A DNA stretch of 64,000 nucleotides from the NCBI GenBank assembly GCA_035486995.1, contig DATHMO010000212.1, positions 26,476 through 90,475 on the forward strand. Reading direction: 5' to 3'. The DNA comes from Bryobacteraceae bacterium (lineage in GTDB: Bacteria; Acidobacteriota; Terriglobia; Bryobacterales; Bryobacteraceae). Positions 1 to 64,000 of the stretch are shown here, in pieces; the stretch's first letter is position 1; each line of letters begins with the position of its first letter. The position numbers and the translations under genes were made by a program. A model generated the notes under the pieces. That model saw only the letters and a list, made by a program, of their open reading frames with translations. It did not search any database and was not told the origin of the DNA.

Positions 1-295
1 ACAGATCTTTGTCCGCAACGCCGGGCAACTGCACTTGCCGGACAGTGACTTCGTCGCGCGGCAACAGGATGGTGGCGGCCAGGTGCCGGACGCCGAGTTT
101 CTCAAGGAAGGAAGCGTAACTCTCACCCCATTCGGCGGCGGCCTGCTCACGAAAACGTGGGATGGTGAGTTCGCCCAACACTCGCACGCCGGAAGGACGC
201 AGGCGAACCACGGTAACGATGAGATCCTCGCGACCCATCTCCATGCCGACGCCGGTCCCGAGGGCCAGCCACTTTCGAACCGGTGAAGTATTCAT
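1..295 (-). CDS. GspL/PilM-like T2SS assembly protein, N-terminal ~98 codons only (continues beyond window start)
   Basis: Not in the ORF track because there is no stop in the window. ATG at 295-293 overlaps the gspK stop (ATGA). Translation is MNTSPVRKWLALGTGVGMEMGREDLIVTVVRLRPSGVRVLGEL...ATILLPRDEVTVRQVQLPGVADKDL, which follows the PilM/GspL actin-like N-terminal pattern. It sits directly after gspK. Confidence 0.5.
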   Translation of the reverse strand, partial: MNTSPVRKWLALGTGVGMEMGREDLIVTVVRLRPSGVRVLGELTIPRFREQAAAEWGESYASFLEKLGVRHLAATILLPRDEVTVRQVQLPGVADKDL

Positions 296-1338
296 TGCAG
301 CGGCACCGCATTCTCGTACCAGCGCATTACGTGATACGGAGGCTGCTCTTCTTTACGCAATTCCGAATCCTTGTCGAAGAACATCACTAGCTCGGCGACG
401 GTGCGGCGCACATCGGACAGCTGGCCACTCGAAAGCTTCAACTGGGCAGTGGCGCGCAGCGTCACCGCGAATGCGGTATCCATCGTCAAGGGCTCCATCC
501 CCAACCGGCCCAGCGCACCTCCACCGCTACGAAAGGGCGCGAGCTGGTTCATATTCCTGATTGGCGCCGTTTTGCGCAGGGCATAGATGGCTGCGGCGGC
601 ATCGGGAGTGATTCCGACGGCCTGCATCACCGCCGGCTCAACCGTGTTGACATCGAGCGGCACGTCCGACCCGTACACCGTGAGACAGTCCCGCAACCCT
701 GCGTGCGGCATAAGTTGCCCCAGCGCGTTGCGCCGATAGCTTCCGTAGAACAGGTCCGGCGTGACTCCCCGCACTAGCAATAATTCCTCAATCTCCTGAA
801 GAGACGCGTGCCGCGCTTGAAAAGACGGAGTGAGGGACAAGTAATATTGGTCGAACTCGGTCATGCCTCCGCCCCGGCCGCCCCCCCGCCAGTCGATGAT
901 TCCGGCCAGCGTCTGTTCGGCCCGCTCGGGATCCAGGCCCAAAGCCAGGAGCAGGTTGAACAGCTCTTTGGGGTTGGCCTTATTCACATCGAGCTTGGAC
1001 GTTTCCGGGATGATTTCACCGGTAACGACGCCGGTGGGAAAGTCGAGAAAAAGCAGCCGTGTAATCTCGGGCGTGATGGGAATGCTGGTCGGCCCTTGCG
1101 CCGAGGCTCCGCGGCGTCCGCCCCTTGGGGAGTTGGACTGCCCGCTGGGCCTTTCCATAAAGAGCAACATGCGGTCGATGGCGCCGGTCGCCAGATAGTA
1201 CGCCTTGAGGCCGTCGGCGTCGGTGGAGCTGCGCTCCGTTTCGCCGCGCACGGTATTGGCGACGGTGAGAGCAATGGCGGACAGCCCAGCCACCAGCCAC
1301 AGCACAGCCAGCAACGCTGCTCCCGTTCTACTTGCCAA
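292..1338 (-). CDS. gspK: type II secretion minor pseudopilin GspK
   Basis: 348-aa ORF with a TTG start overlapping the gspJ end. N-terminal hydrophobic segment GAALLAVLWLVAGLSAIALTV, then a GspK-like body including LQEIEELLLVRGVTPDLF. Position is after gspJ. Confidence 0.75.
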   Translation of the reverse strand: MASRTGAALLAVLWLVAGLSAIALTVANTVRGETERSSTDADGLKAYYLATGAIDRMLLFMERPSGQSNSPRGGRRGASAQGPTSIPITPEITRLLFLDFPTGVVTGEIIPETSKLDVNKANPKELFNLLLALGLDPERAEQTLAGIIDWRGGGRGGGMTEFDQYYLSLTPSFQARHASLQEIEELLLVRGVTPDLFYGSYRRNALGQLMPHAGLRDCLTVYGSDVPLDVNTVEPAVMQAVGITPDAAAAIYALRKTAPIRNMNQLAPFRSGGGALGRLGMEPLTMDTAFAVTLRATAQLKLSSGQLSDVRRTVAELVMFFDKDSELRKEEQPPYHVMRWYENAVPLQ

Positions 1339-2086
1339 TCAACAACTCCTTCGAGTAGTCCACCAGCGGCTCGCGCGTCAAACGAATGGGAACGGTCAAT
1401 GTGACGGGCTGCAGGCGGCCAGCGTTGGGAACAAGCGGCGCCAGGTCGACACGAATCGCGTCGGGGAACTTCGGCGCAACCCAGTGATCCACCCAAAACG
1501 GTATGCGTTTGGAGCGGGCATCGCGAAAGGTGAAGTGGCAATATGCCAGCCGGTCGGACAGCACGAACGAATTGGATCCAATCTGAATGGGCACGAAGAG
1601 AGGCCCGGGTTGGCCAGTGACGGGATCGCGGCCCATTCCGATGCAGGTGGCACCGGCGCCGCGGGGACCCGTGTACATTTCTTCGTTCACCACCAGCCGG
1701 ACACCCTCGTTGTTCTCCCCTGGGATGACCTGGAATTCCAGGATCATCGGCACGCCGCGCTCGCCCTCGTGCAGCGAATAGGTAGACACCAGCCGCATGG
1801 ATTGAGCCTCGCCTTGAAAGAACATCAATAAGCCGCCCCTGCGTCCACCGGCTATGCAATCGGCGGTGACGGGAATCATCCCCGAGATCTCTTCATTGAG
1901 AATGTGCTCGATGCTAACCACCCGCCGGTTCGCCATGAGCCTGGAATCCGTCTTGGTCATGGCGCTCAGTGCGATGCGCAGCGTCATCACCATGCCTACC
2001 GATAGCAGGCTCAGCAGCAGGACGGCGACCAGCAATTCCATCAGCGTGACGCCGGCCGAGTTTCGCTTCTTGCCGTTCAGCATCAT
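1328..2086 (-). CDS. gspJ: type II secretion pseudopilin GspJ-like (prepilin-type N-terminal cleavage/methylation domain)
   Basis: N-terminus MMLNGKKRNSAGVTLMELLVAVLLLSLL carries the G/xTLxE prepilin motif. ATGA overlap with the gspI stop. Confidence 0.7.
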   Translation of the reverse strand: MMLNGKKRNSAGVTLMELLVAVLLLSLLSVGMVMTLRIALSAMTKTDSRLMANRRVVSIEHILNEEISGMIPVTADCIAGGRRGGLLMFFQGEAQSMRLVSTYSLHEGERGVPMILEFQVIPGENNEGVRLVVNEEMYTGPRGAGATCIGMGRDPVTGQPGPLFVPIQIGSNSFVLSDRLAYCHFTFRDARSKRIPFWVDHWVAPKFPDAIRVDLAPLVPNAGRLQPVTLTVPIRLTREPLVDYSKELLIGK

Positions 2087-2604
2087 GGCTGGGTGTCATC
2101 TTCCAACGCCGGTACCGCCAGGGGCGTACCTTGCGGCCCCGTTCCTTGCAGCCCCACTCCCGACCCAAGGAGCGCCATATCGGCGCGCGTCATGACGCTG
2201 CGGTGGAAGCCTTCCAAGCGGAACGACTGGCGCCGGGTCCCATTCATCCACCAGATTTCCAGCTCCACGCGCTCGATAAACGGAGCGCCCATGCCGCGGG
2301 CGCCGCGCGGAACTTCGAAGGGCGTCAGGCGCGCGATCCAGCCCATGTCCGAACCGCCAGTAACCTCGGGTCCCCAGGTGCCCTGAAATGGCACGCCTTT
2401 TTCGAGCCCAGAGGCAATCAACAATTCATCCATCTTCTGGCGGCCGAGCAAAGCGGCGCGATCGTGATCGGTGAGCCGCGCGGCGTTGCGGACCGAGCCG
2501 GAGATGGCCGACATGAGTCCCGCTACCGCGATCGCCATGATGAGCGTGGCCACCAACACTTCGAGCAAAGTGAAACCGCGCTGCTGGGCCGTTCGAGAGT
2601 TCAC
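2083..2604 (-). CDS. gspI: type II secretion pseudopilin GspI-like
   Basis: N-terminus MNSRTAQQRGFTLLEVLVATLIMAIAV is a prepilin motif. The GTG start shares 1 nt with the gspH stop. Confidence 0.7.
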   Translation of the reverse strand: MNSRTAQQRGFTLLEVLVATLIMAIAVAGLMSAISGSVRNAARLTDHDRAALLGRQKMDELLIASGLEKGVPFQGTWGPEVTGGSDMGWIARLTPFEVPRGARGMGAPFIERVELEIWWMNGTRRQSFRLEGFHRSVMTRADMALLGSGVGLQGTGPQGTPLAVPALEDDTQP

Positions 2605-3089
2605 TATTCAGGAACCTCTATGCGGGGAACGCCGGTGATGGGGTCCACCCGCACCACTCGCTCCACGTTCCTGCGATTGATCAATTCCACGCCGAGAGGC
2701 GGCACAGTGCCGCTGGGATACAGGAAAAACTGGCGTGGCGCGTCGGGATTCTCGGGCAGTTGCGGAAGCACCTGAACGATGGTGACGCCCTCCGGCATCC
2801 GCAGGGTGCGCGAGAAACCCGGTTCGCTGGATTCCATCTCAATGGAGTTATCCTGCTTCGAGATCGTGATCTCCACCACCTGCTGGCGCCGCTCGGCGCG
2901 GCTGAGACCGGTGTCGAGGAAGCTGACCACGCTGTTGGTGGCGGCTTTTAAGCGCATCGAATCGATGCCCGACGTGATCGCCGGAAAGCTGATGCCGATC
3001 ATCAATGCGATCAGGCCGACCACCACCATCATTTCGATGAGTGTGACGCCGCGTGACGTGCTAGTTTTTCCAGCTGACGATATCGGCAT
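2604..3089 (-). CDS. gspH: type II secretion pseudopilin GspH-like
   Basis: Track ORF 2604..3362 trimmed to the ATG at 3089. This gives leader MPISSAGKTSTSR followed by GVTLIEMMVVVGLIALMIG. The upstream part of the long ORF is an out-of-frame overlap with gspG. Confidence 0.65.
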   Translation of the reverse strand: MPISSAGKTSTSRGVTLIEMMVVVGLIALMIGISFPAITSGIDSMRLKAATNSVVSFLDTGLSRAERRQQVVEITISKQDNSIEMESSEPGFSRTLRMPEGVTIVQVLPQLPENPDAPRQFFLYPSGTVPPLGVELINRRNVERVVRVDPITGVPRIEVPE

Positions 3090-3486
3090 TGAACCCGTCT
3101 CCGCCGGGCGCGCCATCCAGGCCGTAGCTGATGATGTCGGGCTCATCGCCATGATCGCCGGGGTAGTGATAAACGTAGGGGTGATTCCAGGGATCGTTCC
3201 CGATTTCCTTTTGCAGATACGGCCCCTGCCAATTCTCGACGCCCTCGGGCTGCGCGCGAAGCGCCTGCAAACCCTGCTCGGTTGTCGGAAAGTTCCCGGT
3301 ATCGAGCTTGTAGGCGCCCAGCGCCGTGGTGAAGCCGTTGATATCGGCGTGGGCTGCGACAACCTTGGCGCGGTCCGCCTGGTGCATCATCTTTGGAAGC
3401 ACCAACGCCGCAAATAGCGCGATGATGGTGACCACCACCATCATTTCGATCAGCGTAACGCCGGCTTGTCCTCTACTTTTTTTCAT
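3061..3486 (-). CDS. gspG: type II secretion major pseudopilin GspG
   Basis: MKKSRGQAGVTLIEMMVVVTIIALFAALVLPK plus the conserved GspG body (ADINGFTTALGAYKLDTGNFPTTEQGLQAL...DPWNHPYVY). GAGGTG Shine-Dalgarno upstream of the ATG. Confidence 0.9.
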   Translation of the reverse strand: MKKSRGQAGVTLIEMMVVVTIIALFAALVLPKMMHQADRAKVVAAHADINGFTTALGAYKLDTGNFPTTEQGLQALRAQPEGVENWQGPYLQKEIGNDPWNHPYVYHYPGDHGDEPDIISYGLDGAPGGDGFNADIVSWKN

Positions 3487-3501
3487 AAGCTCACCTCGTA
3501 T

Positions 3502-4710
3502 TCACATTGCCACGTCATTCATGCCGACAATCGCCAGCAACATACTCAAAATCAGGGTGCCGACGATGATGCCCATCACCAATATTACGATCGGCTCAAA
3601 CAGAGACGTAAACCTGCGAATGGCTGACCGCGTTTCGGCGTCGTAGATGTCGGCCATGCGCACAAACATCGAATCCAGCCGGCCCGTTTCTTCGCCCACG
3701 CTCAACAGATGCGCGGCCAGGGGAGGGAACTGGCCGGCCTTTCGCAGCGGCCCCGCGATGCCCTCACCGCGTTTCACGCCGAGCGACACGATTTCGAGTG
3801 ATCCCGAGATGCGGCGGTTGTTCAATGTGGCGCCGGCGATGGAAATAGATTGCACCAGCGGAACGCTGTTCGACACCAGTGTCGCCATCGCGCGCGCAAA
3901 TCGCGCCGTTTCAGCTTTGCGCAATGCGTCTCCGAGCACCGGGACCTTGAGGCGCAAACTGTCCCACCACAGGCGCCCGGATGTGGTGCGCACGTAGGAA
4001 TACATGCCGACCACGAAGATTACCAGGAGCGTGATTCCGAGCCATCCCCAGGATTGTAGAAATTTGCTACCCACGAGCAGCATCTTCGTGGGCAGCGGCA
4101 TTTCCATGCGCGATTCTTCGAAAACCGCGGCGAAGCGCGGCACGACGAAGTTCATCAATGTGAGGATCGACCCGATGCCGACCAGCGAAAGCAGCGTGGG
4201 ATACGCCATCGACGAAATGATGTAGCTGCGCAGATCGTCGCGCGTACGCTCGAATTCCGATAGCCGCTCGAAGACCACCGCCAGCGATCCGCCCGCTTCG
4301 CCCGCGCGGACCATATTGATGTACAGATCCGAAAAATGATCCGGGTGCGTGGACAGGCTGTCGGCCAGTGTGCGGCCGCCCTTCAACACGCGCAGGATAT
4401 CCAGCACCAGGACGCGGAACGAGGCTCGCTCGTTCAACTCCGCCGTGATGGAGAGCGCACGATCGAGCGGAACTCCGGCGCTCAGTAGCGTGGAAAGCTC
4501 TTGCGTAAAGAACAGAACGTCACGCTTGCGGCCGCCGCCGAAGGAAGGCAGCTTGATGTCGAAGGATTTTTTCTCTTCTTTGCCGACGTAGACCGGTGTG
4601 AGCCCCTGGCGGCGCAGTTCGTAGGCCACCAGGCGTTCGGACTCGCCATGAATCGCGCCGGTGCGAATCTGCCCGTCGGAAGCTACGGCTCTGAAATGAA
4701 AGCTAGTCAT
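3502..4710 (-). CDS. gspF: type II secretion inner-membrane platform protein GspF
   Basis: 402 aa. Duplicated T2SSF-type domains with hydrophobic segments. Typical FTQELSTLLSAGVPLDRAL and GEETGRLDSMF motifs. Confidence 0.9.
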   Translation of the reverse strand: MTSFHFRAVASDGQIRTGAIHGESERLVAYELRRQGLTPVYVGKEEKKSFDIKLPSFGGGRKRDVLFFTQELSTLLSAGVPLDRALSITAELNERASFRVLVLDILRVLKGGRTLADSLSTHPDHFSDLYINMVRAGEAGGSLAVVFERLSEFERTRDDLRSYIISSMAYPTLLSLVGIGSILTLMNFVVPRFAAVFEESRMEMPLPTKMLLVGSKFLQSWGWLGITLLVIFVVGMYSYVRTTSGRLWWDSLRLKVPVLGDALRKAETARFARAMATLVSNSVPLVQSISIAGATLNNRRISGSLEIVSLGVKRGEGIAGPLRKAGQFPPLAAHLLSVGEETGRLDSMFVRMADIYDAETRSAIRRFTSLFEPIVILVMGIIVGTLILSMLLAIVGMNDVAM

Positions 4711-4713
4711 GCC

Positions 4714-6354
4714 TTAGAATTCCTGCGTGACACGCATCACCTCGTCGGCCGTGGTTACGCCGCCCGCCACCTTCGACCAGCCGTCTTCGCGCAAATTGCG
4801 CATGCCGATGCGCCGCGCCGCATTGGTGATCGCCACCGCATCCTGATTCTTCATGATCAGCTGCCGGATACCGTCATCCAGTTCCATCAGCTCGAAAATT
4901 CCCACGCGGCCGGTGTAGCCCGACCCGAAACATTGCTCGCAGCCCCGACCTTTGTAGCACTGCACCAGGTCGCCATTGGGCGCGAACCGTGAGCCGTCTT
5001 CGCCCTTGCAATGGTCGCAAATGACTCGTACCAGCCGCTGCGCCAGCACCGCCACCAGCGACGATGTAATCAGGTAGTTCTCCACGCCCATGTCGGTCAG
5101 ACGCGAAATCGCGCTGGGTGCGTCGTTGGTGTGCAGCGTTGAGAATACGAAATGGCCGGTAAGCGACGAACGAATCGCGATATCGGCCGTTTCACGATCG
5201 CGAATTTCGCCCACCATGATGACGTCGGGATCCTGGCGGACAATATGCCGCAGTCCCTGCGCGAACGTCAGCCCGATCTGATTATTCACATGCAATTGGT
5301 TAATGCCATCCATCTGATACTCGACGGGATCTTCGATGGTGATGATCTTTTTGTCGGTCTGATTGATCCTCTTCAGCGCCGAATAGAGCGTCGTGGATTT
5401 GCCGCTGCCCGTGGGACCCGTCACCAGAAAAATGCCGTGTGGCAGCGACGTGAAATAGTTCATGCGGCCGAGCATATAGCCGTCGAATCCCAGGCGCCCA
5501 AGATCGTAGAAATCGCCTGCCGATCGATCGAGCAAGCGCATCACGACGCTTTCGCCATACAGCGTCGGCAGCGTGGAAATACGTAAATCCACTTCGCGGC
5601 CGAGCGTCTTGATCTTGATGCGTCCGTCCTGCGGCAGCCGCCGTTCGGCGATGTTGAGCTTGGCCATCAGCTTCACGCGCGAGATCATGGCCGCCTTCAG
5701 TTCGCGCGGCGGCGGATCCTGATTGTAGAGCACGCCATCCACGCGATAGCGGATGCGAAATTCCTTTTCGAACGGCTCCAGGTGAATATCGCTCGCGCGC
5801 TTTTCCACCGCCGATGCGATGATCGCGTTCACCAGGCGGATGACCGGCGCCTCGCTCGCCATGTCGCGCAGATGTTCGAGATCTTCCGACATCTCGCCGG
5901 CCTGGAATTCGAAATCGGCCTCGGAGCGCGCAGCTGCCTCGCCGTAATACTTGTCGATCGCATCTATGATCTCCTGCTCGGGTGCGAGCACAGTGTTGAT
6001 CTTGAGTCCCGTGCAATGGCGCACGGCGGCGATCGTTTCAACATCCAGCGGATCCGCCATCGCGAGCGTGATCGTATGGTCGTCGCGGCTCATCGGCAGG
6101 CAGCGGAATTGGCGCAGGAAGCGCGGGGAAAGCGTCTCGGTCTCGGGAGAAACTACGGGCGGAGCGTCGATCGAAACCAGCGGGATTTGCAATTGCTCCG
6201 AGAGTGCCGCCAGTACGTCGCGCATGGCGATGAAGCCCATGTCGACCAGCGTTTTGCCGAGTTTGTCGCCGCGCTCTTTTTGCAGTTCCAGCGCCCGGTC
6301 CAAATCGTCGGCGGTGATGAGCTTGCGCTGGATTAAGATCTCGCCCAACCGCAT
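4714..6354 (-). CDS. gspE: type II secretion ATPase GspE
   Basis: N-terminal T2SSE_N-like MRLGEILIQRKLITADDLDRALELQ. Walker A GPTGSGKST, Asp/His boxes, and the tetracysteine pair CDHC...CEQC. Confidence 0.92.
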   Translation of the reverse strand: MRLGEILIQRKLITADDLDRALELQKERGDKLGKTLVDMGFIAMRDVLAALSEQLQIPLVSIDAPPVVSPETETLSPRFLRQFRCLPMSRDDHTITLAMADPLDVETIAAVRHCTGLKINTVLAPEQEIIDAIDKYYGEAAARSEADFEFQAGEMSEDLEHLRDMASEAPVIRLVNAIIASAVEKRASDIHLEPFEKEFRIRYRVDGVLYNQDPPPRELKAAMISRVKLMAKLNIAERRLPQDGRIKIKTLGREVDLRISTLPTLYGESVVMRLLDRSAGDFYDLGRLGFDGYMLGRMNYFTSLPHGIFLVTGPTGSGKSTTLYSALKRINQTDKKIITIEDPVEYQMDGINQLHVNNQIGLTFAQGLRHIVRQDPDVIMVGEIRDRETADIAIRSSLTGHFVFSTLHTNDAPSAISRLTDMGVENYLITSSLVAVLAQRLVRVICDHCKGEDGSRFAPNGDLVQCYKGRGCEQCFGSGYTGRVGIFELMELDDGIRQLIMKNQDAVAITNAARRIGMRNLREDGWSKVAGGVTTADEVMRVTQEF

Positions 6355-6375
6355 AGCTTTAAAACTCTCGCATGT

Positions 6376-6906
6376 CTAGAACTCTTCAGCCGCGATTTGC
6401 GCTTGGTCCGGCGTCGTCGCTTGCAGCAGAGTCTTGCGGGAGGCGTGCATCACAATCTGCGAGGGCATTCCTTCGTGGTTTTCCCAGGTCCAGTAAAAGA
6501 GCGACAGGCCGACGGCCACCTGATCGTCGACAGGCAGCGAGTCGAGCGAGCGAGCCGAATCCATCAACATCGCGCGCATCGTAGTCCGAAGCGCGGCCAT
6601 GCGCTGCAATTTCTTCTCGTGCGTGCGGCGGATCTCGTCGGCGCTCACCGATGGATGGAAGGGCGAGATACCAGCGGCGGGAGCGAGATTCACTTCCGTG
6701 AGAAACACCGCGCCATAACCGTGCACATAGGCGCCTTGCGAAACACCCAGCACTTCCACCGGATCTTGCGGCCAGAGTCCCACCAGCTTTCGGTCCATGC
6801 TGTGCTCCATGGCTTCCAGCATGGTGCGGGTCACTTTCGGACTGTCGGCCATCGACCCAGCCGGCAACGCGCTCAGCAGAATGCTTGCGATGAGAAGAAT
6901 CTTCAT
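6376..6906 (-). CDS. hypothetical secreted/periplasmic protein, translationally coupled to the anti-sigma factor
   Basis: Signal peptide MKILLIASILLSALPAGSMA. ATGA overlap with the anti-sigma stop. Lies 21 nt upstream of gspE. No recognisable domain. Confidence 0.6.
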   Translation of the reverse strand: MKILLIASILLSALPAGSMADSPKVTRTMLEAMEHSMDRKLVGLWPQDPVEVLGVSQGAYVHGYGAVFLTEVNLAPAAGISPFHPSVSADEIRRTHEKKLQRMAALRTTMRAMLMDSARSLDSLPVDDQVAVGLSLFYWTWENHEGMPSQIVMHASRKTLLQATTPDQAQIAAEEF

Positions 6907-7463
6907 TGAGCAGGCCCTTCGTTGCTCGCCACCTCATACCGCGCCAACTGTTTCCGGTAATAATCAGCGGCCTGTTGAACCGTGGCCAGATCGGATTGGC
7001 GCTGTTGTTCCAGCCGGGTCTCGGACGCGTTCAGCACTTTTGCAAACTCAGCGGCCTGCTTGGCTTGCGCATCGCTCACTGCTTTCGTAACGGCGGCGTC
7101 CACAGATTTCTGGATCTGTGCAGTATCCACCACGGCATTCGGAGCGGGCGCCACGGGGCGTTCGAATCCATGCACCAAAATTGCAGCCGCCAGCACCGCC
7201 GCTGAAGCGAAGCCCATCGCGGGACCCGAGTGCCACATGGTCTGCCACCAGCGCGGCTCAAACACGCGATCGGAGACAAATGCGATGCGCCGTGGCGGTT
7301 CTTCGTCCTCGAGCGTGGCCAGTGCCGACTGCGTGAGATTCAGCCGGTCCAGCTCTTCGTGGCAACTCTCGCACGCACGCACGTGAACTTCAACCGCCGC
7401 TTTTTCGCGCTGGCCTAATTCTCCGACCACATATGCCTTCAAATCTTCCGATGAACAACTCAT
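6903..7463 (-). CDS. anti-sigma factor (zf-HC2 type, single TM)
   Basis: Track ORF trimmed to the ATG at 7463, which gives an ATGA overlap with the sigma gene stop. H-x3-C-x2-C motif HVRACESC. TM segment GFASAAVLAAAILVHGF. Confidence 0.8.
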   Translation of the reverse strand: MSCSSEDLKAYVVGELGQREKAAVEVHVRACESCHEELDRLNLTQSALATLEDEEPPRRIAFVSDRVFEPRWWQTMWHSGPAMGFASAAVLAAAILVHGFERPVAPAPNAVVDTAQIQKSVDAAVTKAVSDAQAKQAAEFAKVLNASETRLEQQRQSDLATVQQAADYYRKQLARYEVASNEGPAQ

Positions 7464-8008
7464 TCCGCACCTCCGGTACTTACAGGAGCCAACGTTTGTT
7501 TCAAGAGATCGAGCGCAGTGTACAGCCGGGATTTCACCGTCGACACCGGACACGCCAGAATCTCCGCCATTTCCTCGAACTTGAATCCCTGATAAACCTT
7601 CAGCAGCACGGCCTCGCGCTGATCGCTCGACAACAGGTCCAACGCGGCGCGCACCGCCAGCGTCGATTCGATGGGAAACAAGCCCCCGCTCGCTTCAGCC
7701 ATGCGCGGTTCGACGGTCATCTCGCCCTCCGGCCTGTTTTTCCGCATGAGCGAATACGCCTCGTTATGCGCGATACGAAACAGCCACGCGGGGAACTTCG
7801 CCGGGTCGTCGAGCTTCTTCAGATTCTGATAGGCCTTCAAAAACACATCCTGGCTGAGATCGAGAGCGTCTTCGCGCTGCCGCACCAACCGCAGGAGATA
7901 ATTGAAGACACGCTTCTCCCAGCGAGACACGAGCACGTTGTAGGCATCCACGTGCCCCCGTCGCGCCTTGGCGATCAGGTCGCGGTCCTCAACCTCCCGA
8001 AAGATCAA
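7460..8008 (-). CDS. ECF-type RNA polymerase sigma-70 family factor
   Basis: 182 aa. Region 2 DLSQDVFLKAYQNL..FPAWLFRIAHNEA, and region 4 EMAEILACPVSTVKSRLYTA. TTG start with GGAG 7 nt upstream. Confidence 0.9.
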   Translation of the reverse strand: MIFREVEDRDLIAKARRGHVDAYNVLVSRWEKRVFNYLLRLVRQREDALDLSQDVFLKAYQNLKKLDDPAKFPAWLFRIAHNEAYSLMRKNRPEGEMTVEPRMAEASGGLFPIESTLAVRAALDLLSSDQREAVLLKVYQGFKFEEMAEILACPVSTVKSRLYTALDLLKQTLAPVSTGGAE

Positions 8009-8056
8009 ACTTCGGCTCCAATCTGAAGACGCACGTAACGTCGAAAAAGACGACCG

Positions 8057-10162
8057 TCAGGTCGTATGTCCGTATTTTCGCATCAAGCCGCGCATGATTC
8101 GCTCGGTGGCGGTGCCAAACGGCTGATCGGTGGTCAGATAGGTCCAGGTGGCGCCGCGATCGGAGGGGTCCATCCCGGCCGCCTCCGCTTCAGTCAATCG
8201 CGTGCCAAGCTCGGGGTCAATTTCGGATTCGAGTTGCCTGAAAAGCGTATGGACCGAGGTCAAATACTCGTGCAGCGGATCGCGGCCGCCCCAGGAAAGC
8301 CACTGGACGCCCTCGCGCAGGTCTGTGATCGTGGCCAGATAATCGGCCCATAGATCGTCTATGTCGCGGAGCGAAACCAGCCGCTCGAAATCGGATGAAC
8401 ACGGTTTCTCGCCCGTCAAAATAGCCTGGCGAACTTGCTGGATCTTCTGCCTCTGGCCCTCGATCACGCTTTCATATTTATGCAGAAAGCGCCGAATTTC
8501 GAGGTTTTGCCCCTCGGCGATGCGCTGGATGTTCTCCACGTCGGGATCTTTGCCGCTCTCACCGCCATATTTCACCAATAAATCGTCCTCGAGCGAGACG
8601 AAGAACTGCGAGCTTCCGGGATCGCCTTGCCGCCCCGCGCGGCCGCGCAATTGGTTATCGATCCGTCGACTTTCGTGACGATTAGTCCCGATCACGTGCA
8701 GCCCGCCCAGTTCGGCCACGCCGGGTCCCAGCCGGATGTCGGTGCCGCGTCCGGCCATGTTGGTTGAGATGGTAACCGCGCCCAATTCGCCCGCGCGCGC
8801 GATCATCGCGGCTTCCTCCTCTTCGTACCGGGCGTTCAGGACCTGATGCGGCATTCCGGTCAGCCGGGCGCTCAGCCGTTCGGATTCCTCGACGCTTGCC
8901 GTGCCAACCAAAACGGGCCGGCCGGTCGAGTGAATCTTGTGGATCTCGCCGATCACGGCCTGCTCCTTGGCCGATCGCCTGCAAAAGACGATGTCGGGCG
9001 CGTCCACTCGAATCATGGGGCGGTTGGTTGGAATCACCTCCACATCCAGCCCGTACACGAGCTGAAATTCGATGGCCTGCGTGGCTGCGGTGCCAGTCAT
9101 CCCGCACACTTTCGGGTACAGCGAGATCAGGTTCTGCAGCGTGATCGATCCCAGAATGCGGCCCTGGGTCTTCAGCGCCAGCCCCTCCTTCGCCTCGATG
9201 GCGGTGTGCAGACCAGCCGGCCAGCGCCGATTCTCAGCGATGCGGCCCTTGAACTCATCGACGGATTCGATGGCGCCGTCCTTCACTAGATAGTCCACGT
9301 CGCGCCGCAGCAGCGCATGAGCGTGGAGGGAATCCTGGACTGCGGTCAACAACGCGAGGTTCTCTTCGTCGTACAAGTTGCCGCAGCCGAACGACGTCTC
9401 GACCGCGCGGATTCCAGCATCGGTGAGTGCCACATTCCGGCTATATTCGTCGAGCGTGAACTGGCGGCCACGGTGAAAATAGCGCGTGAGGCGGTCGACC
9501 TGATTGGCGATCACGTCTGGTCCAGCATCGCCGCCCGCGATCACCAGCGGAATGCGCGCTTCATCGATCAGGATGGAATCGGCTTCGTCAATCACGGCCG
9601 CTGCGAACGGCCGATGCACTTGCTCGCGCGGGCGGAGCGCCAGGCCGTCGCGCAGCAAATCGAAGCCAACCTCGTTGGCGGTGGCATAGGTGATGTCGCA
9701 CGCATAGGCGAGCCGTCGGTCTTCCATCCCCATACCTTGTTGGATGTGCCCGACGGAGAGCCCGAGAAATTCGTAAATTCCGCCCATCCACTGCGCGTCG
9801 CGCCGAGCCAGGTAATCGTTCACCGTCATCACGTGGACGCCTTGGCGCTCTCGCGCGTACCAGGCGATGGCCGGCACCGCCGCCAGCGTCTTGCCTTCGC
9901 CAGTCTGCATTTCGGCGATTTTTCCCGCCGCAAGCGCGAGCGCGCCTTCCAGCTGCACGTCGAACATCTTGAGACCGAGCACACGTTCGGCTGCAACGGA
10001 CGTCAGCGCGAACACATCGGGCAACGGCATCGCGCGCCAATCCGCGGCTCTCAGGTCAGCATCGCTCTGGGCCGCGAATTCCGCGCGACGGTTGTTGATC
10101 AAAGGGAGCAATGATTCGGGCTTAGCCGAATCACGAAAGAGATTCCGCAAGAATTGGCGCAT
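8057..10162 (-). CDS. secA: SecA-family preprotein translocase ATPase, short paralogue (SecA2-like)
   Basis: 701 aa. Contains MFDVQLEGALALAAGKIAEMQTGEGKTL (Walker A), VMTVNDYLARRD, IDEADSILIDEARIPLVIAG and TNMAGRGTDI. It ends soon after the scaffold helix and lacks a C-terminal Zn-finger tail. Confidence 0.9.
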   Translation of the reverse strand: MRQFLRNLFRDSAKPESLLPLINNRRAEFAAQSDADLRAADWRAMPLPDVFALTSVAAERVLGLKMFDVQLEGALALAAGKIAEMQTGEGKTLAAVPAIAWYARERQGVHVMTVNDYLARRDAQWMGGIYEFLGLSVGHIQQGMGMEDRRLAYACDITYATANEVGFDLLRDGLALRPREQVHRPFAAAVIDEADSILIDEARIPLVIAGGDAGPDVIANQVDRLTRYFHRGRQFTLDEYSRNVALTDAGIRAVETSFGCGNLYDEENLALLTAVQDSLHAHALLRRDVDYLVKDGAIESVDEFKGRIAENRRWPAGLHTAIEAKEGLALKTQGRILGSITLQNLISLYPKVCGMTGTAATQAIEFQLVYGLDVEVIPTNRPMIRVDAPDIVFCRRSAKEQAVIGEIHKIHSTGRPVLVGTASVEESERLSARLTGMPHQVLNARYEEEEAAMIARAGELGAVTISTNMAGRGTDIRLGPGVAELGGLHVIGTNRHESRRIDNQLRGRAGRQGDPGSSQFFVSLEDDLLVKYGGESGKDPDVENIQRIAEGQNLEIRRFLHKYESVIEGQRQKIQQVRQAILTGEKPCSSDFERLVSLRDIDDLWADYLATITDLREGVQWLSWGGRDPLHEYLTSVHTLFRQLESEIDPELGTRLTEAEAAGMDPSDRGATWTYLTTDQPFGTATERIMRGLMRKYGHTT

Positions 10163-10195
10163 AACGCCGCCCTCCTTTCTTCTTCGAGGCTGGGA

Positions 10196-10459
10196 CTATC
10201 GAAGAAAAGGGGGCGGACGTTGGTAGAGGGACGCTGCGAAGTACCGCGCTCGTGCAACCGGTTCCTGCGCGAGCGGAGCGATGGGGCGCTGGTAGCGAAT
10301 GACGCGTCTGGTGTGAACCTGCTGCTCGGAGCGCTCCTGCGCAATCCAGACGATCGCGCATCGGGCATCGCCCGGCCGCGCGCTGGTGACTGGCACGGCG
10401 GCACCGGAGGATAGCGCCAATAGCGCGCCGAGGAGCCAGGTGATCGCTCGCTTGTTCAC
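10196..10459 (-). CDS. small hypothetical secreted protein
   Basis: GTG start preceded by GAGGA. Signal-peptide-like MNKRAITWLLGALLALSSGAAVPVTSA. Fills the gap between two co-directional genes. No homology recognised. Confidence 0.35.
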   Translation of the reverse strand: MNKRAITWLLGALLALSSGAAVPVTSARPGDARCAIVWIAQERSEQQVHTRRVIRYQRPIAPLAQEPVARARYFAASLYQRPPPFLR

Positions 10460-10469
10460 TCGGTCCTCA

Positions 10470-11411
10470 TTATACGGATTTCCCCAGCCGATTGATGAAA
10501 CGCGTGGTCAGCGACCGGTGCCTCGGCGAGAACTGGTCCGCGGCGGCGCGCAAATACGGGCGGAACTCCTCGGCCCAATACGCCGCATAGCCACGCTCAT
10601 GAATTTCGCCCAGCACCTGGCTGTAATGCAGTAGAACGCTTCCGCCGAGAGTTTGTCCCGATCGCCAGGCCGCCCGATTGGTCGCACGCGCCAGCCGCAG
10701 CAGCGTCACCGGAACGCGCGCCAGCGCCGAAACCGCCATCACCGACGACAGCTCGAACACCCCGCGATTCTGCGCCGCAGCCTCGGCCTTCAGTTCGTCC
10801 CAATGCTCGCGAAGAAATCCCGCCGTAGGCAGATTGCGTGGAGGAATCTTCGCGACCGCCGTGCGAAACGTAGCCCACTCGCGCCGCAAGCCCGCCACGT
10901 CCAAGGGCGGTGCATTGCACAAATCGGCAACTTGGCTCGCGGTTTGCTCCAGGCCTTCGAGCAACTGATCGACGTTCTCGAATCGTGCCTCCGGGGCGAG
11001 CAGGCCCTCCTGTTGCATCGCCTCCGCGATTTCTTGCACGATGTGACGGCCGGCGCCCGAAACATCCGCCAGCGCGGCCATGATCCACACCGGCGACGCG
11101 CGAAACGCCAGCAATCCCGCCAGCTCGATGCCGTGCCCAGCGGTGCGGCGCAGCAGAAAATCGCTCGCGAGGCCGTCTCCTGTCGGGTAAACGCCTTTCA
11201 CTTCACCCACCCGCTCGATCATGAATCGCAGCGCAATGTCCACCATCATCTGATAAGTTTTCGTGCGGCGAACTGCGGCGGGCAAGGAAACATCGCCGAT
11301 CTCGCGGATCAAACCGCCGGCCAGCGCAGCGGCGGAACGCACCACGCGCTCGGGCAACGAAACCAAATATCGCGCGACCCTGGGAGCCGTACGGTTGCGG
11401 CGCAAGTTCAT
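10470..11411 (-). CDS. conserved hypothetical protein
   Basis: Long ORF with ordinary, non-shadow-ORF amino-acid composition. Start set at MNLRRNRTAP (ATG 11411) to avoid overlapping the divergent gene. The longest ORF would start at 11474. Confidence 0.6.
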   Translation of the reverse strand: MNLRRNRTAPRVARYLVSLPERVVRSAAALAGGLIREIGDVSLPAAVRRTKTYQMMVDIALRFMIERVGEVKGVYPTGDGLASDFLLRRTAGHGIELAGLLAFRASPVWIMAALADVSGAGRHIVQEIAEAMQQEGLLAPEARFENVDQLLEGLEQTASQVADLCNAPPLDVAGLRREWATFRTAVAKIPPRNLPTAGFLREHWDELKAEAAAQNRGVFELSSVMAVSALARVPVTLLRLARATNRAAWRSGQTLGGSVLLHYSQVLGEIHERGYAAYWAEEFRPYLRAAADQFSPRHRSLTTRFINRLGKSV

Positions 11412-11433
11412 CGTGTCACTATAATTGTGCCTG

Positions 11434-11898
11434 ATGGCCGACATCGTAATTCGCCCCAGCATGAAGCTCATCAAGACGGGCTACGTCTGCGCCTTGCTGG
11501 TGGTGTGCGCGGCGGTGTTCGTTCACTACAAATATTTGGTGCAGCAATATCCGGACCAACGCTATCCCTATCTCCCGCTAGCCAGCCTGTTGATTCTGCT
11601 GTGGCCCATCAAGCGGCATCTACGGCGCCAGACTGTCAAGCTGACCCTGGCCGGCGATAAGCTGCGCTACGAAACTGGGCTCGCTTCAAAATCCACGCGC
11701 ATCATTCAACTTCCCAAGGTGCAGGACGTACGGGTGATTCAGTCCATCATGCAACGCATCCTCAACGTCGGTGATGTGTCCATCGAAACCGCCGGCGAGA
11801 ACAGCCGCTTGGTTGTGGAAAATCTGGATGGTCCGCGGCAATTGGCGGAACAACTCACCGACGCTTCCGCGCATCCTCCCACCACCGGCTTGCATTAA
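11434..11898 (+). CDS. membrane protein with bacterial PH domain (bPH_2 / YdbS-YdbT-like)
   Basis: Two N-terminal TM segments, then IIQLPKVQDVRVIQSIMQRILNVGDVSIETAGENS, typical of bPH_2 domains. ATG at 11434. Confidence 0.75.
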   Translation: MADIVIRPSMKLIKTGYVCALLVVCAAVFVHYKYLVQQYPDQRYPYLPLASLLILLWPIKRHLRRQTVKLTLAGDKLRYETGLASKSTRIIQLPKVQDVRVIQSIMQRILNVGDVSIETAGENSRLVVENLDGPRQLAEQLTDASAHPPTTGLH

Positions 11899-11982
11899 AT
11901 CCTTGTAACAATAAACGTTTCAACGACTTCCCTACTGGGGCTAGGGCCCCAATCAGCCACTTTTTTGTTATGGTAATAGGAA

Positions 11983-13977
11983 GTGACTCGCTTTCATTTC
12001 GTGTTACTTCTGGCTGCTGCCACGTTTCCCTTAGCCGGCGCCTGGAAGTTGGCTGGTCCGTTTGGGGGAAGCGCGCGTGCAATTGCTATCGATCCGCGAA
12101 ATGGCGGAACTTTAATCGCCGGATCACGCGACTCGCTGCTATTCCGTTCCGACGACGCCGGAGCATCCTGGCGGCTGCTGCCGTTTCCACGTGGAACACC
12201 GGGCGTATTTAATTCAGTCCTGATTCATCCCACCGAATCCGGTCATTTTTACGCGGGACTCGACGCGGGTGATTCTCAGGATTCCGGCGTTTGGGAGAGC
12301 ACCGATGGGGGCGATCACTGGCGCGTTTTGGATGGAACGCGAGGTGCGCGGATTGAATCACTGGCTATTTCGCCCGCCGACGCGGGACTAATCGCGGCCG
12401 GCACATCGAAAGGCGTTTTTATCAGCGCTGACGCCGGCGCGTCGTGGACGAGAATCTCGCGGGAGACCGACCCGGAGATGCAGGACATAACAGCCCTGGC
12501 TTTCGATCCCGCCGACACGCACACCCTCTATGCGGGAACTCCGCACCTGCCCTGGAAAACCACCGATGGCGGGGCAACGTGGCACTCCATTTCCACGGGA
12601 TTGATCGACGATTCCGATATTTTCTCGATTCGCGTCGATCCGAAGAAACCGCAATTGCTCTTTGCCAGCGCCTGTAGCGGAATCTATCGCAGCGACAGCG
12701 CGGGCGAGAGCTGGGTGAAGATCCACGGCATCCCGGGGACGCATCGCCGGACCCACATAATTTCCGAAGATCCCCGTAATTCCGACACGATTTTCGCGGG
12801 AACTACCCTGGGGCTTTTCAAATCGCCCGACGGCGGCAAAACCTGGCGGCATTTGAGTTTCGAGCAGGTGAACTGGATGGTGTTCGACCCCACCGAGCCG
12901 CGCACCCTGTACCTGGCCACCGAATATGCGGGAATTTTGAAAAGTACGGACTCGGGGGAAACCTTGCGGCCCGTGAATCTGGGCTTCGCCAACCACCGGC
13001 TGTCGCAGATCGCATCGGATGGAAAACGGTTGTACGCGAGCAGCACTTATGAAGGCTTGTTCGGAGGCGTATTTGTCAGCGATGACGGCGGCCTGGCTTG
13101 GTCCCTGCGCGCCAATGAAGAAGCGCTGCTTGGCCGAAACCTTCACAGCCTGACAGCGTCTCCAGGAGGCACAGTTGTTTTCGGGGCAAGCGAGGATGCA
13201 ATTTTGAAATCGGCGGACGCCGGCAAAACATGGTCGGCCGTGCCCGTTCCACGCCCTCTCACGAGGAAAGGCCTGCCGGTGGCCAGCGCCAGGCGAAACC
13301 GAATCCACGCACTGCGCGCCGTCTCCCTGGATTCCGACAAAGGCAAGATGGTGCTTTTCGCCGGCACCGACGAGGGATTATTCCACAGCTCGAACCTGGG
13401 AACCACCTGGGAGCAAGTGAAGGCGGCCGGCTTAAACGGAATTCCGATCCTTGCGGTGTATGCGCCATCGAGCGGGGCTTCGCGCCTGGCCGCGCGAACC
13501 TCGGCCGGTCTGTTCATTTCCGGAGATCTGGGGCGCACCTGGCAACTCGCCGTCTTGCCGGATAGCAGTTATTATCTGTACGACTTGGCCCTGCCCGCCA
13601 GCCGCGACGTCGCCATTCTCGCGGCAACTTCCCGTGGCCTGCTGCGTTCTAATGACGAAGGGGCACATTGGAAACTGGTGACGGAAGGCGTACCCGCAGC
13701 CACGGTGGATTCCGTGCGCTTCACTCCGGAGCAAAATCAGGAGGCTTTCCTGGTTCAGTACGGCCGAGTTTACCGCACGGTGGACGGTGGCGATTCGTGG
13801 CAGTCACTTTCCAGTGTCGGTCTTGAGGACGCCGCCATTCATACTTTGTGGTTCGCGTCCGATCTTCCCCGGCGGATTTTTGCACTTACTCCCGCGCGGG
13901 GTGCATTGGTTTTCGATCTGCCCCAGGCCCAGACGGCCAAACAAGGCGATCACGCTGTTATCTCGAGCAGTAATTGA
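11983..13977 (+). CDS. BNR/Asp-box repeat beta-propeller protein (secreted)
   Basis: Signal peptide, then about 13 SxDxGxTW-type boxes (SDDAGASW, STDGGDHW, SADAGASW, TTDGGATW, SPDGGKTW, SADAGKTW, TVDGGDSW and others). Confidence 0.85.
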   Translation: MTRFHFVLLLAAATFPLAGAWKLAGPFGGSARAIAIDPRNGGTLIAGSRDSLLFRSDDAGASWRLLPFPRGTPGVFNSVLIHPTESGHFYAGLDAGDSQDSGVWESTDGGDHWRVLDGTRGARIESLAISPADAGLIAAGTSKGVFISADAGASWTRISRETDPEMQDITALAFDPADTHTLYAGTPHLPWKTTDGGATWHSISTGLIDDSDIFSIRVDPKKPQLLFASACSGIYRSDSAGESWVKIHGIPGTHRRTHIISEDPRNSDTIFAGTTLGLFKSPDGGKTWRHLSFEQVNWMVFDPTEPRTLYLATEYAGILKSTDSGETLRPVNLGFANHRLSQIASDGKRLYASSTYEGLFGGVFVSDDGGLAWSLRANEEALLGRNLHSLTASPGGTVVFGASEDAILKSADAGKTWSAVPVPRPLTRKGLPVASARRNRIHALRAVSLDSDKGKMVLFAGTDEGLFHSSNLGTTWEQVKAAGLNGIPILAVYAPSSGASRLAARTSAGLFISGDLGRTWQLAVLPDSSYYLYDLALPASRDVAILAATSRGLLRSNDEGAHWKLVTEGVPAATVDSVRFTPEQNQEAFLVQYGRVYRTVDGGDSWQSLSSVGLEDAAIHTLWFASDLPRRIFALTPARGALVFDLPQAQTAKQGDHAVISSSN

Positions 13978-14000
13978 AAATCAGAGGAAAGGTGAAAAAC

Positions 14001-15860
14001 ATGCGAGCAGTATGGAGGTATCCGGTTCTGGCGCTGGTTGCGTTGGGCGTCTTAGGGATTCCGAATCCAGCACGTGCCCAAAACGCCGCGGCACACTCAG
14101 ATGAAGACAACAACTTCTTTGAATTAAACATCTACGGCGGATATTCCGACTACAAGAAGATCGATGCCGGCCTGGGCGCCAAGATCCAGGGAGGCACCAT
14201 CTTAGGCGGCCGCGTTACCGAGAATTTCTGGAATTACGTGGGTATTGAGGAAGATTTCAACGGGTACTCGTGGAACAAGTATCAGTTCCTGTCGTATCCA
14301 ACCGACGGAATTGCCCTCTACCCGCCGTTCCCGATTCACACCCTCCAGCCCGCCGTGGATGTGGTGCTGCATTTTACGCCGCGCACCAGCAGGTTTCGGC
14401 CATTCGTCGCGGCCGGTGCAGGCGGCACCTTCGATGTGTTGGGCAAGAACGCAAAGAAGTGGGCCGAGGGGTTGCCAGCCGAAGCTGGTTTCGGTGGATT
14501 TAAGTCCGACGAGCGCTTTCAAGGCAACTACGGAGGCGGAATCAAGTACCAGCTCAACAAATGGATCGGCGTTCGATTCGACGTCCGCGGCCTAACCGGG
14601 ATCGCCCCACGCTTTGGTCTTCCGAGCGGCCCGCCCAGCACCACCGGCGCCTACATTCCCAACGGCAGAATCCTGAACGGGATTCAGGCGACCGCCGGTC
14701 TTACCGTTTATCTTGGGCACCGCGGCGAGCTTCCCCCTCCGCCGCCACCGCCGCCTCCGCCACCAGCGCCGAGAGTCCTGGGCGCAATCAATGGGGGCAC
14801 CATCAGCGCCAGCCCACTCACGGTTTGTCCGGGCGACGCGGTTCGGCTGACTTCGAATGCGTCTGATCCGGAGGGCCACCAGTTGACCTATCAATGGTCC
14901 GCGAACGGGAGCTCGGTTGGAACGGGCGCTCAATACACCTACACACCAAACTCCTCCGGCGACGTCCGCATCGGCCTGCATGTTGTCGACTCGAGCGATG
15001 CCGCGCGCACCGGCGACGCCAGCCCGGTTTCGATCCACGTGAACACCTACAGCCGCCCGACGATCAGCGGCGTGACGGCTAATCCATCGACACTGGATCG
15101 CGGCCAGAGCTCCAATCTGCACGCCACCGCCATGGGTTCCGATTGCAGCGGCAGGCTCACCATCAGCTGGGCGGCCGCCGAGGGCACAGTCTCTGGCACC
15201 GGAGCCGACGCTCAATTCAACTCCAGCACGGTTTCCTTCAACGAGGGCGACCGCAGCCGTCCACAATCCAAGCAAGTGAACGTGACCGCGACGGTGACGG
15301 ACACCAAGGGCGGCTCCGCCAGCGCATCCACGATCATCACTGTCAATTTCGGCGCCGAGGCCCGGCATTTCGGCGATATTCTGTTCACCAAGGACAGTGC
15401 GCGAGTCAACAACTGCGGCAAGCGAGTATTGATCGAGCAACTCTATCCGCAGCTCACCGCCAACCCGAACTACGATGTGGTTCTGGTGGGCCATATCGAC
15501 GCGAGCGAAACGCCCAAGGGCAAAACGCGGCGCGGACGCGACCTGGATCGCAATCGCGTGCTCCAAACCGCTGCGGTATTGAGCGGTGGCAGCGGCACGT
15601 GCAGCTCGCTCGACGTATCCCGCATCAAGGGAAGCTGGGTGGGCACGACGCAGGAGACGGAATCGCTACCGACCTCTTGCGCCGTTTCGACCACGGCCCC
15701 CAAGGAGCGCAGGGGAGCGGCCATCGAAGACAGCAATGAAGCCAAGAATCGCCGGGTGGAAATCTGGCTGGTTCCCAAAGGCATGGCGCTGCCGGCCGCG
15801 GCTCGCGATGGTAAAGAGCTGCCGGACGCCGACCTGAAGAAGATCGGCTGCCCGAAGTAG
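14001..15860 (+). CDS. OmpA-family outer membrane protein: beta-barrel + poly-Pro linker + Ig/PKD-like repeats + OmpA_C
   Basis: Signal peptide MRAVWRYPVLALVALGVLGIPNPARAQ. OMP beta-barrel-like N-domain and an 11-Pro linker. Ig-like repeats (DPEGHQLTYQWSANG). C-terminal OmpA motif NRRVEIWLVP. Alternative TTG start at 13974. Confidence 0.85.
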   Translation: MRAVWRYPVLALVALGVLGIPNPARAQNAAAHSDEDNNFFELNIYGGYSDYKKIDAGLGAKIQGGTILGGRVTENFWNYVGIEEDFNGYSWNKYQFLSYPTDGIALYPPFPIHTLQPAVDVVLHFTPRTSRFRPFVAAGAGGTFDVLGKNAKKWAEGLPAEAGFGGFKSDERFQGNYGGGIKYQLNKWIGVRFDVRGLTGIAPRFGLPSGPPSTTGAYIPNGRILNGIQATAGLTVYLGHRGELPPPPPPPPPPPAPRVLGAINGGTISASPLTVCPGDAVRLTSNASDPEGHQLTYQWSANGSSVGTGAQYTYTPNSSGDVRIGLHVVDSSDAARTGDASPVSIHVNTYSRPTISGVTANPSTLDRGQSSNLHATAMGSDCSGRLTISWAAAEGTVSGTGADAQFNSSTVSFNEGDRSRPQSKQVNVTATVTDTKGGSASASTIITVNFGAEARHFGDILFTKDSARVNNCGKRVLIEQLYPQLTANPNYDVVLVGHIDASETPKGKTRRGRDLDRNRVLQTAAVLSGGSGTCSSLDVSRIKGSWVGTTQETESLPTSCAVSTTAPKERRGAAIEDSNEAKNRRVEIWLVPKGMALPAAARDGKELPDADLKKIGCPK

Positions 15861-15883
15861 CCAACTAGAGTAGTTGTTTTGGG

Positions 15884-15920
15884 GCGCCGGGTGCTTCACC
15901 GCACTCGGCGCTTTTTATTT
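15884..15920 (+). terminator. rho-independent terminator after the OmpA-family gene
   Basis: Stem GCGCCGGGTGC (15884-15894), loop TTCACC, stem GCACTCGGCGC (15901-15911). That is 11 bp including one G-U pair, followed by TTTTTATTT. It overlaps the stop codon of the convergent Uma2 pseudogene. Confidence 0.6.
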
Positions 15921-16464
15921 GGGCCAGATGCCGGCGATATCGACCGAGGCTTCCGGGAAGCGCGCGGGTTTGAGCAGGCCTTCGCGGAGCAGGGCCGTCG
16001 TGGTGAGATGGCCATTCTGTAGGAGCAGCACTTCGACCGTTTGGGCTTCGGGCGAAACAACCCAAATCTCGGGAACGCCCAGGCTCTCGTAATCCTTCAG
16101 TTTTTCGGCGCGCTCGGAGCGCGTGTTGGCGGGGGAAAGAACTTCGACGACGAGTTCCGGGCGGAGTGAATGTAACCGTCCTTCTCTACCACGTTTTTTC
16201 GGATGAAGACCGCGATGTCGGGAACGCGCATGGTGAGCGGAGGTCCTTTGCGTATCACCAGCCCGAAAGCGGTAACCACCACTTGAACGGTACTGCGATC
16301 CAGCTTCGCCCTGAGCAGGTCAGCCAGATTTTCGACGGTGTCTGCATGGATAATCCTCGTTGGTTGCACCCTGCGGATTTCACCGTTGACGACCTCCTCC
16401 ACGCCTTCCACCTCCGAAGCGTGAGCCATTCTTCGTTTGTAAGAGTCTTTGAAGTCGTCGCCAT
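15915..16464 (-). pseudogene. Uma2-family (DUF820) endonuclease gene disrupted by two single-C deletions
   Basis: Three reading-frame segments join into a 183-aa Uma2-like protein: MATTSKTLTNEEWLTL | EVEGVEEVVNGEI...DGYIHSA | PELVVEVLSPANTRSERAEKLKDYESLGVPEIWVV...IWPK*. Frame breaks lie near 16411-16419 and 16157-16164. The span is 550 nt, which equals 552 minus 2. Confidence 0.75.
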
Positions 16465-16495
16465 GGCGGTGCTTTGTCTTAGTGTACGATGAGCG

Positions 16496-17824
16496 ATGAC
16501 GCCTACCACACCAGCCGACCAACCCGCGTTGCGGCGCGAGCTGACGCTATGGCATGTAGTGGCGCTCAATCTCTCGGCCTTGTTGGGCGTCCGCTGGCTG
16601 GCCGCCGCCGCGCATGCCGGTCCCGGATCTCTGCTGCTGTGGTTGATTGCCGCGCTGGCGTTTTTGCTTCCGTGCGCGCTGGTGATCTCGGCGCTCTCGC
16701 AAAGGTTTCCTCAAGAAGGCGGCCTGTACATTTGGACCAAGAAAGCCTTTGGCGATTGGCATGGCTTCCTGTGCGCCTGGCTCTACTTCGTCGCCAATAT
16801 TTGTTACTTCCCGACGCTGCTGCTCTCGGGCGTCGCCATGGCCAGCTTCATGCTCGGGCAGACCGGCGTCCGATATTCCGAGGACGCACGTTATGCGATT
16901 CCCGCCACTCTGGCCGCCCTCTGGCTCACGTTCATTTTGAATCTGGTTGGGTTGCGGATCGGCAAGTGGGCCGGCGTTCTGGGCGCAATTTCCGGATACT
17001 TGATCGCTGTACTCTTGGTTATTTTCGGACTCATGGCCGCCTTCCACGGAGGCGTTGCTACGCACTTCCACCTGATGCCGGATTTCAGTTTTGACAGCCT
17101 GAACTTCTGGTCGCAGATCGCTTTTGCAATGGTAGGGCTGGAAGTGGCGTCGATTCTCGGCGGCGAGATTTACGATCCAGGCAAAGTGATCCCGCGTGCG
17201 GCGTGGATCAGCGGATTCGGTTGCGCGGGCTTCTACATGGCCGGCACCGCCGCGATGCTGGCTCTGATGAGGCCGGAGCAAGTGAGCACCCTCACGGGAC
17301 TGGCGCAAGCGGGCGACGTGGCTGGCACGAGATTCGGCGCCGGTTGGCTGTCGCCTTGTTTTGCCCTACTGATCACCGCGAGCGTGGTTGGACAATTGAC
17401 GGCGTTCGTCGCAGGAAATACGCGCTTGCCGTTCGCCCTCGGTCTGGATCATTATTTCCCGCCGGCGTTCGCGAAACTGCACCCGCGCTGGAACACGCCG
17501 TATGTTTCCATCTTGACGCAAGGCATCCTTTCGAGCGCTCTGCTTCTGTTCATGCAACTAGGTGAGACGCTGCGCGCGGCGTATCAAATTCTGGTGGATC
17601 TCACCGTGATCGCGACATTTCTTCCATTCGCTTATATCTTCGCCAGCGGATTCAAATTTGGGCAGCGCTGGGCGGGTGCATTGGGCGGACTCATCACGGT
17701 GGTCGCGATCATCCTCTCCGCCGTGCCTCCGCCGGGCGTCGCGTCAGTCTGGATTTTCGAGCTGAAGGTGGTGGGTGGCACTGTTCTTCTAACGCTTGCC
17801 GCGCGCCCGTTCTTTCACCGATGA
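16496..17824 (+). CDS. APC-family amino acid/polyamine permease
   Basis: 442 aa with about 12 hydrophobic segments. APC-like N-terminus LRRELTLWHVVALNLSALLG. ATGA overlap with folC. Confidence 0.85.
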   Translation: MTPTTPADQPALRRELTLWHVVALNLSALLGVRWLAAAAHAGPGSLLLWLIAALAFLLPCALVISALSQRFPQEGGLYIWTKKAFGDWHGFLCAWLYFVANICYFPTLLLSGVAMASFMLGQTGVRYSEDARYAIPATLAALWLTFILNLVGLRIGKWAGVLGAISGYLIAVLLVIFGLMAAFHGGVATHFHLMPDFSFDSLNFWSQIAFAMVGLEVASILGGEIYDPGKVIPRAAWISGFGCAGFYMAGTAAMLALMRPEQVSTLTGLAQAGDVAGTRFGAGWLSPCFALLITASVVGQLTAFVAGNTRLPFALGLDHYFPPAFAKLHPRWNTPYVSILTQGILSSALLLFMQLGETLRAAYQILVDLTVIATFLPFAYIFASGFKFGQRWAGALGGLITVVAIILSAVPPPGVASVWIFELKVVGGTVLLTLAARPFFHR

Positions 17825-19047
17825 ATTACTCCGAGGCAGTTCGATATCTGTATTCGCTGGGGAACGAAGTGCTCACAGCGAAGCTGGGGCTCGATCGGAT
17901 TACGGCCCTACTTGAGGCTCTCGGGAATCCGCATCAGGCGTGCCGGTGGATTCATATCGCCGGGACAAATGGCAAAGGATCGACGAGCGCGATGATCGAG
18001 GCCGGGCTGCGCGCCGCCGGTGTTCGAACTGGACTCTACATTTCACCGCACTTGGTAGAACCCACCGAGCGAATTCAAATTGCCGGGCAGCAGGTGAGCC
18101 AAGATCAATTCGCAAATGCGTTCATGCGGGTTCATGAAACCGCCGAGCGGATGCTCGCCGTGGGCGCGCTCGACATGCATCCGACGTACTTCGAGACCGT
18201 GACCGCCATGGCGTTCGTCGTTTTCGCTGCCGAGAAGGTGCACACCGTGGTGCTGGAAGTGGGGCTGGGCGGGCGATTGGATGCCACCAACGTCGTCACG
18301 CCGGAGTTGTGTGTGATCACACCGATCGATTTCGATCACCAGATATTCTTGGGCGACACAATCGAGCAGATTGCGGGTGAAAAGGCAGGCATCTTAAAGC
18401 CCGGCGTTCCCGCGGTCTTTGCCGAACAGCGTCCGGAAGCGGAAGCAGTGTTGCGGGCGCATGCGCAGGGACCGTACACGTTGTCGCGCGATTGGGCCAT
18501 CACGGATCTTGCGATCGACTCGCGCGGCAGTCGTTTTCGTTTGCGCGGTATTCCGATCACATGCCCGCTCGCGGGGGAACATCAAGTGGAAAATGCGCGC
18601 GTGGCTGGGATCGCGCTCGCCGAACTCGGCGTTTCGCCCGATGGCATTGTATCCACCCGGTGGCCGGCACGATTGGAACACGTTTCCGAGCGTCCCGAGA
18701 TCATCATCGACGGCGCGCATAATCCCGCGGGAACCCGCGCGTTGGCCGCCTACATTCGCCGCTTCTACACCGGACGCCGGGTCTGGATGGTATACGGCGC
18801 GTTGCGTGACAAAGCCGTCAGCGAGATGGCATCGATATTGTTTCCGCTGGCCGATCGCTTGATTTTGACGGCCCCGACGAACACGCGGGCGATGCCGCCC
18901 GAAGATATTCCGGCGACGGGCGCTCAGATCACGCACTCAATTTCGCAAGCGACCGTTTTGTTGAGCGGAGCCGCCCCAGATGACGTCATTTTCATCGCCG
19001 GCTCGCTCTATTTGGCGGGCGAGGCTCGCGCGCTCCTCGTAAAATAG
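17821..19047 (+). CDS. folC: bifunctional folylpolyglutamate synthase / dihydrofolate synthase
   Basis: HIAGTNGKGST P-loop. Mur-ligase-like middle and C-terminal domains (DGAHNPAG). Confidence 0.9.
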   Translation: MNYSEAVRYLYSLGNEVLTAKLGLDRITALLEALGNPHQACRWIHIAGTNGKGSTSAMIEAGLRAAGVRTGLYISPHLVEPTERIQIAGQQVSQDQFANAFMRVHETAERMLAVGALDMHPTYFETVTAMAFVVFAAEKVHTVVLEVGLGGRLDATNVVTPELCVITPIDFDHQIFLGDTIEQIAGEKAGILKPGVPAVFAEQRPEAEAVLRAHAQGPYTLSRDWAITDLAIDSRGSRFRLRGIPITCPLAGEHQVENARVAGIALAELGVSPDGIVSTRWPARLEHVSERPEIIIDGAHNPAGTRALAAYIRRFYTGRRVWMVYGALRDKAVSEMASILFPLADRLILTAPTNTRAMPPEDIPATGAQITHSISQATVLLSGAAPDDVIFIAGSLYLAGEARALLVK

Positions 19048-19052
19048 AAACA

Positions 19053-19781
19053 GTGTCCTTTCTTCGTGCCTATCTAATTACGGCTCCGCTCATTATCCTC
19101 TCCACCATCGGCTTTGGCTTGGTGAGCCTCGGGATCTCACTATTTGAAACGAGCGGCCGCAAGCAAATCGCCGTGGCTCGCGTCTGGGCGCGATTCTTAC
19201 TGTGGGGAAGCGGCGTACGAGTGAAGATCGAAGGCTTGGAGAAGATTTCACCGACCGGGAGCTACGTGTTCGTATCGAACCATCTGAGTTATATGGACAC
19301 GCCGGTGGTGCTCGCAAACATTCCCGTCCAATTCCGTTTTCTCGCCAAGAGCGGCCTGTTTCAGATTCCTTTGCTCGGAACCCACCTGGCGCGCGCCGGC
19401 CACATTCCGGTTCCGCGCGACGATGCCCGTGGGGCTGTGAAGACCATGACCACTGCGGCGCAGATAATCCGTGAACGCGGCGTTTCTTTGCTGATCTTTC
19501 CCGAGGGCGGCCGCTCGCAAACCGGCGAACTTGATTCGTTCAAGGAAGGCGCCGCTTACATTGCGATCCGCGCCGGAGTTCCGCTGGTTCCGATCGCCCT
19601 AAAAGGCACACGCGAAGTGCTGCCTTTCGGCTCGGGGCATGTCCGTAGCGGACCAGTCACCATGCGGATCGGCGAGCCGGTGCCGACCGATCAATGCCAA
19701 GTCCGCGACCGGGAGCGGATCACAGCCGAGCTTCGCGACCGCATCGTCAGTTTACTCGAAGACCAGCCGATTCACGCCTGA
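19053..19781 (+). CDS. plsC: 1-acyl-sn-glycerol-3-phosphate acyltransferase
   Basis: GTG start. NHLSYMDTPV (the NHxxxxD motif) and FPEGGRS motifs. Confidence 0.9.
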   Translation: MSFLRAYLITAPLIILSTIGFGLVSLGISLFETSGRKQIAVARVWARFLLWGSGVRVKIEGLEKISPTGSYVFVSNHLSYMDTPVVLANIPVQFRFLAKSGLFQIPLLGTHLARAGHIPVPRDDARGAVKTMTTAAQIIRERGVSLLIFPEGGRSQTGELDSFKEGAAYIAIRAGVPLVPIALKGTREVLPFGSGHVRSGPVTMRIGEPVPTDQCQVRDRERITAELRDRIVSLLEDQPIHA

Positions 19782-21071
19782 TTATTTCGCCGCTTGCTTG
19801 CGGCTTTCGATCCAAGCCACGGCCGCATCCCGCGCAGGATCTTTCCCCTCGAGCAGCGCTTCTCGCGAGATTGGCGTTTCCACATCCGGCGTCACGCCCA
19901 GGCCCTCCAGCGGCTGGCCGCCCGCGGAAATGTAGTTGGCGATGGCGTACTGGAATCCGTCGCCGTCGGGAAGCTTTTCAAACACGGATGGCAGAGCTGC
20001 TCCGGCGGTGTGCGTCCCGAAGATGCGCGCGCGCCCGAGATCCTTCAGGCCTTCCGCCATGATTTCCGCTGTGGAAGCCGACGTACCGTCCACGAGAATC
20101 GCGAGCGGTCCGGCAAACGTGGCGGCGCGCGGATTCACGACAAAGTTGAGCTTCGTATCGCGCATATAAAGAGTGCCGAGCTTCTGATCGGGCTGCGCGA
20201 TGAACCAGCCCGCCATGCCCATGGCCATGATTCCGATGCCGCCCGGATTTCCGCGCAGATCGACGATAAAGCCGTCGCACATGAGACAGGATTCGACGGC
20301 GCCGCCGAACGCGGTCATGAGCCTTTGCGGATCGAGAAACGCGTTGAAGGCAACATAGCCGATGCCGCCGCCGACTTTGGACGTACTGATCCAAACGTGC
20401 ATCGGATTCAGGTAGCCGAACTGCACCAACTCGCCCCTGGGACTTGTTTCGGCGATCGTCTTCGTGACACGCTGGCCGGCGCCATCCAGAAATTCGACTG
20501 GAACCGATTCGCCCACACCATCCAGGCGCGCCAGCATTGCACGGCGCAGCATGAGATCGCGCAGAGTGGAGTCCGCATATGTCTCGTGGAGCTTCGCCAC
20601 GATAGGAGCCAGGGTGGCGCCATCGATTTTCAGCATCTCCCAACCGGGCCGCACCCCTTGCGTCGCAGCCGAAGAACCCGGCTCAACGGACGTCACCAGC
20701 ACCTGAGACTTAACGACGCGCACATCGATTCCGGTGCTGAGGTCGCCGCCGCCGTGCGATGCGTCGACGTTCGAATACAAATCGGCCGGAACGATGCCGA
20801 AATGCGTCTGGTGCATGCGCCCGAGCATTTGGTTCATCACCGTGCGTACGGCGTCCAGGCTGTCGGCGGCTTCGATCTTCGGCTTGAATTCGTCGTGAAT
20901 CGCCTGCCAATCCAGCCCGCCAGGTTTGGTCTGCCAATGCTTGTCGCGGATCGCCGTCCAGACGTATTCGAAGGATTGCAGGCTGAGCTGGCGCTGCTCG
21001 GGCGTGAGCGCGGCGAACAAGGACTCCGCGGTCAGGATGGCGAGCGCCGCCGCAAAAACTCCGCGCGTCAT
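19782..21071 (-). CDS. S41-family peptidase with PDZ-like domain (secreted)
   Basis: Start set at ATG 21071 (MTRGVFAAALAILTAESLFA signal peptide). The track start at 21083 is a TTG inside the tandem repeat. S41 core LVDGTSASTAEIMAEGLK. Confidence 0.85.
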   Translation of the reverse strand: MTRGVFAAALAILTAESLFAALTPEQRQLSLQSFEYVWTAIRDKHWQTKPGGLDWQAIHDEFKPKIEAADSLDAVRTVMNQMLGRMHQTHFGIVPADLYSNVDASHGGGDLSTGIDVRVVKSQVLVTSVEPGSSAATQGVRPGWEMLKIDGATLAPIVAKLHETYADSTLRDLMLRRAMLARLDGVGESVPVEFLDGAGQRVTKTIAETSPRGELVQFGYLNPMHVWISTSKVGGGIGYVAFNAFLDPQRLMTAFGGAVESCLMCDGFIVDLRGNPGGIGIMAMGMAGWFIAQPDQKLGTLYMRDTKLNFVVNPRAATFAGPLAILVDGTSASTAEIMAEGLKDLGRARIFGTHTAGAALPSVFEKLPDGDGFQYAIANYISAGGQPLEGLGVTPDVETPISREALLEGKDPARDAAVAWIESRKQAAK

Positions 21072-21144
21072 TGCTTGATACAAATCATTGCTTGATACAA
21101 ATCATTGCTTGATACAAATCATTGCTTGATACAAATCATTGCTT
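21068..21144. repeat. perfect 17-bp tandem repeat, 4 full copies plus a 9-bp partial copy
   Basis: Unit TCATTGCTTGATACAAA at 21068, 21085, 21102 and 21119, plus TCATTGCTT at 21136. On the coding (minus) strand the unit is TTTGTATCAAGCAATGA. It spans the stop of the 21136..21804 gene and the start of the S41 peptidase gene. Confidence 0.95.
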
Positions 21145-21804
21145 CTCGAGAACTTTGGCGCCCAGCACGCCGCCAATGGTGGGCAGAGCCGTGAAGATCA
21201 CGAAAAACAGCATCAGATAGAGCACGATCACCCCTGCGATCATCGCTGGATTGTTCAGAACTTGTTGGACCATGTCTGCGCGCGCGTCATTGGCGGGAAA
21301 TTGGCTGCGGATTTGTTGCGCAAACCCGCCCTGGCTGGAAACAGCCACCATCACCACCGTGAACAGGACGGTGACCAGAGTGAACGAAAAAATGCCGGTG
21401 ATCCAACCTATGCGCGCGCCGCTGCGGATGCTGAGCGTTTGGCCGGTCCGGCGGCTATACAGGAACACCGCCAAGAATCCCGCCGCCAGGAAAGCGATAG
21501 GCAGGCGTACGAACGGCCAAGGAATGGGGAAGAGCGAGATCATCACTGCGCCCATGGCCGCGATGAATCCGATGCGCACCGCCAGGCCGTTGTGAAAGCT
21601 AATGTCGGTAGGGACTCGAAGTGGCTGCAGTTCCGGAAGCACGACTGGCTGCGGCGGCGCAGGCTCGGGCTCGGCTTCCTCAACCTCGGGCATGTAGTCG
21701 TACTGCGGCTTCCCGCACTTGTGGCAGAAGCGGGCATCGGGCGGTAATTGCGCGCCGCAGGTACAATACTCAGGCACGATCTCAGTTTGACACACAGCCG
21801 GCAC
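21136..21804 (-). CDS. zinc-ribbon domain membrane protein
   Basis: N-terminal CTCG...CHKCG zinc ribbon, a Pro/Glu linker, then 4-5 TM segments. Confidence 0.7.
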   Translation of the reverse strand: MPAVCQTEIVPEYCTCGAQLPPDARFCHKCGKPQYDYMPEVEEAEPEPAPPQPVVLPELQPLRVPTDISFHNGLAVRIGFIAAMGAVMISLFPIPWPFVRLPIAFLAAGFLAVFLYSRRTGQTLSIRSGARIGWITGIFSFTLVTVLFTVVMVAVSSQGGFAQQIRSQFPANDARADMVQQVLNNPAMIAGVIVLYLMLFFVIFTALPTIGGVLGAKVLEKQ

Positions 21805-21805
21805 T

Positions 21806-23206
21806 TTAGCGGCACTCGCGGTGTACAGCCTGGATAGCGCGCTTCAGGCCGTCGCGGCGCACGACGATGCTGATGGTCAGCTCGCTGGAGCCTTGCGCGA
21901 TCGCGATAATATTGACGTTTTGCTCGGAAATCGCCTGGAACAAGCGCCCCGCCAATCCGGGCGTTCCTCGCATGCCTTCGCCGACCAGCGCCAGCAATCC
22001 GACATTGTCGTCCACCGCGATTGGCTTGAGATACCCGTGCGTCAGCTCGAGCGCGAGATCGGATTCGAGCGATTTCATGACGCCCGTCAGTTCCTCCTTG
22101 CGTACCAGGAAACAGAAGCTCTGGCGATAGCTGGAACTCGACAGCGCGAGGACCTCGGCATTGGCATCGGCGAGAGCGTCCAATGCACGGGCCATGAGCC
22201 GTGTGCCGCTGACTGCGGCGTTCGCTGGCTCGATCGAAACCAGCACGACATTGGCCATCGACGTCACGGCTCGGGGGCCCGGCGGCGCTTCAAGCGTCGG
22301 CACGATGCGGGTACCGGGGTGCTCCAGATGAAAGCTATTCTTGCTCCACACCGGAATTTGGCGCTCGATCAGCGGCGCGAGCGTTCGGGGATGCAAAACC
22401 TTCGCGCCGTTATAGGCCAGTTCGGCAGCTTCGTTGTACGTGAGCGAATCCAGCACGCGGGCTTCGGGCACGGATCGCGGATCGGCGCTCATGATGCCGT
22501 CGACGTCGGTCCATATCCATAGCTCGGAAGCGTCTAATGCGGCCGCAAGAATCGATGCGGAGAAATCGGAGCCGCCGCGGCCGAGTGTGGTGGGCCGGCC
22601 ATCCGCAGTAGCGCCGTTGAAGCCGGTGACCACGGGGACTGTTCCGCTAGCAAGCAGCGGCTGCAGGTGAGTTTGCGCCTTCGCGCGCGTCGCTTCCATG
22701 ATCGGCGTGGCGTTGCCAAACACCGCGTCCGTGACGATGACATCGGCGGCATTGACTGCTCTTGCAGCGACGCCGGACGCTTCCAAATGCTCGGCCAGCA
22801 TAAGCGCGGAGAGACGCTCACCGATCGCGATGGCTTCGTCGACCGACCGCGGCGGACGTTCGCCGAGCATCCGCATACCATGCGCAATACGCCGAAAATC
22901 GGCGATCAGTTCGTGAATGCCCGTCATGGCGCGGCCGCACCGCCCGGGATCGCGAAGCAAGTCGTGACAAGTCTTTTCGTGGCGCGCCAACAGAGTCTGC
23001 ACGCTCGCTTCGATGCCCGGTTCGTCGCCAGCCTCGGCGTGCCGCAAGGTTCCGAGCAGCAGATCGGTAACGCCCGACATCGCCGAAACCACGGCCAAAA
23101 CCGGCCGCTGCTGCTTCTGCGCCTGGCAGATGGTTCCAGCAACCTGGATGCGTTCGGAGGAACCCATGCTGGTCCCGCCGAATTTCATCACCAACAAATT
23201 GTTCAT
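21806..23206 (-). CDS. lysC: aspartate kinase
   Basis: MKFGGTSMGS kinase N-terminus, 466 aa, C-terminal ACT-like repeats. ATGA overlap with cmk. Confidence 0.92.
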   Translation of the reverse strand: MNNLLVMKFGGTSMGSSERIQVAGTICQAQKQQRPVLAVVSAMSGVTDLLLGTLRHAEAGDEPGIEASVQTLLARHEKTCHDLLRDPGRCGRAMTGIHELIADFRRIAHGMRMLGERPPRSVDEAIAIGERLSALMLAEHLEASGVAARAVNAADVIVTDAVFGNATPIMEATRAKAQTHLQPLLASGTVPVVTGFNGATADGRPTTLGRGGSDFSASILAAALDASELWIWTDVDGIMSADPRSVPEARVLDSLTYNEAAELAYNGAKVLHPRTLAPLIERQIPVWSKNSFHLEHPGTRIVPTLEAPPGPRAVTSMANVVLVSIEPANAAVSGTRLMARALDALADANAEVLALSSSSYRQSFCFLVRKEELTGVMKSLESDLALELTHGYLKPIAVDDNVGLLALVGEGMRGTPGLAGRLFQAISEQNVNIIAIAQGSSELTISIVVRRDGLKRAIQAVHRECR

Positions 23207-23877
23207 TGAGTTCGTTCGCGCCCGTTCGAGGTGCGATCGCGAATGATTTTCAAGATGGCCGCTTCGGCTTGCTCGATGCTGAGGCCGGTGGTATCGACGT
23301 ACACGGCGTCGGGCGCCTGCACCAAGGGCGATTCGGCGCGCCCGCGGTCACGCTGATCGCGCTCGCGAATCTGTTGCTCCACCACATCCGGCGGGAGCGC
23401 AACTTCATTGGCGCGGCGGGTAGCGCGCTCTTCGGGAATGGCATCCAGGAAAATCTTGACCGTGGCGTCGGGAAACACGACGGTCCCGATGTCGCGGCCT
23501 TCCATGACGATGGATACCTTCTCGCCGATCTCGCGCTGCTTTTCAACCAGGGCGCGGCGCACCGCAGGCACCAGCGACACTTCTGACGCGGCCTGGCTCA
23601 CTTCGGGCGTACGGATGGCGCTGGTGACATCTTCGTCGTTCAGCAACACGGCGTTGTCACCCGAAGCGAATTCTATGTGCGCGGCGTTGGCCAGCTGCTC
23701 CAGGCGATGCATGTCCGACAGAGCGACATTCGCACGTAGCGCCCAAAGAGCCACGGCTCGATACATGGCGCCCGTGTCGACGTATACGAATCCCAACTTG
23801 GCCGCGATGCGGCGCGCCAGTGTGCTCTTGCCGGCGCCCGCCGGGCCGTCGATCGCAATCGTAATCCTCTTGGTCAA
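23203..23877 (-). CDS. cmk: cytidylate kinase
   Basis: ITIAIDGPAGAGKSTLARRIAAKLGFVYVDTGAMYRA is the canonical Cmk N-terminus. Confidence 0.92.
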   Translation of the reverse strand: MTKRITIAIDGPAGAGKSTLARRIAAKLGFVYVDTGAMYRAVALWALRANVALSDMHRLEQLANAAHIEFASGDNAVLLNDEDVTSAIRTPEVSQAASEVSLVPAVRRALVEKQREIGEKVSIVMEGRDIGTVVFPDATVKIFLDAIPEERATRRANEVALPPDVVEQQIRERDQRDRGRAESPLVQAPDAVYVDTTGLSIEQAEAAILKIIRDRTSNGRERTQ

Positions 23878-23892
23878 ATATCATGAAAGCAC

Positions 23893-26445
23893 ATGCACGA
23901 GGGAATTTTCCGCGCGCTGGAGAGCGGAGCGACGGTGATTACGGCTAGCAGGCGGCTGGCTCGCGTGTTGACCGAGCAGTTCCATGGCCTGGAAACGGCA
24001 CGCGGGCGCATGGTTTGGAATCGCCCGGACATTCTGCCGCTGGAAGGCTTTTTGGATCGTGCGTGGCGCGACTGGCTGTGGCGGGCCGCGAGCAGCGACG
24101 CTCCGGTGTTACTCAACGCCGCACAGGAACAAGCGCTATGGGAGCGAATCATCCGCACATCGCCTCTGGGCGAATCGCTGCTGCAGATCCCGGAGACCGC
24201 GCGACAAGCGGCGCAGACCTGGCAGCTGGTGGTTGCCTATCGATTGGCTGTCGATGGCAGTTTCGAAGCATCCGACGACACGGCCGCGTTTGCCGAATGG
24301 TCGCGCGAGTTTTCCACGCTGTGCGGCGCCAGTGATTGGTTAGAGCGAGCACGCTTAAGCGATTTTCTGCGCCCGAAGATCGCGTCGGGAGAGGCGCCGA
24401 GGCCGAGCGAAGTGTACGTCGCTGGATTTGATGAAATGACGCCGCAGCAAGTCGAATTGTTCGCGGCCCTCGGCGAATGGCGCACGCTGGAGATCGGCGA
24501 GCATGCATCGGCTCCTGAACGCAGAAAGCTGCGCGATTCGTCCGACGAGATCCGAAGCGCCGCGGCCTGGGCGCGGAAATTGCTGGAGTCGGATCCCAAG
24601 GCGCAAATCGGCGCGATTGTTGTGCCGGACCTGACCCGTTCGCGAAGTGTTGCCGATCGGATTTTCCGCCAAACGCTCGGGCGCGCCGCGCACTTGTCCG
24701 TTGGACCACCGCTCGGCGATTATCCCGTGGTACGGGCTGCCCTGCTCATGCTCGATTTCGCGCAAGGCGCACTGCCATTGTCGCGCGCTGGAATGCTGCT
24801 GCGGTCGCCGTTTCTGGGTGGCGCGGAAGGGGAATGGAGCGGGCGGGCACAACTGGACGCCAAACTCCGAAGACACAGCCTGTGGGACATCGATATCGCC
24901 GCGCTGCGCGATGCCGCCGGAAATTGTCCGCAATTGCAGCGGGCACTGCGGCGCGTGGAAAAGAAGCTTCGGAATCTGTTGCGGGAGCAGACGCCCAGCG
25001 CCTGGAGCAGCGAGGTCGCAGGTTTGCTGGATGCCTTCGGATGGCCGGGCGACCGCACGCTGTCGAGCGTCGAGTTTCAGACTATCGAAGCTTGGCGCGG
25101 ACTGCTCGCCGCTCTCGCATCACTCGATCTGACGGCGACCCCGATGAATCTCGCGCAAGTCACCGGGTGGCTGCGCGAAAGCGCCGCGAGCACGCAATTT
25201 CAACCGGAGGACGAAGGCGCGCCGATGCAGGTGATGGGGATGCTAGAAGCCGCTGGTTTGCGTTTCGATCATCTGTGGATCATGGGCCTTCACGACGAAG
25301 CGCTGCCTGCGCCCGCGAATCCCAACCCATTCCTTCCGTCCGCGCTGCAGCGCCAGCGCAATCTGCCGCACTCATCCGCCGCGCGTGAACTCGACTTCGC
25401 GCGCACGATGATGGATCGGTTGCTTAGGAGTGCGCCGGATGTGGTGCTGAGCTATCCGGAGCGGGAGGGCGATCGCGCGCTCGGTCCAAGCCCGCTGGTG
25501 ACCGGTGGCTTGTGGCTGGATGACGGCGATGAACACACGGATGACTGGATCGTCAACATGCGCGCCTCGGCGGCCTTCGAGGAAATCGCGGATGAAGCCG
25601 CTCCAGCGCTGGTGCAGGGCGACTCAACTGGCGGCGCGGGGCTCTTCAAAGACATGGCGGCCTGTCCGTTTCGCGCTTTCGCAAAACACCGGCTGGGTGC
25701 GCGGCCGATGGAGGACCCCGATCTTGGATTGAGTTATCGCGATCGCGGAACGACGGTTCACAAGGCGCTCGAAGTGATCTGGCGCGAACTGGGGTCGCAC
25801 GCGCGATTGGTGGAGCTGTCTTCCGAGGACGTGGACGCGCTGATCGCCCGGGGCGCCGATGCTGCGGTTGCCAAGCTCGGGCCGGGTATTGGGCGCGATC
25901 TAGAAAAACGGCGTTTGCAAAAGCTGCTGCGCGAATGGCTCGCAATGGAGAAATTGCGCCCGGAATTTTCAGTCGCGGGGATCGAGGCGGAGCGCGTGGT
26001 CACGATTTCCGGCGTGCGGGTGAAGATGCGGGCCGATCGAGTGGACGAGCTGCCCGGTGGGCGCGAGATCATTCTCGACTACAAAACGGGACAACTGAAA
26101 TCGAAAGGCTGGGATGGCGATCGCCCCGACGAGCCGCAACTTCCGCTGTATTGCGTTACCAACGAGCGGCCGGTGGCCGGCGCAGCTTTCGCCGCAATTC
26201 GCACGGGCGACGTGGGTTTTTATGGATTGACCGCGGCCGGTACCAATTTGCCGGGAATGAAAAACTTCAGCAAGTCGCCTGTGCCATTTGAAAGGCAATT
26301 GGACGAATGGCGGCGCGTGCTGGAGCAGCTGGCCACCGACTACCGCGATGGCCGAGCCGAAGTGGACCCCAAGTCCAAAGCTTGCGACAACTGCGGATTG
26401 CGTGGGCTCTGCCGGATTCGGGAGTTTGAGCATGATCGCAGATAG
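23893..26445 (+). CDS. AddB-like PD-(D/E)XK nuclease family DNA repair protein (no helicase motifs, Fe-S cysteines)
   Basis: 850 aa. C-terminal nuclease region with ILDYKTG and the 1+3 cysteine pattern CPFRAF ... CDNCGLRGLC (C-x2-C-x5-C). Paired with the UvrD-type helicase-nuclease downstream. Confidence 0.8.
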   Translation: MHEGIFRALESGATVITASRRLARVLTEQFHGLETARGRMVWNRPDILPLEGFLDRAWRDWLWRAASSDAPVLLNAAQEQALWERIIRTSPLGESLLQIPETARQAAQTWQLVVAYRLAVDGSFEASDDTAAFAEWSREFSTLCGASDWLERARLSDFLRPKIASGEAPRPSEVYVAGFDEMTPQQVELFAALGEWRTLEIGEHASAPERRKLRDSSDEIRSAAAWARKLLESDPKAQIGAIVVPDLTRSRSVADRIFRQTLGRAAHLSVGPPLGDYPVVRAALLMLDFAQGALPLSRAGMLLRSPFLGGAEGEWSGRAQLDAKLRRHSLWDIDIAALRDAAGNCPQLQRALRRVEKKLRNLLREQTPSAWSSEVAGLLDAFGWPGDRTLSSVEFQTIEAWRGLLAALASLDLTATPMNLAQVTGWLRESAASTQFQPEDEGAPMQVMGMLEAAGLRFDHLWIMGLHDEALPAPANPNPFLPSALQRQRNLPHSSAARELDFARTMMDRLLRSAPDVVLSYPEREGDRALGPSPLVTGGLWLDDGDEHTDDWIVNMRASAAFEEIADEAAPALVQGDSTGGAGLFKDMAACPFRAFAKHRLGARPMEDPDLGLSYRDRGTTVHKALEVIWRELGSHARLVELSSEDVDALIARGADAAVAKLGPGIGRDLEKRRLQKLLREWLAMEKLRPEFSVAGIEAERVVTISGVRVKMRADRVDELPGGREIILDYKTGQLKSKGWDGDRPDEPQLPLYCVTNERPVAGAAFAAIRTGDVGFYGLTAAGTNLPGMKNFSKSPVPFERQLDEWRRVLEQLATDYRDGRAEVDPKSKACDNCGLRGLCRIREFEHDRR

Positions 26446-29400
26446 CGGGGCGCGGCGCAGGGCGCTGGATGTTTCGCAATCGTTCATCGTGCAGGCGCCG
26501 GCGGGTTCGGGCAAAACCGAACTGCTGATCCAGCGCTACCTGAAATTGCTGGAGACGGTGGACACGCCGGACGCGGTGGTCGCGATCACGTTCACTCGCA
26601 AAGCGGCGGGCGAGATGCGCTCTCGCGTGATCTCTGCTTTGGGAAAAGCCCGCAGCGGTGTGGAACCCGTTGCCGAGCACGAGCGCGTGACGCTTCAAAT
26701 TGCGCGCGATGTTCTGGAGCACGAGCGGCGCCTCGAATGGAACCTGCTGCAGAACCCGGCTCGTCTGCGAATCGAAACAATCGACGCTTTGTGCGCATCG
26801 ATCACACGGCGTATGCCTTGGCTCTCCAGATTCGGCGCGATGCCCGAGATTGTCGAGAAGGCCGAGGGCTTATATCGGGAAGCCGCGCGAAACACGCTGA
26901 GCCATCTTGAAGAGGGGCATGCAGGGCTTGCGTATCTGCTGTTGCACTTGGACAACGATTTCCAGCGGGCGAAGCAACTCATCACCCAGATGCTTGCGAC
27001 GCGCGATCACTGGCTGCGGCACATCGGGATTCCGCGAGAAGACTTGGAAGACTCGTTGCAACGGATCGTGTCGAACGAACTTGAACACGCAGCTGAAGTG
27101 CTTCCCGAGGCGCGATTGGAGGACCTAGACAGTTGGAGGGCACTGGTCGATCAGCTGCTCACCAAGAAAGACACGCTACGCCAGCGAGTGGATCCGCGCT
27201 ACCAGAAATTGGTCGCCAACCTGCGCGGTGAAGACGCCCGCGTCGAACGGCTGGCACGGGTTCGCAAGCTACCGCCGGCTCGATTCACGGAGCCGCAATG
27301 GCAGGCAGTGGAGTCGGCCGTTTCCGTCCTCACGCTCGCCGTGGCCGAATTGCAGCTGGTGTTTCGCGAGCACGCCCAAGTGGATTTCGCGGAGCTCTCC
27401 ATTCGCGCTTCCGATGCTCTGGGCGAGGTGGATGCACCTGAGGATCTCGCGCTCGCGCTTGGCCATCGGATCGAGCACATCCTGGTGGACGAATTTCAGG
27501 ACACATCGCACACTCAGTTTGAGCTGATCGAAAAGCTCACAGCTGGGTGGGAGCCTGACGATGGACGCACGTTGTTTTTGGTCGGCGATCCGATGCAATC
27601 CATTTATCGTTTTCGTCAGGCGGACGTCAGCTTGTTCTTGCGGGCGCGCCTGGAGGGCATCGGCGCGATCCAACTGGAGCCGCTCACGCTCAGCGTGAAT
27701 TTTCGTTCGCGACCCGGGATTGTGGAGTGGGTGAACGGCGCGTTTGAGTCGATCTTTCCGGCACGCGACGATGTGGAATCGGGCGCAGTGGCCTACTCGC
27801 CCGGCGTCGCGGGGTCGGTTGGCGAGGACGCCCAGATCGGCGTACACGCCTTCGTTGACGAGCGCGACGAGGCTGATCGTCTGATCCACTTAATCCGCAC
27901 CCATGCCGACGGCAGCGTCGCCGTGCTGGTTCGGTCGCGCGCTCACCTGGTGGAGGTCGTGCGAGCTCTAGAGCGCCATCGTATCGCGTTTCAAGCCATC
28001 GAAATCGATCAACTCGGCGAGCGGCCGGTGGTTGAAGATTTGATGGCTCTGACTTTCGCGCTGTTGCATGCGGCCGACCGCGTCTCGTGGCTCGCGGTTC
28101 TTCGGGCGCCCTGGTGCGGGCTCACGCTTGCAGATTTGCACGCGCTGGCAGGTGCCGATCGCGAGTCGACCGTTTGGGATTTGCTCCATGAGCATCTTGA
28201 GACGCTTAGTGAAGACGGTCGCGCGCGAGTGGAGCGGATTCTGCCCGTCATCGAGCAGGCGCTGGATGATCGCGGACGGCGGCCTTTGCGGGACTGGATC
28301 GAGTCGGCGTGGCTCGCGTTGGGCGGGCCTGCGTGCGTGGAAGATGATGCGGCGCTCGAAGATGCCGCGGCTTATTTCGATTTGCTAGGGGGCTTGGCTG
28401 AGGGCGCGGATCTCGCGGATTTTGAGTGGTTCCGCGAGCAGGTGAACAATTTGTTCGCGCCGCCCGATGCGGCGGCCGGAGACCGCTTGCAGCTCATGAC
28501 CATCCACAAGGCAAAGGGCCTGGAGTTCGACACCGTGCTGCTGCCGGGCCTCGGCGAAATCACTGGTTCGGACCAGCAGAGCTTGCTGCTTTGTGCGGAA
28601 AATGGCGGCGAACGATTGCTTGCGGCGGTCCCGGAATCGGGCGGCGAAGACAATGCGATTTACGAATATCTCGAAAGCATCGAGCGGCGTAAATCTGATC
28701 AAGAGACAGCGCGTTTGTTGTATGTGGCGGCAACGCGCGCGCGTCAGAACTTGCACTTGCTCGGCTGCGTCCGGATAAAGGATGACGGCACGATTAGCAA
28801 TCCCAAGTCCGACACGTTTCTGAAGCTGCTGTGGCCGATGATCGGCGAGCACTTCGCAGATCCCGCGCGCCGCGGCAACGCGAACGAAGCCCCGAGTACT
28901 CGGATGATTCGCCGGCTGCCACTCCATTGGCGCGTTCCGCCCGCGCTGCCCGCGGTTGAGTGGGATCGTCCCGAGATCGAGCAGGAGCAACGAACGGATA
29001 CCGCATTCGAGTGGGCCGATGATCGTTCCCGGCTCGCCGGCATAGCGCTGCACGGCTTCCTGCAGAGAATCGCGCGCGAGGGTTTGGACGCTTGGTCTGA
29101 AGCTACTGTGCGCTCGCGGCATTTCGCATATCGAGCCGTGCTGGCGAACTTGGGGGTTTCCGCGAGCGATCTCAAGTGGGCCACAGAGCGCGTGCAATCC
29201 GGCCTCTTGCGGACGCTGCGAGATTCCCGCGGGCGTTGGGTGCTGGACAATCATACGGACGCTGCGAGCGAGTTGCCGATGGCCGGATGGATCGGCGGGA
29301 AATTGTGCGAGGCCGTGATCGATCGCACGTTCATCGATGAGAGCGGGGTGCGTTGGATCATCGATTACAAAACGAGCGAACCGGCGAGTGGAAGCGTTGA

Positions 29401-29581
29401 GAATTTCCTCGAAGCCGAGACGGAACGCTATCGCGAACAACTGGAGCGCTACTCGCGTTTGATGGTGCAACGGGAAGATCGCCCGATCCGGCTGGGCCTC
29501 TACTTTCCGCTGCTGGGCGAGTGGCGCGAATGGGGCGCAGGCGTAGTTTTGCGCAAGCAGGCATCGTTATTTGAACTCTAG
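26432..29581 (+). CDS. AddA-like UvrD/REP helicase with C-terminal PD-(D/E)XK nuclease
   Basis: Start trimmed to ATG 26432 (MIADSGARRRALDVSQSFIVQAPAGSGKTELL, Walker A), giving a 14-nt overlap with the upstream gene. VDEFQDTS helicase motif and IIDYKT nuclease motif. Confidence 0.85.
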   Translation: MIADSGARRRALDVSQSFIVQAPAGSGKTELLIQRYLKLLETVDTPDAVVAITFTRKAAGEMRSRVISALGKARSGVEPVAEHERVTLQIARDVLEHERRLEWNLLQNPARLRIETIDALCASITRRMPWLSRFGAMPEIVEKAEGLYREAARNTLSHLEEGHAGLAYLLLHLDNDFQRAKQLITQMLATRDHWLRHIGIPREDLEDSLQRIVSNELEHAAEVLPEARLEDLDSWRALVDQLLTKKDTLRQRVDPRYQKLVANLRGEDARVERLARVRKLPPARFTEPQWQAVESAVSVLTLAVAELQLVFREHAQVDFAELSIRASDALGEVDAPEDLALALGHRIEHILVDEFQDTSHTQFELIEKLTAGWEPDDGRTLFLVGDPMQSIYRFRQADVSLFLRARLEGIGAIQLEPLTLSVNFRSRPGIVEWVNGAFESIFPARDDVESGAVAYSPGVAGSVGEDAQIGVHAFVDERDEADRLIHLIRTHADGSVAVLVRSRAHLVEVVRALERHRIAFQAIEIDQLGERPVVEDLMALTFALLHAADRVSWLAVLRAPWCGLTLADLHALAGADRESTVWDLLHEHLETLSEDGRARVERILPVIEQALDDRGRRPLRDWIESAWLALGGPACVEDDAALEDAAAYFDLLGGLAEGADLADFEWFREQVNNLFAPPDAAAGDRLQLMTIHKAKGLEFDTVLLPGLGEITGSDQQSLLLCAENGGERLLAAVPESGGEDNAIYEYLESIERRKSDQETARLLYVAATRARQNLHLLGCVRIKDDGTISNPKSDTFLKLLWPMIGEHFADPARRGNANEAPSTRMIRRLPLHWRVPPALPAVEWDRPEIEQEQRTDTAFEWADDRSRLAGIALHGFLQRIAREGLDAWSEATVRSRHFAYRAVLANLGVSASDLKWATERVQSGLLRTLRDSRGRWVLDNHTDAASELPMAGWIGGKLCEAVIDRTFIDESGVRWIIDYKTSEPASGSVENFLEAETERYREQLERYSRLMVQREDRPIRLGLYFPLLGEWREWGAGVVLRKQASLFEL

Positions 29582-29636
29582 CAGCGGTTTTCCCCAGGTA
29601 TGTTAAGATGCAATTGCCGACGTTGTTACATACTTC

Positions 29637-29713
<77 letters not shown>

Positions 29714-29748
29714 ACAACCAACCCACGCTGGCTGGTACTCCAAATCTA

Positions 29749-30645
29749 ATGAAGCCGCTTCACACTATCGTGGCCTTGTGCCTCGCGAGCGGGTGTTTCT
29801 GGGCGCAAGCGCCCCAGCCCGACGGCGGAGGCGTCCGCGCGGGCGAGCTTCCAAAGAGCTGGCGCACGGGCGGGCCCACTTGCGGCGACGCGCCCGAATG
29901 GGAGATTCACGCCTACAACCCCGACCTCTACATTCTGCGCGAGAATGGCTGTGTAAATTATGAGAAGCCGTTCCTCTATCTTTTCTTCGGCAGCGAAAGG
30001 GCGCTTCTCATCGACACCGGCGCGGGAGAAACCCACGTCGCCACCGCGGTTTCTGGGGTCATCGACGAATGGGCCATGCGCAATCATCGAGAGCCGCCGC
30101 CGCTGATTGTCGGCCACTCGCATTCGCACGACGATCACATCGCCGGCGACGCTCAGTTTCGCGCCCGAGCCAACACCACTGTGGTGCCGCTTACCGTGGA
30201 AGCCACCATGAAGACCTTCGACATCCCGCATTGGCCCGATGGCTTCGGCAAGATCGATCTGGGCGGCCGCATCATCGATGTCTTTCCCATCCCCGGCCAC
30301 GACGTGTTGAGCCTGGCCTATTACGATCGCCAGACGGGCATCTTGGATGCCGGCGATAGTCTCTACCCCGGCCGTTTGTACGTGCGCGATTTTCCGGCTT
30401 TCGTTGCGAGCACCGAACGGATGGTCCGCTTCACCGAAGGCAAGATTATTACGCACATTGTGGGTTGTCACATCGAGCAATCGCGCACGCCGTACCTGGA
30501 TTACAAGGTGGGCACCAAGTATCAGCCGGATGAGCATTCGCTCGACATGGGCCGCGGGGAATTGCTCGAATTAAACGACGCGCTATCGCGCATGAAAACG
30601 CCGGTTCGAATGGCGTTTCGCGACTTCACCATCTGGCCGATGTAA
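29749..30645 (+). CDS. MBL-fold metallo-hydrolase (secreted)
   Basis: Signal peptide MKPLHTIVALCLASGCFWAQA. HSHSHDDH carries the HxHxDH motif. Confidence 0.85.
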   Translation: MKPLHTIVALCLASGCFWAQAPQPDGGGVRAGELPKSWRTGGPTCGDAPEWEIHAYNPDLYILRENGCVNYEKPFLYLFFGSERALLIDTGAGETHVATAVSGVIDEWAMRNHREPPPLIVGHSHSHDDHIAGDAQFRARANTTVVPLTVEATMKTFDIPHWPDGFGKIDLGGRIIDVFPIPGHDVLSLAYYDRQTGILDAGDSLYPGRLYVRDFPAFVASTERMVRFTEGKIITHIVGCHIEQSRTPYLDYKVGTKYQPDEHSLDMGRGELLELNDALSRMKTPVRMAFRDFTIWPM

Positions 30646-30664
30646 TCGCTCGCCCTAAGGGATC

Positions 30665-30695
30665 TCGAACAATCGCCCGATATTCCGTATATAAT
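30665..30695 (+). promoter_or_regulatory. candidate sigma70-type -10 element upstream of the 30739 gene
   Basis: Perfect TATAAT at 30690-30695 in a GC-rich intergenic region, 44 nt upstream of the ATG. Only a weak -35 (TCGAAC, 19-nt spacer). Confidence 0.25.
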
Positions 30696-30738
30696 CGTTC
30701 CGAGCCTTGTAAGCTCATGCCTCTTTGTCGAGGGAATT

Positions 30739-31344
30739 ATGCTAAACCAAGTGCGTTTGGCGCTCGCCGTTTTTTGCGCCGTCCCCGTTCTGGCTGTTCA
30801 GCCGTCGATCCCCTTTACTCAAGTTACTGCCGTCGTAATGCCCAATGGGCGATACTCACGCGTCGCCATAGGCGCCATGGGTCGTGAGGCCGCCCATATC
30901 CTCAAGAAATCCGGCGTCTCCCTCGCGTGGCGCATCGGGGACCCTGGACAGAGCGTCGACGGACTCCTCGTCGTAGTGAAGCTGGTTGGCCGTTGCGACA
31001 TGGATGGGCCGGCGGCGATCCTGAAGGCGGGTCCGCTCGGCTGGTCGCATGAGGCGAATGGCGTAGTGCTCCCGTTCAGCGATTTGGCTTGCGACAATAT
31101 TCGCGGCCAGGTACAGAGCGCTCAGGTGACCGGGAATCCGTTGCGCGGCAATGTGTTGCTCGGTCGCGCGATGGGCCGTGTGCTCGCCCACGAGCTGTAT
31201 CACATTGTTGCGGATACCGCTAAGCACGCTGACGCCGGCGTCACGCAGTCTGGCTTATCGGCACGAGAATTGACCTCCGGGCAGCTCGAATTCCAGCCGT
31301 CCGACGTGGAGGCGATGCGAATTGGCTTGCGCCAGGCGCGTTAG
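30739..31344 (+). CDS. hypothetical secreted protein with HExxH motif (putative zinc metallopeptidase)
   Basis: Signal peptide [19 protein letters not shown]. Contains LAHELYHIV (HExxH). No family recognised. Confidence 0.55.
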
Positions 31345-32039
31345 TGCGCGTGCGAATGGGTGTGTTGCGCGGGCCGGCCCGCAAGATCTTTCACCGTTAC
31401 CACGCGATGTCGCGATTCCACGGGCTGGCTCATTTGTTGCCGCACCCAGGCCGTTAATTCGGGAACGCCCAAGCCTGCGCGCAGATTTGTGAACAAAAAA
31501 GGGCGATCGCCGCGCATTTTGCGCGCGTCGCGATCCATCACGTCGAGCGAGGCTCCCACATACGGCGCGAGATCGATCTTATTGATCACCAGTAAATCGG
31601 ACCGGATGATTCCCGGACCGCCCTTGCGCGGAATCTTGTCGCCGCCGGCGACGTCGATCACGTAGATTGATACGTCCACCAGCTCCGGGCTGAACGCCGC
31701 AGCCAGATTGTCGCCGCCGCTTTCGATGAAAACGAGTTCGAGGCCATGGTGCAGGTGCTCCAAGCTTTCGATTGCTTCGATATTCATCGACGCGTCTTCA
31801 CGGATGGCCGAGTGCGGGCAGCCTCCAGTTTCTACGCCAGTGACTCGATCGGCTGGCAGAGTTCCCTGGCGGATCAGAAATTCCGCGTCCTCGCGCGTGT
31901 AGATGTCGTTGGTGACGACGGCCAGGTTCACCGAGGGCCACAAGCTCTGGCTCAGAACATGAACGAGGGCCGTCTTGCCACTGCCGACCGGTCCGGCGAC
32001 GCCGATTCGAAAAGCGCGATGCGTGTGATTATGGCTCAT
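31341..32039 (-). CDS. ureG: urease accessory GTPase UreG
   Basis: [15 protein letters not shown]-loop and a SIMIBI-type body. His-rich ends MSHNHTHR... and ...HTHSHAH. Confidence 0.92.
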
Positions 32040-32042
32040 AAA

Positions 32043-33761
32043 TCAGAACAGAAAGTAGCGTTGCGCCAGCGGCAGAACGCTGGCCGGTTCGCAAGTGAGA
32101 AGGTCGCCATCGGCGCGGACTTCGTACGTTTCTGGATCCACTTCGATCTGCGGCGTGGCCGAATTGTGGATCATGTCGGCCTTTCCGATCTGCCGGCAGT
32201 TTTCGACGGGTACCAGACGCTTCTTCAACCCGAGCGTTTCGACATGCGACAGCGACGCCAACGAAATAAACATTACGCCGGTGGATTGCGGCGCTGCGCC
32301 GAAGGATCCGAACATTGGCCGATAGAGCACCGGCTGCGGCGTTGGGATCGACGCGTTCGCGTCACCCATCACGCTCCACGCGATGAATCCGCCCTTGATG
32401 ATCATTTCCGGTTTGACGCCAAAGAAGGCCGGGCTCCACAACACCATATCCGCGAGCTTGCCGGTTTCGATGGAGCCAACTTCGTTCGCAATCCCGTGTG
32501 CGATGGCCGGGTTGATGCTGTACTTCGCGACGTAGCGTTTGATGCGCTGGTTATCGCTACGCGACGAATCGCCCGCGAGCTGGCCGCGCTGCACCTTCAT
32601 CTTGTGCGCAGTCTGCCAGGTGCGCGTCACCACTTCACCGATGCGCCCCATGGCTTGTGAATCGCTCGACATCATGCTGATCACGCCAAGATCGTGCAGA
32701 ATGTCTTCGGCCGCAATAGTCTCCTGCCGGATGCGGCTTTCGGCGAAAGCGACGTCTTCGGGAACCTGCGGATTCAGGTGATGGCAGACCATGAGCATGT
32801 CCAAATGCTCGGCGATGGTGTTCACCGTGAGCGGTCGCGTTGGGTTCGTTGACGACGGAAGGATGTTGGGAAGCCCGGCGATCTTGATGATGTCCGGCGC
32901 ATGGCCGCCGCCCGCGCCCTCGGTGTGATAAGTGTGGATCGTCCTGCCGGCAATGGCCGCGATAGTGTCGTCGACGAAACCCGCCTCGTTCAGCGTGTCG
33001 GTGTGGATGGCGACCTGGACATCGAACTCGTCTGCCACGCGGAGGCAGGCATCAATGGCCGCGGGGGTCGTGCCCCAATCCTCGTGCAACTTCAGGCCGC
33101 ACGCTCCGGCCAAAACTTGTTCGGCCAACGGATCGCGCGCCGACGCATTTCCCTTCCCGAGAAACCCGAAGTTCATTGGCCAGCCTTCGGCGGCGCGAAA
33201 CATCTGCTCCAGATTCCAACGGCCGGGAGTGCACGTCGTCGCATTGGTGCCCGTCGCAGGGCCCGTTCCACCGCCGATCATCGTTGTAGTTCCGTTCGAC
33301 AACGCTTCGTAAATCTGCTGTGGCGAGATGAAATGGATGTGGCTATCAATTGCGCCGGCAGTCAGGATTTTGCCTTCGCCCGCGATCACTTCGGTAGACG
33401 CACCGACAACCAGCTCGGGATCCACGCCCGCTTGCGTATCGGGATTTCCGGCCTTGCCGATTTTGACAATGCGGCCGTTGCGAACCCCAACATCGGCTTT
33501 CACAATGCCCCAATGATCGATAATCAGCGCGTTAGTTATCACCAGGTCGAGCGCGCCGTGCTCGGATTCACGCGTTGCGGTGGAGCTTTGGCCCATGCCG
33601 TCGCGAATCACTTTGCCGCCGCCGAACGTGATCTCGTCGCCGTAGACGGTGTAATCCTGCTCCACTTCAGCGATCAATTCGGTGTCGGCCAAGCGGACGC
33701 GATCGCCACGTGTGGGTCCATATAAATCGGCGTAAGTGCGGCGCGGGATCTTCGCGCTCAT
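32043..33761 (-). CDS. ureC: urease alpha subunit
   Basis: 572 aa. Contains [35 protein letters not shown] and MVCHHL, which are the canonical UreC nickel-site motifs. Confidence 0.95.
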
Positions 33762-34069
33762 TTGTGCAGAGCTCCGTTCACTGTTCCGTTGTGTCCATGC
33801 ACGGCTCGGCGGCCAGCGAGCGCCACCAGCGGAACTTCTTTTTCTTCGCCCGGCTCAAAACGAATCGCGGTACCGGCTGCGATATCCAGGCGCATGCCGT
33901 AAGCCGCAGAACGATCGAAATCGAGCGCGGAATTCACTTCATAGAAGTGATAGTGGCTGCCCACCTGCACTGGCCGATCGCCACGGTTGCTGACGACAAT
34001 CTGAGCCGTAGCTCGGCCGGCGTTCACTTCCACATCGCCCTCGTCGAGAAAATATTCACCCGGATGCAT
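33758..34069 (-). CDS. ureB: urease beta subunit
   Basis: [19 protein letters not shown]...[27 protein letters not shown] overlap with ureC. Confidence 0.92.
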
Positions 34070-34077
34070 AGAGGCTC

Positions 34078-34380
34078 CTATTGAATCGGATCGTGAATCG
34101 TGACCAGCTTGGTGCCGTCTGGAAACGTGGCTTCCACTTGCACTTCGTGAATCATCTCGGCGATGCCGTCCATGACGTCCGCGCGGGTGAGAATGGTTGC
34201 GCCCAGGCCCATGATCTCGGAAACGCTTCTGCCATCACGCGCCGCTTCCAGGATCTCGGCCGAAAGGATTGCCATGGCCTCCGGATAGTTCAGCTTCAGT
34301 CCGCGCGCGCGCCGCTTTTTCGCCAATTCAGACGCGACGAAGATCATGAGCTTGTCCTGCTCGCGCGGAGTCAGATGCAC
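34078..34380 (-). CDS. ureA: urease gamma subunit
   Basis: Track ORF trimmed to the GTG at 34380, preceded by AAGGAGG. The 100-aa product (M)[34 protein letters not shown] is the canonical UreA. Confidence 0.9.
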
Positions 34381-34397
34381 CGGCTGCCCTCCTTCAT

Positions 34398-35243
34398 TCA
34401 ATGAACTTTTCGGGGAAGCGTGGCGACTCGGCCACGGAGAATCCACTTGGCGGCTTTCCAAATTTCCACCAAGCCGCCCGCTAGCGAACGCCCGCTGACC
34501 GCGAGACCGCGAATCGCGAGACCGTGCGCCCGTAGCGACGTCACTCCCCATAATACTTCAGCGCTCGTAAGTTGATCAGCAACTGTCTGCATTTGCGCTT
34601 CGAAAGTTTTCCAATAGGCGGACGGCTCGCCCGCGCGGCAGATATAGCACGAGGCAAAATGGCGAAACGGGCCGAGGCGCGCGATGGAATCCATACGTTG
34701 AATCAACGGCGCCAGCGTCCAGCGTTCGATCGCGATCGGCTGCCCGTCGGCCATTAGTTCAAAATCGGAAGTGAGCGATTCAAAGCGGAAGATTTCGTCA
34801 GATGCTTCGCGGCCGGGCGCCACGCGGTCGCACCAAATCAGCGAGCCGCCACGCTCGATCTCGACGCGCGTCTTTTGGTCGAAGCGGGAGCCGGCAAATG
34901 GTATCAACTGGTCGGGTAAGTATTCCAAGTACGCATCCGAAGCGATGCTGACTCGCATGCACTGGGATGCACGGCTGCCCGGCGATCGGCTGCGATACAC
35001 GCGAGTGGCGCCGGTGGACGTTACCTGCGCTTGAGCGTGCGGACCAACGTCCACTTGCCACGAGAGCGCATCCGTGTCGAGGATTCCGCCCGAGAGATTG
35101 TGCACGTGAGCGAGAGTCTCGCCCGTAGGGGCAGGAAAACCTCGCACCACGCGCCAGGGGGGCTGCTGTTGCTTGACGCGAAGAATGGTCGCGCCGGCGT
35201 CAGTCGCTTCGAAAGACAAGTGGAGATTTGATGATGGCGTCAT
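34398..35243 (-). CDS. ureD: urease accessory protein UreD
   Basis: 281 aa. UreD/UreH-like pattern ([17 protein letters not shown]...[11 protein letters not shown]). Sits between ureF and ureA. Confidence 0.85.
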
Positions 35244-35246
35244 CAG

Positions 35247-35900
35247 TCAACTCATGAAGAGGCGCGTATAGAGGCTGGCGTGTCGAGCTGAAGCGAGGTC
35301 CGCGAGAGGCGTGAAGCAGCTGGTTTGGCGTGGTCCAATGGAGGGGCTCTGTTCCGCGATTTGGACGATCGCTGGTTTCAAGCTCCAAAGAATCTGGTGC
35401 GCTTGCGTCTGGCCGAGCGGGAGCAAGCGCTGGCACGCGGAGACCAGAGCGGTGATGGATTGTTGGAGGTACGCCGCGGCGGCCGTTGGAGCATCGATCG
35501 CAAAAACGCCTGCGGCCAAACCAAAGCACGGCGCTAAGTGAACTTCTCCGCCGAGTTCGGACGCGGAGAGCAGCAACTCGTCTCCCGATATATTCGCGGC
35601 TAGCCGCAAGAAGCGCCGGCCCATCGCGGCCGAGGCATCGCGGGATTCGCGGGCCAATTTTCGCGCGCCGAGTTCGGCGTTCCAACAGAACCAATCGTGA
35701 ATGGCCGCGCCACAACTTGCCGCGCAGTAGGCCGCTTCCAGCGCACCGGTTTCGGACAGATAATCCCGCAAGAAAGGCTCTAGAGTTTCGGTGGTTAGAA
35801 ATCCCGCATCAACCAGCGATTCAAGCCCGAACGAATGCGCCGCGCCTCCGATGGGGAACGCACTATCCGCGAGCTGCTGGAGCTGAAGTAGTGGCAGCAT
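35247..35900 (-). CDS. ureF: urease accessory protein UreF
   Basis: Start set at ATG 35900 ([30 protein letters not shown], the canonical UreF N-terminus). ATGA overlap with the upstream gene stop. Confidence 0.85.
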
Positions 35901-37525
35901 CACGCAAAGAGATACTGCACGTCCTCGGGCAACGGGTCGCACGCCGCCGCTTCATCCCAGCCGAGCTCGGCGCGAACGACGTCGAAGAATGCGCTGCGAT
36001 TCACATCTTGCCCTTGCAGCCGGCTGGCGAGAATGTCCGCCGTAGCAAGATTGCTGCTCGCGGCGACGTAGCCCGCATTCGAAATCAAATCGTAATTGCC
36101 CCAGCGGCTGCGATAAAGCCCCTTTCGATTCCATCTCACAGCCGAATACAGGGCCTCGTCGATGCCGACGAGCGGGAACAGCGCGCCGTAAAGCTTCGCA
36201 AGATCACAACACACACGCGCGAAATAAGTGATGTTCGGCCCATGCCAGGCCGTGCGCAACGGATCGGGGATCAAACCGAATAAATTCGATATCGCAAGGC
36301 GCGTCGGTCCTTTGAATTTGGCAAAGCTGATCATCGGGCAGCCGGCGTATTGGAGCAGCACTTCTGGAACGTTGTCTTGATTGCATGCGCCGTCCCAGTA
36401 GGCTTCAGTGACGTTGACGTACTCGGCGTGGTGCTTGTTCATGACGTCAGCGAGGCCAGTGCGGCGCAAATACTCGGCGTCCTGTTGCCGGATCCAGGCG
36501 CGATGCTCGCGCGCCTCGTGCTCCCAATCGAATTTCGCCTCTTCGACGTTTCTCGACGATGTGTGGCCTTCGAGGATGATCGCAGGCGCCGGCAGAGCCC
36601 GCAGCAAAAGATCGAGCGCGGCTGGGTCAGTATACGTGCCGGTGGCATAACCGTGCCACGTTACTTTGACGAGCACGCGCTCGGGATTCCCCGGCGGCAG
36701 AACCTGTTCCAGCACGCTCGCCATGCGGCCGCAATCCCGTACGGAGGCGATCACGCCAGCGCCCACGGTCCACGACGCCGACTCGGCGGCAACGCTTCGT
36801 TTTGGCGAAGCAACCCGTACAAATTCCCGCGCACGCTTCTCGTTCCATAATCGCGTGATCCGCTGCGTGAGCCAGGCCGTGATCGCAGGATGATCGCCCG
36901 GCGGTTCTGCCATCCGCCACGCGGCGGCTTCCGGATGATCGCGCTGAAAGTTCTGCAGAATCACTTCCGTAAATTCGACGTGCTCGGTTCGCCATAGCGC
37001 TTGTGCAAGCACCACCCAATTCAGAGGACGCTGCGCGCATTTTCCAAGCGTATGCGCGAGAAATGGTTGCGCATGCCGAACGAATCCCACTTCGCCCGCG
37101 GTGAGGCTCAACCGTTCCCAAATTAAGCGCATCAGCCGATAGCTCTGCGCGCGGCTGCCCGCGTCGCCGTGTCCGCTAGCCGCGAAGATTAGTCCGGTGG
37201 CGGGACCCACTCGGTCGGCCAGAGCTTCCACGAGTAACGGATGGCCGGGATCGACGTCGTCATGATGTATAACAAGCGCCGGTTTCGCGCGGCGTGCTTC
37301 GCCAATGGCACGGCCCAGCGCCTCCCGCTGGAGCAGGTTGAAATCGAGCACGGTGGGAAGCACGAAGATCTCGCCTGAATCGCGAGCAGAGATCGCGGCC
37401 GATAACGCCTCGAACGATGTCGCTTCGATCGCCGGGCGGAAACCGAGAATCGGCTCACATGCCGCAGCCAGCGCATTCACGTCCCAACGCGGAATATCCG
37501 TAACGAGAATGAACGCTGGGGTCAG
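35900..37525 (-). CDS. two-domain protein of unknown function: CbiX-like (chelatase-fold) N-half + DUF362-like C-half; start codon unresolved
   Basis: The ORF is open from 37729, but its first ~68 codons are the out-of-frame overlap with the ureohydrolase gene. The N-half shows two CbiX-like half-repeats (AFILVTD...[11 protein letters not shown] and [27 protein letters not shown]...[10 protein letters not shown]). The C-half shows [24 protein letters not shown], which looks DUF362-like by eye. The stop overlaps the ureF ATG. Domain calls need HMM confirmation. Confidence 0.6.
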
Positions 37526-38673
37526 TGCAATCTCCCGCCGATCCGGCCGTGCTTGGTCATCGATGCCAGCACGTCCACCATTGCGCGCACGGCAACCAGC
37601 GCGGTTATGTCCGAAATATCGTAGGGCGGCGAGACCTCCACCGCTTCCATGGCCGCGATGCCCTCCTTGGCCACGCCTTTCAAAATCGCGAGAGCCTCGC
37701 GTGGGAGGAAACCGCCGGGCTCGGGCCATCCGGTTCCGGGGACAAATCCGGCATCTACTGAGTCAACATCGAAGGAGAGATACACGGCGCTCGCGCCTTT
37801 CCACGCCACTTCCAGCGCGATCTCGATTGTCTTGTCGATCCCGATGCGTTCGATGTCTTGAATGGTGAGAACCGTCGATCCGCGCTCACGGCCTTTCTTC
37901 ACACCCGGCCGCGGCACCTGCCAACCGCCGATGCCGACCTGCACGAGATTGGTCGGCGGGCAATTCGGAATATTGGTCGCGTGGAACCACGGACAAGTAT
38001 GCATAATCTCGTCCATGTCTTTTTCCTGCGTGTCGATGTGGCGGTCCAGGTGAATAATGCCCACCTTGCCTTCGATGCATTCCGCCACTCCGCGCGCGCA
38101 TGGAAAGCCGATGGAATGGTCGCCGCCCATGATCATCGGCAGCGTTCCTTGCGACAGAATATGCGCGACGCCCTTTGTAATTTGATCGTGACTCTTGGTG
38201 ATGTTGGCGGGGCAAAAGATATCGCCCACGTCGCACATCTTGAGCGACTCGCGCAGATCCACGCCGAGCTCGAAGTTGTAAGTGGTGTACAGCGACGAGA
38301 TGCGGCGGATTCCTTGCGGCCCAAAACGCGTCCCGGCGCGGTAGGTGGTCCCGATATCGAAGGGCACACCGACAAAAGCTACGTCGTATTCACCCACCTT
38401 GCGCACGTCTTCCAGATACGGCGTTTTGAGAAACGTGTTGATGCCGGACCAGTGCGGCAGCTCGCCGCGTTGGAAACAACTGATCTCGCTTTTGTCTTCG
38501 ATCGAATCGACGCATTCCAGGCCGAATTCCTTGCCGCGCCGGACTTCTTCCTGCCATTGGCGCGATGGAATCTGGCCCTCATCCCGAAGCGCTTTCATGC
38601 CTTCGAGTTCGGGGAGTTTCACTTCTCTGGTGTGCTCCCGATGATTCGGGGCATGGCTCTTGTAGAAGGACAT
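37522..38673 (-). CDS. arginase-family ureohydrolase (agmatinase / guanidino-acid hydrolase / guanidine hydrolase-like), long form
   Basis: 383 aa. All metal-ligand motifs are present: GGDHSIG, HLDRHIDT (D-x-H-x-D) and SFDVDSVDAGFVPGTG. It has an N-terminal extension of about 70-75 aa relative to classical ~300-aa agmatinases. Confidence 0.9.
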   Translation of the reverse strand: MSFYKSHAPNHREHTREVKLPELEGMKALRDEGQIPSRQWQEEVRRGKEFGLECVDSIEDKSEISCFQRGELPHWSGINTFLKTPYLEDVRKVGEYDVAFVGVPFDIGTTYRAGTRFGPQGIRRISSLYTTYNFELGVDLRESLKMCDVGDIFCPANITKSHDQITKGVAHILSQGTLPMIMGGDHSIGFPCARGVAECIEGKVGIIHLDRHIDTQEKDMDEIMHTCPWFHATNIPNCPPTNLVQVGIGGWQVPRPGVKKGRERGSTVLTIQDIERIGIDKTIEIALEVAWKGASAVYLSFDVDSVDAGFVPGTGWPEPGGFLPREALAILKGVAKEGIAAMEAVEVSPPYDISDITALVAVRAMVDVLASMTKHGRIGGRLH

Positions 38674-38700
38674 TTAGGATGATTGTACTTGCTTTCCTCT

Positions 38701-39585
38701 CTAGGCTTCAGCGGCGTCCACTTCTTCAGTGCGGAGGCCGTCGGGGAAGGTGCTTTGTTCAACGCGGCGGATGAGACCGGCGATTCTTTGTTCGTCGCAA
38801 CCATCCGGCACGGGGAGATCCAAGACGATATTCGCGCCATCGTCATCGCCGCCCGTGCGGCCAAGCGCAATCACACGTGTGGCCAGGATCACCGCTTCGC
38901 GCGGATTGTGAGTCACGAACAGTATGGTGGTTCCAGTTTCGCGCCAAAGATCCTTGATGAGCCGCTGCATTCCCAGTCGCGTTCCGGGATCGAGTGCGCT
39001 GAAGGCTTCGTCCATCAGGAGAACCTTGGGGCGCATAATGAGCGCCTGTGCAATCGCCACGCGCTGCTGCATGCCGCCCGAAAGCTGGTGCGGATATTTG
39101 ACGGCGTCCGATTCGCGCAGACCCATGCGACGCAGATATCCGAAGGCTTCCGCTTGAAACTCCTGGCGGCGCACGCGGCGGGCGGGAGACAGGCTGCCGA
39201 AGAATCCAACCTCGGTGACTTCGAGCCCGAAGGTGATGTTTTCGAGGACCGTGCGGTCCGGGAACAGCGAGTATTTCTGCGGCACATATCCGCAACGGCG
39301 GTCGGGCCGATGGCGAGGGCTGCCTTCCACCAGCACTTGGCCGCTCAAGGGCATTTCCTCGGCGAGCACCAAACGCAGCAACGTGGATTTTCCGCAGCCG
39401 GTTTGTCCGACGATGGAGATAAACTCGCCGGCAGTGATGTCCAGACTGACGCCGTTCAGAATATTCCGGGCGGGTTTGCCGGCCTGGCCATACGCAACAT
39501 GAACGTCCTGGATCGAAATCATGGCAGGCCCGCGTTGTGCCGCTGCCGCAGGTTTGTCGTCCATGATCGTTGGTACTGTGGCCAC
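38701..39585 (-). CDS. ABC transporter ATP-binding protein (NitT/TauT family)
   Basis: Walker A GQTGCGKSTLL, signature LSGGMQQRVAIAQAL, Walker B LLMDEAFSALD. GTG start 6 nt after the permease stop. Confidence 0.9.
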   Translation of the reverse strand: MATVPTIMDDKPAAAAQRGPAMISIQDVHVAYGQAGKPARNILNGVSLDITAGEFISIVGQTGCGKSTLLRLVLAEEMPLSGQVLVEGSPRHRPDRRCGYVPQKYSLFPDRTVLENITFGLEVTEVGFFGSLSPARRVRRQEFQAEAFGYLRRMGLRESDAVKYPHQLSGGMQQRVAIAQALIMRPKVLLMDEAFSALDPGTRLGMQRLIKDLWRETGTTILFVTHNPREAVILATRVIALGRTGGDDDGANIVLDLPVPDGCDEQRIAGLIRRVEQSTFPDGLRTEEVDAAEA

Positions 39586-39591
39586 GCTTCC

Positions 39592-40449
39592 TTACGCCTC
39601 CTGGAACCAGGGATGCAGCTTCCGGTTCAACGTGCGCATTCCGAAATCCACCAGAAACAGCAGCAGCGCCACCCACAGCACGTAAGGAATGATCGTATCC
39701 ATTCCCATGTGGCGGCGCAGCAGAGCGATGCGATACGCCAAGCCGTCTTGCGAGGCGATCATTTCGCCGGCGAATAGGAACAGCATCACCGACTTCAAAT
39801 TGAGACGGATGCTATTCAACACGCGGGGCCAGATTTGTTTGAACACGATCCGGTAAGTGATGGCGAAATCACCCGCGCCCAACGTGAAGCCCTTCACGAT
39901 CTGCTCCTTGGGCACGCCTCGTGTGAGATTGAACGAATCCAGGATGATGGTCGGTGCGACTCCAACCACGATCAACATCACTTTCGCCAGCTCGTCGATC
40001 CCAAACGCGATGAAGAGAATGGGAAGCAGCGAGAGCGCGACGATTTTGTCGAAAAACAGAACGAATCGCAGAAAAACCGACCCGACGTATGGGAACATCC
40101 CCATGTGCAACCCGAGCAGGACCGCTGGAAATAGCAGCGCCATGCTGATCAGGAAGCGCCGCCCCGTGGCCATCGTATCTTTCCACAACATGCTGTTTCG
40201 AATTTTCGTGGCCAACGACTGCTGATTAGGATCGCCTGTCACTTCGTCGTCCTCGGCCGGCTTCAACGTCGCGTCGGCGAAAGCCCGGCCCATTTGATAA
40301 AGCGTGGGCATCACTCGATCATCCGGATTTTCCAGATGGCGGGCGCGCGACACCCAGAGGTAACTCACGATTCCAGTGGCGAACAAGAGCCAGGAAAGAA
40401 TCCAGACCGTGGTGCGGGATGGCTGGGCATGAATCTGCAGGATGCTCAC
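39592..40449 (-). CDS. ABC transporter permease (NitT/TauT family)
   Basis: Track ORF trimmed to the GTG at 40449, which overlaps the SBP stop (GTGA). 285 aa, about 6 TM segments, EAA-like loop LGAGDFAITYRIVFKQIWPRV. Confidence 0.85.
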   Translation of the reverse strand: MSILQIHAQPSRTTVWILSWLLFATGIVSYLWVSRARHLENPDDRVMPTLYQMGRAFADATLKPAEDDEVTGDPNQQSLATKIRNSMLWKDTMATGRRFLISMALLFPAVLLGLHMGMFPYVGSVFLRFVLFFDKIVALSLLPILFIAFGIDELAKVMLIVVGVAPTIILDSFNLTRGVPKEQIVKGFTLGAGDFAITYRIVFKQIWPRVLNSIRLNLKSVMLFLFAGEMIASQDGLAYRIALLRRHMGMDTIIPYVLWVALLLFLVDFGMRTLNRKLHPWFQEA

Positions 40450-41519
40450 AGCTTGCCTCCAGCGGCGAGCTCCATGTAGGACGCGTCGAACCGCAATCGC
40501 ACGCGATCCTTCTTGCCTTGCACGGAGCCATCGGGGAAGCGAATCGCCACGTCGTCCGGCGAACTGGTTTTGTCGCCCAGCAATCCATGCGAGAAACAGA
40601 ACTGCCGCACCAGCTCCATGGTCTTTTTCAGTTGCTCCGACTTGGTCATCTCGAGCGCGGAGGGCGCGGTGTAAAACAAGTGCGTGGTCGCAAGTTGCTC
40701 CTTGTACGAAGCCAGGGTGTCTTCGGAGACTTCGGCGATGGACGAAAGCACCTTGTCGCCTTCCGGCCCCGGCTTGGCCATTTGCGCCGTTAGTTCGTAC
40801 CATGCGCCAGCGATCGCTTTCGCGAAGCGTTGCCCGGACCCATCCGGCCGATTCAGCACTTCGGTGCGCACCACCATCAGGTCCAGAATTTCTCCAGGGA
40901 TCTTCGAAGAATCGAAGATCTTGGTGATCCCTTTGCCCTTGAGGATTTGCGAGACCAGCGGCTTCCAGGTGACCACAACATCCTGGCTTGTATCGCTCAG
41001 GAATGCGCCCGCGATGTCGGAATCCGACGTGTTCACATACTTCACACGCTTCAATTCGCCCGAGAGATTGTTAATCGTCATCGCGCGCTCAAACAAGTAT
41101 TGCGAGACGGTCTTCTCCACCAGCAGAACGCGCTTACCTGGGATCTGTCCCAGCGTGAGATTGTGGCGCACCAGCACCGCGTCGTTCCCGTTCGAATAAT
41201 CGCCAACGATGATGGACGTGGTATCGACGCCCGCCGCCGCTGGCATATCGAGCGCCTCCATGTTGGTCATCGCGCACGCGTCGATGTTCTTAGCTACGAA
41301 TGCATCCAGCGACGGCGCGTAGTCGAAGCGCTGGACCTTGATGGCGACGCCGTATTTGTCCGCCCACTTCTTCAGCAGCCCGGACTTGGCCATATACTGA
41401 TACGGGTCCCAGCCGACGTAAACGGACCATCCGAGCGTGAAAGTCGGCGGATTACCGGCCGCGCGCAAGGCGCCCGACAGCAGAAACAGCGCGGGTAAAA
41501 TTAGGAGGAATTTTCGCAT
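40446..41519 (-). CDS. ABC transporter periplasmic substrate-binding protein (NMT1/NitT-TauT type; resembles the urea/guanidine-carboxylase-associated SBP family)
   Basis: Signal peptide MRKFLLILPALFLLSGALRA. Contains FTLGWSVYVGWDPYQY...KKWADKYGVAIKV...CAMTNMEALDMPAAAGVDTTSIIVGDYSNGNDAV. Confidence 0.85.
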   Translation of the reverse strand: MRKFLLILPALFLLSGALRAAGNPPTFTLGWSVYVGWDPYQYMAKSGLLKKWADKYGVAIKVQRFDYAPSLDAFVAKNIDACAMTNMEALDMPAAAGVDTTSIIVGDYSNGNDAVLVRHNLTLGQIPGKRVLLVEKTVSQYLFERAMTINNLSGELKRVKYVNTSDSDIAGAFLSDTSQDVVVTWKPLVSQILKGKGITKIFDSSKIPGEILDLMVVRTEVLNRPDGSGQRFAKAIAGAWYELTAQMAKPGPEGDKVLSSIAEVSEDTLASYKEQLATTHLFYTAPSALEMTKSEQLKKTMELVRQFCFSHGLLGDKTSSPDDVAIRFPDGSVQGKKDRVRLRFDASYMELAAGGKL

Positions 41520-41573
41520 CTCAACCGTCCGTGCAGCAGGGCACCAGGATGGCTACATGGCCGGTTGGATCTC

Positions 41574-42206
41574 TCAGTATATCGCAACGAGCTTGATTCC
41601 AACCGCCGCGCTCGCTCGGTCGCCTTGCTTATCTTTTTCCTTGTCCTTTTCGCCGCGCAGAGCCTTCTCGATTGCCACCGCCAGCTCCGGGGAATCGGGC
41701 GCCACGTCAGGCTCAAAACGCTGCACGATCTTGCCCTCGCGATCGGCCAGAAATTTCGTGAAATTCCAACGGATGGGTCCACCCGTGCTGGGATTGGCTT
41801 GCTTGTCCGTTAGAAATTGATACAGAGGCGATATGTGCTCGCCGGCGAGCGAGAGCTTGGCGAACATCGGGAACGTGACTTTGTATTTACCGGCGGCCAG
41901 CTGCTGAATCGCGTCGTTGCCATCGGGCTCTTCCTGGCCAAAATCGTTGCTCGGAAACGCGAGAATCACCAGCCCCTGGTCTTTGTATTTTTCGTAGAGC
42001 GCTTCCAGGCCCTCATACTGCGGCGTGAAGATGCTGTGGCTGGCAACGTTCACGATCAGCAGCACCTTCCCGCGATAAGAAGCCAAGGGCGCCGGTTTGC
42101 CGTCGATCGCGAGCGGAATGTAATCCAGAACCGTGGTGGCGCCGAGAAACACGCCACTCATGGCAAACAGGATCGCGGCTAGAGCGCCAACGCGGCTAAA
42201 ACTCAT
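41574..42206 (-). CDS. glutathione peroxidase-fold protein lacking both conserved cysteines, membrane-anchored/secreted
   Basis: GPx motifs LLIVNVASHSIFTPQYEGLEALYEKY, AFPSNDFGQEEP and WNFTKFL. The peroxidatic position is Ser (AGC, 42033-42035) and the FPCNQF Cys is also Ser. N-terminal hydrophobic segment. Start ATG 42206 overlaps the upstream gene by 11 nt. Confidence 0.8.
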   Translation of the reverse strand: MSFSRVGALAAILFAMSGVFLGATTVLDYIPLAIDGKPAPLASYRGKVLLIVNVASHSIFTPQYEGLEALYEKYKDQGLVILAFPSNDFGQEEPDGNDAIQQLAAGKYKVTFPMFAKLSLAGEHISPLYQFLTDKQANPSTGGPIRWNFTKFLADREGKIVQRFEPDVAPDSPELAVAIEKALRGEKDKEKDKQGDRASAAVGIKLVAIY

Positions 42207-45200
42207 ATCGAAGTGCGAACTGCATTTCACGCGGCGGCATCGTGTTTTGATATTCGCCGAACTGCGTCGGATTTTGCAACGAGAGACTCGGCTGGATGAA
42301 GTTTACATTATTAAACGCGTTGTACGCTTCCGCCCGGAACTGGATGCTGTGTCCTTCCCAAGGTAGCGCGAAAGACTTCGCAACCCCGATATCGAAGTTC
42401 TTCATTCCTGCCAGGCGGACCAGGGCCCGCTCTCCAGCCGCCGACCCCGGGTAGCCATCCGCAAAACTATTAGCCGCGTTTGTGCTGCCGAACACGCTTG
42501 GATTGCCGCTGCTATCGTAGCCATTCTGCACCCTGTAAGAGCCGGTCGCGATTGCGAGAGTACCCTGCCAGTAATTGACATCCCAGGTTTGATTGCCTTG
42601 AACCACGCTCGGCAGCCCGCTTGAGAATCGCATGATGCTCGAAACCTGCCAGCCCCCGAAAATCTCGTTGGCCCAGCCCGGAGCATTATTCCAGAACGGC
42701 TTGCCCTTACCAACCGGGAGTTCATACACCACGTCGATGTTGGCCTGATTACGGATATCGAAATCCGACGATCCGCGGAATTGGCCGGGGTTGAAAATAT
42801 TCTGAATCACCGCGCCATCCTGACCGGAAGAGCCTTCGGCAGCCGACGCATTATCGATGGAATGGGACAGCGTGTAGTTGAAGTCGAAGGAGAGGCCGGA
42901 ACTGAAAGCGCGCCTCACGCTGACGGTGCCGGCATTGTAATTGGCATCGCCCGCATTCATCCACGTCGGCATCGAACTTCCTTGCGGGGCGAAAAACGTA
43001 TAGCAGCCGAACTTAGAAGCGCAAGTGCCGGGCGCGGTGTATTGGCCAGGAATGCGGTCCACCGAGTGCAGCATGTCCAGATAGCTGCCTCCGTACACTC
43101 CGTAAATGCCGTAAAAGTAGTTCGCAGAGGCGCTGCCCGGGAAGAAAGCGTTCTTGACGGCCGCGAACATATCCTGAATGTACGGGTTGTTGGGCACCAG
43201 CGAAGGATTGGTCATTACGGCCTGTGCCGCGGCGCTCGGGCTGCAGTTCTGCGTATAGTTACCCATCGATGCACAGATCGAGTTGTAGGTATTCCGGATC
43301 GACGTCATGCTCGTCGTCCAAGTCTGGCCCGATCCTGGATCGTATAGATTCTCAAGCGGCGTGTACACGTCGCCCTGCAACAGCAACTTGCGAGAAAGCC
43401 TGCCAGCATACGATACTTCCAGCGTCATCTTGCCTGGTATTTGGCGCGCGAACGACGCATTCAGCAGGATCGAGTAGGGCGACTTCAAGTCAGGATAGAT
43501 TCCCTGAAACTCGCCGACGATTCCGTTGACGTCCGGCGGGGTGTAGGGAAAGCCCGTCGTTGGAGCGGCTGGAAGAGTCGGCACACTTCCGTTGTAACGC
43601 GGTGAGGTCGTATAAGTATAAGAGACCGGATTGTTCAGCGTCGTCGCCAACCCGAATGAACCGAACTGATCGAACTCGGTGATCAATTCGCTGCCAAAGC
43701 GGTCGTAAAGCATCGCGCCGCCCATCCGGAAGACGCCGCCGTTTCCAAAGATGGCTTGCATCAGACCGCCGCGATCCTTGGGACTGTAGGCCAGAGCGAA
43801 TCGCGGTCCGAAGTTGTTATCGTCGGGATTATACCAGCTCGACTTGCCGTTCACCGGGCCGTTCGGGCTGTAGCTCAGGATCGCATTGGGCATGGCGTTG
43901 GAAGGAACGCCCTCCGCTCCCAATCCGACGCGCTGGGCGAAATATTGATCGAGGCCGATGTTGGGAGCCACTTGCAGCCCATTCGCCTCGTAGGGCGGCG
44001 GGTCGTTGGTATAGCGCAGCCCAAAGGTCAGAGTCAATTCGCGCGTGGCACGCCATTGATCGCTGAGGAACCCTTCATACTCGCGCATTACGAACGCTCG
44101 AACATCGGGTGCGCCTTGCGGCAACAGCGTGCCGCCCTTCCCCACCTGGTAAGTAACTTGTACATTGTTGACCAGGCCGAGCAAAACTCCCATCGCGGAC
44201 GCAACTGCGAACGGGTTGCCAAGCGCGAAATTCGCATTGCCGGTCTGGCCGATCATGTAGTTCTGCACATCGGTCTGAATGTCTTCACCCAATCCCACTG
44301 CCACGTTCGCGCTAAATCCATAGGTTGGATAAGAATTCGCGTAGGTGAATTTGTTATTCGTCATCACTCGGAAATTGAGACCCGTGCTGATGGTGTGCTT
44401 GCCCTTGGTCCAAGTGAGAGTGTCGACGATATTTTTGACAGGCAGAATTCGTCCATTGCCGCGCGCAAAGTAGTTCTGCAGCTCGTCCAATGGGTACAGC
44501 TGGAAGGAGTCGCCAGTTGTTCCTGAGTAATTCAAGCCCTGGCGAGTGTAGCCAAAGGTTAGGCTGTTGATCAAAGTCGGCGTCAGAATGGCGGTATATG
44601 TCGCCGAGATGCCCTTGCTGTTGTTCAGGAGCTCACTGGCGGGTTGCTGGCTGGGAAATTGCGCCAAAGCAGTGGGCTGATCCTGATTCGCATTCGACAA
44701 TGTGCCGCGAACCGAAACCGTGTGCTTCGCCGCGCTATCGAGGATAAAATCCATTTTGCCCACGTAGGCGCGATTATCCAGCGCATCCGGCGCGTTGAAG
44801 CGATATCCGGTGAAATTCAAGCCGCCATCGGATTGCCCCGAGTTACCGCCGCCCCCGTAATTGGGGTCGTTGCCCACCGGGTATTGATTCAGAATGTTGA
44901 GATATCCCTGATTCACGCCGATGTGCAGAGGATCGATTGCCTGGATCTGAGCAGGACCAAGCGTATAAACGTTGTTGTTGGCGTCGGAAAACGTTAGGAT
45001 GCCTTGCTTCAGACTTTGGCTAGGAACCAGGCGCTCCACCGCTTGCGAGCTCGCGTCGATGCGGCGCTCGTAGTTGAAGAAATAGAAGATGCGATCCTTC
45101 TTTATCGGCCCGCCCAGCGATGCTCCGAACTGGTTGCGGTTGAGAGGTGTCACCGGAACACCGTCGCGATCGTTGAACCAACTGTTGGCCGCGGTAACCG

Positions 45201-46029
45201 TATTGCGGTTGTATTCGTATGCCGAACCGTGCAATCGATTGGTGCCGCTCTTGGTGATCAAAACCACCTGCCCGCCCGACGAGCGGCCTTCGTCGGCGCC
45301 CTGGCCGGCCACTGTAACGCGAAACTCCTGGACCGAATCGAGTGGGATCGGCAACACGGAGTTAAAGCCCGCAACGGGACTCTGTCCGCTGGCATTGGTA
45401 CCCTGCTGAGATCCAACATCCGCTTGGCCTCCGATGCCGGAGTTCTCGTTGTCGTTCACATCCACGCCATCCAGGATGATGTTGTTCTGATCGCGCCGCG
45501 ATCCCATCACTTCTCCGGTTTGCGTTACGCCGGGCTGCAGGCTCAGCAACTCGACGACGTTGCGCGTATCCAGCGGCAACTGCTTGATCGAATGCTCGGT
45601 GAAGGCATTGCCGATGGAGGCGTCGGAAGTGCTGATGGTTGAGGTCTCGGCCGTGACGTTGACCGTTTGCCCCGTCGTGCCCACCTCCAGTTGCAGATTG
45701 AGTGTCTCTGGAACGTTGATCTGCAACACCACATGTTCGCGTGTCGCTTGCGCGAAGCCAGGCTTGGTCACGGTCATCGTATACTCACCGGGCATTTGCT
45801 GCAGGAACTGATATTCGCCGGTGTTATCGGTCACAACCTGTCGCGACGCGCCGGTGGCGACACTCGTCAACTGTACGATCGCCGCCGGAATCACGGCGCC
45901 CTGCGCGTCGGAGATCACACCACGTAAGGAACTCGTGGATTGAGCCTGAAGCATTGAGACTGCGGACAGCAGGCTTAGCCCCGCTAAAAGAATTCGCCAG
46001 GAGCGACCTGAGCAAGTCGTCGTGAACAT
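42196..46029 (-). CDS. TonB-dependent receptor-like outer membrane protein with N-terminal carboxypeptidase-regulatory-like domain
   Basis: 1277 aa. Signal peptide, then CarboxypepD_reg pattern LRGVISDAQGAVIPAAIVQLTSVATGASRQVVTDNTGEYQFLQQMPGEYTMTV. Long beta-rich body with a terminal ...FALRYEF. AAGGAGAG Shine-Dalgarno. Confidence 0.85.
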   Translation of the reverse strand: MFTTTCSGRSWRILLAGLSLLSAVSMLQAQSTSSLRGVISDAQGAVIPAAIVQLTSVATGASRQVVTDNTGEYQFLQQMPGEYTMTVTKPGFAQATREHVVLQINVPETLNLQLEVGTTGQTVNVTAETSTISTSDASIGNAFTEHSIKQLPLDTRNVVELLSLQPGVTQTGEVMGSRRDQNNIILDGVDVNDNENSGIGGQADVGSQQGTNASGQSPVAGFNSVLPIPLDSVQEFRVTVAGQGADEGRSSGGQVVLITKSGTNRLHGSAYEYNRNTVTAANSWFNDRDGVPVTPLNRNQFGASLGGPIKKDRIFYFFNYERRIDASSQAVERLVPSQSLKQGILTFSDANNNVYTLGPAQIQAIDPLHIGVNQGYLNILNQYPVGNDPNYGGGGNSGQSDGGLNFTGYRFNAPDALDNRAYVGKMDFILDSAAKHTVSVRGTLSNANQDQPTALAQFPSQQPASELLNNSKGISATYTAILTPTLINSLTFGYTRQGLNYSGTTGDSFQLYPLDELQNYFARGNGRILPVKNIVDTLTWTKGKHTISTGLNFRVMTNNKFTYANSYPTYGFSANVAVGLGEDIQTDVQNYMIGQTGNANFALGNPFAVASAMGVLLGLVNNVQVTYQVGKGGTLLPQGAPDVRAFVMREYEGFLSDQWRATRELTLTFGLRYTNDPPPYEANGLQVAPNIGLDQYFAQRVGLGAEGVPSNAMPNAILSYSPNGPVNGKSSWYNPDDNNFGPRFALAYSPKDRGGLMQAIFGNGGVFRMGGAMLYDRFGSELITEFDQFGSFGLATTLNNPVSYTYTTSPRYNGSVPTLPAAPTTGFPYTPPDVNGIVGEFQGIYPDLKSPYSILLNASFARQIPGKMTLEVSYAGRLSRKLLLQGDVYTPLENLYDPGSGQTWTTSMTSIRNTYNSICASMGNYTQNCSPSAAAQAVMTNPSLVPNNPYIQDMFAAVKNAFFPGSASANYFYGIYGVYGGSYLDMLHSVDRIPGQYTAPGTCASKFGCYTFFAPQGSSMPTWMNAGDANYNAGTVSVRRAFSSGLSFDFNYTLSHSIDNASAAEGSSGQDGAVIQNIFNPGQFRGSSDFDIRNQANIDVVYELPVGKGKPFWNNAPGWANEIFGGWQVSSIMRFSSGLPSVVQGNQTWDVNYWQGTLAIATGSYRVQNGYDSSGNPSVFGSTNAANSFADGYPGSAAGERALVRLAGMKNFDIGVAKSFALPWEGHSIQFRAEAYNAFNNVNFIQPSLSLQNPTQFGEYQNTMPPREMQFALRYEF

Positions 46030-46233
46030 ACGCCTCTCCTTGAACTGGAAGTTGGGAAATCACCATGGAGCGACAGGCTCGGGGCGCCGACAAGGCGAGA
46101 GGGCCGCGGTAGCGGTGCGGCGAAGAACTCAGCGAAGAGTTGATGTCAAATCTGCGAGGCTGTGCGGAAGTAAGAAATCCACACTAAGAATTACAACTAT
46201 TCTCCGAAAAACAACCCCACAGACGGTTTTCTA

Positions 46234-46262
46234 ATTATCACTTCGTTCAGAAGCTCTGTCAA
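46234..46262 (-). promoter_or_regulatory. sigma70-like promoter TTGACA-N17-GATAAT upstream of the TonB-dependent receptor gene
   Basis: On the minus strand, TTGACA lies at 46262-46257, then a 17-nt spacer, then GATAAT at 46239-46234. It sits in the only large (280 nt) intergenic gap of this block. It predicts a leader of ~200 nt before the ATG at 46029. Confidence 0.45.
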
Positions 46263-46309
46263 GGAGATCTGAAGCGCGAACCTTGCTGAAAGTACTAATC
46301 CAGGCGTGG

Positions 46310-47758
<1,449 letters not shown>

Positions 47759-47775
47759 CGTTGTTCCCTTTCTTC

Positions 47776-50592
47776 CTAATTCACAAACTCAAATTCGTTC
47801 GAGCTCAGCAGCACGCGGGAATATTCGTTCCACGCCGTAGTCGGCTGCCCCGCTACTTGCTCTCCCGGCTTTTCAGGATGCGCCTCAAGGAAGTCCAGAC
47901 CAGCCTTCGTCTCTGCCTCGCTCGGCGCGCGCCCAAACAATATTCGATAGGCCTTCTGAATCCGGGCCGTATCGTTGGCTTCGTCATACACCCGCTTGGC
48001 GAACGTCTCCGCCTGCTTGTACACAAAACTGCTGTTCATGAAATACAGGCGTTGCAGCGGAACGTTGGTGGTGAAGCGCTGCTCGGCGGTGAACGACGGA
48101 TTCGGATAATCGAAAACTTGCAGGAAATTGTCCAGCCGGTAGCGGCTGACCTTGCAATATACCGTGCGGCGGAAGTTGTCGTCCGCAAAATCGGTGGACG
48201 GTCCGCCAGTCTTTTTCAAGTCCAAAGTTCCCGAGACGAACAATAGCGAATCGCGAATAGCCTCGGCGTCCAAGCGCTGGCGGTTCGCGTGCCAGTACAG
48301 CCGGTTTGCTCCATCCTTTTCAGCGTTCTCGGCCGACGATTCCGTGCTGAGCTGATACGTCGACGAAAGCAGAATCTCGCGATGCAGCTTCTTCATCGAC
48401 ATGCCGCCCTTCACAAAACTCGACGCCAGATACTCCAGCAGCTCCGGATCCGAAGGCGGATCGCCCATCTTGCCGAAGTTATCCGGCGTCTCAACGATGC
48501 CCGATCCGAAGTGCCACTTCCACACCCGGTTGACGATCACCCGCGCCGCGATAGGGCTAGCCACCACCGCATCCGCCAGTTCCAAACGCCCGCTGCCTTT
48601 GGTAAACGGCTTGGGATCCGGCGGCGAAAGAACCGACAGAAAACGTTCGGGGACCGGATCGCCCAGAGTGTGCGGATTGCCGCGCACGTTGACCTTCATC
48701 TCTTGCATGGTCTTGGTATCGCTCGCGCCATGCAGGAACGGATACGGCGCCTGCGCTTTCTTCAGTGCCTCAATTTCCGCGCGTAATGCAGCCACATGCT
48801 CAGCCGTTTCCGCTGAAAAATGCCGCTCCAGCGCCCAATCGCGCAGCGACAGCAACCCCGGATCTGGCCGCGTATCGCTCTCGGAATCCTGATCTGCTCT
48901 GTACACGTCCAGATACAGATTCGTCGGCTCGATCGGCATGGTCTTCAACTCCAGATCGCAGCCCGGACAAAACTGATCGTTGGTTTCGAACTCGTTCGGG
49001 TAGGAATCCCGCCGCGGCTTCTTACGAACACCGGCCTTGGCCTTGATGATGTCGTTCTCTTCCTTGAGCGCCGCTGCATCCCTCGCCACCGCGAGCACCA
49101 GGGTTTGGAAGCTGTCCGCCAGGAATTGCGCCTGCTCCAGCGTCCCTCCGCTCTTCACCATGTCCTGCCAGTCGCGCAGGTACGAATAATGCTTGGGCGG
49201 CTTGGCCAGAAATTTGATCCAGCGCTCCAGCATCTCAGGATCGACCTTTTGATCCACCGCCGCTTCAGCCACCTTCTTCTTCGGCTCTCCCGTCACCTGC
49301 CACGCGGCCACCAGGTACTTCGACGTCTTTTGCGCCAGCATCTGCGCATATAATTCGCTCTGCTTCTCCAGGTAGTCGTCGAGCACTTCTTCTTTATCGT
49401 CGATGACTTTCTGTTGCTTCTCCCAAAGCGCCATCTCGGCGGGAGACGTCGCCGGATATTCGTGATACGTGGTGTTCATGAACACGGCCGCCAGCGAGTA
49501 ATAATCTTTTTGCGAGATCGGATCGTATTTGTGATCGTGGCAGCGCGCGCACGCCACTGTAAGCCCCAGCATTCCGCGCGTCAGCATGTCGATGCGCTCG
49601 TTGCGTTCGTCGGCGCGGCCTTGCACCGGTTCCGCCTGATCCCACCACCAGGGACCTTGTCCCATGATCGCCGTGCCCGCAACCGATTTCTCGCGCTGCG
49701 GCTCAGCCAGCAAATCCCCGGCGAGCTGCGCCTTGATGAAATCGCCGTAGGGCATGTCGTTGTTGAACGCCTGGATCACCCAATCGCGATAAACATAGGC
49801 ACCCGAGAACGGCATATAGCCGCGATCCTTGGGATCCAACCCGCGGACGTCGTCTTCGGCATAGCGTGCGACATCCAGCCAATGGCGGCCCCACCGCTCG
49901 CCGTAGCGCGGCGATGCCAACAGCCGGTCCACAACCTTTTCGTACGCATTGGGCGATTTGTCGCTCACGAACGCGTCCACTTCTTCGGGCGTCGGAGGCA
50001 AACCAGTCAAGTCCAGCGTCACTCGTCGGATCAGCACCCGCCGCTCGGCCGGCTCAACCGGCTTCATGCCTTTGGCTTCGAGCTTGGCAAGAACAAAATG
50101 ATCGACATTTGTCTTTGCCCACGATTTCTCTTTCATCGCGGGAATCGCTGGTTCCTTCAGCGGCTGAAACGACCAAAACGCCCGCTGTTCCGGCGTGATC
50201 ACCTTAATGGGCGAACTCGGCGCAGCTGCCGCTTTGGCTTCCGGCCACGGCGCGCCCATCTTGACCCACTCCGCCAGCGCCTCAACCTCGGCCGGCTTCA
50301 ACTTCCCGCCTTTCGGCATTTTGAGATCGCCGCTTTGCCGCACCGCCTGGATCAACAGGCTCTTGTCGGGATCGCCTGGCACGATCGCCGCGCCCGATTT
50401 ACCGCCCTGCAACAAGCGCTCTCGAGAATCCACACGTAGCCCGCCCATTTCAGCCGCCGTATGGCAGTCGTAACAATTCTCCGCGAGTACCGGCCGCACC
50501 TTGTTCTCAAAGAAATCCGGGGATTGCACTGCGGCTGGCGCCTGCGCAAACGCGCATCCGATCGCGACGAATGGAACGACGGCGTACTTCAT
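47776..50592 (-). CDS. PSCyt (planctomycete cytochrome c-like) / DUF1549 / DUF1553 protein
   Basis: Start trimmed to ATG 50592 (MKYAVVPFVAIGCAFA), giving an ATGA overlap with the upstream gene. Heme motif CYDCH plus GKSGAAIVPGDPDKSLLIQAV. Long DUF1549/DUF1553-like body. Confidence 0.85.
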   Translation of the reverse strand: MKYAVVPFVAIGCAFAQAPAAVQSPDFFENKVRPVLAENCYDCHTAAEMGGLRVDSRERLLQGGKSGAAIVPGDPDKSLLIQAVRQSGDLKMPKGGKLKPAEVEALAEWVKMGAPWPEAKAAAAPSSPIKVITPEQRAFWSFQPLKEPAIPAMKEKSWAKTNVDHFVLAKLEAKGMKPVEPAERRVLIRRVTLDLTGLPPTPEEVDAFVSDKSPNAYEKVVDRLLASPRYGERWGRHWLDVARYAEDDVRGLDPKDRGYMPFSGAYVYRDWVIQAFNNDMPYGDFIKAQLAGDLLAEPQREKSVAGTAIMGQGPWWWDQAEPVQGRADERNERIDMLTRGMLGLTVACARCHDHKYDPISQKDYYSLAAVFMNTTYHEYPATSPAEMALWEKQQKVIDDKEEVLDDYLEKQSELYAQMLAQKTSKYLVAAWQVTGEPKKKVAEAAVDQKVDPEMLERWIKFLAKPPKHYSYLRDWQDMVKSGGTLEQAQFLADSFQTLVLAVARDAAALKEENDIIKAKAGVRKKPRRDSYPNEFETNDQFCPGCDLELKTMPIEPTNLYLDVYRADQDSESDTRPDPGLLSLRDWALERHFSAETAEHVAALRAEIEALKKAQAPYPFLHGASDTKTMQEMKVNVRGNPHTLGDPVPERFLSVLSPPDPKPFTKGSGRLELADAVVASPIAARVIVNRVWKWHFGSGIVETPDNFGKMGDPPSDPELLEYLASSFVKGGMSMKKLHREILLSSTYQLSTESSAENAEKDGANRLYWHANRQRLDAEAIRDSLLFVSGTLDLKKTGGPSTDFADDNFRRTVYCKVSRYRLDNFLQVFDYPNPSFTAEQRFTTNVPLQRLYFMNSSFVYKQAETFAKRVYDEANDTARIQKAYRILFGRAPSEAETKAGLDFLEAHPEKPGEQVAGQPTTAWNEYSRVLLSSNEFEFVN

Positions 50593-50594
50593 GA

Positions 50595-51548
50595 TCAAAG
50601 ACCCTTTGGATCTATTCTCCACACTTCATGAAACTCGTGATTGGACAGCCACAGCGAACCCAAGCCCACTCGCAAGGCATCGCCGCCTTTGCCGACGTAT
50701 TGCGCCAGCACCCGGTTCGTAGCCGGATCGATCTTGGACAGCGGTTTGCCGATCGCCGTCACCCAAACGTAGCCTTCTCCCACTGCGATATCGCCGCCCC
50801 CACCAGGCACGCCGACTTCAATGGTAGCGGACACTTTGTTCGTCGCGGGATCAATGCGCGACACGCTGCCGTCTCCCTGATTGAGCGTCCAAACGCTGCC
50901 CAGACCGGTGGCCAGGAACCGCGGCGATGGCCCTACCGGAATCTTCGCCATCACTTTTTCAGTCTTCGCGTCCACGCGCGTCAAGAGATTGCCCTTCGTG
51001 CTCGTGATCCAGACCGAGCCCGCGTCGAACGCTGCCGTGAACGAACCCGGCGGGATCGGAATTTTCGAAACCACCTGGTTCTTCGCCGGATCGATGCGCG
51101 ACAGCACGCCCGCCGCGTCCGAAGGCATCCAGATGCTACCTTCACCGGCCGTGATTCCGCCTTCCGTGTTCGCGACTCCCGACGGAATCGACGCCACGAT
51201 CTTGCCCGACTTCACATCCACGCGCTCGACGGATCCATCGCTGCATATCGGCACCCAGACGCTGCCGAACGCAATCGCGAGCCCGGAGCACGGCGTCTTC
51301 CCAACGGTGATCACCGCGCCAATCTTGTTGGTAGCACTATCCAGCTGCGAAATATTGTTTTTCGGATTGTTCGAGATCCAAACGCTGTCGCCGATCGCGA
51401 CCCAATCAGGGGATCCAGGTATAGAGAACTTCGCGATCGCGTGCAATTCCGCCATGGGATGTTGCACAGCTTTCAACTCGGGGCCGTCGGCATGCGCCGC
51501 AGCCATCGCCGTCACCGCGAAAAAGTAAACCAGCCGGTCGATCTTCAT
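50595..51548 (-). CDS. secreted beta-propeller repeat protein (YVTN/Vgb-like)
   Basis: Start at MKIDRLVYFFAVTAMAAAHA (51548). Repeated ~40-aa units of the form G..WV....G.V.RID..TNKV. Confidence 0.7.
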   Translation of the reverse strand: MKIDRLVYFFAVTAMAAAHADGPELKAVQHPMAELHAIAKFSIPGSPDWVAIGDSVWISNNPKNNISQLDSATNKIGAVITVGKTPCSGLAIAFGSVWVPICSDGSVERVDVKSGKIVASIPSGVANTEGGITAGEGSIWMPSDAAGVLSRIDPAKNQVVSKIPIPPGSFTAAFDAGSVWITSTKGNLLTRVDAKTEKVMAKIPVGPSPRFLATGLGSVWTLNQGDGSVSRIDPATNKVSATIEVGVPGGGGDIAVGEGYVWVTAIGKPLSKIDPATNRVLAQYVGKGGDALRVGLGSLWLSNHEFHEVWRIDPKGL

Positions 51549-51665
51549 TTGGATACGAGAGCTTCCGACGGGGAGGGACACGAGTCGGCAGTCATGGCGA
51601 ACTCGTCTCATCAGGTTATCGCATTATCGCAAGCTTCAGCAAGCGCCACTCAACGGCCCCCCTGC

Positions 51666-52544
51666 TCATTTTTCCTTCGCCAGCTGCTTGCCGATCGCCT
51701 GCAACTCCCGCCGTCGCTTCGGACTGGTCTTTGGATAAGCCATATCCAGGCCCTTCAGAGCTTCCAGCACCACGCGCGAAATGATCAGCCCGGTGTTCTC
51801 CTTGTCGTCGGCCGGCACGATGTACCAGGGCGCAATGCCGGTGCTGGTGGCGGCGAGGCACTCCTCGTACGCTTTCATGTACTCGTTCCAATAGCCGCGC
51901 TCGGCGATATCGGCGGCGCTGAATTTCCAGTTCTTCTCCGGCTGCTCGATCCGCTTGAGAAACCGCTTGCGTTGCTCCTCCTTGGAAAGATGCAGGAAAA
52001 ACTTCAGGATGCGCGTACCGTTGCGATGCAGGTGACCTTCCAGATTATTGATCGAACGGTAGCGGTCGCGCCAAAAATGCTTCGTATCCAGCATCTCCTT
52101 CGGAAGTTCCTCGCCGCTAAGAATCCCGCGATGGACCCGAACGATCAATACCTCCTCGTAATAGGAGCGATTAAAAATTCCAATATGTCCTCGCTCGGGC
52201 AGTCGTCGCGTCGCGTTCCATAGGAAATCGTGCGACAACTCCTCGGCGCTCGGATGTTTGAAGCTGAAAACCTGGCAGCCTTGGGGATTCACGCCCGACA
52301 TGACATGCTTGACGGCGCTGTCCTTCCCCGCCGCGTCCATGGCTTGAAAAATCAACAACAGCGCGTAGGTGTTGGACGCGTACAGCAGGTTTTGCTGCGC
52401 ACTCAGCTTTTCGATGTGCTCTTCGAGCAGGCTTGCATACTCGCCTTTCGAGCTATAGACCGGCTTACCCTTGGTCGGCCACTTGTCAAGATCCACCTTC
52501 TTACCGGGCCGCACGCGGAAGTCGTCGGGATTGATCTTCTTCAT
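51666..52544 (-). CDS. ppk2: polyphosphate kinase 2 family protein
   Basis: 292 aa. Contains [19 protein letters not shown] (PPK2 Walker A-like) and [16 protein letters not shown]. Confidence 0.88.
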
Positions 52545-52612
52545 CCCTTAATTACGACACACCTGCAGGCTCGGCGAAGAGCCCTTCACTTAAGGGAGTA
52601 GAATCAGAGTGT

Positions 52613-52840
52613 ATGGACAAGCGACTAGCTAAACGACACAAGCGTCAGGTTTCGCGCGCAAGAGAGCATGTAAAGCTCTCCGAGCCTGACGTGCGGACTC
52701 CAGAGGAGATCAAGGCCGCCCGCGAAGCAAGCCGCCCAGAGATAGCTCACGCCAGCGATGCCAGTGTCCGCACGAATGCGCCGTCCTTCCGCGGTGGCAA
52801 GGCGCCTGGCACGGGCAGCGCCGCGAAAACCGATGTTTAA
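52613..52840 (+). CDS. small basic hypothetical protein
   Basis: 75-aa ORF, Lys/Arg-rich N-terminus (MDKRLAKRHKRQVSRAREH). No homology recognised. Only ORF support. Confidence 0.35.
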   Translation: MDKRLAKRHKRQVSRAREHVKLSEPDVRTPEEIKAAREASRPEIAHASDASVRTNAPSFRGGKAPGTGSAAKTDV

Positions 52841-52854
52841 GAACGAGGCCGAAG

Positions 52855-53022
52855 TTGTCTTCCAAGTGTCCGCATTGCAAATCTGTCGATTTTAGAGGCG
52901 TCGGCGTTCGAAACGTCATGGAGCAAGCTCTCCACTGGCTCCTGCTACCCTATCGGTGCTCGCTTTGCGGCCGGCATTTCTTCTTGTTTCGATGGCAGGC
53001 GCCCATCGCCGGGACGGCGTAA
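52855..53022 (+). CDS. small zinc-ribbon protein (55 aa), below the ORF-track cutoff
   Basis: TTG start with GAGG 8 nt upstream. Translation is (M)SSKCPHCKSVDFRGVGVRNVMEQALHWLLLPYRCSLCGRHFFLFRWQAPIAGTA*, with two CxxC pairs spaced about 27 aa apart. Confidence 0.35.
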   Translation: MSSKCPHCKSVDFRGVGVRNVMEQALHWLLLPYRCSLCGRHFFLFRWQAPIAGTA

Positions 53023-53065
53023 TCTCGCCGATATATGTTTTCGTCCGGGAGCACTATGATTCCAG

Positions 53066-53323
53066 ATGGAGCTCCCCGAGAGACCGAAACTACGATTCCT
53101 GCATTCCGCGGATGCCTTCAACCCAGCGAAACTCGAAGTCCTGCGCCGTCTTCCCGCCGCGATAAGGAGCTCGCTTCAACCGGCACAGCCTGGCTCACTA
53201 AAGGCGCGGCCTGACGGAACCGTTCTCGACGAGCATCATCGGCTCTCGATTCTTCTCGAACGAGGTGAGAACGTCGACGAGCTTCCACCAGAGATAATTC
53301 AAAAGGAAAACCATGAACCCTGA
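53066..53323 (+). CDS. small hypothetical protein with weak ParB/Srx-like pattern
   Basis: 85 aa. The segment ARPDGTVLDEHHRLSILLERGENV resembles the DGHHR core of ParB-like domains, with G replaced by E. 11-nt overlap with the downstream phosphatase gene. Confidence 0.4.
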   Translation: MELPERPKLRFLHSADAFNPAKLEVLRRLPAAIRSSLQPAQPGSLKARPDGTVLDEHHRLSILLERGENVDELPPEIIQKENHEP

Positions 53324-53816
53324 CCTATTCTGGATTCCAGGTCCCTGGCGCGGCCGGTTGGCTATCGTCGCCCGGCCAAGGGGAGGGGACTGGCTCGATG
53401 ACGAGGCAAGCGATTGGCGAAAAGCCGGCGTGGACGTCGTGGTCTCACTCTTGGAAAGCGATGAGGCAGCCCAGTTAAACTTACTTGACGAACCTCGCGC
53501 TGCAGAGGCGAACGGGATTCGCTTCATCTCGCTCCCGATTCCCGATCGTGGAGTACCGACTTCCGCTACAGCGGCTACTTCGCTAATAGCCGATCTTGCG
53601 GGTGCACTGGAACAAGGAAAAAACGTCGCGGTGCACTGTCGTCAAGGAATCGGCCGATCAGGTTTGATCGCCGTTGGAGTGCTGGCAACATCGGGAACCA
53701 ACCTTGAGCGTGCGATCCAGGTGGTCAGCGCCGCCCGCGGCCTAGCTGTCCCCGAAACCGCCGAACAGCTTTCGTGGCTGCAACAACTGCCCTCGCAACC
53801 AAAAGTCGTCGTCTAG
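53313..53816 (+). CDS. dual-specificity / Cys-based protein phosphatase (CX5R)
   Basis: Active-site loop VAVHCRQGIGRSG follows HCxxGxxRS. 167 aa. Confidence 0.8.
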   Translation: MNPDLFWIPGPWRGRLAIVARPRGGDWLDDEASDWRKAGVDVVVSLLESDEAAQLNLLDEPRAAEANGIRFISLPIPDRGVPTSATAATSLIADLAGALEQGKNVAVHCRQGIGRSGLIAVGVLATSGTNLERAIQVVSAARGLAVPETAEQLSWLQQLPSQPKVVV

Positions 53817-53822
53817 TCTCGT

Positions 53823-56800
53823 CTACCGCTTCCGCCGCGCGGCAACTCTGCGCTTCGCAGGCACTTCCAACTTGATCTCGGCTGAAAACGCCTGCTCCAG
53901 CAATTCGGCCAGCTCCTGCTGATGGCGCTTGAGCGACCCCGCCGCTGGGCTCGCACTCGAAGCGCGTCCGGCGTACCGCAGCGTCCGCCGCGTGGGTTCG
54001 AGAATCGGCTGCATTTGCTCCTGCACGAACCGCCATGCGCCCATGTTACGCGGTTCTTCCTGCACCCACACTACTTCGGCTGTTTCCGGATAGCGCGCCA
54101 AAATATCGCGCACCTGCCCAGCCTGGAACGGATAAATCTGCTCCAACCGAACGACCGCCACATCTTGGATCTTGCGTTCTTCCCGCGCCGCGAGCACGTC
54201 GTAGTAAACCTGCCCCGAACACATCAGCACCCGATTCACGCGCGATAATTCGATACCCGTCGTATCGTCCAGCACCTCGCGGAACGAGCCGGTCATGAAT
54301 TCGTTGATGTTCGACACCGCCTTGGGATGGCGCAGCATGCGCTTAGGCGTAAACACGATCAGCGGCTTACGCACTCCGCGCCGATCCGCTCCGCCATGCA
54401 TCTGGCGGCGCAGCAAGTGGAAATACTGCGCGGGCGTGCTCGCGTTCACCACTTGCAAATTATCTTCGGCGCACAGCGTGAGGAAGCGCTCGATTCGGGC
54501 GCTCGAATGCTCCGGCCCTTGCCCCTCGTAACCATGCGGCAACAACAACACCAGGCCGCTCGGCTGGCCCCATTTTGACTCGGCGCTGGCGATGAATTGA
54601 TCGATCAGGATCTGCGCGCCATTCACGAAATCGCCGAACTGCGCCTCCCACAGCACCAGCGTCAGCGGATCCGCCACGCTATAGCCGAACTCAAATCCCA
54701 TCACCGCGTACTCGCTGAGTGAACTATCGAAAACATCGAAGCGGGCTTGATTCGGCGCCAGATGCTGCAGCGGAATGTAGCGCTCGCCAGTTTCGCTGTC
54801 ATACAACTCAAGGTGTCTTTGGCTAAACGTCCCGCGACCGCTGTCCTGCCCGCTCAACCTTACCGGCGTACGTTCCAACACCAAAGTGCCGAAGGCCAGA
54901 GTCTCCGCGGTAGCCCAATCGACGGCCGCGCCGCGCAAAATCTCCAGGCGTTTCTTGACGAAGCCTTCCAGTTTCGGATGCACGTGAAAGTCGTCGGGAA
55001 GCGTCGTAATGCCCTGAACCACACGCTCAAGCGCAGCCCGGTCCACAGCTGTGTTCGGACTGGGCGCCGCAATGTCGTCCAGCTCCACCGAACCTAATTC
55101 CTGCAGTTGGTACTGCTCCTGGTTTTGCTTGGAGGCGTCGTAGATGTCGTTGAGGCGCTGGTTGATGCCCTTGCGGATTTGCGCTACGTTCTCGGCGTCG
55201 ATCAGCCGCTCGCGCACCAGAAGATCGGAGTATTGCGACGCCACCGACGGATGATTCTTGATCTTGCGATACAGAATCGGCTGCGTATAGCTCGGATCGT
55301 CGCCTTCGTTGTGACCATGCCGGCGATAGCAGAACATGTCGATCACAACATCGCGCTTGAACGTCTGGCGATAGTCATACGCCATCTGCGCCACCCGGAT
55401 GCAAGCGTCCGGATCGTCGCCGTTCACATGGAAAATCGGCGCCTGCACCATGCGCGCGACATCGGTGGAATACGGCGTCGATCGCGCTTCATTCGGATTG
55501 GTGGTGAATCCAATCTGATTATTGATCACCAGGTGAATCGTCCCGCCGGTCGTGTAACCTTCCAGTTGCGACAGGTTCAGTGTTTCAGGTACCACGCCTT
55601 GCCCCGCGAACGCCGCATCGCCGTGAATCAGAATCGGAATCACGCGCTCACGGTTGACATCGCCTAACCGGTCCTGCTTGGGCCGTACCAAGCCTTCCAC
55701 TACCGGGTCCACCGCTTCCAGATGGCTCGGATTAAACGCCACCGACACCACGATCTCGCGTCCCGACGACGATTTCCGCACGCCGCTCGCGCCCAGGTGA
55801 TATTTCACGTCGCCTGAACCCTGCGTGCTGTCGGGGTCAATGCCTTCGAATTCGGAAAACAATTGCACGAGCGATTTGCCGACGATGTTCGCAAGCACAT
55901 TCAAGCGCCCGCGGTGCGCCATGCCGATCACCGTTTCATGCACGTTGGTGTCGGCCGCGCGATCCAGGATCTCGTCCAAAATCGCGATCGCGGATTCTCC
56001 ACCTTCCAGCGAAAACCGCTTGTGCCCAATGAACCGCGTGTGCAGAAATCGCTCGAATTCCTCGGCTTCGATCACGCGCTGCAGCGCGCGCAGCTTGGTC
56101 TGCTCGTCGAGCGGCCAGCGATTGCCGGTCGGCTCCATCCGCAGTTGCAGCCAGCGCTTCTGTTCCGGAATCTGGATGTTCATGTACTCGCATCCGATTT
56201 TTCCGCAGTAGGTCTGGCGCAAGGTCTCCAGAATCTCGCGCAGCGTGGCTGTCTTTTGCGGCTGATCGTCTTCCGACATCAGCGTACCAGTGAGAAACTC
56301 GCGATCGAAATCCCAGATGGTCAGCCCATACGTGGCCGGGTCGAGCTCGGAATGATACACCGGCTCCGAACCTAATGGATCAAAGTCCGCAATAAGATGC
56401 CCGCGCACGCGATAAGCGTTGATCAACTGCAATACCGCGGCTTCCTTCGCCACGTCCTCGTGCTGCCCGCCGCGCAACCCGGGGATTGAAACCGGACGGT
56501 CCGGCTCCCAGTGCACCGGCTTGTACGGAATCTTCAGGTCCGAAAAAATGTGCTCGTAGAATCCGTTGTCGCCCTCGAGCAGCCCTTGCAAACTCCCCAG
56601 GAAGGCACCCGATTCCGCGCCTTGCACCACGCGATGATCGTAGGTGCACGTCACCGTCATCACTTTGCTCAAGCCCAGCAGCGCGCGCAGTTGATCGGTG
56701 ACGCCGTGGTATTCCGCCGGAAAATCGATAGCGCCCGTCGCGATGATCGCGCCTTGCCCCGGCATCAACCGCGGCACCGAACCAAGCGTACCCACCGTGC

Positions 56801-57539
56801 CCGGATTCGTGAGCGAAATCGTGGTGCCTTCGAAATCCTGCACCGTGAGCTTGTTGTTGCGCGCCCGAAAAATGATGTCGTCGAAAGCCCTGACGAACTG
56901 CGCGAAGTCCATCGAGGCGGCGTCCTTGATGTTCGGCACTTTCAACGACCTCGTGCCGTCTTTGCCCGCCACATCCACCGCGATGCCGATGTTCACACCG
57001 TCGCGCACCACGCGAAACGGCTGGCCATTGGTCTCCGCATACGCATGGTTCAACGAAGGATTGCTGCCCAGCGCCTTCACGATCGCCCACGCCACCATGT
57101 GCGTGTAGGAAATCTTGCTCTTGCCGATCAACGCGCGATGTTCGTTCAGGATGCGCCGGTTCTCGTCGATCACCTTTACCGGCATCACCCGCTGCGACGT
57201 CGCGAGCGGAATGCTCAGGCTCAGGTTCATGTTCTCGGCGATACGAGCCGCGGCGCCGCGCAAGGGCATCAGCGTCTCACCTGCCACAGGCTGATGCTCA
57301 GGAACGGCGGGTAGCGAAGCAGCGGCCGCGTGGCCGCCATTTTGCAGGGTGACCGATCGAGTGTCATGCGCCCCGTTTGCCGGCTTCGAATCGCTTACCG
57401 GTGGAGCTGCGCTGCCGTTAGTATCGAAGACTTCTTTCCAGCTCTCGTCAACGGTCTTACGATCGTTCAAATACTGCTGATACAGCTCGTCTTCAAGCCA
57501 ACTGTTGATACCTAGTTCGGGTGCACGTGATTCTGACAT
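53823..57539 (-). CDS. kgd: multifunctional 2-oxoglutarate dehydrogenase E1 with fused E2-like acyltransferase domain (Kgd/OdhA type)
   Basis: 1238 aa. N-terminal region has the E2 catalytic motif YDHRVVQGAESGAF. It is followed by the E1o TPP-binding body (GMAHRGRLNVL, IHGDAAFAGQGVV, LLLPHGYEGQGPEHSS). Confidence 0.92.
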   Translation of the reverse strand: MSESRAPELGINSWLEDELYQQYLNDRKTVDESWKEVFDTNGSAAPPVSDSKPANGAHDTRSVTLQNGGHAAAASLPAVPEHQPVAGETLMPLRGAAARIAENMNLSLSIPLATSQRVMPVKVIDENRRILNEHRALIGKSKISYTHMVAWAIVKALGSNPSLNHAYAETNGQPFRVVRDGVNIGIAVDVAGKDGTRSLKVPNIKDAASMDFAQFVRAFDDIIFRARNNKLTVQDFEGTTISLTNPGTVGTLGSVPRLMPGQGAIIATGAIDFPAEYHGVTDQLRALLGLSKVMTVTCTYDHRVVQGAESGAFLGSLQGLLEGDNGFYEHIFSDLKIPYKPVHWEPDRPVSIPGLRGGQHEDVAKEAAVLQLINAYRVRGHLIADFDPLGSEPVYHSELDPATYGLTIWDFDREFLTGTLMSEDDQPQKTATLREILETLRQTYCGKIGCEYMNIQIPEQKRWLQLRMEPTGNRWPLDEQTKLRALQRVIEAEEFERFLHTRFIGHKRFSLEGGESAIAILDEILDRAADTNVHETVIGMAHRGRLNVLANIVGKSLVQLFSEFEGIDPDSTQGSGDVKYHLGASGVRKSSSGREIVVSVAFNPSHLEAVDPVVEGLVRPKQDRLGDVNRERVIPILIHGDAAFAGQGVVPETLNLSQLEGYTTGGTIHLVINNQIGFTTNPNEARSTPYSTDVARMVQAPIFHVNGDDPDACIRVAQMAYDYRQTFKRDVVIDMFCYRRHGHNEGDDPSYTQPILYRKIKNHPSVASQYSDLLVRERLIDAENVAQIRKGINQRLNDIYDASKQNQEQYQLQELGSVELDDIAAPSPNTAVDRAALERVVQGITTLPDDFHVHPKLEGFVKKRLEILRGAAVDWATAETLAFGTLVLERTPVRLSGQDSGRGTFSQRHLELYDSETGERYIPLQHLAPNQARFDVFDSSLSEYAVMGFEFGYSVADPLTLVLWEAQFGDFVNGAQILIDQFIASAESKWGQPSGLVLLLPHGYEGQGPEHSSARIERFLTLCAEDNLQVVNASTPAQYFHLLRRQMHGGADRRGVRKPLIVFTPKRMLRHPKAVSNINEFMTGSFREVLDDTTGIELSRVNRVLMCSGQVYYDVLAAREERKIQDVAVVRLEQIYPFQAGQVRDILARYPETAEVVWVQEEPRNMGAWRFVQEQMQPILEPTRRTLRYAGRASSASPAAGSLKRHQQELAELLEQAFSAEIKLEVPAKRRVAARRKR

Positions 57540-57611
57540 GGAAATAGATGATAGAAGGGCTTACCCCTCCATCATAGCGTGCTTTGTGGCCTATTATCAG
57601 GATGATCGGCC

Positions 57612-58145
57612 TCAGGCGCGGTTGCGCCGCCGCCGGTTTATAGCGCAAATGCCCACCAAAGCAGCCGCCATCAATCCAAGCGAACCGGGTTCGGGAACCC
57701 CGCTCACCGGTCCCAACACCTGAACCGTGAAATCGGCCGTACCCACGATGTCTTGCGACCCGCCGTCCGCGCCGCCGAGCACTTGAAACGTTCCGTCGTA
57801 GTTGCCCGGCGGGAAAGGATCGGGGATGGTCACATCGAACAGCTCGATGTCGCCGCTGGTGAATCCGCCATCCAGCGATCCAGCCGCGTCCAGCGACAAC
57901 GGCGCATTCGCGAAGAAAGGGCTGTCGTCGATTGAGCCTAACGGTATGCTCGCGAGATTGAAGTTGTCGTCGTTGAGAAACACCGTATCGCTCGTGGTGT
58001 TGGTCAATGTCCCGAAGAACTGCAGCGTGTCGCCCGCCGATCCTGAGAGCGTAGGCGAATCGAGCGTGATCGTGATCGTGTCAGCCAAAGCTGCCGCCGA
58101 GGGCAGCAAAGCCAGAGCTAGGATTGTGAACCAGTTCTTTATCAT
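57612..58145 (-). CDS. PEP-CTERM sorting-domain protein
   Basis: Signal peptide, then C-terminal VPEPGSLGLMAAALVGICAINRRRRNRA (PEP motif + TM + basic tail). Confidence 0.8.
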   Translation of the reverse strand: MIKNWFTILALALLPSAAALADTITITLDSPTLSGSAGDTLQFFGTLTNTTSDTVFLNDDNFNLASIPLGSIDDSPFFANAPLSLDAAGSLDGGFTSGDIELFDVTIPDPFPPGNYDGTFQVLGGADGGSQDIVGTADFTVQVLGPVSGVPEPGSLGLMAAALVGICAINRRRRNRA

Positions 58146-58181
58146 ATGAATTCTCCTCCGTAATTAAGCCGTGTCTGAACC

Positions 58182-61100
58182 TTAGGGCAGCGTGATCCGC
58201 CCGGCCGAGCTAAAGCTGCTCCCCGTATAGGTTCCAGATAATGTCATCGTGGTTGCCGCCCCGGACGCGCCAACCGTCCCCGGAAAGCTCACGGTCACTT
58301 GCGCTATTGCGCCGCCGGCGATTGTGCCCAGCGCCTGCGGAAGCGTCGTCGTAGTTGACGTTGTACCGATTTTCGCCGTGGTCAATTGGACATTCGATGC
58401 CGCCGTTGCGCCGGTATTGGCGATTGTCACCACCACGACAATCTGGCTTGCAACGCGCGTCAGCGTCTTAGTGACAACCAGATTCGCTGGGCCGGATGCG
58501 GGACCGATATTGATCAACACCGTGACAGTCGCGGTTGAATAATCCACCGTATCGTTAGGCGTGAACGTCACCGAAAGCGTCTGGCCATTGCCCGGCAGCA
58601 GAACCGTTCCAGCCGGCGGATTGTAGACAAATGTCCCCGCCACATTGGCCGTCGCGTCGAGTTGCCCCGATCCCAGCGCGCTTCCAAACGCTATGCCCGC
58701 CGGATTAGCCCACGTAATGGTTGGGCTCGTTTTTGCAAGATTGGTCAGCGAGAAGTTGACCGGCGTCAGCCCGGTCGCACTCGCGGTTACGTTGTATGGC
58801 CCGCCGGATTGTCCATTCGCGGTGAAAGTCGTCGCCGTGGCGATGCCGTTCGAACCCGTCGTCGCTTGCGTCGTATTCGTAGTATTGGCGAACGTTCCGC
58901 TCGCGCCCGACGACGGCGCCGTGAACGTCACTTGAACACCCTGGACTGGATTGTTGTCGATGTCCTCTACCGTCACGCTCAGCAGCGATCCGAACGCCGT
59001 CGACACCAGAGTCGATTGCGCCGCGGTATTTCCGGCCATCTGCGACGCGATTCCGGCGCCGAGCGAAACCTTCGCGAAGAAGCCTTCGTTGAATCCGCCT
59101 GCACTGGTCGATTGGTAAGCCTTCACTAGCGGCAAATCGGATCCCGCCGAGTAGCCGGCCACGTAGATATGCTCTTTCGTATCCACCACCAGACCCGTCG
59201 GAAAAACGTTCGCCGTGCCGCCGTAGTATGAGCCAAACAGCACCTGGGACGCATCGCTGCTCAGCTCAGTGATATAAGCCGCACCAGCCGCGAAACCCTG
59301 GAAGCCGTTGTTGAGAAGGTAATCGCCCAGCCCACTGGCGTTGGCTGTGATGTAGACATTCTCGGAGGAGTCGAGCGCGATCGCCGCCACAGTCTCGTTG
59401 CCCGAAGCCGTCGATGGCGATCCATAAAACGTCGACCACACCAGCGCTCCCGTAGCATTTAGCTTCGTCACAAAACCCGTACCGCATTCCCCGGAATTCG
59501 TGGCGACAAAACAAGTGGATTGCACCACTCCCGACGTCGCCGGAAAGCCCTCCGCCACCGTGTATGTGTCCTGCCCACCCGCGTAAACGTTGCCCGAAGC
59601 GTCGGCCGCAAGCGCATTGACCATGGACGATTCCGTCCCGTGCGTTGAGACTGATCCGTTCAAGTACGTGGAAAACACCAGCGATGCGGTGCCGGTCAAT
59701 GTGGGATCGAACTCGGCGACATATGCATTCGGGGACCCATTGATGCACACCGTATCGGTTCCCGCCGCGGTTGGACCGCCCACGCACGTATGCGAAAGCG
59801 CGCCTGTCGTTGTCGGCAGATGCGGATCCTGCGTGTAGCCGCCGATAAAGATTTTCCCGTCGCCCACGGCCAGCGCATCGTTATAGGTGTTCTGATTCGG
59901 ACCGCTGAACATCGTGGAATAAACCAGCGATTTTCCGTCCGGAGTAAGTTCGGTCACGAACGCCGAGTAGCTGCTGCCGCCGATGACGATAGGCTGATAC
60001 GCCGCCGTCGTGGTCGGATAGTTGAACTGTCCATCGTTGGCGAAGACAGTCGCCGGCGTGCCCACGTTCGCGGTGAAAGCCGATCCGGCTACGTAAATGT
60101 TGCCCGATGCGTCGAGAGCGATCTGCGCCGGATGCACGTCGCCCGAGCCGCTTAGAAAAGTCCCGTACAAAATGCTGGTCCCGGTCGTGTTGAGATGGAC
60201 CAGGAATGCGGAATTGGTGTCATTCCCGATGCAGCCGCTCTTTTCTCCTTCGTACTGGTCGGTGCTCAAATTGAAGTCCGCAGCCACCGGATTGCAGAAG
60301 CCCAGGAGTGCATCGCCGGTAATTGGGAAATCGTTCGATTGCGTCCGGCCCACCACCCAGGCATCGTCGCCTGAATCCACCGCGATCCCCGTGCCGGAAT
60401 CATTGGAACTACCCGATCCGCCTCCTCCGAGGTAAGTCGAGTAAATCAGGGATTGGCCGTCGGCGCTGATCTTGGACACAAAGGCCGCCGAAGCTGACGA
60501 CGGACCGCACTTGCTGGCGCCAAGGTCCGGATTGCCGGCCGGACAGTTTTTCTCGATCACTCCCGCAGTCGTCGGGAAGTCGAGTGCGTTTGTTACCCCA
60601 GTGACGTAGATGTCGCCAGCCGCATTCACCGTCATCGCGTTGATCGCCGTTTCCTGTGACGATCCGCCGAGATAGCTCGAATAAAGCAGCACCGGATCGA
60701 TAACCAGCTCCTGCGTGCGATCGTAAGTGCCCACCCGAAACCTCACTTCGTTATCGGCCACGATGAAGCTCCCGCTCACCGGCTTGCGCGCGCCGCCCAC
60801 TTGCTGGTAGAGCACCGGCCTTTGGAATCGCACCGCTGGCGACAACAGCAAATCGCCTGACGCGTTGTCGACCCTCGGCTCAGCGCCCTCAAATTTCAAT
60901 TGGATCTTCGACGGGTCGGCTTGCGGAGCCACGACAAAATCGTATTCCAGCTGGCCCTGCGTCCCGTGGTAAACCAGGTCGATCCCGGGATAAACATCGG
61001 ATGAACTGGCTTTCGCATACGTGGGCAGGTTGCTAATCCGGCTGCTCCCCAGCATGTAGCTGACAACGCCTGGCAATTTGTCCGCGGGTTGCATCGTGAC

Positions 61101-61394
61101 GTGCGCGTTGGTTCCCCCCAGGCTCATGCGAACCGAGGCGCCGTGCTGCAACGCAAATGTCGCAGAAGTGGCGTTGAGGAATATGCTGTAACCGGCTCCC
61201 CGGGCGACAAACTGCACCCGCCCGTCCGTCTGGCCGCGATTGGGTTCGAAGCCGAGTGGCAGCTTTCCATAACTCTTCGATATTCCCGAACTCCGCGGCG
61301 AATTCAGAGCCACTGCCTGCGTTTGTGCTTGGGCAACGATAGAAAAGAGTCCAGCGAACGCGGTGGACAATACGACACAATATAGGCGATTCAT
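58182..61394 (-). CDS. large secreted beta-propeller-repeat (SBBP-like) protein with C-terminal Ig-like domains
   Basis: Start trimmed to ATG 61394 (MNRLYCVVLSTAFAGLFSIVAQAQ). Many repeats of the type YSTYLGG...G.AVD..GN.YV.G.T.S.DFP. C-terminal Ig/CARDB-like segments. Confidence 0.8.
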   Translation of the reverse strand: MNRLYCVVLSTAFAGLFSIVAQAQTQAVALNSPRSSGISKSYGKLPLGFEPNRGQTDGRVQFVARGAGYSIFLNATSATFALQHGASVRMSLGGTNAHVTMQPADKLPGVVSYMLGSSRISNLPTYAKASSSDVYPGIDLVYHGTQGQLEYDFVVAPQADPSKIQLKFEGAEPRVDNASGDLLLSPAVRFQRPVLYQQVGGARKPVSGSFIVADNEVRFRVGTYDRTQELVIDPVLLYSSYLGGSSQETAINAMTVNAAGDIYVTGVTNALDFPTTAGVIEKNCPAGNPDLGASKCGPSSASAAFVSKISADGQSLIYSTYLGGGGSGSSNDSGTGIAVDSGDDAWVVGRTQSNDFPITGDALLGFCNPVAADFNLSTDQYEGEKSGCIGNDTNSAFLVHLNTTGTSILYGTFLSGSGDVHPAQIALDASGNIYVAGSAFTANVGTPATVFANDGQFNYPTTTAAYQPIVIGGSSYSAFVTELTPDGKSLVYSTMFSGPNQNTYNDALAVGDGKIFIGGYTQDPHLPTTTGALSHTCVGGPTAAGTDTVCINGSPNAYVAEFDPTLTGTASLVFSTYLNGSVSTHGTESSMVNALAADASGNVYAGGQDTYTVAEGFPATSGVVQSTCFVATNSGECGTGFVTKLNATGALVWSTFYGSPSTASGNETVAAIALDSSENVYITANASGLGDYLLNNGFQGFAAGAAYITELSSDASQVLFGSYYGGTANVFPTGLVVDTKEHIYVAGYSAGSDLPLVKAYQSTSAGGFNEGFFAKVSLGAGIASQMAGNTAAQSTLVSTAFGSLLSVTVEDIDNNPVQGVQVTFTAPSSGASGTFANTTNTTQATTGSNGIATATTFTANGQSGGPYNVTASATGLTPVNFSLTNLAKTSPTITWANPAGIAFGSALGSGQLDATANVAGTFVYNPPAGTVLLPGNGQTLSVTFTPNDTVDYSTATVTVLINIGPASGPANLVVTKTLTRVASQIVVVVTIANTGATAASNVQLTTAKIGTTSTTTTLPQALGTIAGGAIAQVTVSFPGTVGASGAATTMTLSGTYTGSSFSSAGRITLP

Positions 61395-61534
61395 GATTCC
61401 CCTGTGACGGCTTATGTGTGCTAACACCTGAGATTGCGTAAACCGCCCAGGGAGTCCCTCACCAAATCGAGGGCGCGCGATGCCATTAGTACTATTACCG
61501 CTACTTACTGAGCCGCGACCGTAAGGGAGCCGGT

Positions 61535-64000
61535 CTAGCGGTCGGAGGCGCGACCCGCCTGGAGTGCGCGTGCACGCGCCAGGCGCCGCTCTAGATCCCT
61601 GAACAGCCAATTTGGCTTGCTCGACTGCGGATAGGTCGCAACACTTTTTTCGAACGCTCCGACGGCGCCGTCAAAGTCATGCATCAAGAGCAGGGTGTCG
61701 CCGATCTCGCGTTGGATGTCGCTATACAGCTTCGACGTCTGGAGTGCGTCGTTGGGCGCTGCCTTCCGCAGCCCCGCGCGCATCATGGATTCCGCGATTC
61801 GCAGATGGCCCATCGCCGTGCTCAACTTGCCCGCGACACTTTCGGCGGCGCCTAAATGGAAATACGCGTTGATCAGATCCTGCTGCGCCTCCACGCTATC
61901 GGGCTCGGCTTTCGCCACCGGCTCCATCATGGACAGCGACCCCGCAGCGGCCTGCACCGCCGATTCCCCTTCTCCAGCTTGATGCATGGCCCAGCTCAAC
62001 TCGCCCAGAGCGTCGCCGCATTTCCGTTGTGCCTGCTGGCTGGGCTCCTTCCGCAGAGCCTGGCACGCGGAATCCGCGGAGCGCTGATGCGCGGCAACAC
62101 CTTGTTCGTAATAGGCGCGATTTCCGGTCCGCAGGCCCAGCCCCTCTAGAGTGAATCCAGCGTATTGGCTGGCCACCGCAGCCACATCGTCCATGCCAGG
62201 ATGAGCGGCCTGAATCTCCTCCGCAACCGCGATCGTACGGCGAAACTGATCGAGCGCGGCTTGAAGCTCCGGCAACGAATCGGCGGAATTCAGCAACGCA
62301 TAACCCAGCCTCAAATTCGCCTCCGCATAGAGCGCCGCCGCCGGTTTCCCGTTCACCTGAAAATTTGGCGGCGCGTCCTTCCACAGCTGCCTGGCCGGAT
62401 TAAGCGTGGAATTGAGTAGCGACTTCGCTTCCGCAAATTGTCCCGAACGAGTTTCGATCACGGCAGTGCTGATGCGCGCCTGCACCACAACCGCCAGCAT
62501 TCCCCAATCGTTCGGGGCAGCCTGAGCGGCCATCGCCTCCGCTTTGCGGTAACTTACCAGCGCCCCTTGTGTATCGCCGATGCTCACCGTGAACGGCTTG
62601 CCCTGGATGTCGGCAAGCTGCAAGTACGCTGTCGCCAACGCGCGCCTCAGTTCGGGATCGTTCGGCGCCTCGGGTGACAATTGGTCCAGATTATTGCGCG
62701 CCCGATCCACAATCAGCAAAGACGCTTTCATGGATCCCGGCAGCTTTTGAACCTCTCTTAGAATGTCGGTCACATAGGATTGGCTCAAATCGCGAACCTG
62801 CACCATGCGCCGTTGCCCGCGGCCATATTGTTGCAACATGACGAGCGCCGAAAGACCCATGGCGGCAGCCAGTACCGCGCCCATAACTACTCGCCAGCGA
62901 TAGCGTTGCACAAACCGCGCTCCGCGATAAAGCCATGTCTGCTCATGGGCCAGCACCGGCTGCCCATCCAGGTATCGCCGCAGATCCTCGGAAAATTGCT
63001 CTACCGACGGGTAACGGCGCCGAGGATCGGCTTCAATCGCTTTCGCCATCACACCGCGCAAATCGCCATCCAATACATGCGCGAGCTTGGCCTTCGATGT
63101 CGCGCGCAATCGGGCCGATTCGTCGGTGACGAGCGACCCCGGTGGAGTCGGATCTACATCTCGCACCGCACGCTCCAGGCCGGCGATCGGCGAATCGGGA
63201 TCGCCAAAGGGCCACGCCCCGGCGAGCAGCTCGTACAACACCACTCCCAGCGAGTAGACGTCCATGGCTGTGGAGACAGCCTCCCCGCGTAGCTGTTCTG
63301 GACTCGCGTAGCGCAACGTCATGGCATGAAACCGCGTGGTGGTCTGTTCCGTCGTGGTCAATAGCAGCTTCGCCGTGCCGAAGTCGAGCAGCTTGAGCAC
63401 GCCCTCCTTGGTCACCAGAATATTGCCCGGCTTGAGATCCCGATGCACCACCAATTTGCGATGCGCGTACTCCACCGCGGAACAAGCTTGTAGAAAAAGC
63501 CGGATGCGATCGGGTATGGGTAGCAGACGCTCGTCACTGTGACGGTTGAGGGTTTGCCCATCGACATACTCCATCACCAGGTACGGATCGCCGCTGACAT
63601 CCACGCCGCCATCCAGAAGCCTCGTGATGTTGGGATGATTGAGGTCTGCCAGGATCTGGCGCTCCGACCGAAATCGTTCCGTGAAGAATCGGGTGCGCAG
63701 ATGCGAACTCACCACCTTGAGCGCAACTTGCTGCTCAAATTCGCCATCCGCGCGATGAGCCAGGTACACCGTTCCCATACCGCCCTGCCCGAGTTCGGAA
63801 TCCAGTTTGTATCCGCCTACCGTTTCTCCCACTCGCCCTTTGGGCTCGATCGCATTCGCCGCGGGCCTGAAACGCTTCTGATCTTCGAGAGCGAAAAGCA
63901 GGTTCTGCAGCTCAGCTAAAAGCGCCGTATCCCCGTGGCATGAATTGAGCAGAAACTCTCTCCTGCTATCTGGCACCACATCGAGAGCGGCGTGAAAGAT
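61535..64000 (-). CDS. Ser/Thr protein kinase with C-terminal TM and TPR-like region, 5' end outside the window
   Basis: GQGGMGTVYLA, ALKVV, HRDLKPGNILV, DFGTAK. The frame stays open to the window edge (upstream codons ...IFHAALDVVPDS resemble the usual N-terminal helix of this kinase family). Confidence 0.9.
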   Translation of the reverse strand: MFHAALDVVPDSRREFLLNSCHGDTALLAELQNLLFALEDQKRFRPAANAIEPKGRVGETVGGYKLDSELGQGGMGTVYLAHRADGEFEQQVALKVVSSHLRTRFFTERFRSERQILADLNHPNITRLLDGGVDVSGDPYLVMEYVDGQTLNRHSDERLLPIPDRIRLFLQACSAVEYAHRKLVVHRDLKPGNILVTKEGVLKLLDFGTAKLLLTTTEQTTTRFHAMTLRYASPEQLRGEAVSTAMDVYSLGVVLYELLAGAWPFGDPDSPIAGLERAVRDVDPTPPGSLVTDESARLRATSKAKLAHVLDGDLRGVMAKAIEADPRRRYPSVEQFSEDLRRYLDGQPVLAHEQTWLYRGARFVQRYRWRVVMGAVLAAAMGLSALVMLQQYGRGQRRMVQVRDLSQSYVTDILREVQKLPGSMKASLLIVDRARNNLDQLSPEAPNDPELRRALATAYLQLADIQGKPFTVSIGDTQGALVSYRKAEAMAAQAAPNDWGMLAVVVQARISTAVIETRSGQFAEAKSLLNSTLNPARQLWKDAPPNFQVNGKPAAALYAEANLRLGYALLNSADSLPELQAALDQFRRTIAVAEEIQAAHPGMDDVAAVASQYAGFTLEGLGLRTGNRAYYEQGVAAHQRSADSACQALRKEPSQQAQRKCGDALGELSWAMHQAGEGESAVQAAAGSLSMMEPVAKAEPDSVEAQQDLINAYFHLGAAESVAGKLSTAMGHLRIAESMMRAGLRKAAPNDALQTSKLYSDIQREIGDTLLLMHDFDGAVGAFEKSVATYPQSSKPNWLFRDLERRLARARALQAGRASDR

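Follow-up and report, generated by a model that had tools for sequence, protein, structure and literature searches.

A conserved Bryobacterales gene unit predicted to convert guanidine to ammonia, with a candidate GdmH-dedicated maturation factor

Introduction

Hydrolysis of guanidine by a guanidinase, followed by hydrolysis of the released urea by urease, is an established route in Synechocystis and Nitrospira inopinata (PMC12186494). Synechocystis sp. PCC 6803 encodes the nickel enzyme GdmH in a gdmH-ghaA-ghaB-gimABC locus (sll1077-sll1082), with a NitT/TauT-type ABC importer adjoining gdmH and an accessory gene directly downstream of it, and has a guanidine-I riboswitch and NtcA system; the urea is handed to urease. 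The substrate-binding protein GimA binds guanidine with a Kd of ~97 nM (PMC12704784). In cyanobacteria, the HypA/HypB-like GhaAB pair follows gdmH, and the Ni-dependent metformin hydrolase likewise has adjacent MetAB chaperones (PMC12704784, PMC11271267). The N. inopinata locus consists of a riboswitch, an APC permease and the guanidinase (PDB 9FEK), whose product also passes through urea to ammonia via urease, and lacks a known nickel chaperone.

Here, a 15-kb unit was analyzed within a 64,000-nucleotide stretch of DNA (the window) from a Bryobacteraceae bacterium; the host is a soil acidobacterium (Bryobacterales, Acidobacteriota). The route from guanidine through urea to ammonia is already known, so the unit represents a new way of arranging its genes in one operon. 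The best overall explanation, which we hold with a probability of roughly 0.7, is a guanidine-to-ammonia operon in which a fusion protein with CbiX-like and DUF362-like parts would act as a maturation factor dedicated to GdmH.

Organization of the unit

Thirteen minus-strand open reading frames lie between 46029 and 31341, exactly where the original prediction had placed them. The domain calls were confirmed with Pfam and NCBIfam, and the features, all on the minus strand, are as follows.

46234..46262, minus: sigma-70-type promoter TTGACA-N17-GATAAT, 11/12 consensus match
46030..46233, minus: conserved leader of ~200 nt, candidate regulatory 5' UTR, from alignment
42196..46029, minus: TonB-dependent outer-membrane receptor (TBDR), 1277 aa (PF25183 OMP_b-brl_4, 1.5e-132; CarboxypepD_reg, 5e-19)
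41574..42206, minus: glutathione-peroxidase-like protein (GPx-like) with a hydrophobic N-terminus (PF00255 GSHPx, 3.4e-33)
40446..41519, minus: periplasmic substrate-binding protein (SBP), GimA-like (TIGR03427 ABC_peri_uca, 462.9 bits, cut-off 333.9)
39592..40449, minus: ABC permease, NitT/TauT type (PF00528, 2.5e-11)
38701..39585, minus: ABC ATPase (PF00005, 7.5e-33)
37522..38673, minus: gdmH, orthologue of Ni-dependent guanidine hydrolase (guanidinase), from PDB matches and diagnostic residues
35900..37525, minus: CbiX-like/DUF362-like fusion, 541 aa when started at a CTG that overlaps the stop codon of gdmH, from AF2 fold and gdmH adjacency
35247..35903, minus: ureF (PF01730, 8.9e-30), GTGATG junction with the fusion stop
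34398..35243, minus: ureD (PF01774, 7e-47)
34078..34380, minus: ureA, gamma subunit, GTG start (TIGR00193, 170.9 bits, cut-off 82.3)
33758..34069, minus: ureB, beta subunit (NF009682, 162 bits, cut-off 129)
32043..33761, minus: ureC, alpha subunit (TIGR01792, 984.6 bits, cut-off 680)
31341..32039, minus: ureG, GTPase, last gene of the unit (TIGR00101, 314 bits, cut-off 204)

Re-measured spacings agree with the original prediction at every junction except one. TBDR and the GPx-like gene overlap by 11 nt (ATG at 42206, TAG at 42198-42196), the SBP stop and permease by GTGA, and ureB and ureC by ATGA, while gdmH and the fusion meet at CTGA. Gaps of 54 nt (GPx-like to SBP), 6 nt (permease to ATPase), 27 nt (ATPase to gdmH), 3 nt (ureF to ureD), 17 nt (ureD to ureA), 8 nt (ureA to ureB) and 3 nt (ureC to ureG) separate the others. 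The fusion/ureF junction, GCGTGATGC, had been read as an ATGA overlap; it is instead a GTGA overlap with a ureF start at GTG 35903, or a TGATG overlap of 1 nt with a start at ATG 35900. Beyond ureG, the gene at 30739-31344 is convergent. No convincing intrinsic terminator was found between the genes, with 18 terminator-like matches against 17.5 expected. The tight or overlapping junctions and the lack of terminators suggest that the 13 genes form a single operon, read as one transcript.

The proposed promoter is present at 46262-46234 as the only 11/12 match within 29.5-47 kb, a region in which promoter-like sites are overall no more numerous than expected by chance. Its two hexamers are conserved across 14 related genomes, in which the DNA upstream of the -35 element cannot be aligned. 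The leader that follows contains hairpin-like blocks conserved in alignments, and its nhmmer matches are confined to the 14 genomes that share this TBDR-first layout; it has no covariation support (covariation term +0.68), no significant folding energy (fold z-score -1.14) and no match in an Rfam search. Expression would start at the conserved sigma-70 promoter and proceed through the conserved 200-nt leader. No guanidine riboswitch was found; here the locus differs from that of Synechocystis, as it has neither the guanidine-I riboswitch nor the NtcA system. A second predicted site, the weak internal TTGGAA-N15-TATACT, was located at 41602-41576.

The arrangement is not an orphan: a survey of gene neighbourhoods found the identical 13-gene order in ~20 Bryobacterales genomes. 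Across 80 genome loci, the conserved core is SBP-permease-ATPase-gdmH-fusion, with TBDR, the GPx-like gene and urease optional.

From guanidine to ammonia

By its sequence, the hydrolase is a GdmH-type Ni guanidine hydrolase orthologue and no agmatinase. It matches Synechocystis Sll1077 (PDB 7esr/7oi1; E 9.6e-151; 62% identity, with all catalytic and specificity residues in common) and the N. inopinata guanidinase (PDB 9fek; E 4e-150; 60% identity), the next PDB match being a guanidinobutyrase at 1e-49. All ten diagnostic residues listed in PMC11410670 are conserved (T110, H186, D210, H212, D214, H225, D302, D304, W316, E346): six are metal ligands and four (T, H, W, E) are specific to guanidine. 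The tree places the enzyme in the guanidinase clade.

The SBP exceeds the curated cut-off of TIGR03427, the family associated with urea and guanidine carboxylases, as the original prediction had anticipated. This protein, whose gene accompanies gdmH at 48 of the 80 loci, is probably a guanidine binder, homologous to GimA. The permease is most similar among NCBIfam models to the TauC/SsuC permeases, with scores below their cut-offs.

The urease block has the complete UreABC and UreDFG set and no UreE. Like classical ureDABCEFG operons it combines the three subunits with UreD, UreF and UreG in tight coupling; it differs in its order, ureF-D-A-B-C-G, in lacking ureE and in a UreG that is His-rich at both termini (MSHNHTHR... 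and ...HTHSHAH). These genes appear to be appended transcriptionally to the guanidine module, whereas the Synechocystis locus lacks physically included urease genes and the TBDR and GPx-like genes in front. Urease lies near gdmH at ~27 of the 80 loci, and the linkage is seen again in a further two gene orders as well as within a second GdmH clade.

The Bryobacterales operon would thus very probably convert external guanidine to ammonia: a GimABC-like ABC importer would take guanidine in, the GdmH-type nickel enzyme would cleave it to urea and ammonium, and the co-encoded urease, matured by UreDFG without UreE, would cleave the urea. The predicted flow of a guanidino compound through urea to urease stands, supported by GdmH orthology, the TIGR03427 SBP and the recurrent gdmH-urease linkage, and the substrate narrows to guanidine itself; agmatine or a similar compound, also proposed, is unlikely. 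TBDR and the GPx-like protein would be lineage-specific additions at the operon front, the receptor presumably carrying substrate or nickel through the outer membrane.

The CbiX-like/DUF362-like fusion

The fusion gene sits downstream of gdmH, where Synechocystis has GhaAB. At least 14 genomes have no canonical in-frame start yet conserve the first codons, which suggests translation from the CTG. Its AF2 model (pLDDT 81) predicts a class II chelatase fold for the N-terminal 240 residues (SirB 5zt7, TM 0.72, E 5e-9), the two-lobed fold common to SirB, CbiX, CbiK and HemH, followed by a DUF362-related half of ~300 aa that was modelled poorly on its own (pLDDT 62.6) and had no fold match. Across phyla, the motif D-x-V-D-P-x-H does not vary. 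A search of the accessible literature found no paper linking such a fusion to guanidine, in keeping with its earlier description as an undescribed element.

The gene immediately downstream of gdmH encodes the fusion at 78 of the 79 genome loci that could be evaluated, from Acidobacteriota, Planctomycetota, Verrucomicrobiota, Myxococcota, Tectimicrobiota and Binatia, and at 32/32 evaluable metagenome loci from the same clade of GdmH (clade A); the linkage covers the entire guanidinase tree. Entotheonella and Binatia GdmHs, 78-82% identical to the N. inopinata guanidinase, do have the fusion. GhaAB-type HypA/HypB proteins are not among the conserved neighbours at fusion-bearing loci, and a GdmH clade without the fusion has an extremely His-rich 160-aa protein in its slot (18 loci). 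As the fusion accompanies gdmH even where urease is not nearby, it looks GdmH-specific, and the nickel supply and maturation shared with urease that had been proposed are not borne out.

Alternative explanations

Two alternatives concern the unit as a whole. Membership of the Pfam Arginase family, with agmatinase as the top NCBIfam models (203.6 vs 302 and 155.4 vs 174.3, both below cut-off), could suggest a Mn-dependent agmatinase or guanidino-acid hydrolase and an operon breaking down agmatine or a guanidino acid; this is very improbable, since solved guanidinases are ~100 orders of magnitude closer in E-value than GbuA, GpuA and SpeB, and the guanidine-specific residues and tree position speak against it. 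It is unlikely, too, that the 15 kb does not form one functional unit, with TBDR, the GPx-like gene and perhaps urease merely co-located or separately transcribed, and a receptor unrelated to guanidine or nickel. The optional genes outside the core (TBDR at ~30/80 loci, in either orientation and thus sometimes on the opposite strand; GPx-like at ~21/80) and the 54-nt gap with a weak promoter-like site before the SBP gene favor such a separation; the overlapping 13-gene order kept in ~20 genomes, the conserved promoter and leader ahead of TBDR and the lack of terminators oppose it, as does the OprB-type porin adjoining planctomycete gdmH, which indicates that an outer-membrane channel recurs at gdmH loci.

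The role of the fusion is less settled, and we give even odds to a GdmH-dedicated maturation or nickel-loading factor. Its strict adjacency to gdmH, its chelatase-fold half and invariant motif, the absence of a conserved HypA/HypB-like neighbour and a slot occupied elsewhere by a His-rich protein or GhaAB support this role, and the Tat (twin-arginine) signal of Isosphaeraceae GdmH, beside a partner without a signal peptide, fits metal loading in the cytoplasm before export. Genes for UreDEFG, HypA/HypB, GhaAB and MetAB similarly adjoin and are co-transcribed with their Ni-enzyme clients, with cytoplasmic action before assembly or export expected. Unlike these nickel-insertion systems, however, the fusion has no NTPase domain (no G3E GTPase), HypA zinc finger or His-rich tract; the His pair of canonical chelatases is not conserved, stand-alone DUF362 relatives occur in unrelated contexts, and the N. 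inopinata GdmH, although under-metallated, shows activity with no known chaperone (PMC11410670). The C-domain is rich in Arg, Trp and Tyr and very strongly conserved, with many Arg, Trp, Tyr and His residues invariant across phyla, and resembles an enzyme active site as much as a chaperone. An enzyme in its own right, catalyzing a step adjacent to guanidine hydrolysis, such as freeing guanidine from a substituted guanidine or clearing a side product, is possible if somewhat unlikely; besides this conservation and the missing NTPase and His-rich elements, it is favored by the Pfam clan common to DUF362 and the catalytic LarA N-domain (PMC11770544) and by one stand-alone relative in a hydantoinase/OTCase-like nitrogen-catabolic cluster. 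Against it, the other stand-alone relatives have unrelated contexts, Tat export would separate consecutive enzymes in Isosphaeraceae, evident metal-binding proteins fill the slot in other lineages (PMC12704784), and the Bryobacterales CTG start suggests low, substoichiometric expression. That start also speaks against 1:1 stoichiometry, and hence against a structural or regulatory GdmH subunit or an export/assembly chaperone without metal delivery, a decidedly unlikely reading despite the strict adjacency, frequent translational coupling through 4-nt overlaps, Tat signals on some partner GdmHs and known heteromeric Ni ureohydrolases such as metformin hydrolase (PMC11271267, PMC11399263); Synechocystis and N. 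inopinata GdmHs form active homohexamers with no subunit of this kind (PMC11410670), and the predicted chelatase fold suggests metal handling. A tetrapyrrole chelatase was rejected: a genuine sirohydrochlorin or cobalt chelatase located here by chance, suggested by the JGI/NCBI annotation "sirohydrochlorin ferrochelatase", the SirB-like fold and weak CbiX Pfam matches in 31 of 41 relatives, is extremely doubtful, as residues other than His occur at the catalytic His positions (H/N/D/Q/E; His to Leu), the Pfam score of 21.5 falls under the gathering threshold of 22, no tetrapyrrole genes lie nearby, and the adjacency to gdmH at 78 of 79 loci far exceeds chance.

Implications

As a maturation factor, the fusion, translated from the CTG at the gdmH stop, would be cytoplasmic and GdmH-dedicated, loading nickel or helping to load it, and would replace the cyanobacterial GhaA/GhaB pair. 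Its presence behind gdmH in six phyla makes it a candidate for a novel type of nickel-loading helper. Should it prove to be a nickel insertase, it would belong to a protein family unrelated to the known ones.

Organization of the Operon

The region 31341-46262 contains thirteen consecutive ORFs, all on the minus strand, and the unit described in the original prediction is confirmed and is laid out like a single operon. Genes for a TonB-dependent receptor (TBDR) and a glutathione peroxidase (GPx)-like protein are followed by those for a substrate-binding protein (SBP), a permease and an ATPase, then by gdmH, the gene of a CbiX-like/DUF362-like protein of 541 residues (the fusion), and ureFDABCG. 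Handles such as L001 denote other genome or metagenome loci compared with the window. The features that the text refers to, and their surroundings, are:

46310-50622, minus strand: DUF1501 gene (46310-47758, Pfam-confirmed), ending 47 nt upstream of the -35 hexamer, and an adjoining 948-aa ORF with planctomycete-type cytochrome/DUF1553 likeness by eye; both apparently outside the unit
46030-46262, minus strand: promoter hexamers (46262-46234) and leader of about 200 nt
37522-38673, minus strand: gdmH, arginase family
35900-37525, minus strand: fusion gene
33307-33606, plus strand: Rfam 5_ureB_sRNA (RF02514) match, antisense to the 5' part of ureC
31341-32039, minus strand: ureG
30739-31344, plus strand: convergent gene of a secreted 201-aa protein with an HELYH motif, overlapping the ureG stop by 4 nt
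29637-29710, plus strand: tRNA gene downstream of the operon, apparently outside the unit

The junction spacings proposed earlier were re-measured and are correct (11-nt overlap, 54 nt, a GTGA overlap between SBP and the NitT/TauT-type permease, 6 nt before the ATPase, 27 nt, CTGA, then 3, 17 and 8 nt, ATGA and 3 nt), save that the fusion/ureF junction, read as ATGA, is GCGTGATGC, a GTGA overlap or a 1-nt TGATG overlap. The predicted TTGACA-N17-GATAAT promoter is the sole 11/12 match across the scanned 17.5 kb, and a second, weak site that had been proposed, TTGGAA-N15-TATACT, is also present. Terminator-like hairpins are not commoner than in shuffled sequence and none lies convincingly at a gene boundary; the gene 3' of ureG is convergent to the unit. 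We infer a single transcript for the thirteen genes. The HELYH protein is conserved in 21 related loci (e.g., L032, 16763-17395) and has no Pfam match.

The promoter hexamers and leader are conserved in 14 genomes (the window and L001, L002, L004, L005, L007, L010-L013, L018, L032, L036 and L038), while the DNA upstream of the -35 hexamer is barely alignable; a conserved TTAGTACTTTCA box lies about 25 nt upstream of that hexamer. The leader holds conserved hairpin-like blocks (GTGCGG..CCGCAC, ACTCT..GAGT, GCCGC..GCGGC and GAGC..GCTC). RNAalifold found no covariation in the 14-genome alignment because the sequences are too similar, the folding energy is unexceptional (z-score -1.14), and the leader has no Rfam match and was not found by nhmmer outside its 14 source genomes. 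At most the leader is a regulatory candidate, and a structured RNA is a lead only. The Synechocystis gdmH system has a guanidine riboswitch upstream; by contrast, neither RF00442, RF01068, RF01763 nor any other riboswitch matches the operon and its leader (Rfam, gathering threshold and E up to 5).

Predicted Route From Guanidine to Ammonia

Among all PDB sequences, those closest to the ureohydrolase are Synechocystis Sll1077/GdmH (7ESR/7OI1, E 9.6e-151) and the N. inopinata guanidinase (9FEK, 4e-150), to which it is 62 and 60% identical, respectively; the next matches are far weaker, a guanidinobutyrase at 1e-49 and agmatinases no better than 1e-36. In the N. inopinata enzyme, H182, D207, H209, D211, D299 and D301 bind the metal and T105, H222, W313 and E344 are proposed to confer guanidine hydrolysis (PMC11410670). 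Their counterparts in the window are H186, D210, H212, D214, D302 and D304, conserved in 80 of 80 aligned sequences, and T110, H225, W316 and E346. An arginase-family enzyme had been proposed here, to be placed relative to GdmH and agmatinases: by PDB E-values and an NJ tree it groups with guanidinases, outside the Mn-agmatinase clade, and is predicted to be a Ni-dependent guanidinase. One gdmH copy (L018, ~9050-10210) sits on a long branch and seemingly lacks T105 and W313; its junction sequence shows a broken reading frame, and instead of a divergent GdmH it probably represents a pseudogene or a frameshift introduced in assembly.

The SBP, suspected earlier to belong with those of urea carboxylase loci, scores 462.9 bits against TIGR03427 (cut-off 333.9), a model built on binding proteins beside "urea" carboxylases that are now regarded as guanidine carboxylases (PMC12186494). 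Together with its adjoining permease and ATPase, it resembles the GimABC-type importer of Synechocystis, whose SBP GimA, part of the NitT/TauT transporter encoded next to gdmH, has a Kd of ~97 nM for guanidine (PMC12704784). The window SBP carries an aromatic Y-x-x-W-x-x-Y triad near its N-terminus. The ligand residues of GimA are W59, W62, F205, D135 and D233.

At the head of the operon, Pfam and NCBIfam searches identify a TBDR with a carboxypeptidase-regulatory-like N-domain, then the glutathione-peroxidase-like protein. The receptor matches the beta-barrel family PF25183 at 1.5e-132 and has no NCBIfam match; we know of no sequence signature for nickel specificity of FrpB4-like TBDRs. At the other end, the urease set is complete, with UreA, UreB, UreC and UreG over curated NCBIfam cut-offs and UreD and UreF over Pfam gathering scores. 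The thirteen genes leave no room for UreE, and no UreE-like ORF occurs in the unit or related loci; UreG, the only G3E GTPase in the unit, is His-rich at both ends (MSHNHTHR..., ...AQHTHSHAH), which may stand in for UreE. In all likelihood the RF02514 match opposite ureC (94 bits) is an artefact of coding conservation and no sign of an sRNA in the window, because the model represents the strand opposite the conserved coding sequence of the urease alpha subunit.

In Synechocystis and N. inopinata, GdmH yields urea and ammonium and urease completes the route (PMC12186494). Given this route and the guanidine-binding GimA elsewhere, the window would encode all steps from uptake to three ammonia as one co-directional block. 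The original reading, import of a guanidino compound, its hydrolysis to urea and cleavage by urease, is supported and can be sharpened to guanidine. The pathway is already known, and the window shows it in a new operon arrangement; the searchable literature holds no mention of a physical fusion of the guanidinase pathway with urease genes.

The Fusion Gene Accompanies gdmH

A profile of the fusion protein, scanned over one genome per GTDB species, retrieved 80 loci, which were searched with all 13 window proteins and their neighbouring ORFs clustered. In 77 of the 80 the fusion gene is the next gene 3' of gdmH, in the same orientation. The exceptions are L073, where the gdmH 3' end falls at the contig edge, L016, which is truncated, and L059, the only locus truly without gdmH; among evaluable genome loci the count is 78 of 79. 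Carriers belong to Acidobacteriota, Planctomycetota (including the cultured Singulisphaera acidiphila DSM 18658), Verrucomicrobiota, Myxococcota, Tectimicrobiota (Entotheonella) and Binatia. In Planctomycetes, gdmH and the fusion gene form a two-gene unit even where neither transporter nor urease genes are nearby. The other window genes are found less regularly:

Window genes in the 80 genome loci
ABC importer genes: 40-50 of 80
TBDR homologue: about 30 of 80, sometimes on the opposite strand
Complete urease set: about 27 of 80
GPx-like gene: about 21 of 80

The neighbourhood that the original prediction proposed to survey is conserved: the exact order gdmH-fusion-ureFDABCG recurs in ~20 Bryobacterales genomes. 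A Danish Bryobacterales MAG (L001) has 90-99% protein identity to the window, and a 4.5-kb JGI metagenome contig (L115) is 100% identical over most of its length and 99% at ureD. In 5 genomes ureFDABCG stands upstream of gdmH, and in a few loci of a second GdmH clade ure genes directly follow gdmH. That gdmH and urease genes became or stayed linked in several layouts lends support to a functional tie.

In the reverse test, a GdmH consensus profile was scanned over metagenome contigs and the gene downstream recorded for two clades:

Fusion gene downstream of gdmH in metagenome contigs
Clade A (the window's), 73-100% identity to window GdmH: 32 evaluable (400 nt or more downstream), fusion downstream in 32
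Clade B (second), 60-67% identity to window GdmH: 33 evaluable, fusion downstream in 0

Among the genomes, Entotheonella and Binatia carry the fusion beside GdmHs that share 78-82% identity with the Nitrospira enzyme, so that the linkage extends across the guanidinase tree. The slot of the fusion is taken in 18 clade B loci by a gene for a ~160-aa protein whose N-terminus is almost pure His, e.g., MPHDHAPHGHHHHHDHGHSHGHSH (L128, 7207-7695; also L125, L131, L132, L134-L136, L138, L143, L144, L146-L149, L153, L155, L156 and L160). This protein matches no Pfam or NCBIfam family and is an obvious nickel-chaperone candidate. In a metagenome locus (L137, 3826-4653) and one further such locus, a creatininase gene (PF02633, 2e-67) lies directly 3' of gdmH, a possible sign that creatinine and guanidine catabolism are connected.

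In Isosphaeraceae, GdmH has an N-terminal extension of ~50 aa with a twin-arginine motif, KRR[ED]FLGAAAAAA (S. acidiphila L035, 8910-10211; L041, L044, L047, L050, L054, L060, L061 and L071), and its partner fusion has no signal. The motif implies a guanidinase that would be Tat-exported and periplasmic. An OprB-family porin gene adjoins gdmH in L035; ORFs homologous to it, of ~490 aa, occur in 9 loci.

The Fusion Protein and Its Start

A collection of 5.8 billion proteins holds more than 831 homologues of the fusion, in 210 clusters at 50% identity; many are annotated as sirohydrochlorin ferrochelatase. In an AlphaFold2 model (pLDDT 81), residues 1 to ~240 form a two-lobed alpha/beta class II chelatase, with B. 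subtilis SirB (5zt7) as the best Foldseek match (E 5e-9, TM (target) 0.72). Pfam CbiX scores 21.5 bits against a gathering threshold of 22 in the window fusion and reaches E < 0.01 in 31 of 41 relatives. The motif D-x-V-D-P-x-H of the N-half is invariant across phyla. The catalytic His pair is not conserved, with H, N, D, Q or E at position 119 and Leu in place of His182 in Singulisphaera, as mapped on SirB by motif position, not structural alignment; a genuine tetrapyrrole chelatase, as the common annotation has it, is very unlikely.

The C-half, ~300 residues, is among the most conserved parts of the fusion. Pfam DUF362 (PF04015) scores 21 bits against a gathering threshold of 24; a profile of the C-domain retrieves stand-alone proteins of 300-355 aa that are bona fide DUF362 members (PF04015, 31-45 bits), so that membership holds by transitivity. 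DUF362 and the LarA N-domain belong to one Pfam clan, CL0471 (PMC11770544). The fusion matches no solved-structure sequence at E up to 10, and the C-domain modelled alone (pLDDT 62.6) gives no significant Foldseek match. The stand-alone relatives occur in mixed contexts (hydantoinase cluster, RtcB/archease, methyltransferase) that are uninformative on function. One of them (L161, 5001-6065) stands beside hydantoinase A/B, OTCase-like, octopine dehydrogenase-like and NMT1-type ABC importer genes, in what looks like an uncharacterised nitrogen-compound catabolic cluster. In the searchable literature CbiX and DUF362 occur together in no paper, and the three papers that mention both CbiX and guanidine, each term a single time, are, to judge by titles and abstracts, on unrelated topics.

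The start of the fusion is unusual. The window and at least 14 Bryobacterales relatives lack a conserved in-frame ATG, GTG or TTG upstream of the conserved first strand, T-P-A-F-I-L, and the codons directly after the gdmH stop vary synonymously while the protein sequence is kept. In these genomes the junction invariably reads c(a/g)CTGAc, with CTG overlapping the gdmH TGA (37522-37525 in the window; also L001, L003-L012, L032 and L038); other lineages use GTGA or TTGA overlaps or an ATG 0-12 nt downstream. Most simply, translation would initiate, or reinitiate after termination, at CTG. Such a start would give low expression of the fusion relative to GdmH, compatible with a catalytic helper. 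Three other possibilities were rejected. GTG 37480, the gene callers' start, is 15 codons too late and would remove the conserved first strand AFIL(V/A)TD, and ATG 37729 is absent from most relatives. Programmed -1 frameshifting from gdmH into the fusion gene would require a GGGAAAC-like string that is in the wrong register (zero-frame GGG AAA) and reads GGG AGA TTG in the window; the ordinary GTGA, TTGA or ATG starts of other lineages also contradict it.

Function of the Fusion

Nickel chaperone genes adjoin the Ni ureohydrolases that have been studied, GhaAB with GdmH and MetAB with metformin hydrolase, and are needed in vivo (PMC12704784; PMC11271267); for the N. inopinata guanidinase, the authors call the nickel-loading mechanism unclear (PMC11410670). 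Whereas in Synechocystis the HypA/HypB-like maturases GhaA/GhaB are encoded beside gdmH, no such gene is among the thirteen of the window or is a conserved neighbour within 8 kb in the 80 loci. The best-supported reading of the fusion, with a probability of about one half, is a maturation or nickel-loading factor dedicated to GdmH, because it sits in the slot taken elsewhere by GhaAB or the His-rich protein, because its module derives from a metal chelatase, because it travels with gdmH even without transporter or urease genes nearby, and because in Isosphaeraceae it is the signal-less partner of a twin-arginine GdmH. Tat substrates take up their cofactors in the cytoplasm.

The GTPase, zinc-site and His-tract features of known nickel metallochaperones (HypB/UreG, HypA, UreE and SlyD) are absent from the fusion: Pfam, NCBIfam and the sequence itself reveal no P-loop GTPase, HypA zinc site or His-rich tract. 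The lack of an NTPase and of a His-rich tract counts against a maturation role, as does the enzyme-like conservation of the C-domain. The two leading alternatives are an independent enzyme, which the latter pattern favours and which we consider unlikely, and a non-metal subunit or chaperone, which is decidedly improbable. The maturation role can be extended, tentatively, to a broader proposal: the fusion could found a GTPase-independent class of nickel insertases, derived from a tetrapyrrole chelatase and acting on guanidine hydrolases in at least six phyla, as one of at least three non-homologous solutions together with GhaAB and the His-rich 160-aa protein, and could load the Tat-exported periplasmic guanidinase of Isosphaeraceae. 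The near-obligate gdmH partner is the most interesting content of the window, and a specific, testable mechanism can now be proposed for it.

Implications

Guanidine has been recognised as a natural nitrogen source only recently, and the known players are cyanobacteria and comammox Nitrospira. The operon, its ~20 syntenic relatives and dozens more gdmH loci point to abundant peat and soil Acidobacteria, Planctomycetes, Verrucomicrobia and Myxobacteria as likely guanidine users, and in the window the whole guanidine-to-ammonia route appears hard-wired in one putative transcript. The near-obligate partner of gdmH is a concrete, testable candidate for guanidinase nickel loading outside cyanobacteria. 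If this role is true, the fusion would aid the production of active recombinant guanidinase, e.g., for ethylene-producing strains or guanidine biosensors, and hundreds of "sirohydrochlorin ferrochelatase" annotations would have to be corrected.

Follow-up and report, generated by a model that had tools for sequence, protein, structure and literature searches.

GdmH-type guanidinases have been recognized as Ni enzymes only recently, and in cyanobacteria their full activity needs dedicated Ni-loading proteins. In Synechocystis, GdmH requires Ni plus such Ni-loading proteins, and gdmH, ghaA, and ghaB form one transcript, with the HypA/HypB-like GhaA and GhaB encoded directly downstream of gdmH and beside a guanidine ABC transporter (PMC12704784). 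In N. inopinata, GdmH is used without a known chaperone (the comammox study could find none), and the heterologous enzyme is under-metallated (PMC11410670). Because the N. inopinata enzyme is used in this way, an accessory factor for GdmH may not be essential.

Other described systems resemble parts of the gene analyzed here. SirB and the long CbiX class II chelatases have a two-lobed α/β fold, and DR2241 of Deinococcus radiodurans (PDB 2jh3) combines a chelatase-fold domain with extra domains. Stand-alone DUF362 proteins (PF04015) occur in archaea and candidate phyla; the literature on this family gives no function for it, and Pfam places it in the same clan as the N-terminal domain of an enzyme, LarA (PMC11770544). 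Finally, the uPPE2-PPE2 pair of M. tuberculosis is joined by an NUGA overlap of the termination-reinitiation type, i.e., a 4-nt stop/start overlap with no strong independent ribosome-binding site, in a study that finds CUG a poor initiator in bacteria and treats it as a non-start (PMC11260477).

Here, we analyze a 64,000-nucleotide stretch of DNA from a Bryobacteraceae bacterium (the window), which encodes a chelatase-like and DUF362 fusion protein of 541 amino acids beside gdmH. This gene, named X here, lies on the minus strand (37525..35900, stop TGA at 35902-35900) and occupies the same slot as ghaA and ghaB. The likeness is positional only, with no kinship in sequence or fold: X-type loci have no hypA/hypB-like gene, and X is a single polypeptide with neither a GTPase domain nor a HypA-type zinc finger.

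The gdmH Gene and the Genomic Context of X

The gene upstream of X (minus strand, 37522..38673), which the preliminary description called a ureohydrolase, encodes a protein of 383 amino acids that is, by sequence, a predicted orthologue of the Ni-dependent guanidine hydrolase (guanidinase) GdmH. The product matches the Pfam Arginase family with E = 3e-75, and its best solved relatives are Sll1077/GdmH of Synechocystis (7esr/7oi1, E = 1e-150) and the guanidinase of N. inopinata (9fek, E = 4e-150), both aligned end to end over about 358 residues. About 90 loci, drawn from three or more phyla, have X beside gdmH, some of them without urease genes nearby; wherever the N-terminus of X can be seen, gdmH adjoins it. 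X is a fixed genomic partner of GdmH. The gdmH-linked family extends over Acidobacteriota, Myxococcota, and Verrucomicrobiota, and the taxa that carry the pair include Bryobacteraceae, Polyangiaceae, and Terrimicrobiaceae. In the divergent loci L097-L100, X is 41-44% identical and GdmH 76-87% identical; L101 and L102 have the same adjacency, and NTGA overlaps are present in L100, L101, and L102.

X had been described as an orphan, which is incorrect: scoring of the candidate sequences yielded 831 homologs with E ≤ 1e-3, and a further 263 stand as representatives of clusters at 50% identity. No plasmid record matched X by tblastn.

Upstream of gdmH lie the genes for the binding protein, permease, and ATPase of an ABC transporter (minus strand, 38701..41519; Pfam BPD_transp_1 and ABC_tran), in an arrangement that is the same in all relatives. 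By analogy with the cyanobacterial gimABC (PMC12704784), this transporter is a probable guanidine importer. On the other side of X, ureF (minus strand, 35247..35903; Pfam UreF, E = 9e-30) starts at ATG 35900 or at the in-frame GTG 35903, and the stop codon of X (35902-35900) overlaps this ATG (35900-35898), as noted earlier. It is followed by ureD, ureA, ureB, ureC, and ureG (minus strand, 31341..35243; identified from Pfam UreD and cobW matches and from the translations), which together supply urease structural and accessory genes without ureE. The order gdmH-X-ureFDABCG is kept in 10 Bryobacterales genomes. In the pathway that this operon would encode, guanidine is imported and split by GdmH into urea and ammonia, and the urea is then hydrolyzed by urease. 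No guanidine riboswitch was detected: the window as a whole gave none at the Rfam gathering score, and the part from 37400 to 46500 gave none at E ≤ 1. Among the Pfam matches of the remaining main ORFs of the window, there was no HypA, HypB, UreE, NikR, or Ni transporter, and no gene for HypA, HypB, or UreE is present in the loci of annotated relatives.

Domain Structure of X

The AlphaFold model of X (pLDDT 85.9) is built of two domains joined by a linker. The N-terminal domain (residues 1-236; minus strand, 36818..37525) folds into two four-stranded β/α lobes and is assigned to the two-lobed class II chelatase fold by Foldseek and by the family profile. The closest structures in the Foldseek search are those of SirB (6jv6/5zt7-9; E = 6e-8, target TM 0.70, probability 1.0), determined with Ni2+ and Co2+ bound, followed by DR2241, ferrochelatases, and CbiK. 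The DR2241 match (E = 6e-7) apparently comes from its chelatase part (TM about 0.3-0.37), and its extra domains are not DUF362. Searched as a single sequence against PDB sequences, X gave only a chance match to a SnoaL-like protein (E = 0.016), while the X family profile matched the SirB sequence with E = 8.8e-6 across both lobes.

The kinship with SirB is distant, at about 14% identity. The position after strand 1 in the family alignment is usually acidic (Asp, otherwise Glu) rather than His, and H119, in the motif SGHGD, varies across the family (H, D, E, Q, N, A, S, or R); both positions were mapped to SirB by eye from the alignment. The residues conserved instead are D89, D121, and H151. 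Because the chelatase His positions that can be mapped are not conserved, chemistry like that of CfbA, which had been invoked for X, is not indicated by the sequence. The HHDDVDPGH patch that had drawn attention earlier is present in X, but it does not hold as a family feature: of its residues, the first Asp (D89) alone is invariant.

The linker (residues 237-249; minus strand, 36779..36817) has a pLDDT below 50 for residues 237-248 and varies in length in the family alignment. It leads into the C-terminal domain (residues 250-541; minus strand, 35903..36778), the best-conserved part of X, which belongs to the DUF362 family (PF04015) and is modeled with high confidence (pLDDT 95.3, pTM 0.93). 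About 60 positions of this domain are invariant or nearly so across homologs of 43-100% identity, e.g., H291, E319, H321, K405, H428, C440, E457, and D479; most invariant residues of X fall here, and many are polar. Judged from the alignment, this pattern looks more like that of an enzyme or cofactor site than that of a chaperone. Stand-alone DUF362 proteins align with the domain at 28-36% identity and have E319, K405, H428, and E457 in common with it as invariant residues; unlike X, they have no chelatase-like half, and their genes do not adjoin gdmH. The gene contexts of three such relatives (L094-L096) are unrelated to guanidine or Ni, and an unknown protein encoded upstream of one of them has no similarity to the N-terminal domain of X. 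Fold comparison of the C-terminal model with the PDB gave no match (best E = 0.017, TM at most 0.31), its profile found nothing among PDB sequences, and the LarA-like similarity expected from Pfam clan CL0471 was not recovered in either search.

The assignment of X as a CbiX and DUF362 fusion, made by eye in the preliminary description, is upheld by family profile, predicted fold, and transitive homology, but only weakly by the X sequence of the window taken alone, which falls below both Pfam cut-offs: 21.3 bits against 22 for CbiX (PF01903), and 20.6 bits (E = 5e-4) against 24 for DUF362. Relatives score above these values. For CbiX, these are P0157 (51.7 bits) and P0177 (34.8 bits), both related to the N-domain; for DUF362, the stand-alone relatives P0163, P0171, and P0179, which match X with E = 1e-30 to 1e-40, score 39.6, 41.0, and 38.4 bits, and in a search that recovered such relatives, all matches but one (P0276) carry PF04015. 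X is a genuine gene; its start region is conserved, and so are both domains.

The CTGA Junction and the Start of X

Read mechanically, the ORF of X runs from ATG 37729 (37727..37729) to the stop at 35902-35900, a total of 609 codons, of which the first 68 are merely a 208-nt overlap with the 3′ end of gdmH (38673..37522). Every codon of the ORF was read between this ATG and GTG 37480, and no in-frame ATG, GTG, or TTG was found. At the end of gdmH, a CTG (37525-37523) that lies 6 nt downstream of GGGAG overlaps the TGA stop codon to form a CTGA junction (minus strand, 37522..37525), in which the frame of X is -1 relative to gdmH. The canonical starts nearest this CTG are ATG 37729, 68 codons upstream, and GTG 37480 (37478..37480), which is codon 16 of X and is chosen by automatic gene callers to give a 526-aa product (P0001). 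The features of the ORF and its junction reported in the preliminary description were confirmed on re-reading the sequence. The same 4-nt stop/start overlap takes the form GTGA or TTGA in distant relatives. It is also like the NUGA overlap of uPPE2-PPE2, except that N is C here, so the start would be CUG.

The junction was compared across the clade of the window, defined by protein identity as the loci whose X is at least 70% identical (39 loci, 38 distinct sequences). CTGA is invariant in 39/39 loci (38/38 distinct gdmH 3′ ends). The last gdmH codon varies between CAC, CGC, and TAC, yet its third base is C in all 38, while the His codon at position -9 is CAC in 17 and CAT in 20. The gdmH stop is TGA throughout the clade, compared with 13 TGA, 11 TAA, and 10 TAG outside it. 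The codons directly after CTG (T-P-A-F-I-L) show synonymous variation only; within codons 2-10, all four ACN codons are used, and CCN, GCN, and CTN codons also vary, a clear sign in these alignments of constraint at the protein level. In 18 of 37 clade loci, not one canonical start lies between the upstream in-frame stop and CTG. In six loci (L006, L007, L030, L034, L041, and L042, four of which are among the 37 clade loci), a TAA stands two codons before CTG, and in these same six a canonical start is absent for 17 to 105 codons past it. In relatives of 55-69% identity, ATG or GTG takes the place of CTG.

The CTG within CTGA is the only conserved start candidate in the clade. CUG is, from these comparisons, the best-supported start of X because CTGA is invariant, the codons downstream of it vary only synonymously, stops lie upstream, canonical starts are absent, and relatives have ATG or GTG in its place. 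The proposal of a non-canonical CTG start is supported. ATG 37729, which lies 68 codons inside gdmH and is not conserved, is not a real start. Translation of X would begin at CUG, probably through termination-reinitiation by ribosomes fresh from the end of gdmH, and this arrangement would keep X scarce relative to GdmH.

A different account of the junction is that X is produced joined to GdmH as a single fusion protein, through a -1 slip at the gdmH UGA that leaves the CUG to be read as an ordinary Leu codon. The -1 frame of X and the poor initiation expected at CUG would suit such a slip, and at an AUGA overlap of M. tuberculosis, stop suppression with a frameshift is reported to give a fusion protein (PMC11260477). 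We regard this as improbable, since no slippery site was found at the junction, the last gdmH codons (AAA CTG CAC TGA) allow no re-pairing in the -1 frame, no conserved RNA structure able to drive frameshifting was found around or downstream of it, and the TAA of the six loci interrupts the frame of X two codons short of the CTG. Moreover, a natural fusion of about 920 amino acids occurs in 0 of 150 representatives, and clades other than that of the window have gdmH-X spacers of 2-96 nt and an ATG or GTG of their own for X, which is therefore a separate protein there; a slip would also leave the fixed first base C unexplained. Initiation at a downstream canonical codon, with the conservation above it non-coding or accidental, is what automatic annotation implies in starting P0001 at GTG 37480, and it is very unlikely. 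This GTG is not conserved, its equivalent being GCG in L010, whose X is 87% identical to that of the window, and the place of the first canonical codon after the CTG shifts within the clade, from codon 11 at one extreme to codon 106 at the other. The constrained codons 2-10 encode the first β-strand (PAFILV, residues 4-8 of the AlphaFold model, block pLDDT about 83), which is present in all distant homologs in the family alignment. The model agrees with the earlier argument that a start at GTG 37480 (residue 16) would remove this strand.

Possible Functions of X

The fixed partnership with gdmH, together with the domain structure, leads us to propose that X is a dedicated GdmH accessory factor, most likely concerned with the assembly or upkeep of the Ni center, and translated from CUG; we put the probability of this reading at about 0.5. 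X combines an N-terminal, degenerate class II chelatase fold with a C-terminal DUF362-family domain, and would do for GdmH what GhaA and GhaB do in cyanobacteria, without an NTPase domain. It is gene position and fold that suggest the role in Ni metabolism. The earlier link of X to a Ni enzyme is plausible. More tentatively, X may represent a class of NTPase-independent metallocenter assembly factors that load Ni into the arginase-fold GdmH, with a dosage that, in one Bryobacterales clade, would depend on an obligatory start at CUG tied to termination on gdmH. Literature searches on guanidinase with CbiX, and on guanidine with Acidobacteria and guanidinase, found no papers.

X could instead be an enzyme of guanidine-related metabolism with a catalytic DUF362 domain, for instance one that frees guanidine from a substituted guanidine or processes a by-product. 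The many invariant positions of the C-domain, the clan relationship to an enzyme part in LarA (PMC11770544), and the evolution of X and gdmH as one unit, like pathway enzymes, speak for this; yet transporter, GdmH, and urease already complete the route from guanidine to ammonia (PMC12186494), the literature knows a catalytic function for no DUF362 protein, the C-domain fold matches no enzyme in the PDB, and the weak CUG start suggests a small requirement for X. On balance, we consider an enzyme possible, though doubtful. The preliminary description also cast X as a stand-in for UreE in urease maturation, a natural thought given that ureE is absent, that X directly precedes ureF with overlapping stop and start, and that this order recurs in the 10 Bryobacterales genomes. 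The wider comparison speaks against it: an outer-membrane protein gene in reverse orientation parts X from ureF in L011-L013 and in the P0074 contig but leaves gdmH-X joined, and in L099, L100, and L102, the retrieved DNA around gdmH-X includes no urease operon. X itself matches no UreE family (Pfam and NCBIfam, E ≤ 0.1) and contains, by the same databases, neither a HypB/CobW-type GTPase nor a HypA zinc-ribbon Ni-binding domain, and the UreG of the window has His-rich tails that, judging from urease maturation in general, could cover the role of UreE. A UreE stand-in is unlikely because gdmH-X pairs occur in other phyla without urease genes nearby, and we give a urease accessory role very little weight. 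Least probable is that X serves as a genuine chelatase of sirohydrochlorin or another tetrapyrrole, a reading suggested by source names such as ‘sirohydrochlorin ferrochelatase’ (JGI annotation) and by SirB being the best fold and profile match. X differs from SirB and CbiX in its low identity, its variable metal ligands (as mapped by eye), and its fused DUF362 domain of 290 residues; no tetrapyrrole biosynthesis gene was found in any of about 100 loci, where the constant neighbor is gdmH.

As a GdmH accessory factor, X would provide a second gdmH-linked family, unrelated to GhaA/GhaB, and a concrete candidate for Ni loading in soil Acidobacteriota, Myxococcota, and Verrucomicrobiota. It could improve the heterologous production of active guanidinases, and a role in Ni loading would, if true, be the first functional assignment for DUF362. 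The junction itself offers an unusually clean comparative case of a conserved CUG start in bacteria. All gene callers misannotate X at this junction, with products that are 10-105 residues short or that run into gdmH.

Gene Row and Guanidinase Identity

On the minus strand, a single close-packed row of genes runs from an ABC transporter through gdmH and X to ureF, ureD, ureA, ureB, ureC, and ureG. It starts with the transporter binding protein (41519..40446), followed by the permease and the ATPase, which ends at 38701; the arginase-family gene gdmH (38673..37522, 383 aa) comes next, and then X, a 541-aa fusion ORF (37525..35900). The permease ORF as mechanically listed (39592-40803, minus strand) overlaps the binding-protein gene by ~358 nt, and its true start is probably near 40440, because the Pfam domain is confined to the part from about 40440.

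Among solved structures, the gdmH product is closest to Synechocystis Sll1077/GdmH (7esr/7oi1, E = 1e-150) and to the guanidinase of Nitrospira inopinata (9fek, E = 4e-150), each aligned over ~358 residues, so the gene upstream of X is, by homology, a guanidinase. These relatives are Ni-dependent guanidine hydrolases that produce urea and ammonia (PMC12186494; PMC11410670). Given a guanidinase upstream of X, the operon would import guanidine, hydrolyze it to urea by GdmH, and break down the urea by urease. At locus L013, a 2OG-Fe(II) oxygenase gene (4874-5902) lies immediately upstream of the transporter-gdmH-X cluster; guanidine release is known for enzymes of this superfamily, and the gene could thus supply guanidine locally. 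A glutathione peroxidase gene also sits beside the guanidine transporter/gdmH cluster in the window (41574-42230, minus strand), L013 (4213-4836), and L102 (12607-13125), an association recurring in Bryobacterales and one Polyangiaceae genome. A near-consensus sigma-70-type promoter (46234-46262, minus strand; TTGACA-17-GATAAT, 11/12) precedes a TonB-type outer-membrane protein gene (46029..42196, minus strand, 1277 aa), and since the latter overlaps the next gene, one transcription unit may extend from this promoter through ureG.

Distribution of X and Pairing with gdmH

X had been labeled an orphan, but it has 831 homologues among the candidates scored from 5.8 billion proteins and 263 matches among 1.84 billion cluster representatives searched exhaustively with HMMER, and is, on this sequence conservation, a real conserved gene. 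Those of the 831 bearing a taxon name are all Bryobacteraceae metagenome-assembled genomes, annotated at source as ‘hypothetical’, ‘CbiX/SirB N-terminal domain-containing’, or ‘sirohydrochlorin ferrochelatase’. The 263 representatives comprise ~10 full-length fusions (43–61% identity) and a remainder that includes stand-alone C-domain and N-domain proteins. By named source, full-length X occurs in Bryobacteraceae (Acidobacteriota), Polyangiaceae (Myxococcota), and Terrimicrobiaceae (Verrucomicrobiota). In three long-read MAG loci (L008, L009, L010), the X, ureB, and ureC matches are fragmented, which lowers apparent identity and is consistent with assembly frameshifts.

The order transporter-gdmH-X-ureFDABCG is found in 10/10 Bryobacterales genomes. 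In ~68%-identical relatives, a reversed TonB-type outer-membrane protein gene splits X from ureF, with gdmH and X still joined. The most divergent full-length X examined (L097–L100, 41–44% identical) neighbor a GdmH orthologue of 76–87% identity, and gdmH likewise adjoins X in a 6.9-Mb genome (L101) and in the Polyangiaceae genome (L102). Overall, gdmH adjoins X at every locus with a visible X N-terminus. The divergent pairs frequently overlap by 4 nt, and at several of these loci the retrieved DNA contains no urease operon. Sequence change is much faster in X than in GdmH (72–90% versus 95–99% identity within Bryobacterales). In L097 (1127-8854), which holds the most divergent homologue (41.7% identity, tblastn), three tandem M28 (dinuclear zinc) peptidase genes precede X and the convergent gdmH orthologue follows it.

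Domain Architecture

Neither Pfam match of X reaches its cut-off (CbiX, 21.3 bits, 22 required; DUF362, 20.6 bits, 24 required). In the whole-protein AlphaFold model (pLDDT 85.9), a disordered linker connects an N-domain (residues 1–236) of two four-stranded β/α lobes to a C-domain (residues 250–541). Foldseek matches of the N-domain include SirB (E = 6e-8, target TM 0.70), DR2241, ferrochelatases, and CbiK; the family profile matches the SirB sequence over both lobes (E = 8.8e-6), and N-domain-only relatives pass the CbiX cut-off. The chelatase-ligand positions that could be mapped are unconserved in the family, which instead conserves D89, G118, G120, D121, R125, Y129, R133, and H151.

The C-domain holds most of the family’s invariant residues and, modeled alone, reaches pLDDT 95.3 and pTM 0.93; a PDB fold search with this model gave no match (best E = 0.017), nor did a profile search of PDB sequences. 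Transitive homology places the C-domain in DUF362, since stand-alone relatives from archaea and candidate phyla score above that family’s cut-off. The LarA N-terminal domain belongs to the same Pfam clan as DUF362, CL0471 (PMC11770544), a link for which the PDB fold search gave no structural support.

A Conserved Predicted CUG Start

The preliminary description was accurate on the ORF limits (opening ATG at 37729, stop TGA at 35902-35900), on the 208-nt overlap in which ORF codons 1–68 are the alternative frame of the gdmH 3′ end, and on the lack of an in-frame ATG, GTG, or TTG before GTG 37480. It also correctly placed a CTG (37525-37523) 6 nt past GGGAG, forming CTGA with the gdmH stop, and the X stop overlapping the ureF ATG. 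We compared this junction in 10 genome and 80 metagenome loci. CTGA with CTG in the X frame is present in 39/39 loci with an X of 70% or higher identity to that of the window, and one further clade member has apparently low identity through assembly frameshifts. The codon before the stop in the 38 distinct gdmH 3′ ends is CAC (21), CGC (16), or TAC (1), so that the third base is always C although the amino acid changes; in the same set, the His at −9 is CAC (17) or CAT (20) and the Arg at −7 is mostly CGG. The gdmH stop is TGA in 38/38, versus TGA 13, TAA 11, and TAG 10 across 34 distinct non-clade sequences.

X codons 2–10 (T-P-A-F-I-L-A/V-T-D) encode the same residues throughout, yet all four ACN codons and a mix of CCN, GCN, and CTN codons occur among them, a synonymous variation indicating translation. 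No canonical start lies between the upstream in-frame stop and CTG in 18/37 loci; in six loci of the full set (L006, L007, L030, L034, L041, L042), TAA stands two codons ahead of CTG, and the codons between (ACT, then GTA/GCA/TCG) are not near-cognate starts. Downstream, the nearest canonical start falls anywhere between codons 11 and 106, depending on the locus. GTG 37480, the gene caller’s choice (P0001, an automatic 526-aa prediction), reads GCG in L010 (87% identical). PAFILV (residues 4–8) forms the first lobe’s strand 1 in the AlphaFold model; initiation further downstream would therefore disrupt the fold. The position equivalent to CTG is ATG or GTG in 55–69%-identical relatives (e.g., TAATG in L011, GTG in L067 and L075), and the gdmH overlap is GTGA or TTGA in distant phyla. 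Taken together, the invariant CTGA, synonymous codons 2–10, upstream TAA, unconserved downstream starts, relatives’ ATG/GTG, and strand 1 make CUG the well-supported predicted start in this clade, a rare case of a conserved CUG start.

A −1 slip at the gdmH UGA would likewise read CUG, within a GdmH-X fusion. However, the junction has no slippery sequence, no conserved RNA structure was found after it, the X frame is closed by the upstream TAA in the six loci, other clades have spacers and their own X starts, and no fusion of ~920 aa occurs among the cluster representatives. For CUG initiation, the 4-nt overlap suggests that ribosomes would arrive by termination-reinitiation after gdmH. M. tuberculosis has documented NUGA stop-start overlaps; CUG otherwise counts as a non-start there (PMC11260477). 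The junction base is C throughout the clade and never A, G, or T, each of which would yield a canonical start (T silently in the gdmH His/Tyr codons); this suggests selection for a weak start and, with it, a probably low X dosage.

Two loci carry a five-codon insertion past CTG. L001 (~10025-10070) has an in-frame 12-nt tandem repeat (GTTAGCGATCAG, SDQV x3) directly after strand 1; the loop past the first strand tolerates insertions. The 66%-identical homologue in L058 (5970-6030) has no canonical start or in-frame CTG from the gdmH end to strand 1, the first canonical one being TTG at +10; another non-canonical start or an assembly error could explain this.

Proposed Role of X

In cyanobacteria, ghaA and ghaB are co-transcribed with gdmH and encode HypA/HypB-like maturases that insert Ni (PMC12704784). 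X occupies the identical slot relative to gdmH, and X-type loci have no ghaA/ghaB-like genes; genes for HypA, HypB, UreE, NikR, and a Ni transporter are absent from the 64-kb window. Because of this slot, the metal-chelatase fold, the predicted translational tie to gdmH, and the apparently low amounts made, we propose at roughly even odds (about 0.5) that X would be a dedicated accessory factor assembling or maintaining the GdmH metal center. The main rival, distinctly less probable, is that X is an enzyme acting through its highly conserved DUF362 domain. The preliminary description also suggested that X could stand in for UreE; a UreE-like role for urease is very improbable.

Metalloenzyme accessory factors are a known kind of gene; the chelatase-like plus DUF362 architecture and its pairing with gdmH are undescribed. 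We found no literature linking a guanidinase to CbiX or DUF362, or giving DUF362 a function, and a comammox study left the Ni loading of its guanidinase unexplained (PMC11410670).

Other Features of the Urease Region

UreG (31341-32039, minus strand) is His-rich at both termini (MSHNHTH... and ...HTHSHAH). Convergent to it, at 30739-31344 on the plus strand, is a 201-aa protein that looks secreted, contains an HELYH motif, and has no Pfam match; L011, L012, and L013 have an unannotated gene of 192–201 residues in the same place after ureG. An Rfam 5_ureB_sRNA match antisense to ureC (33307-33606, plus strand; 94 bits, gathering score 40) is probably conserved urease alpha-subunit coding sequence and not a real sRNA here.
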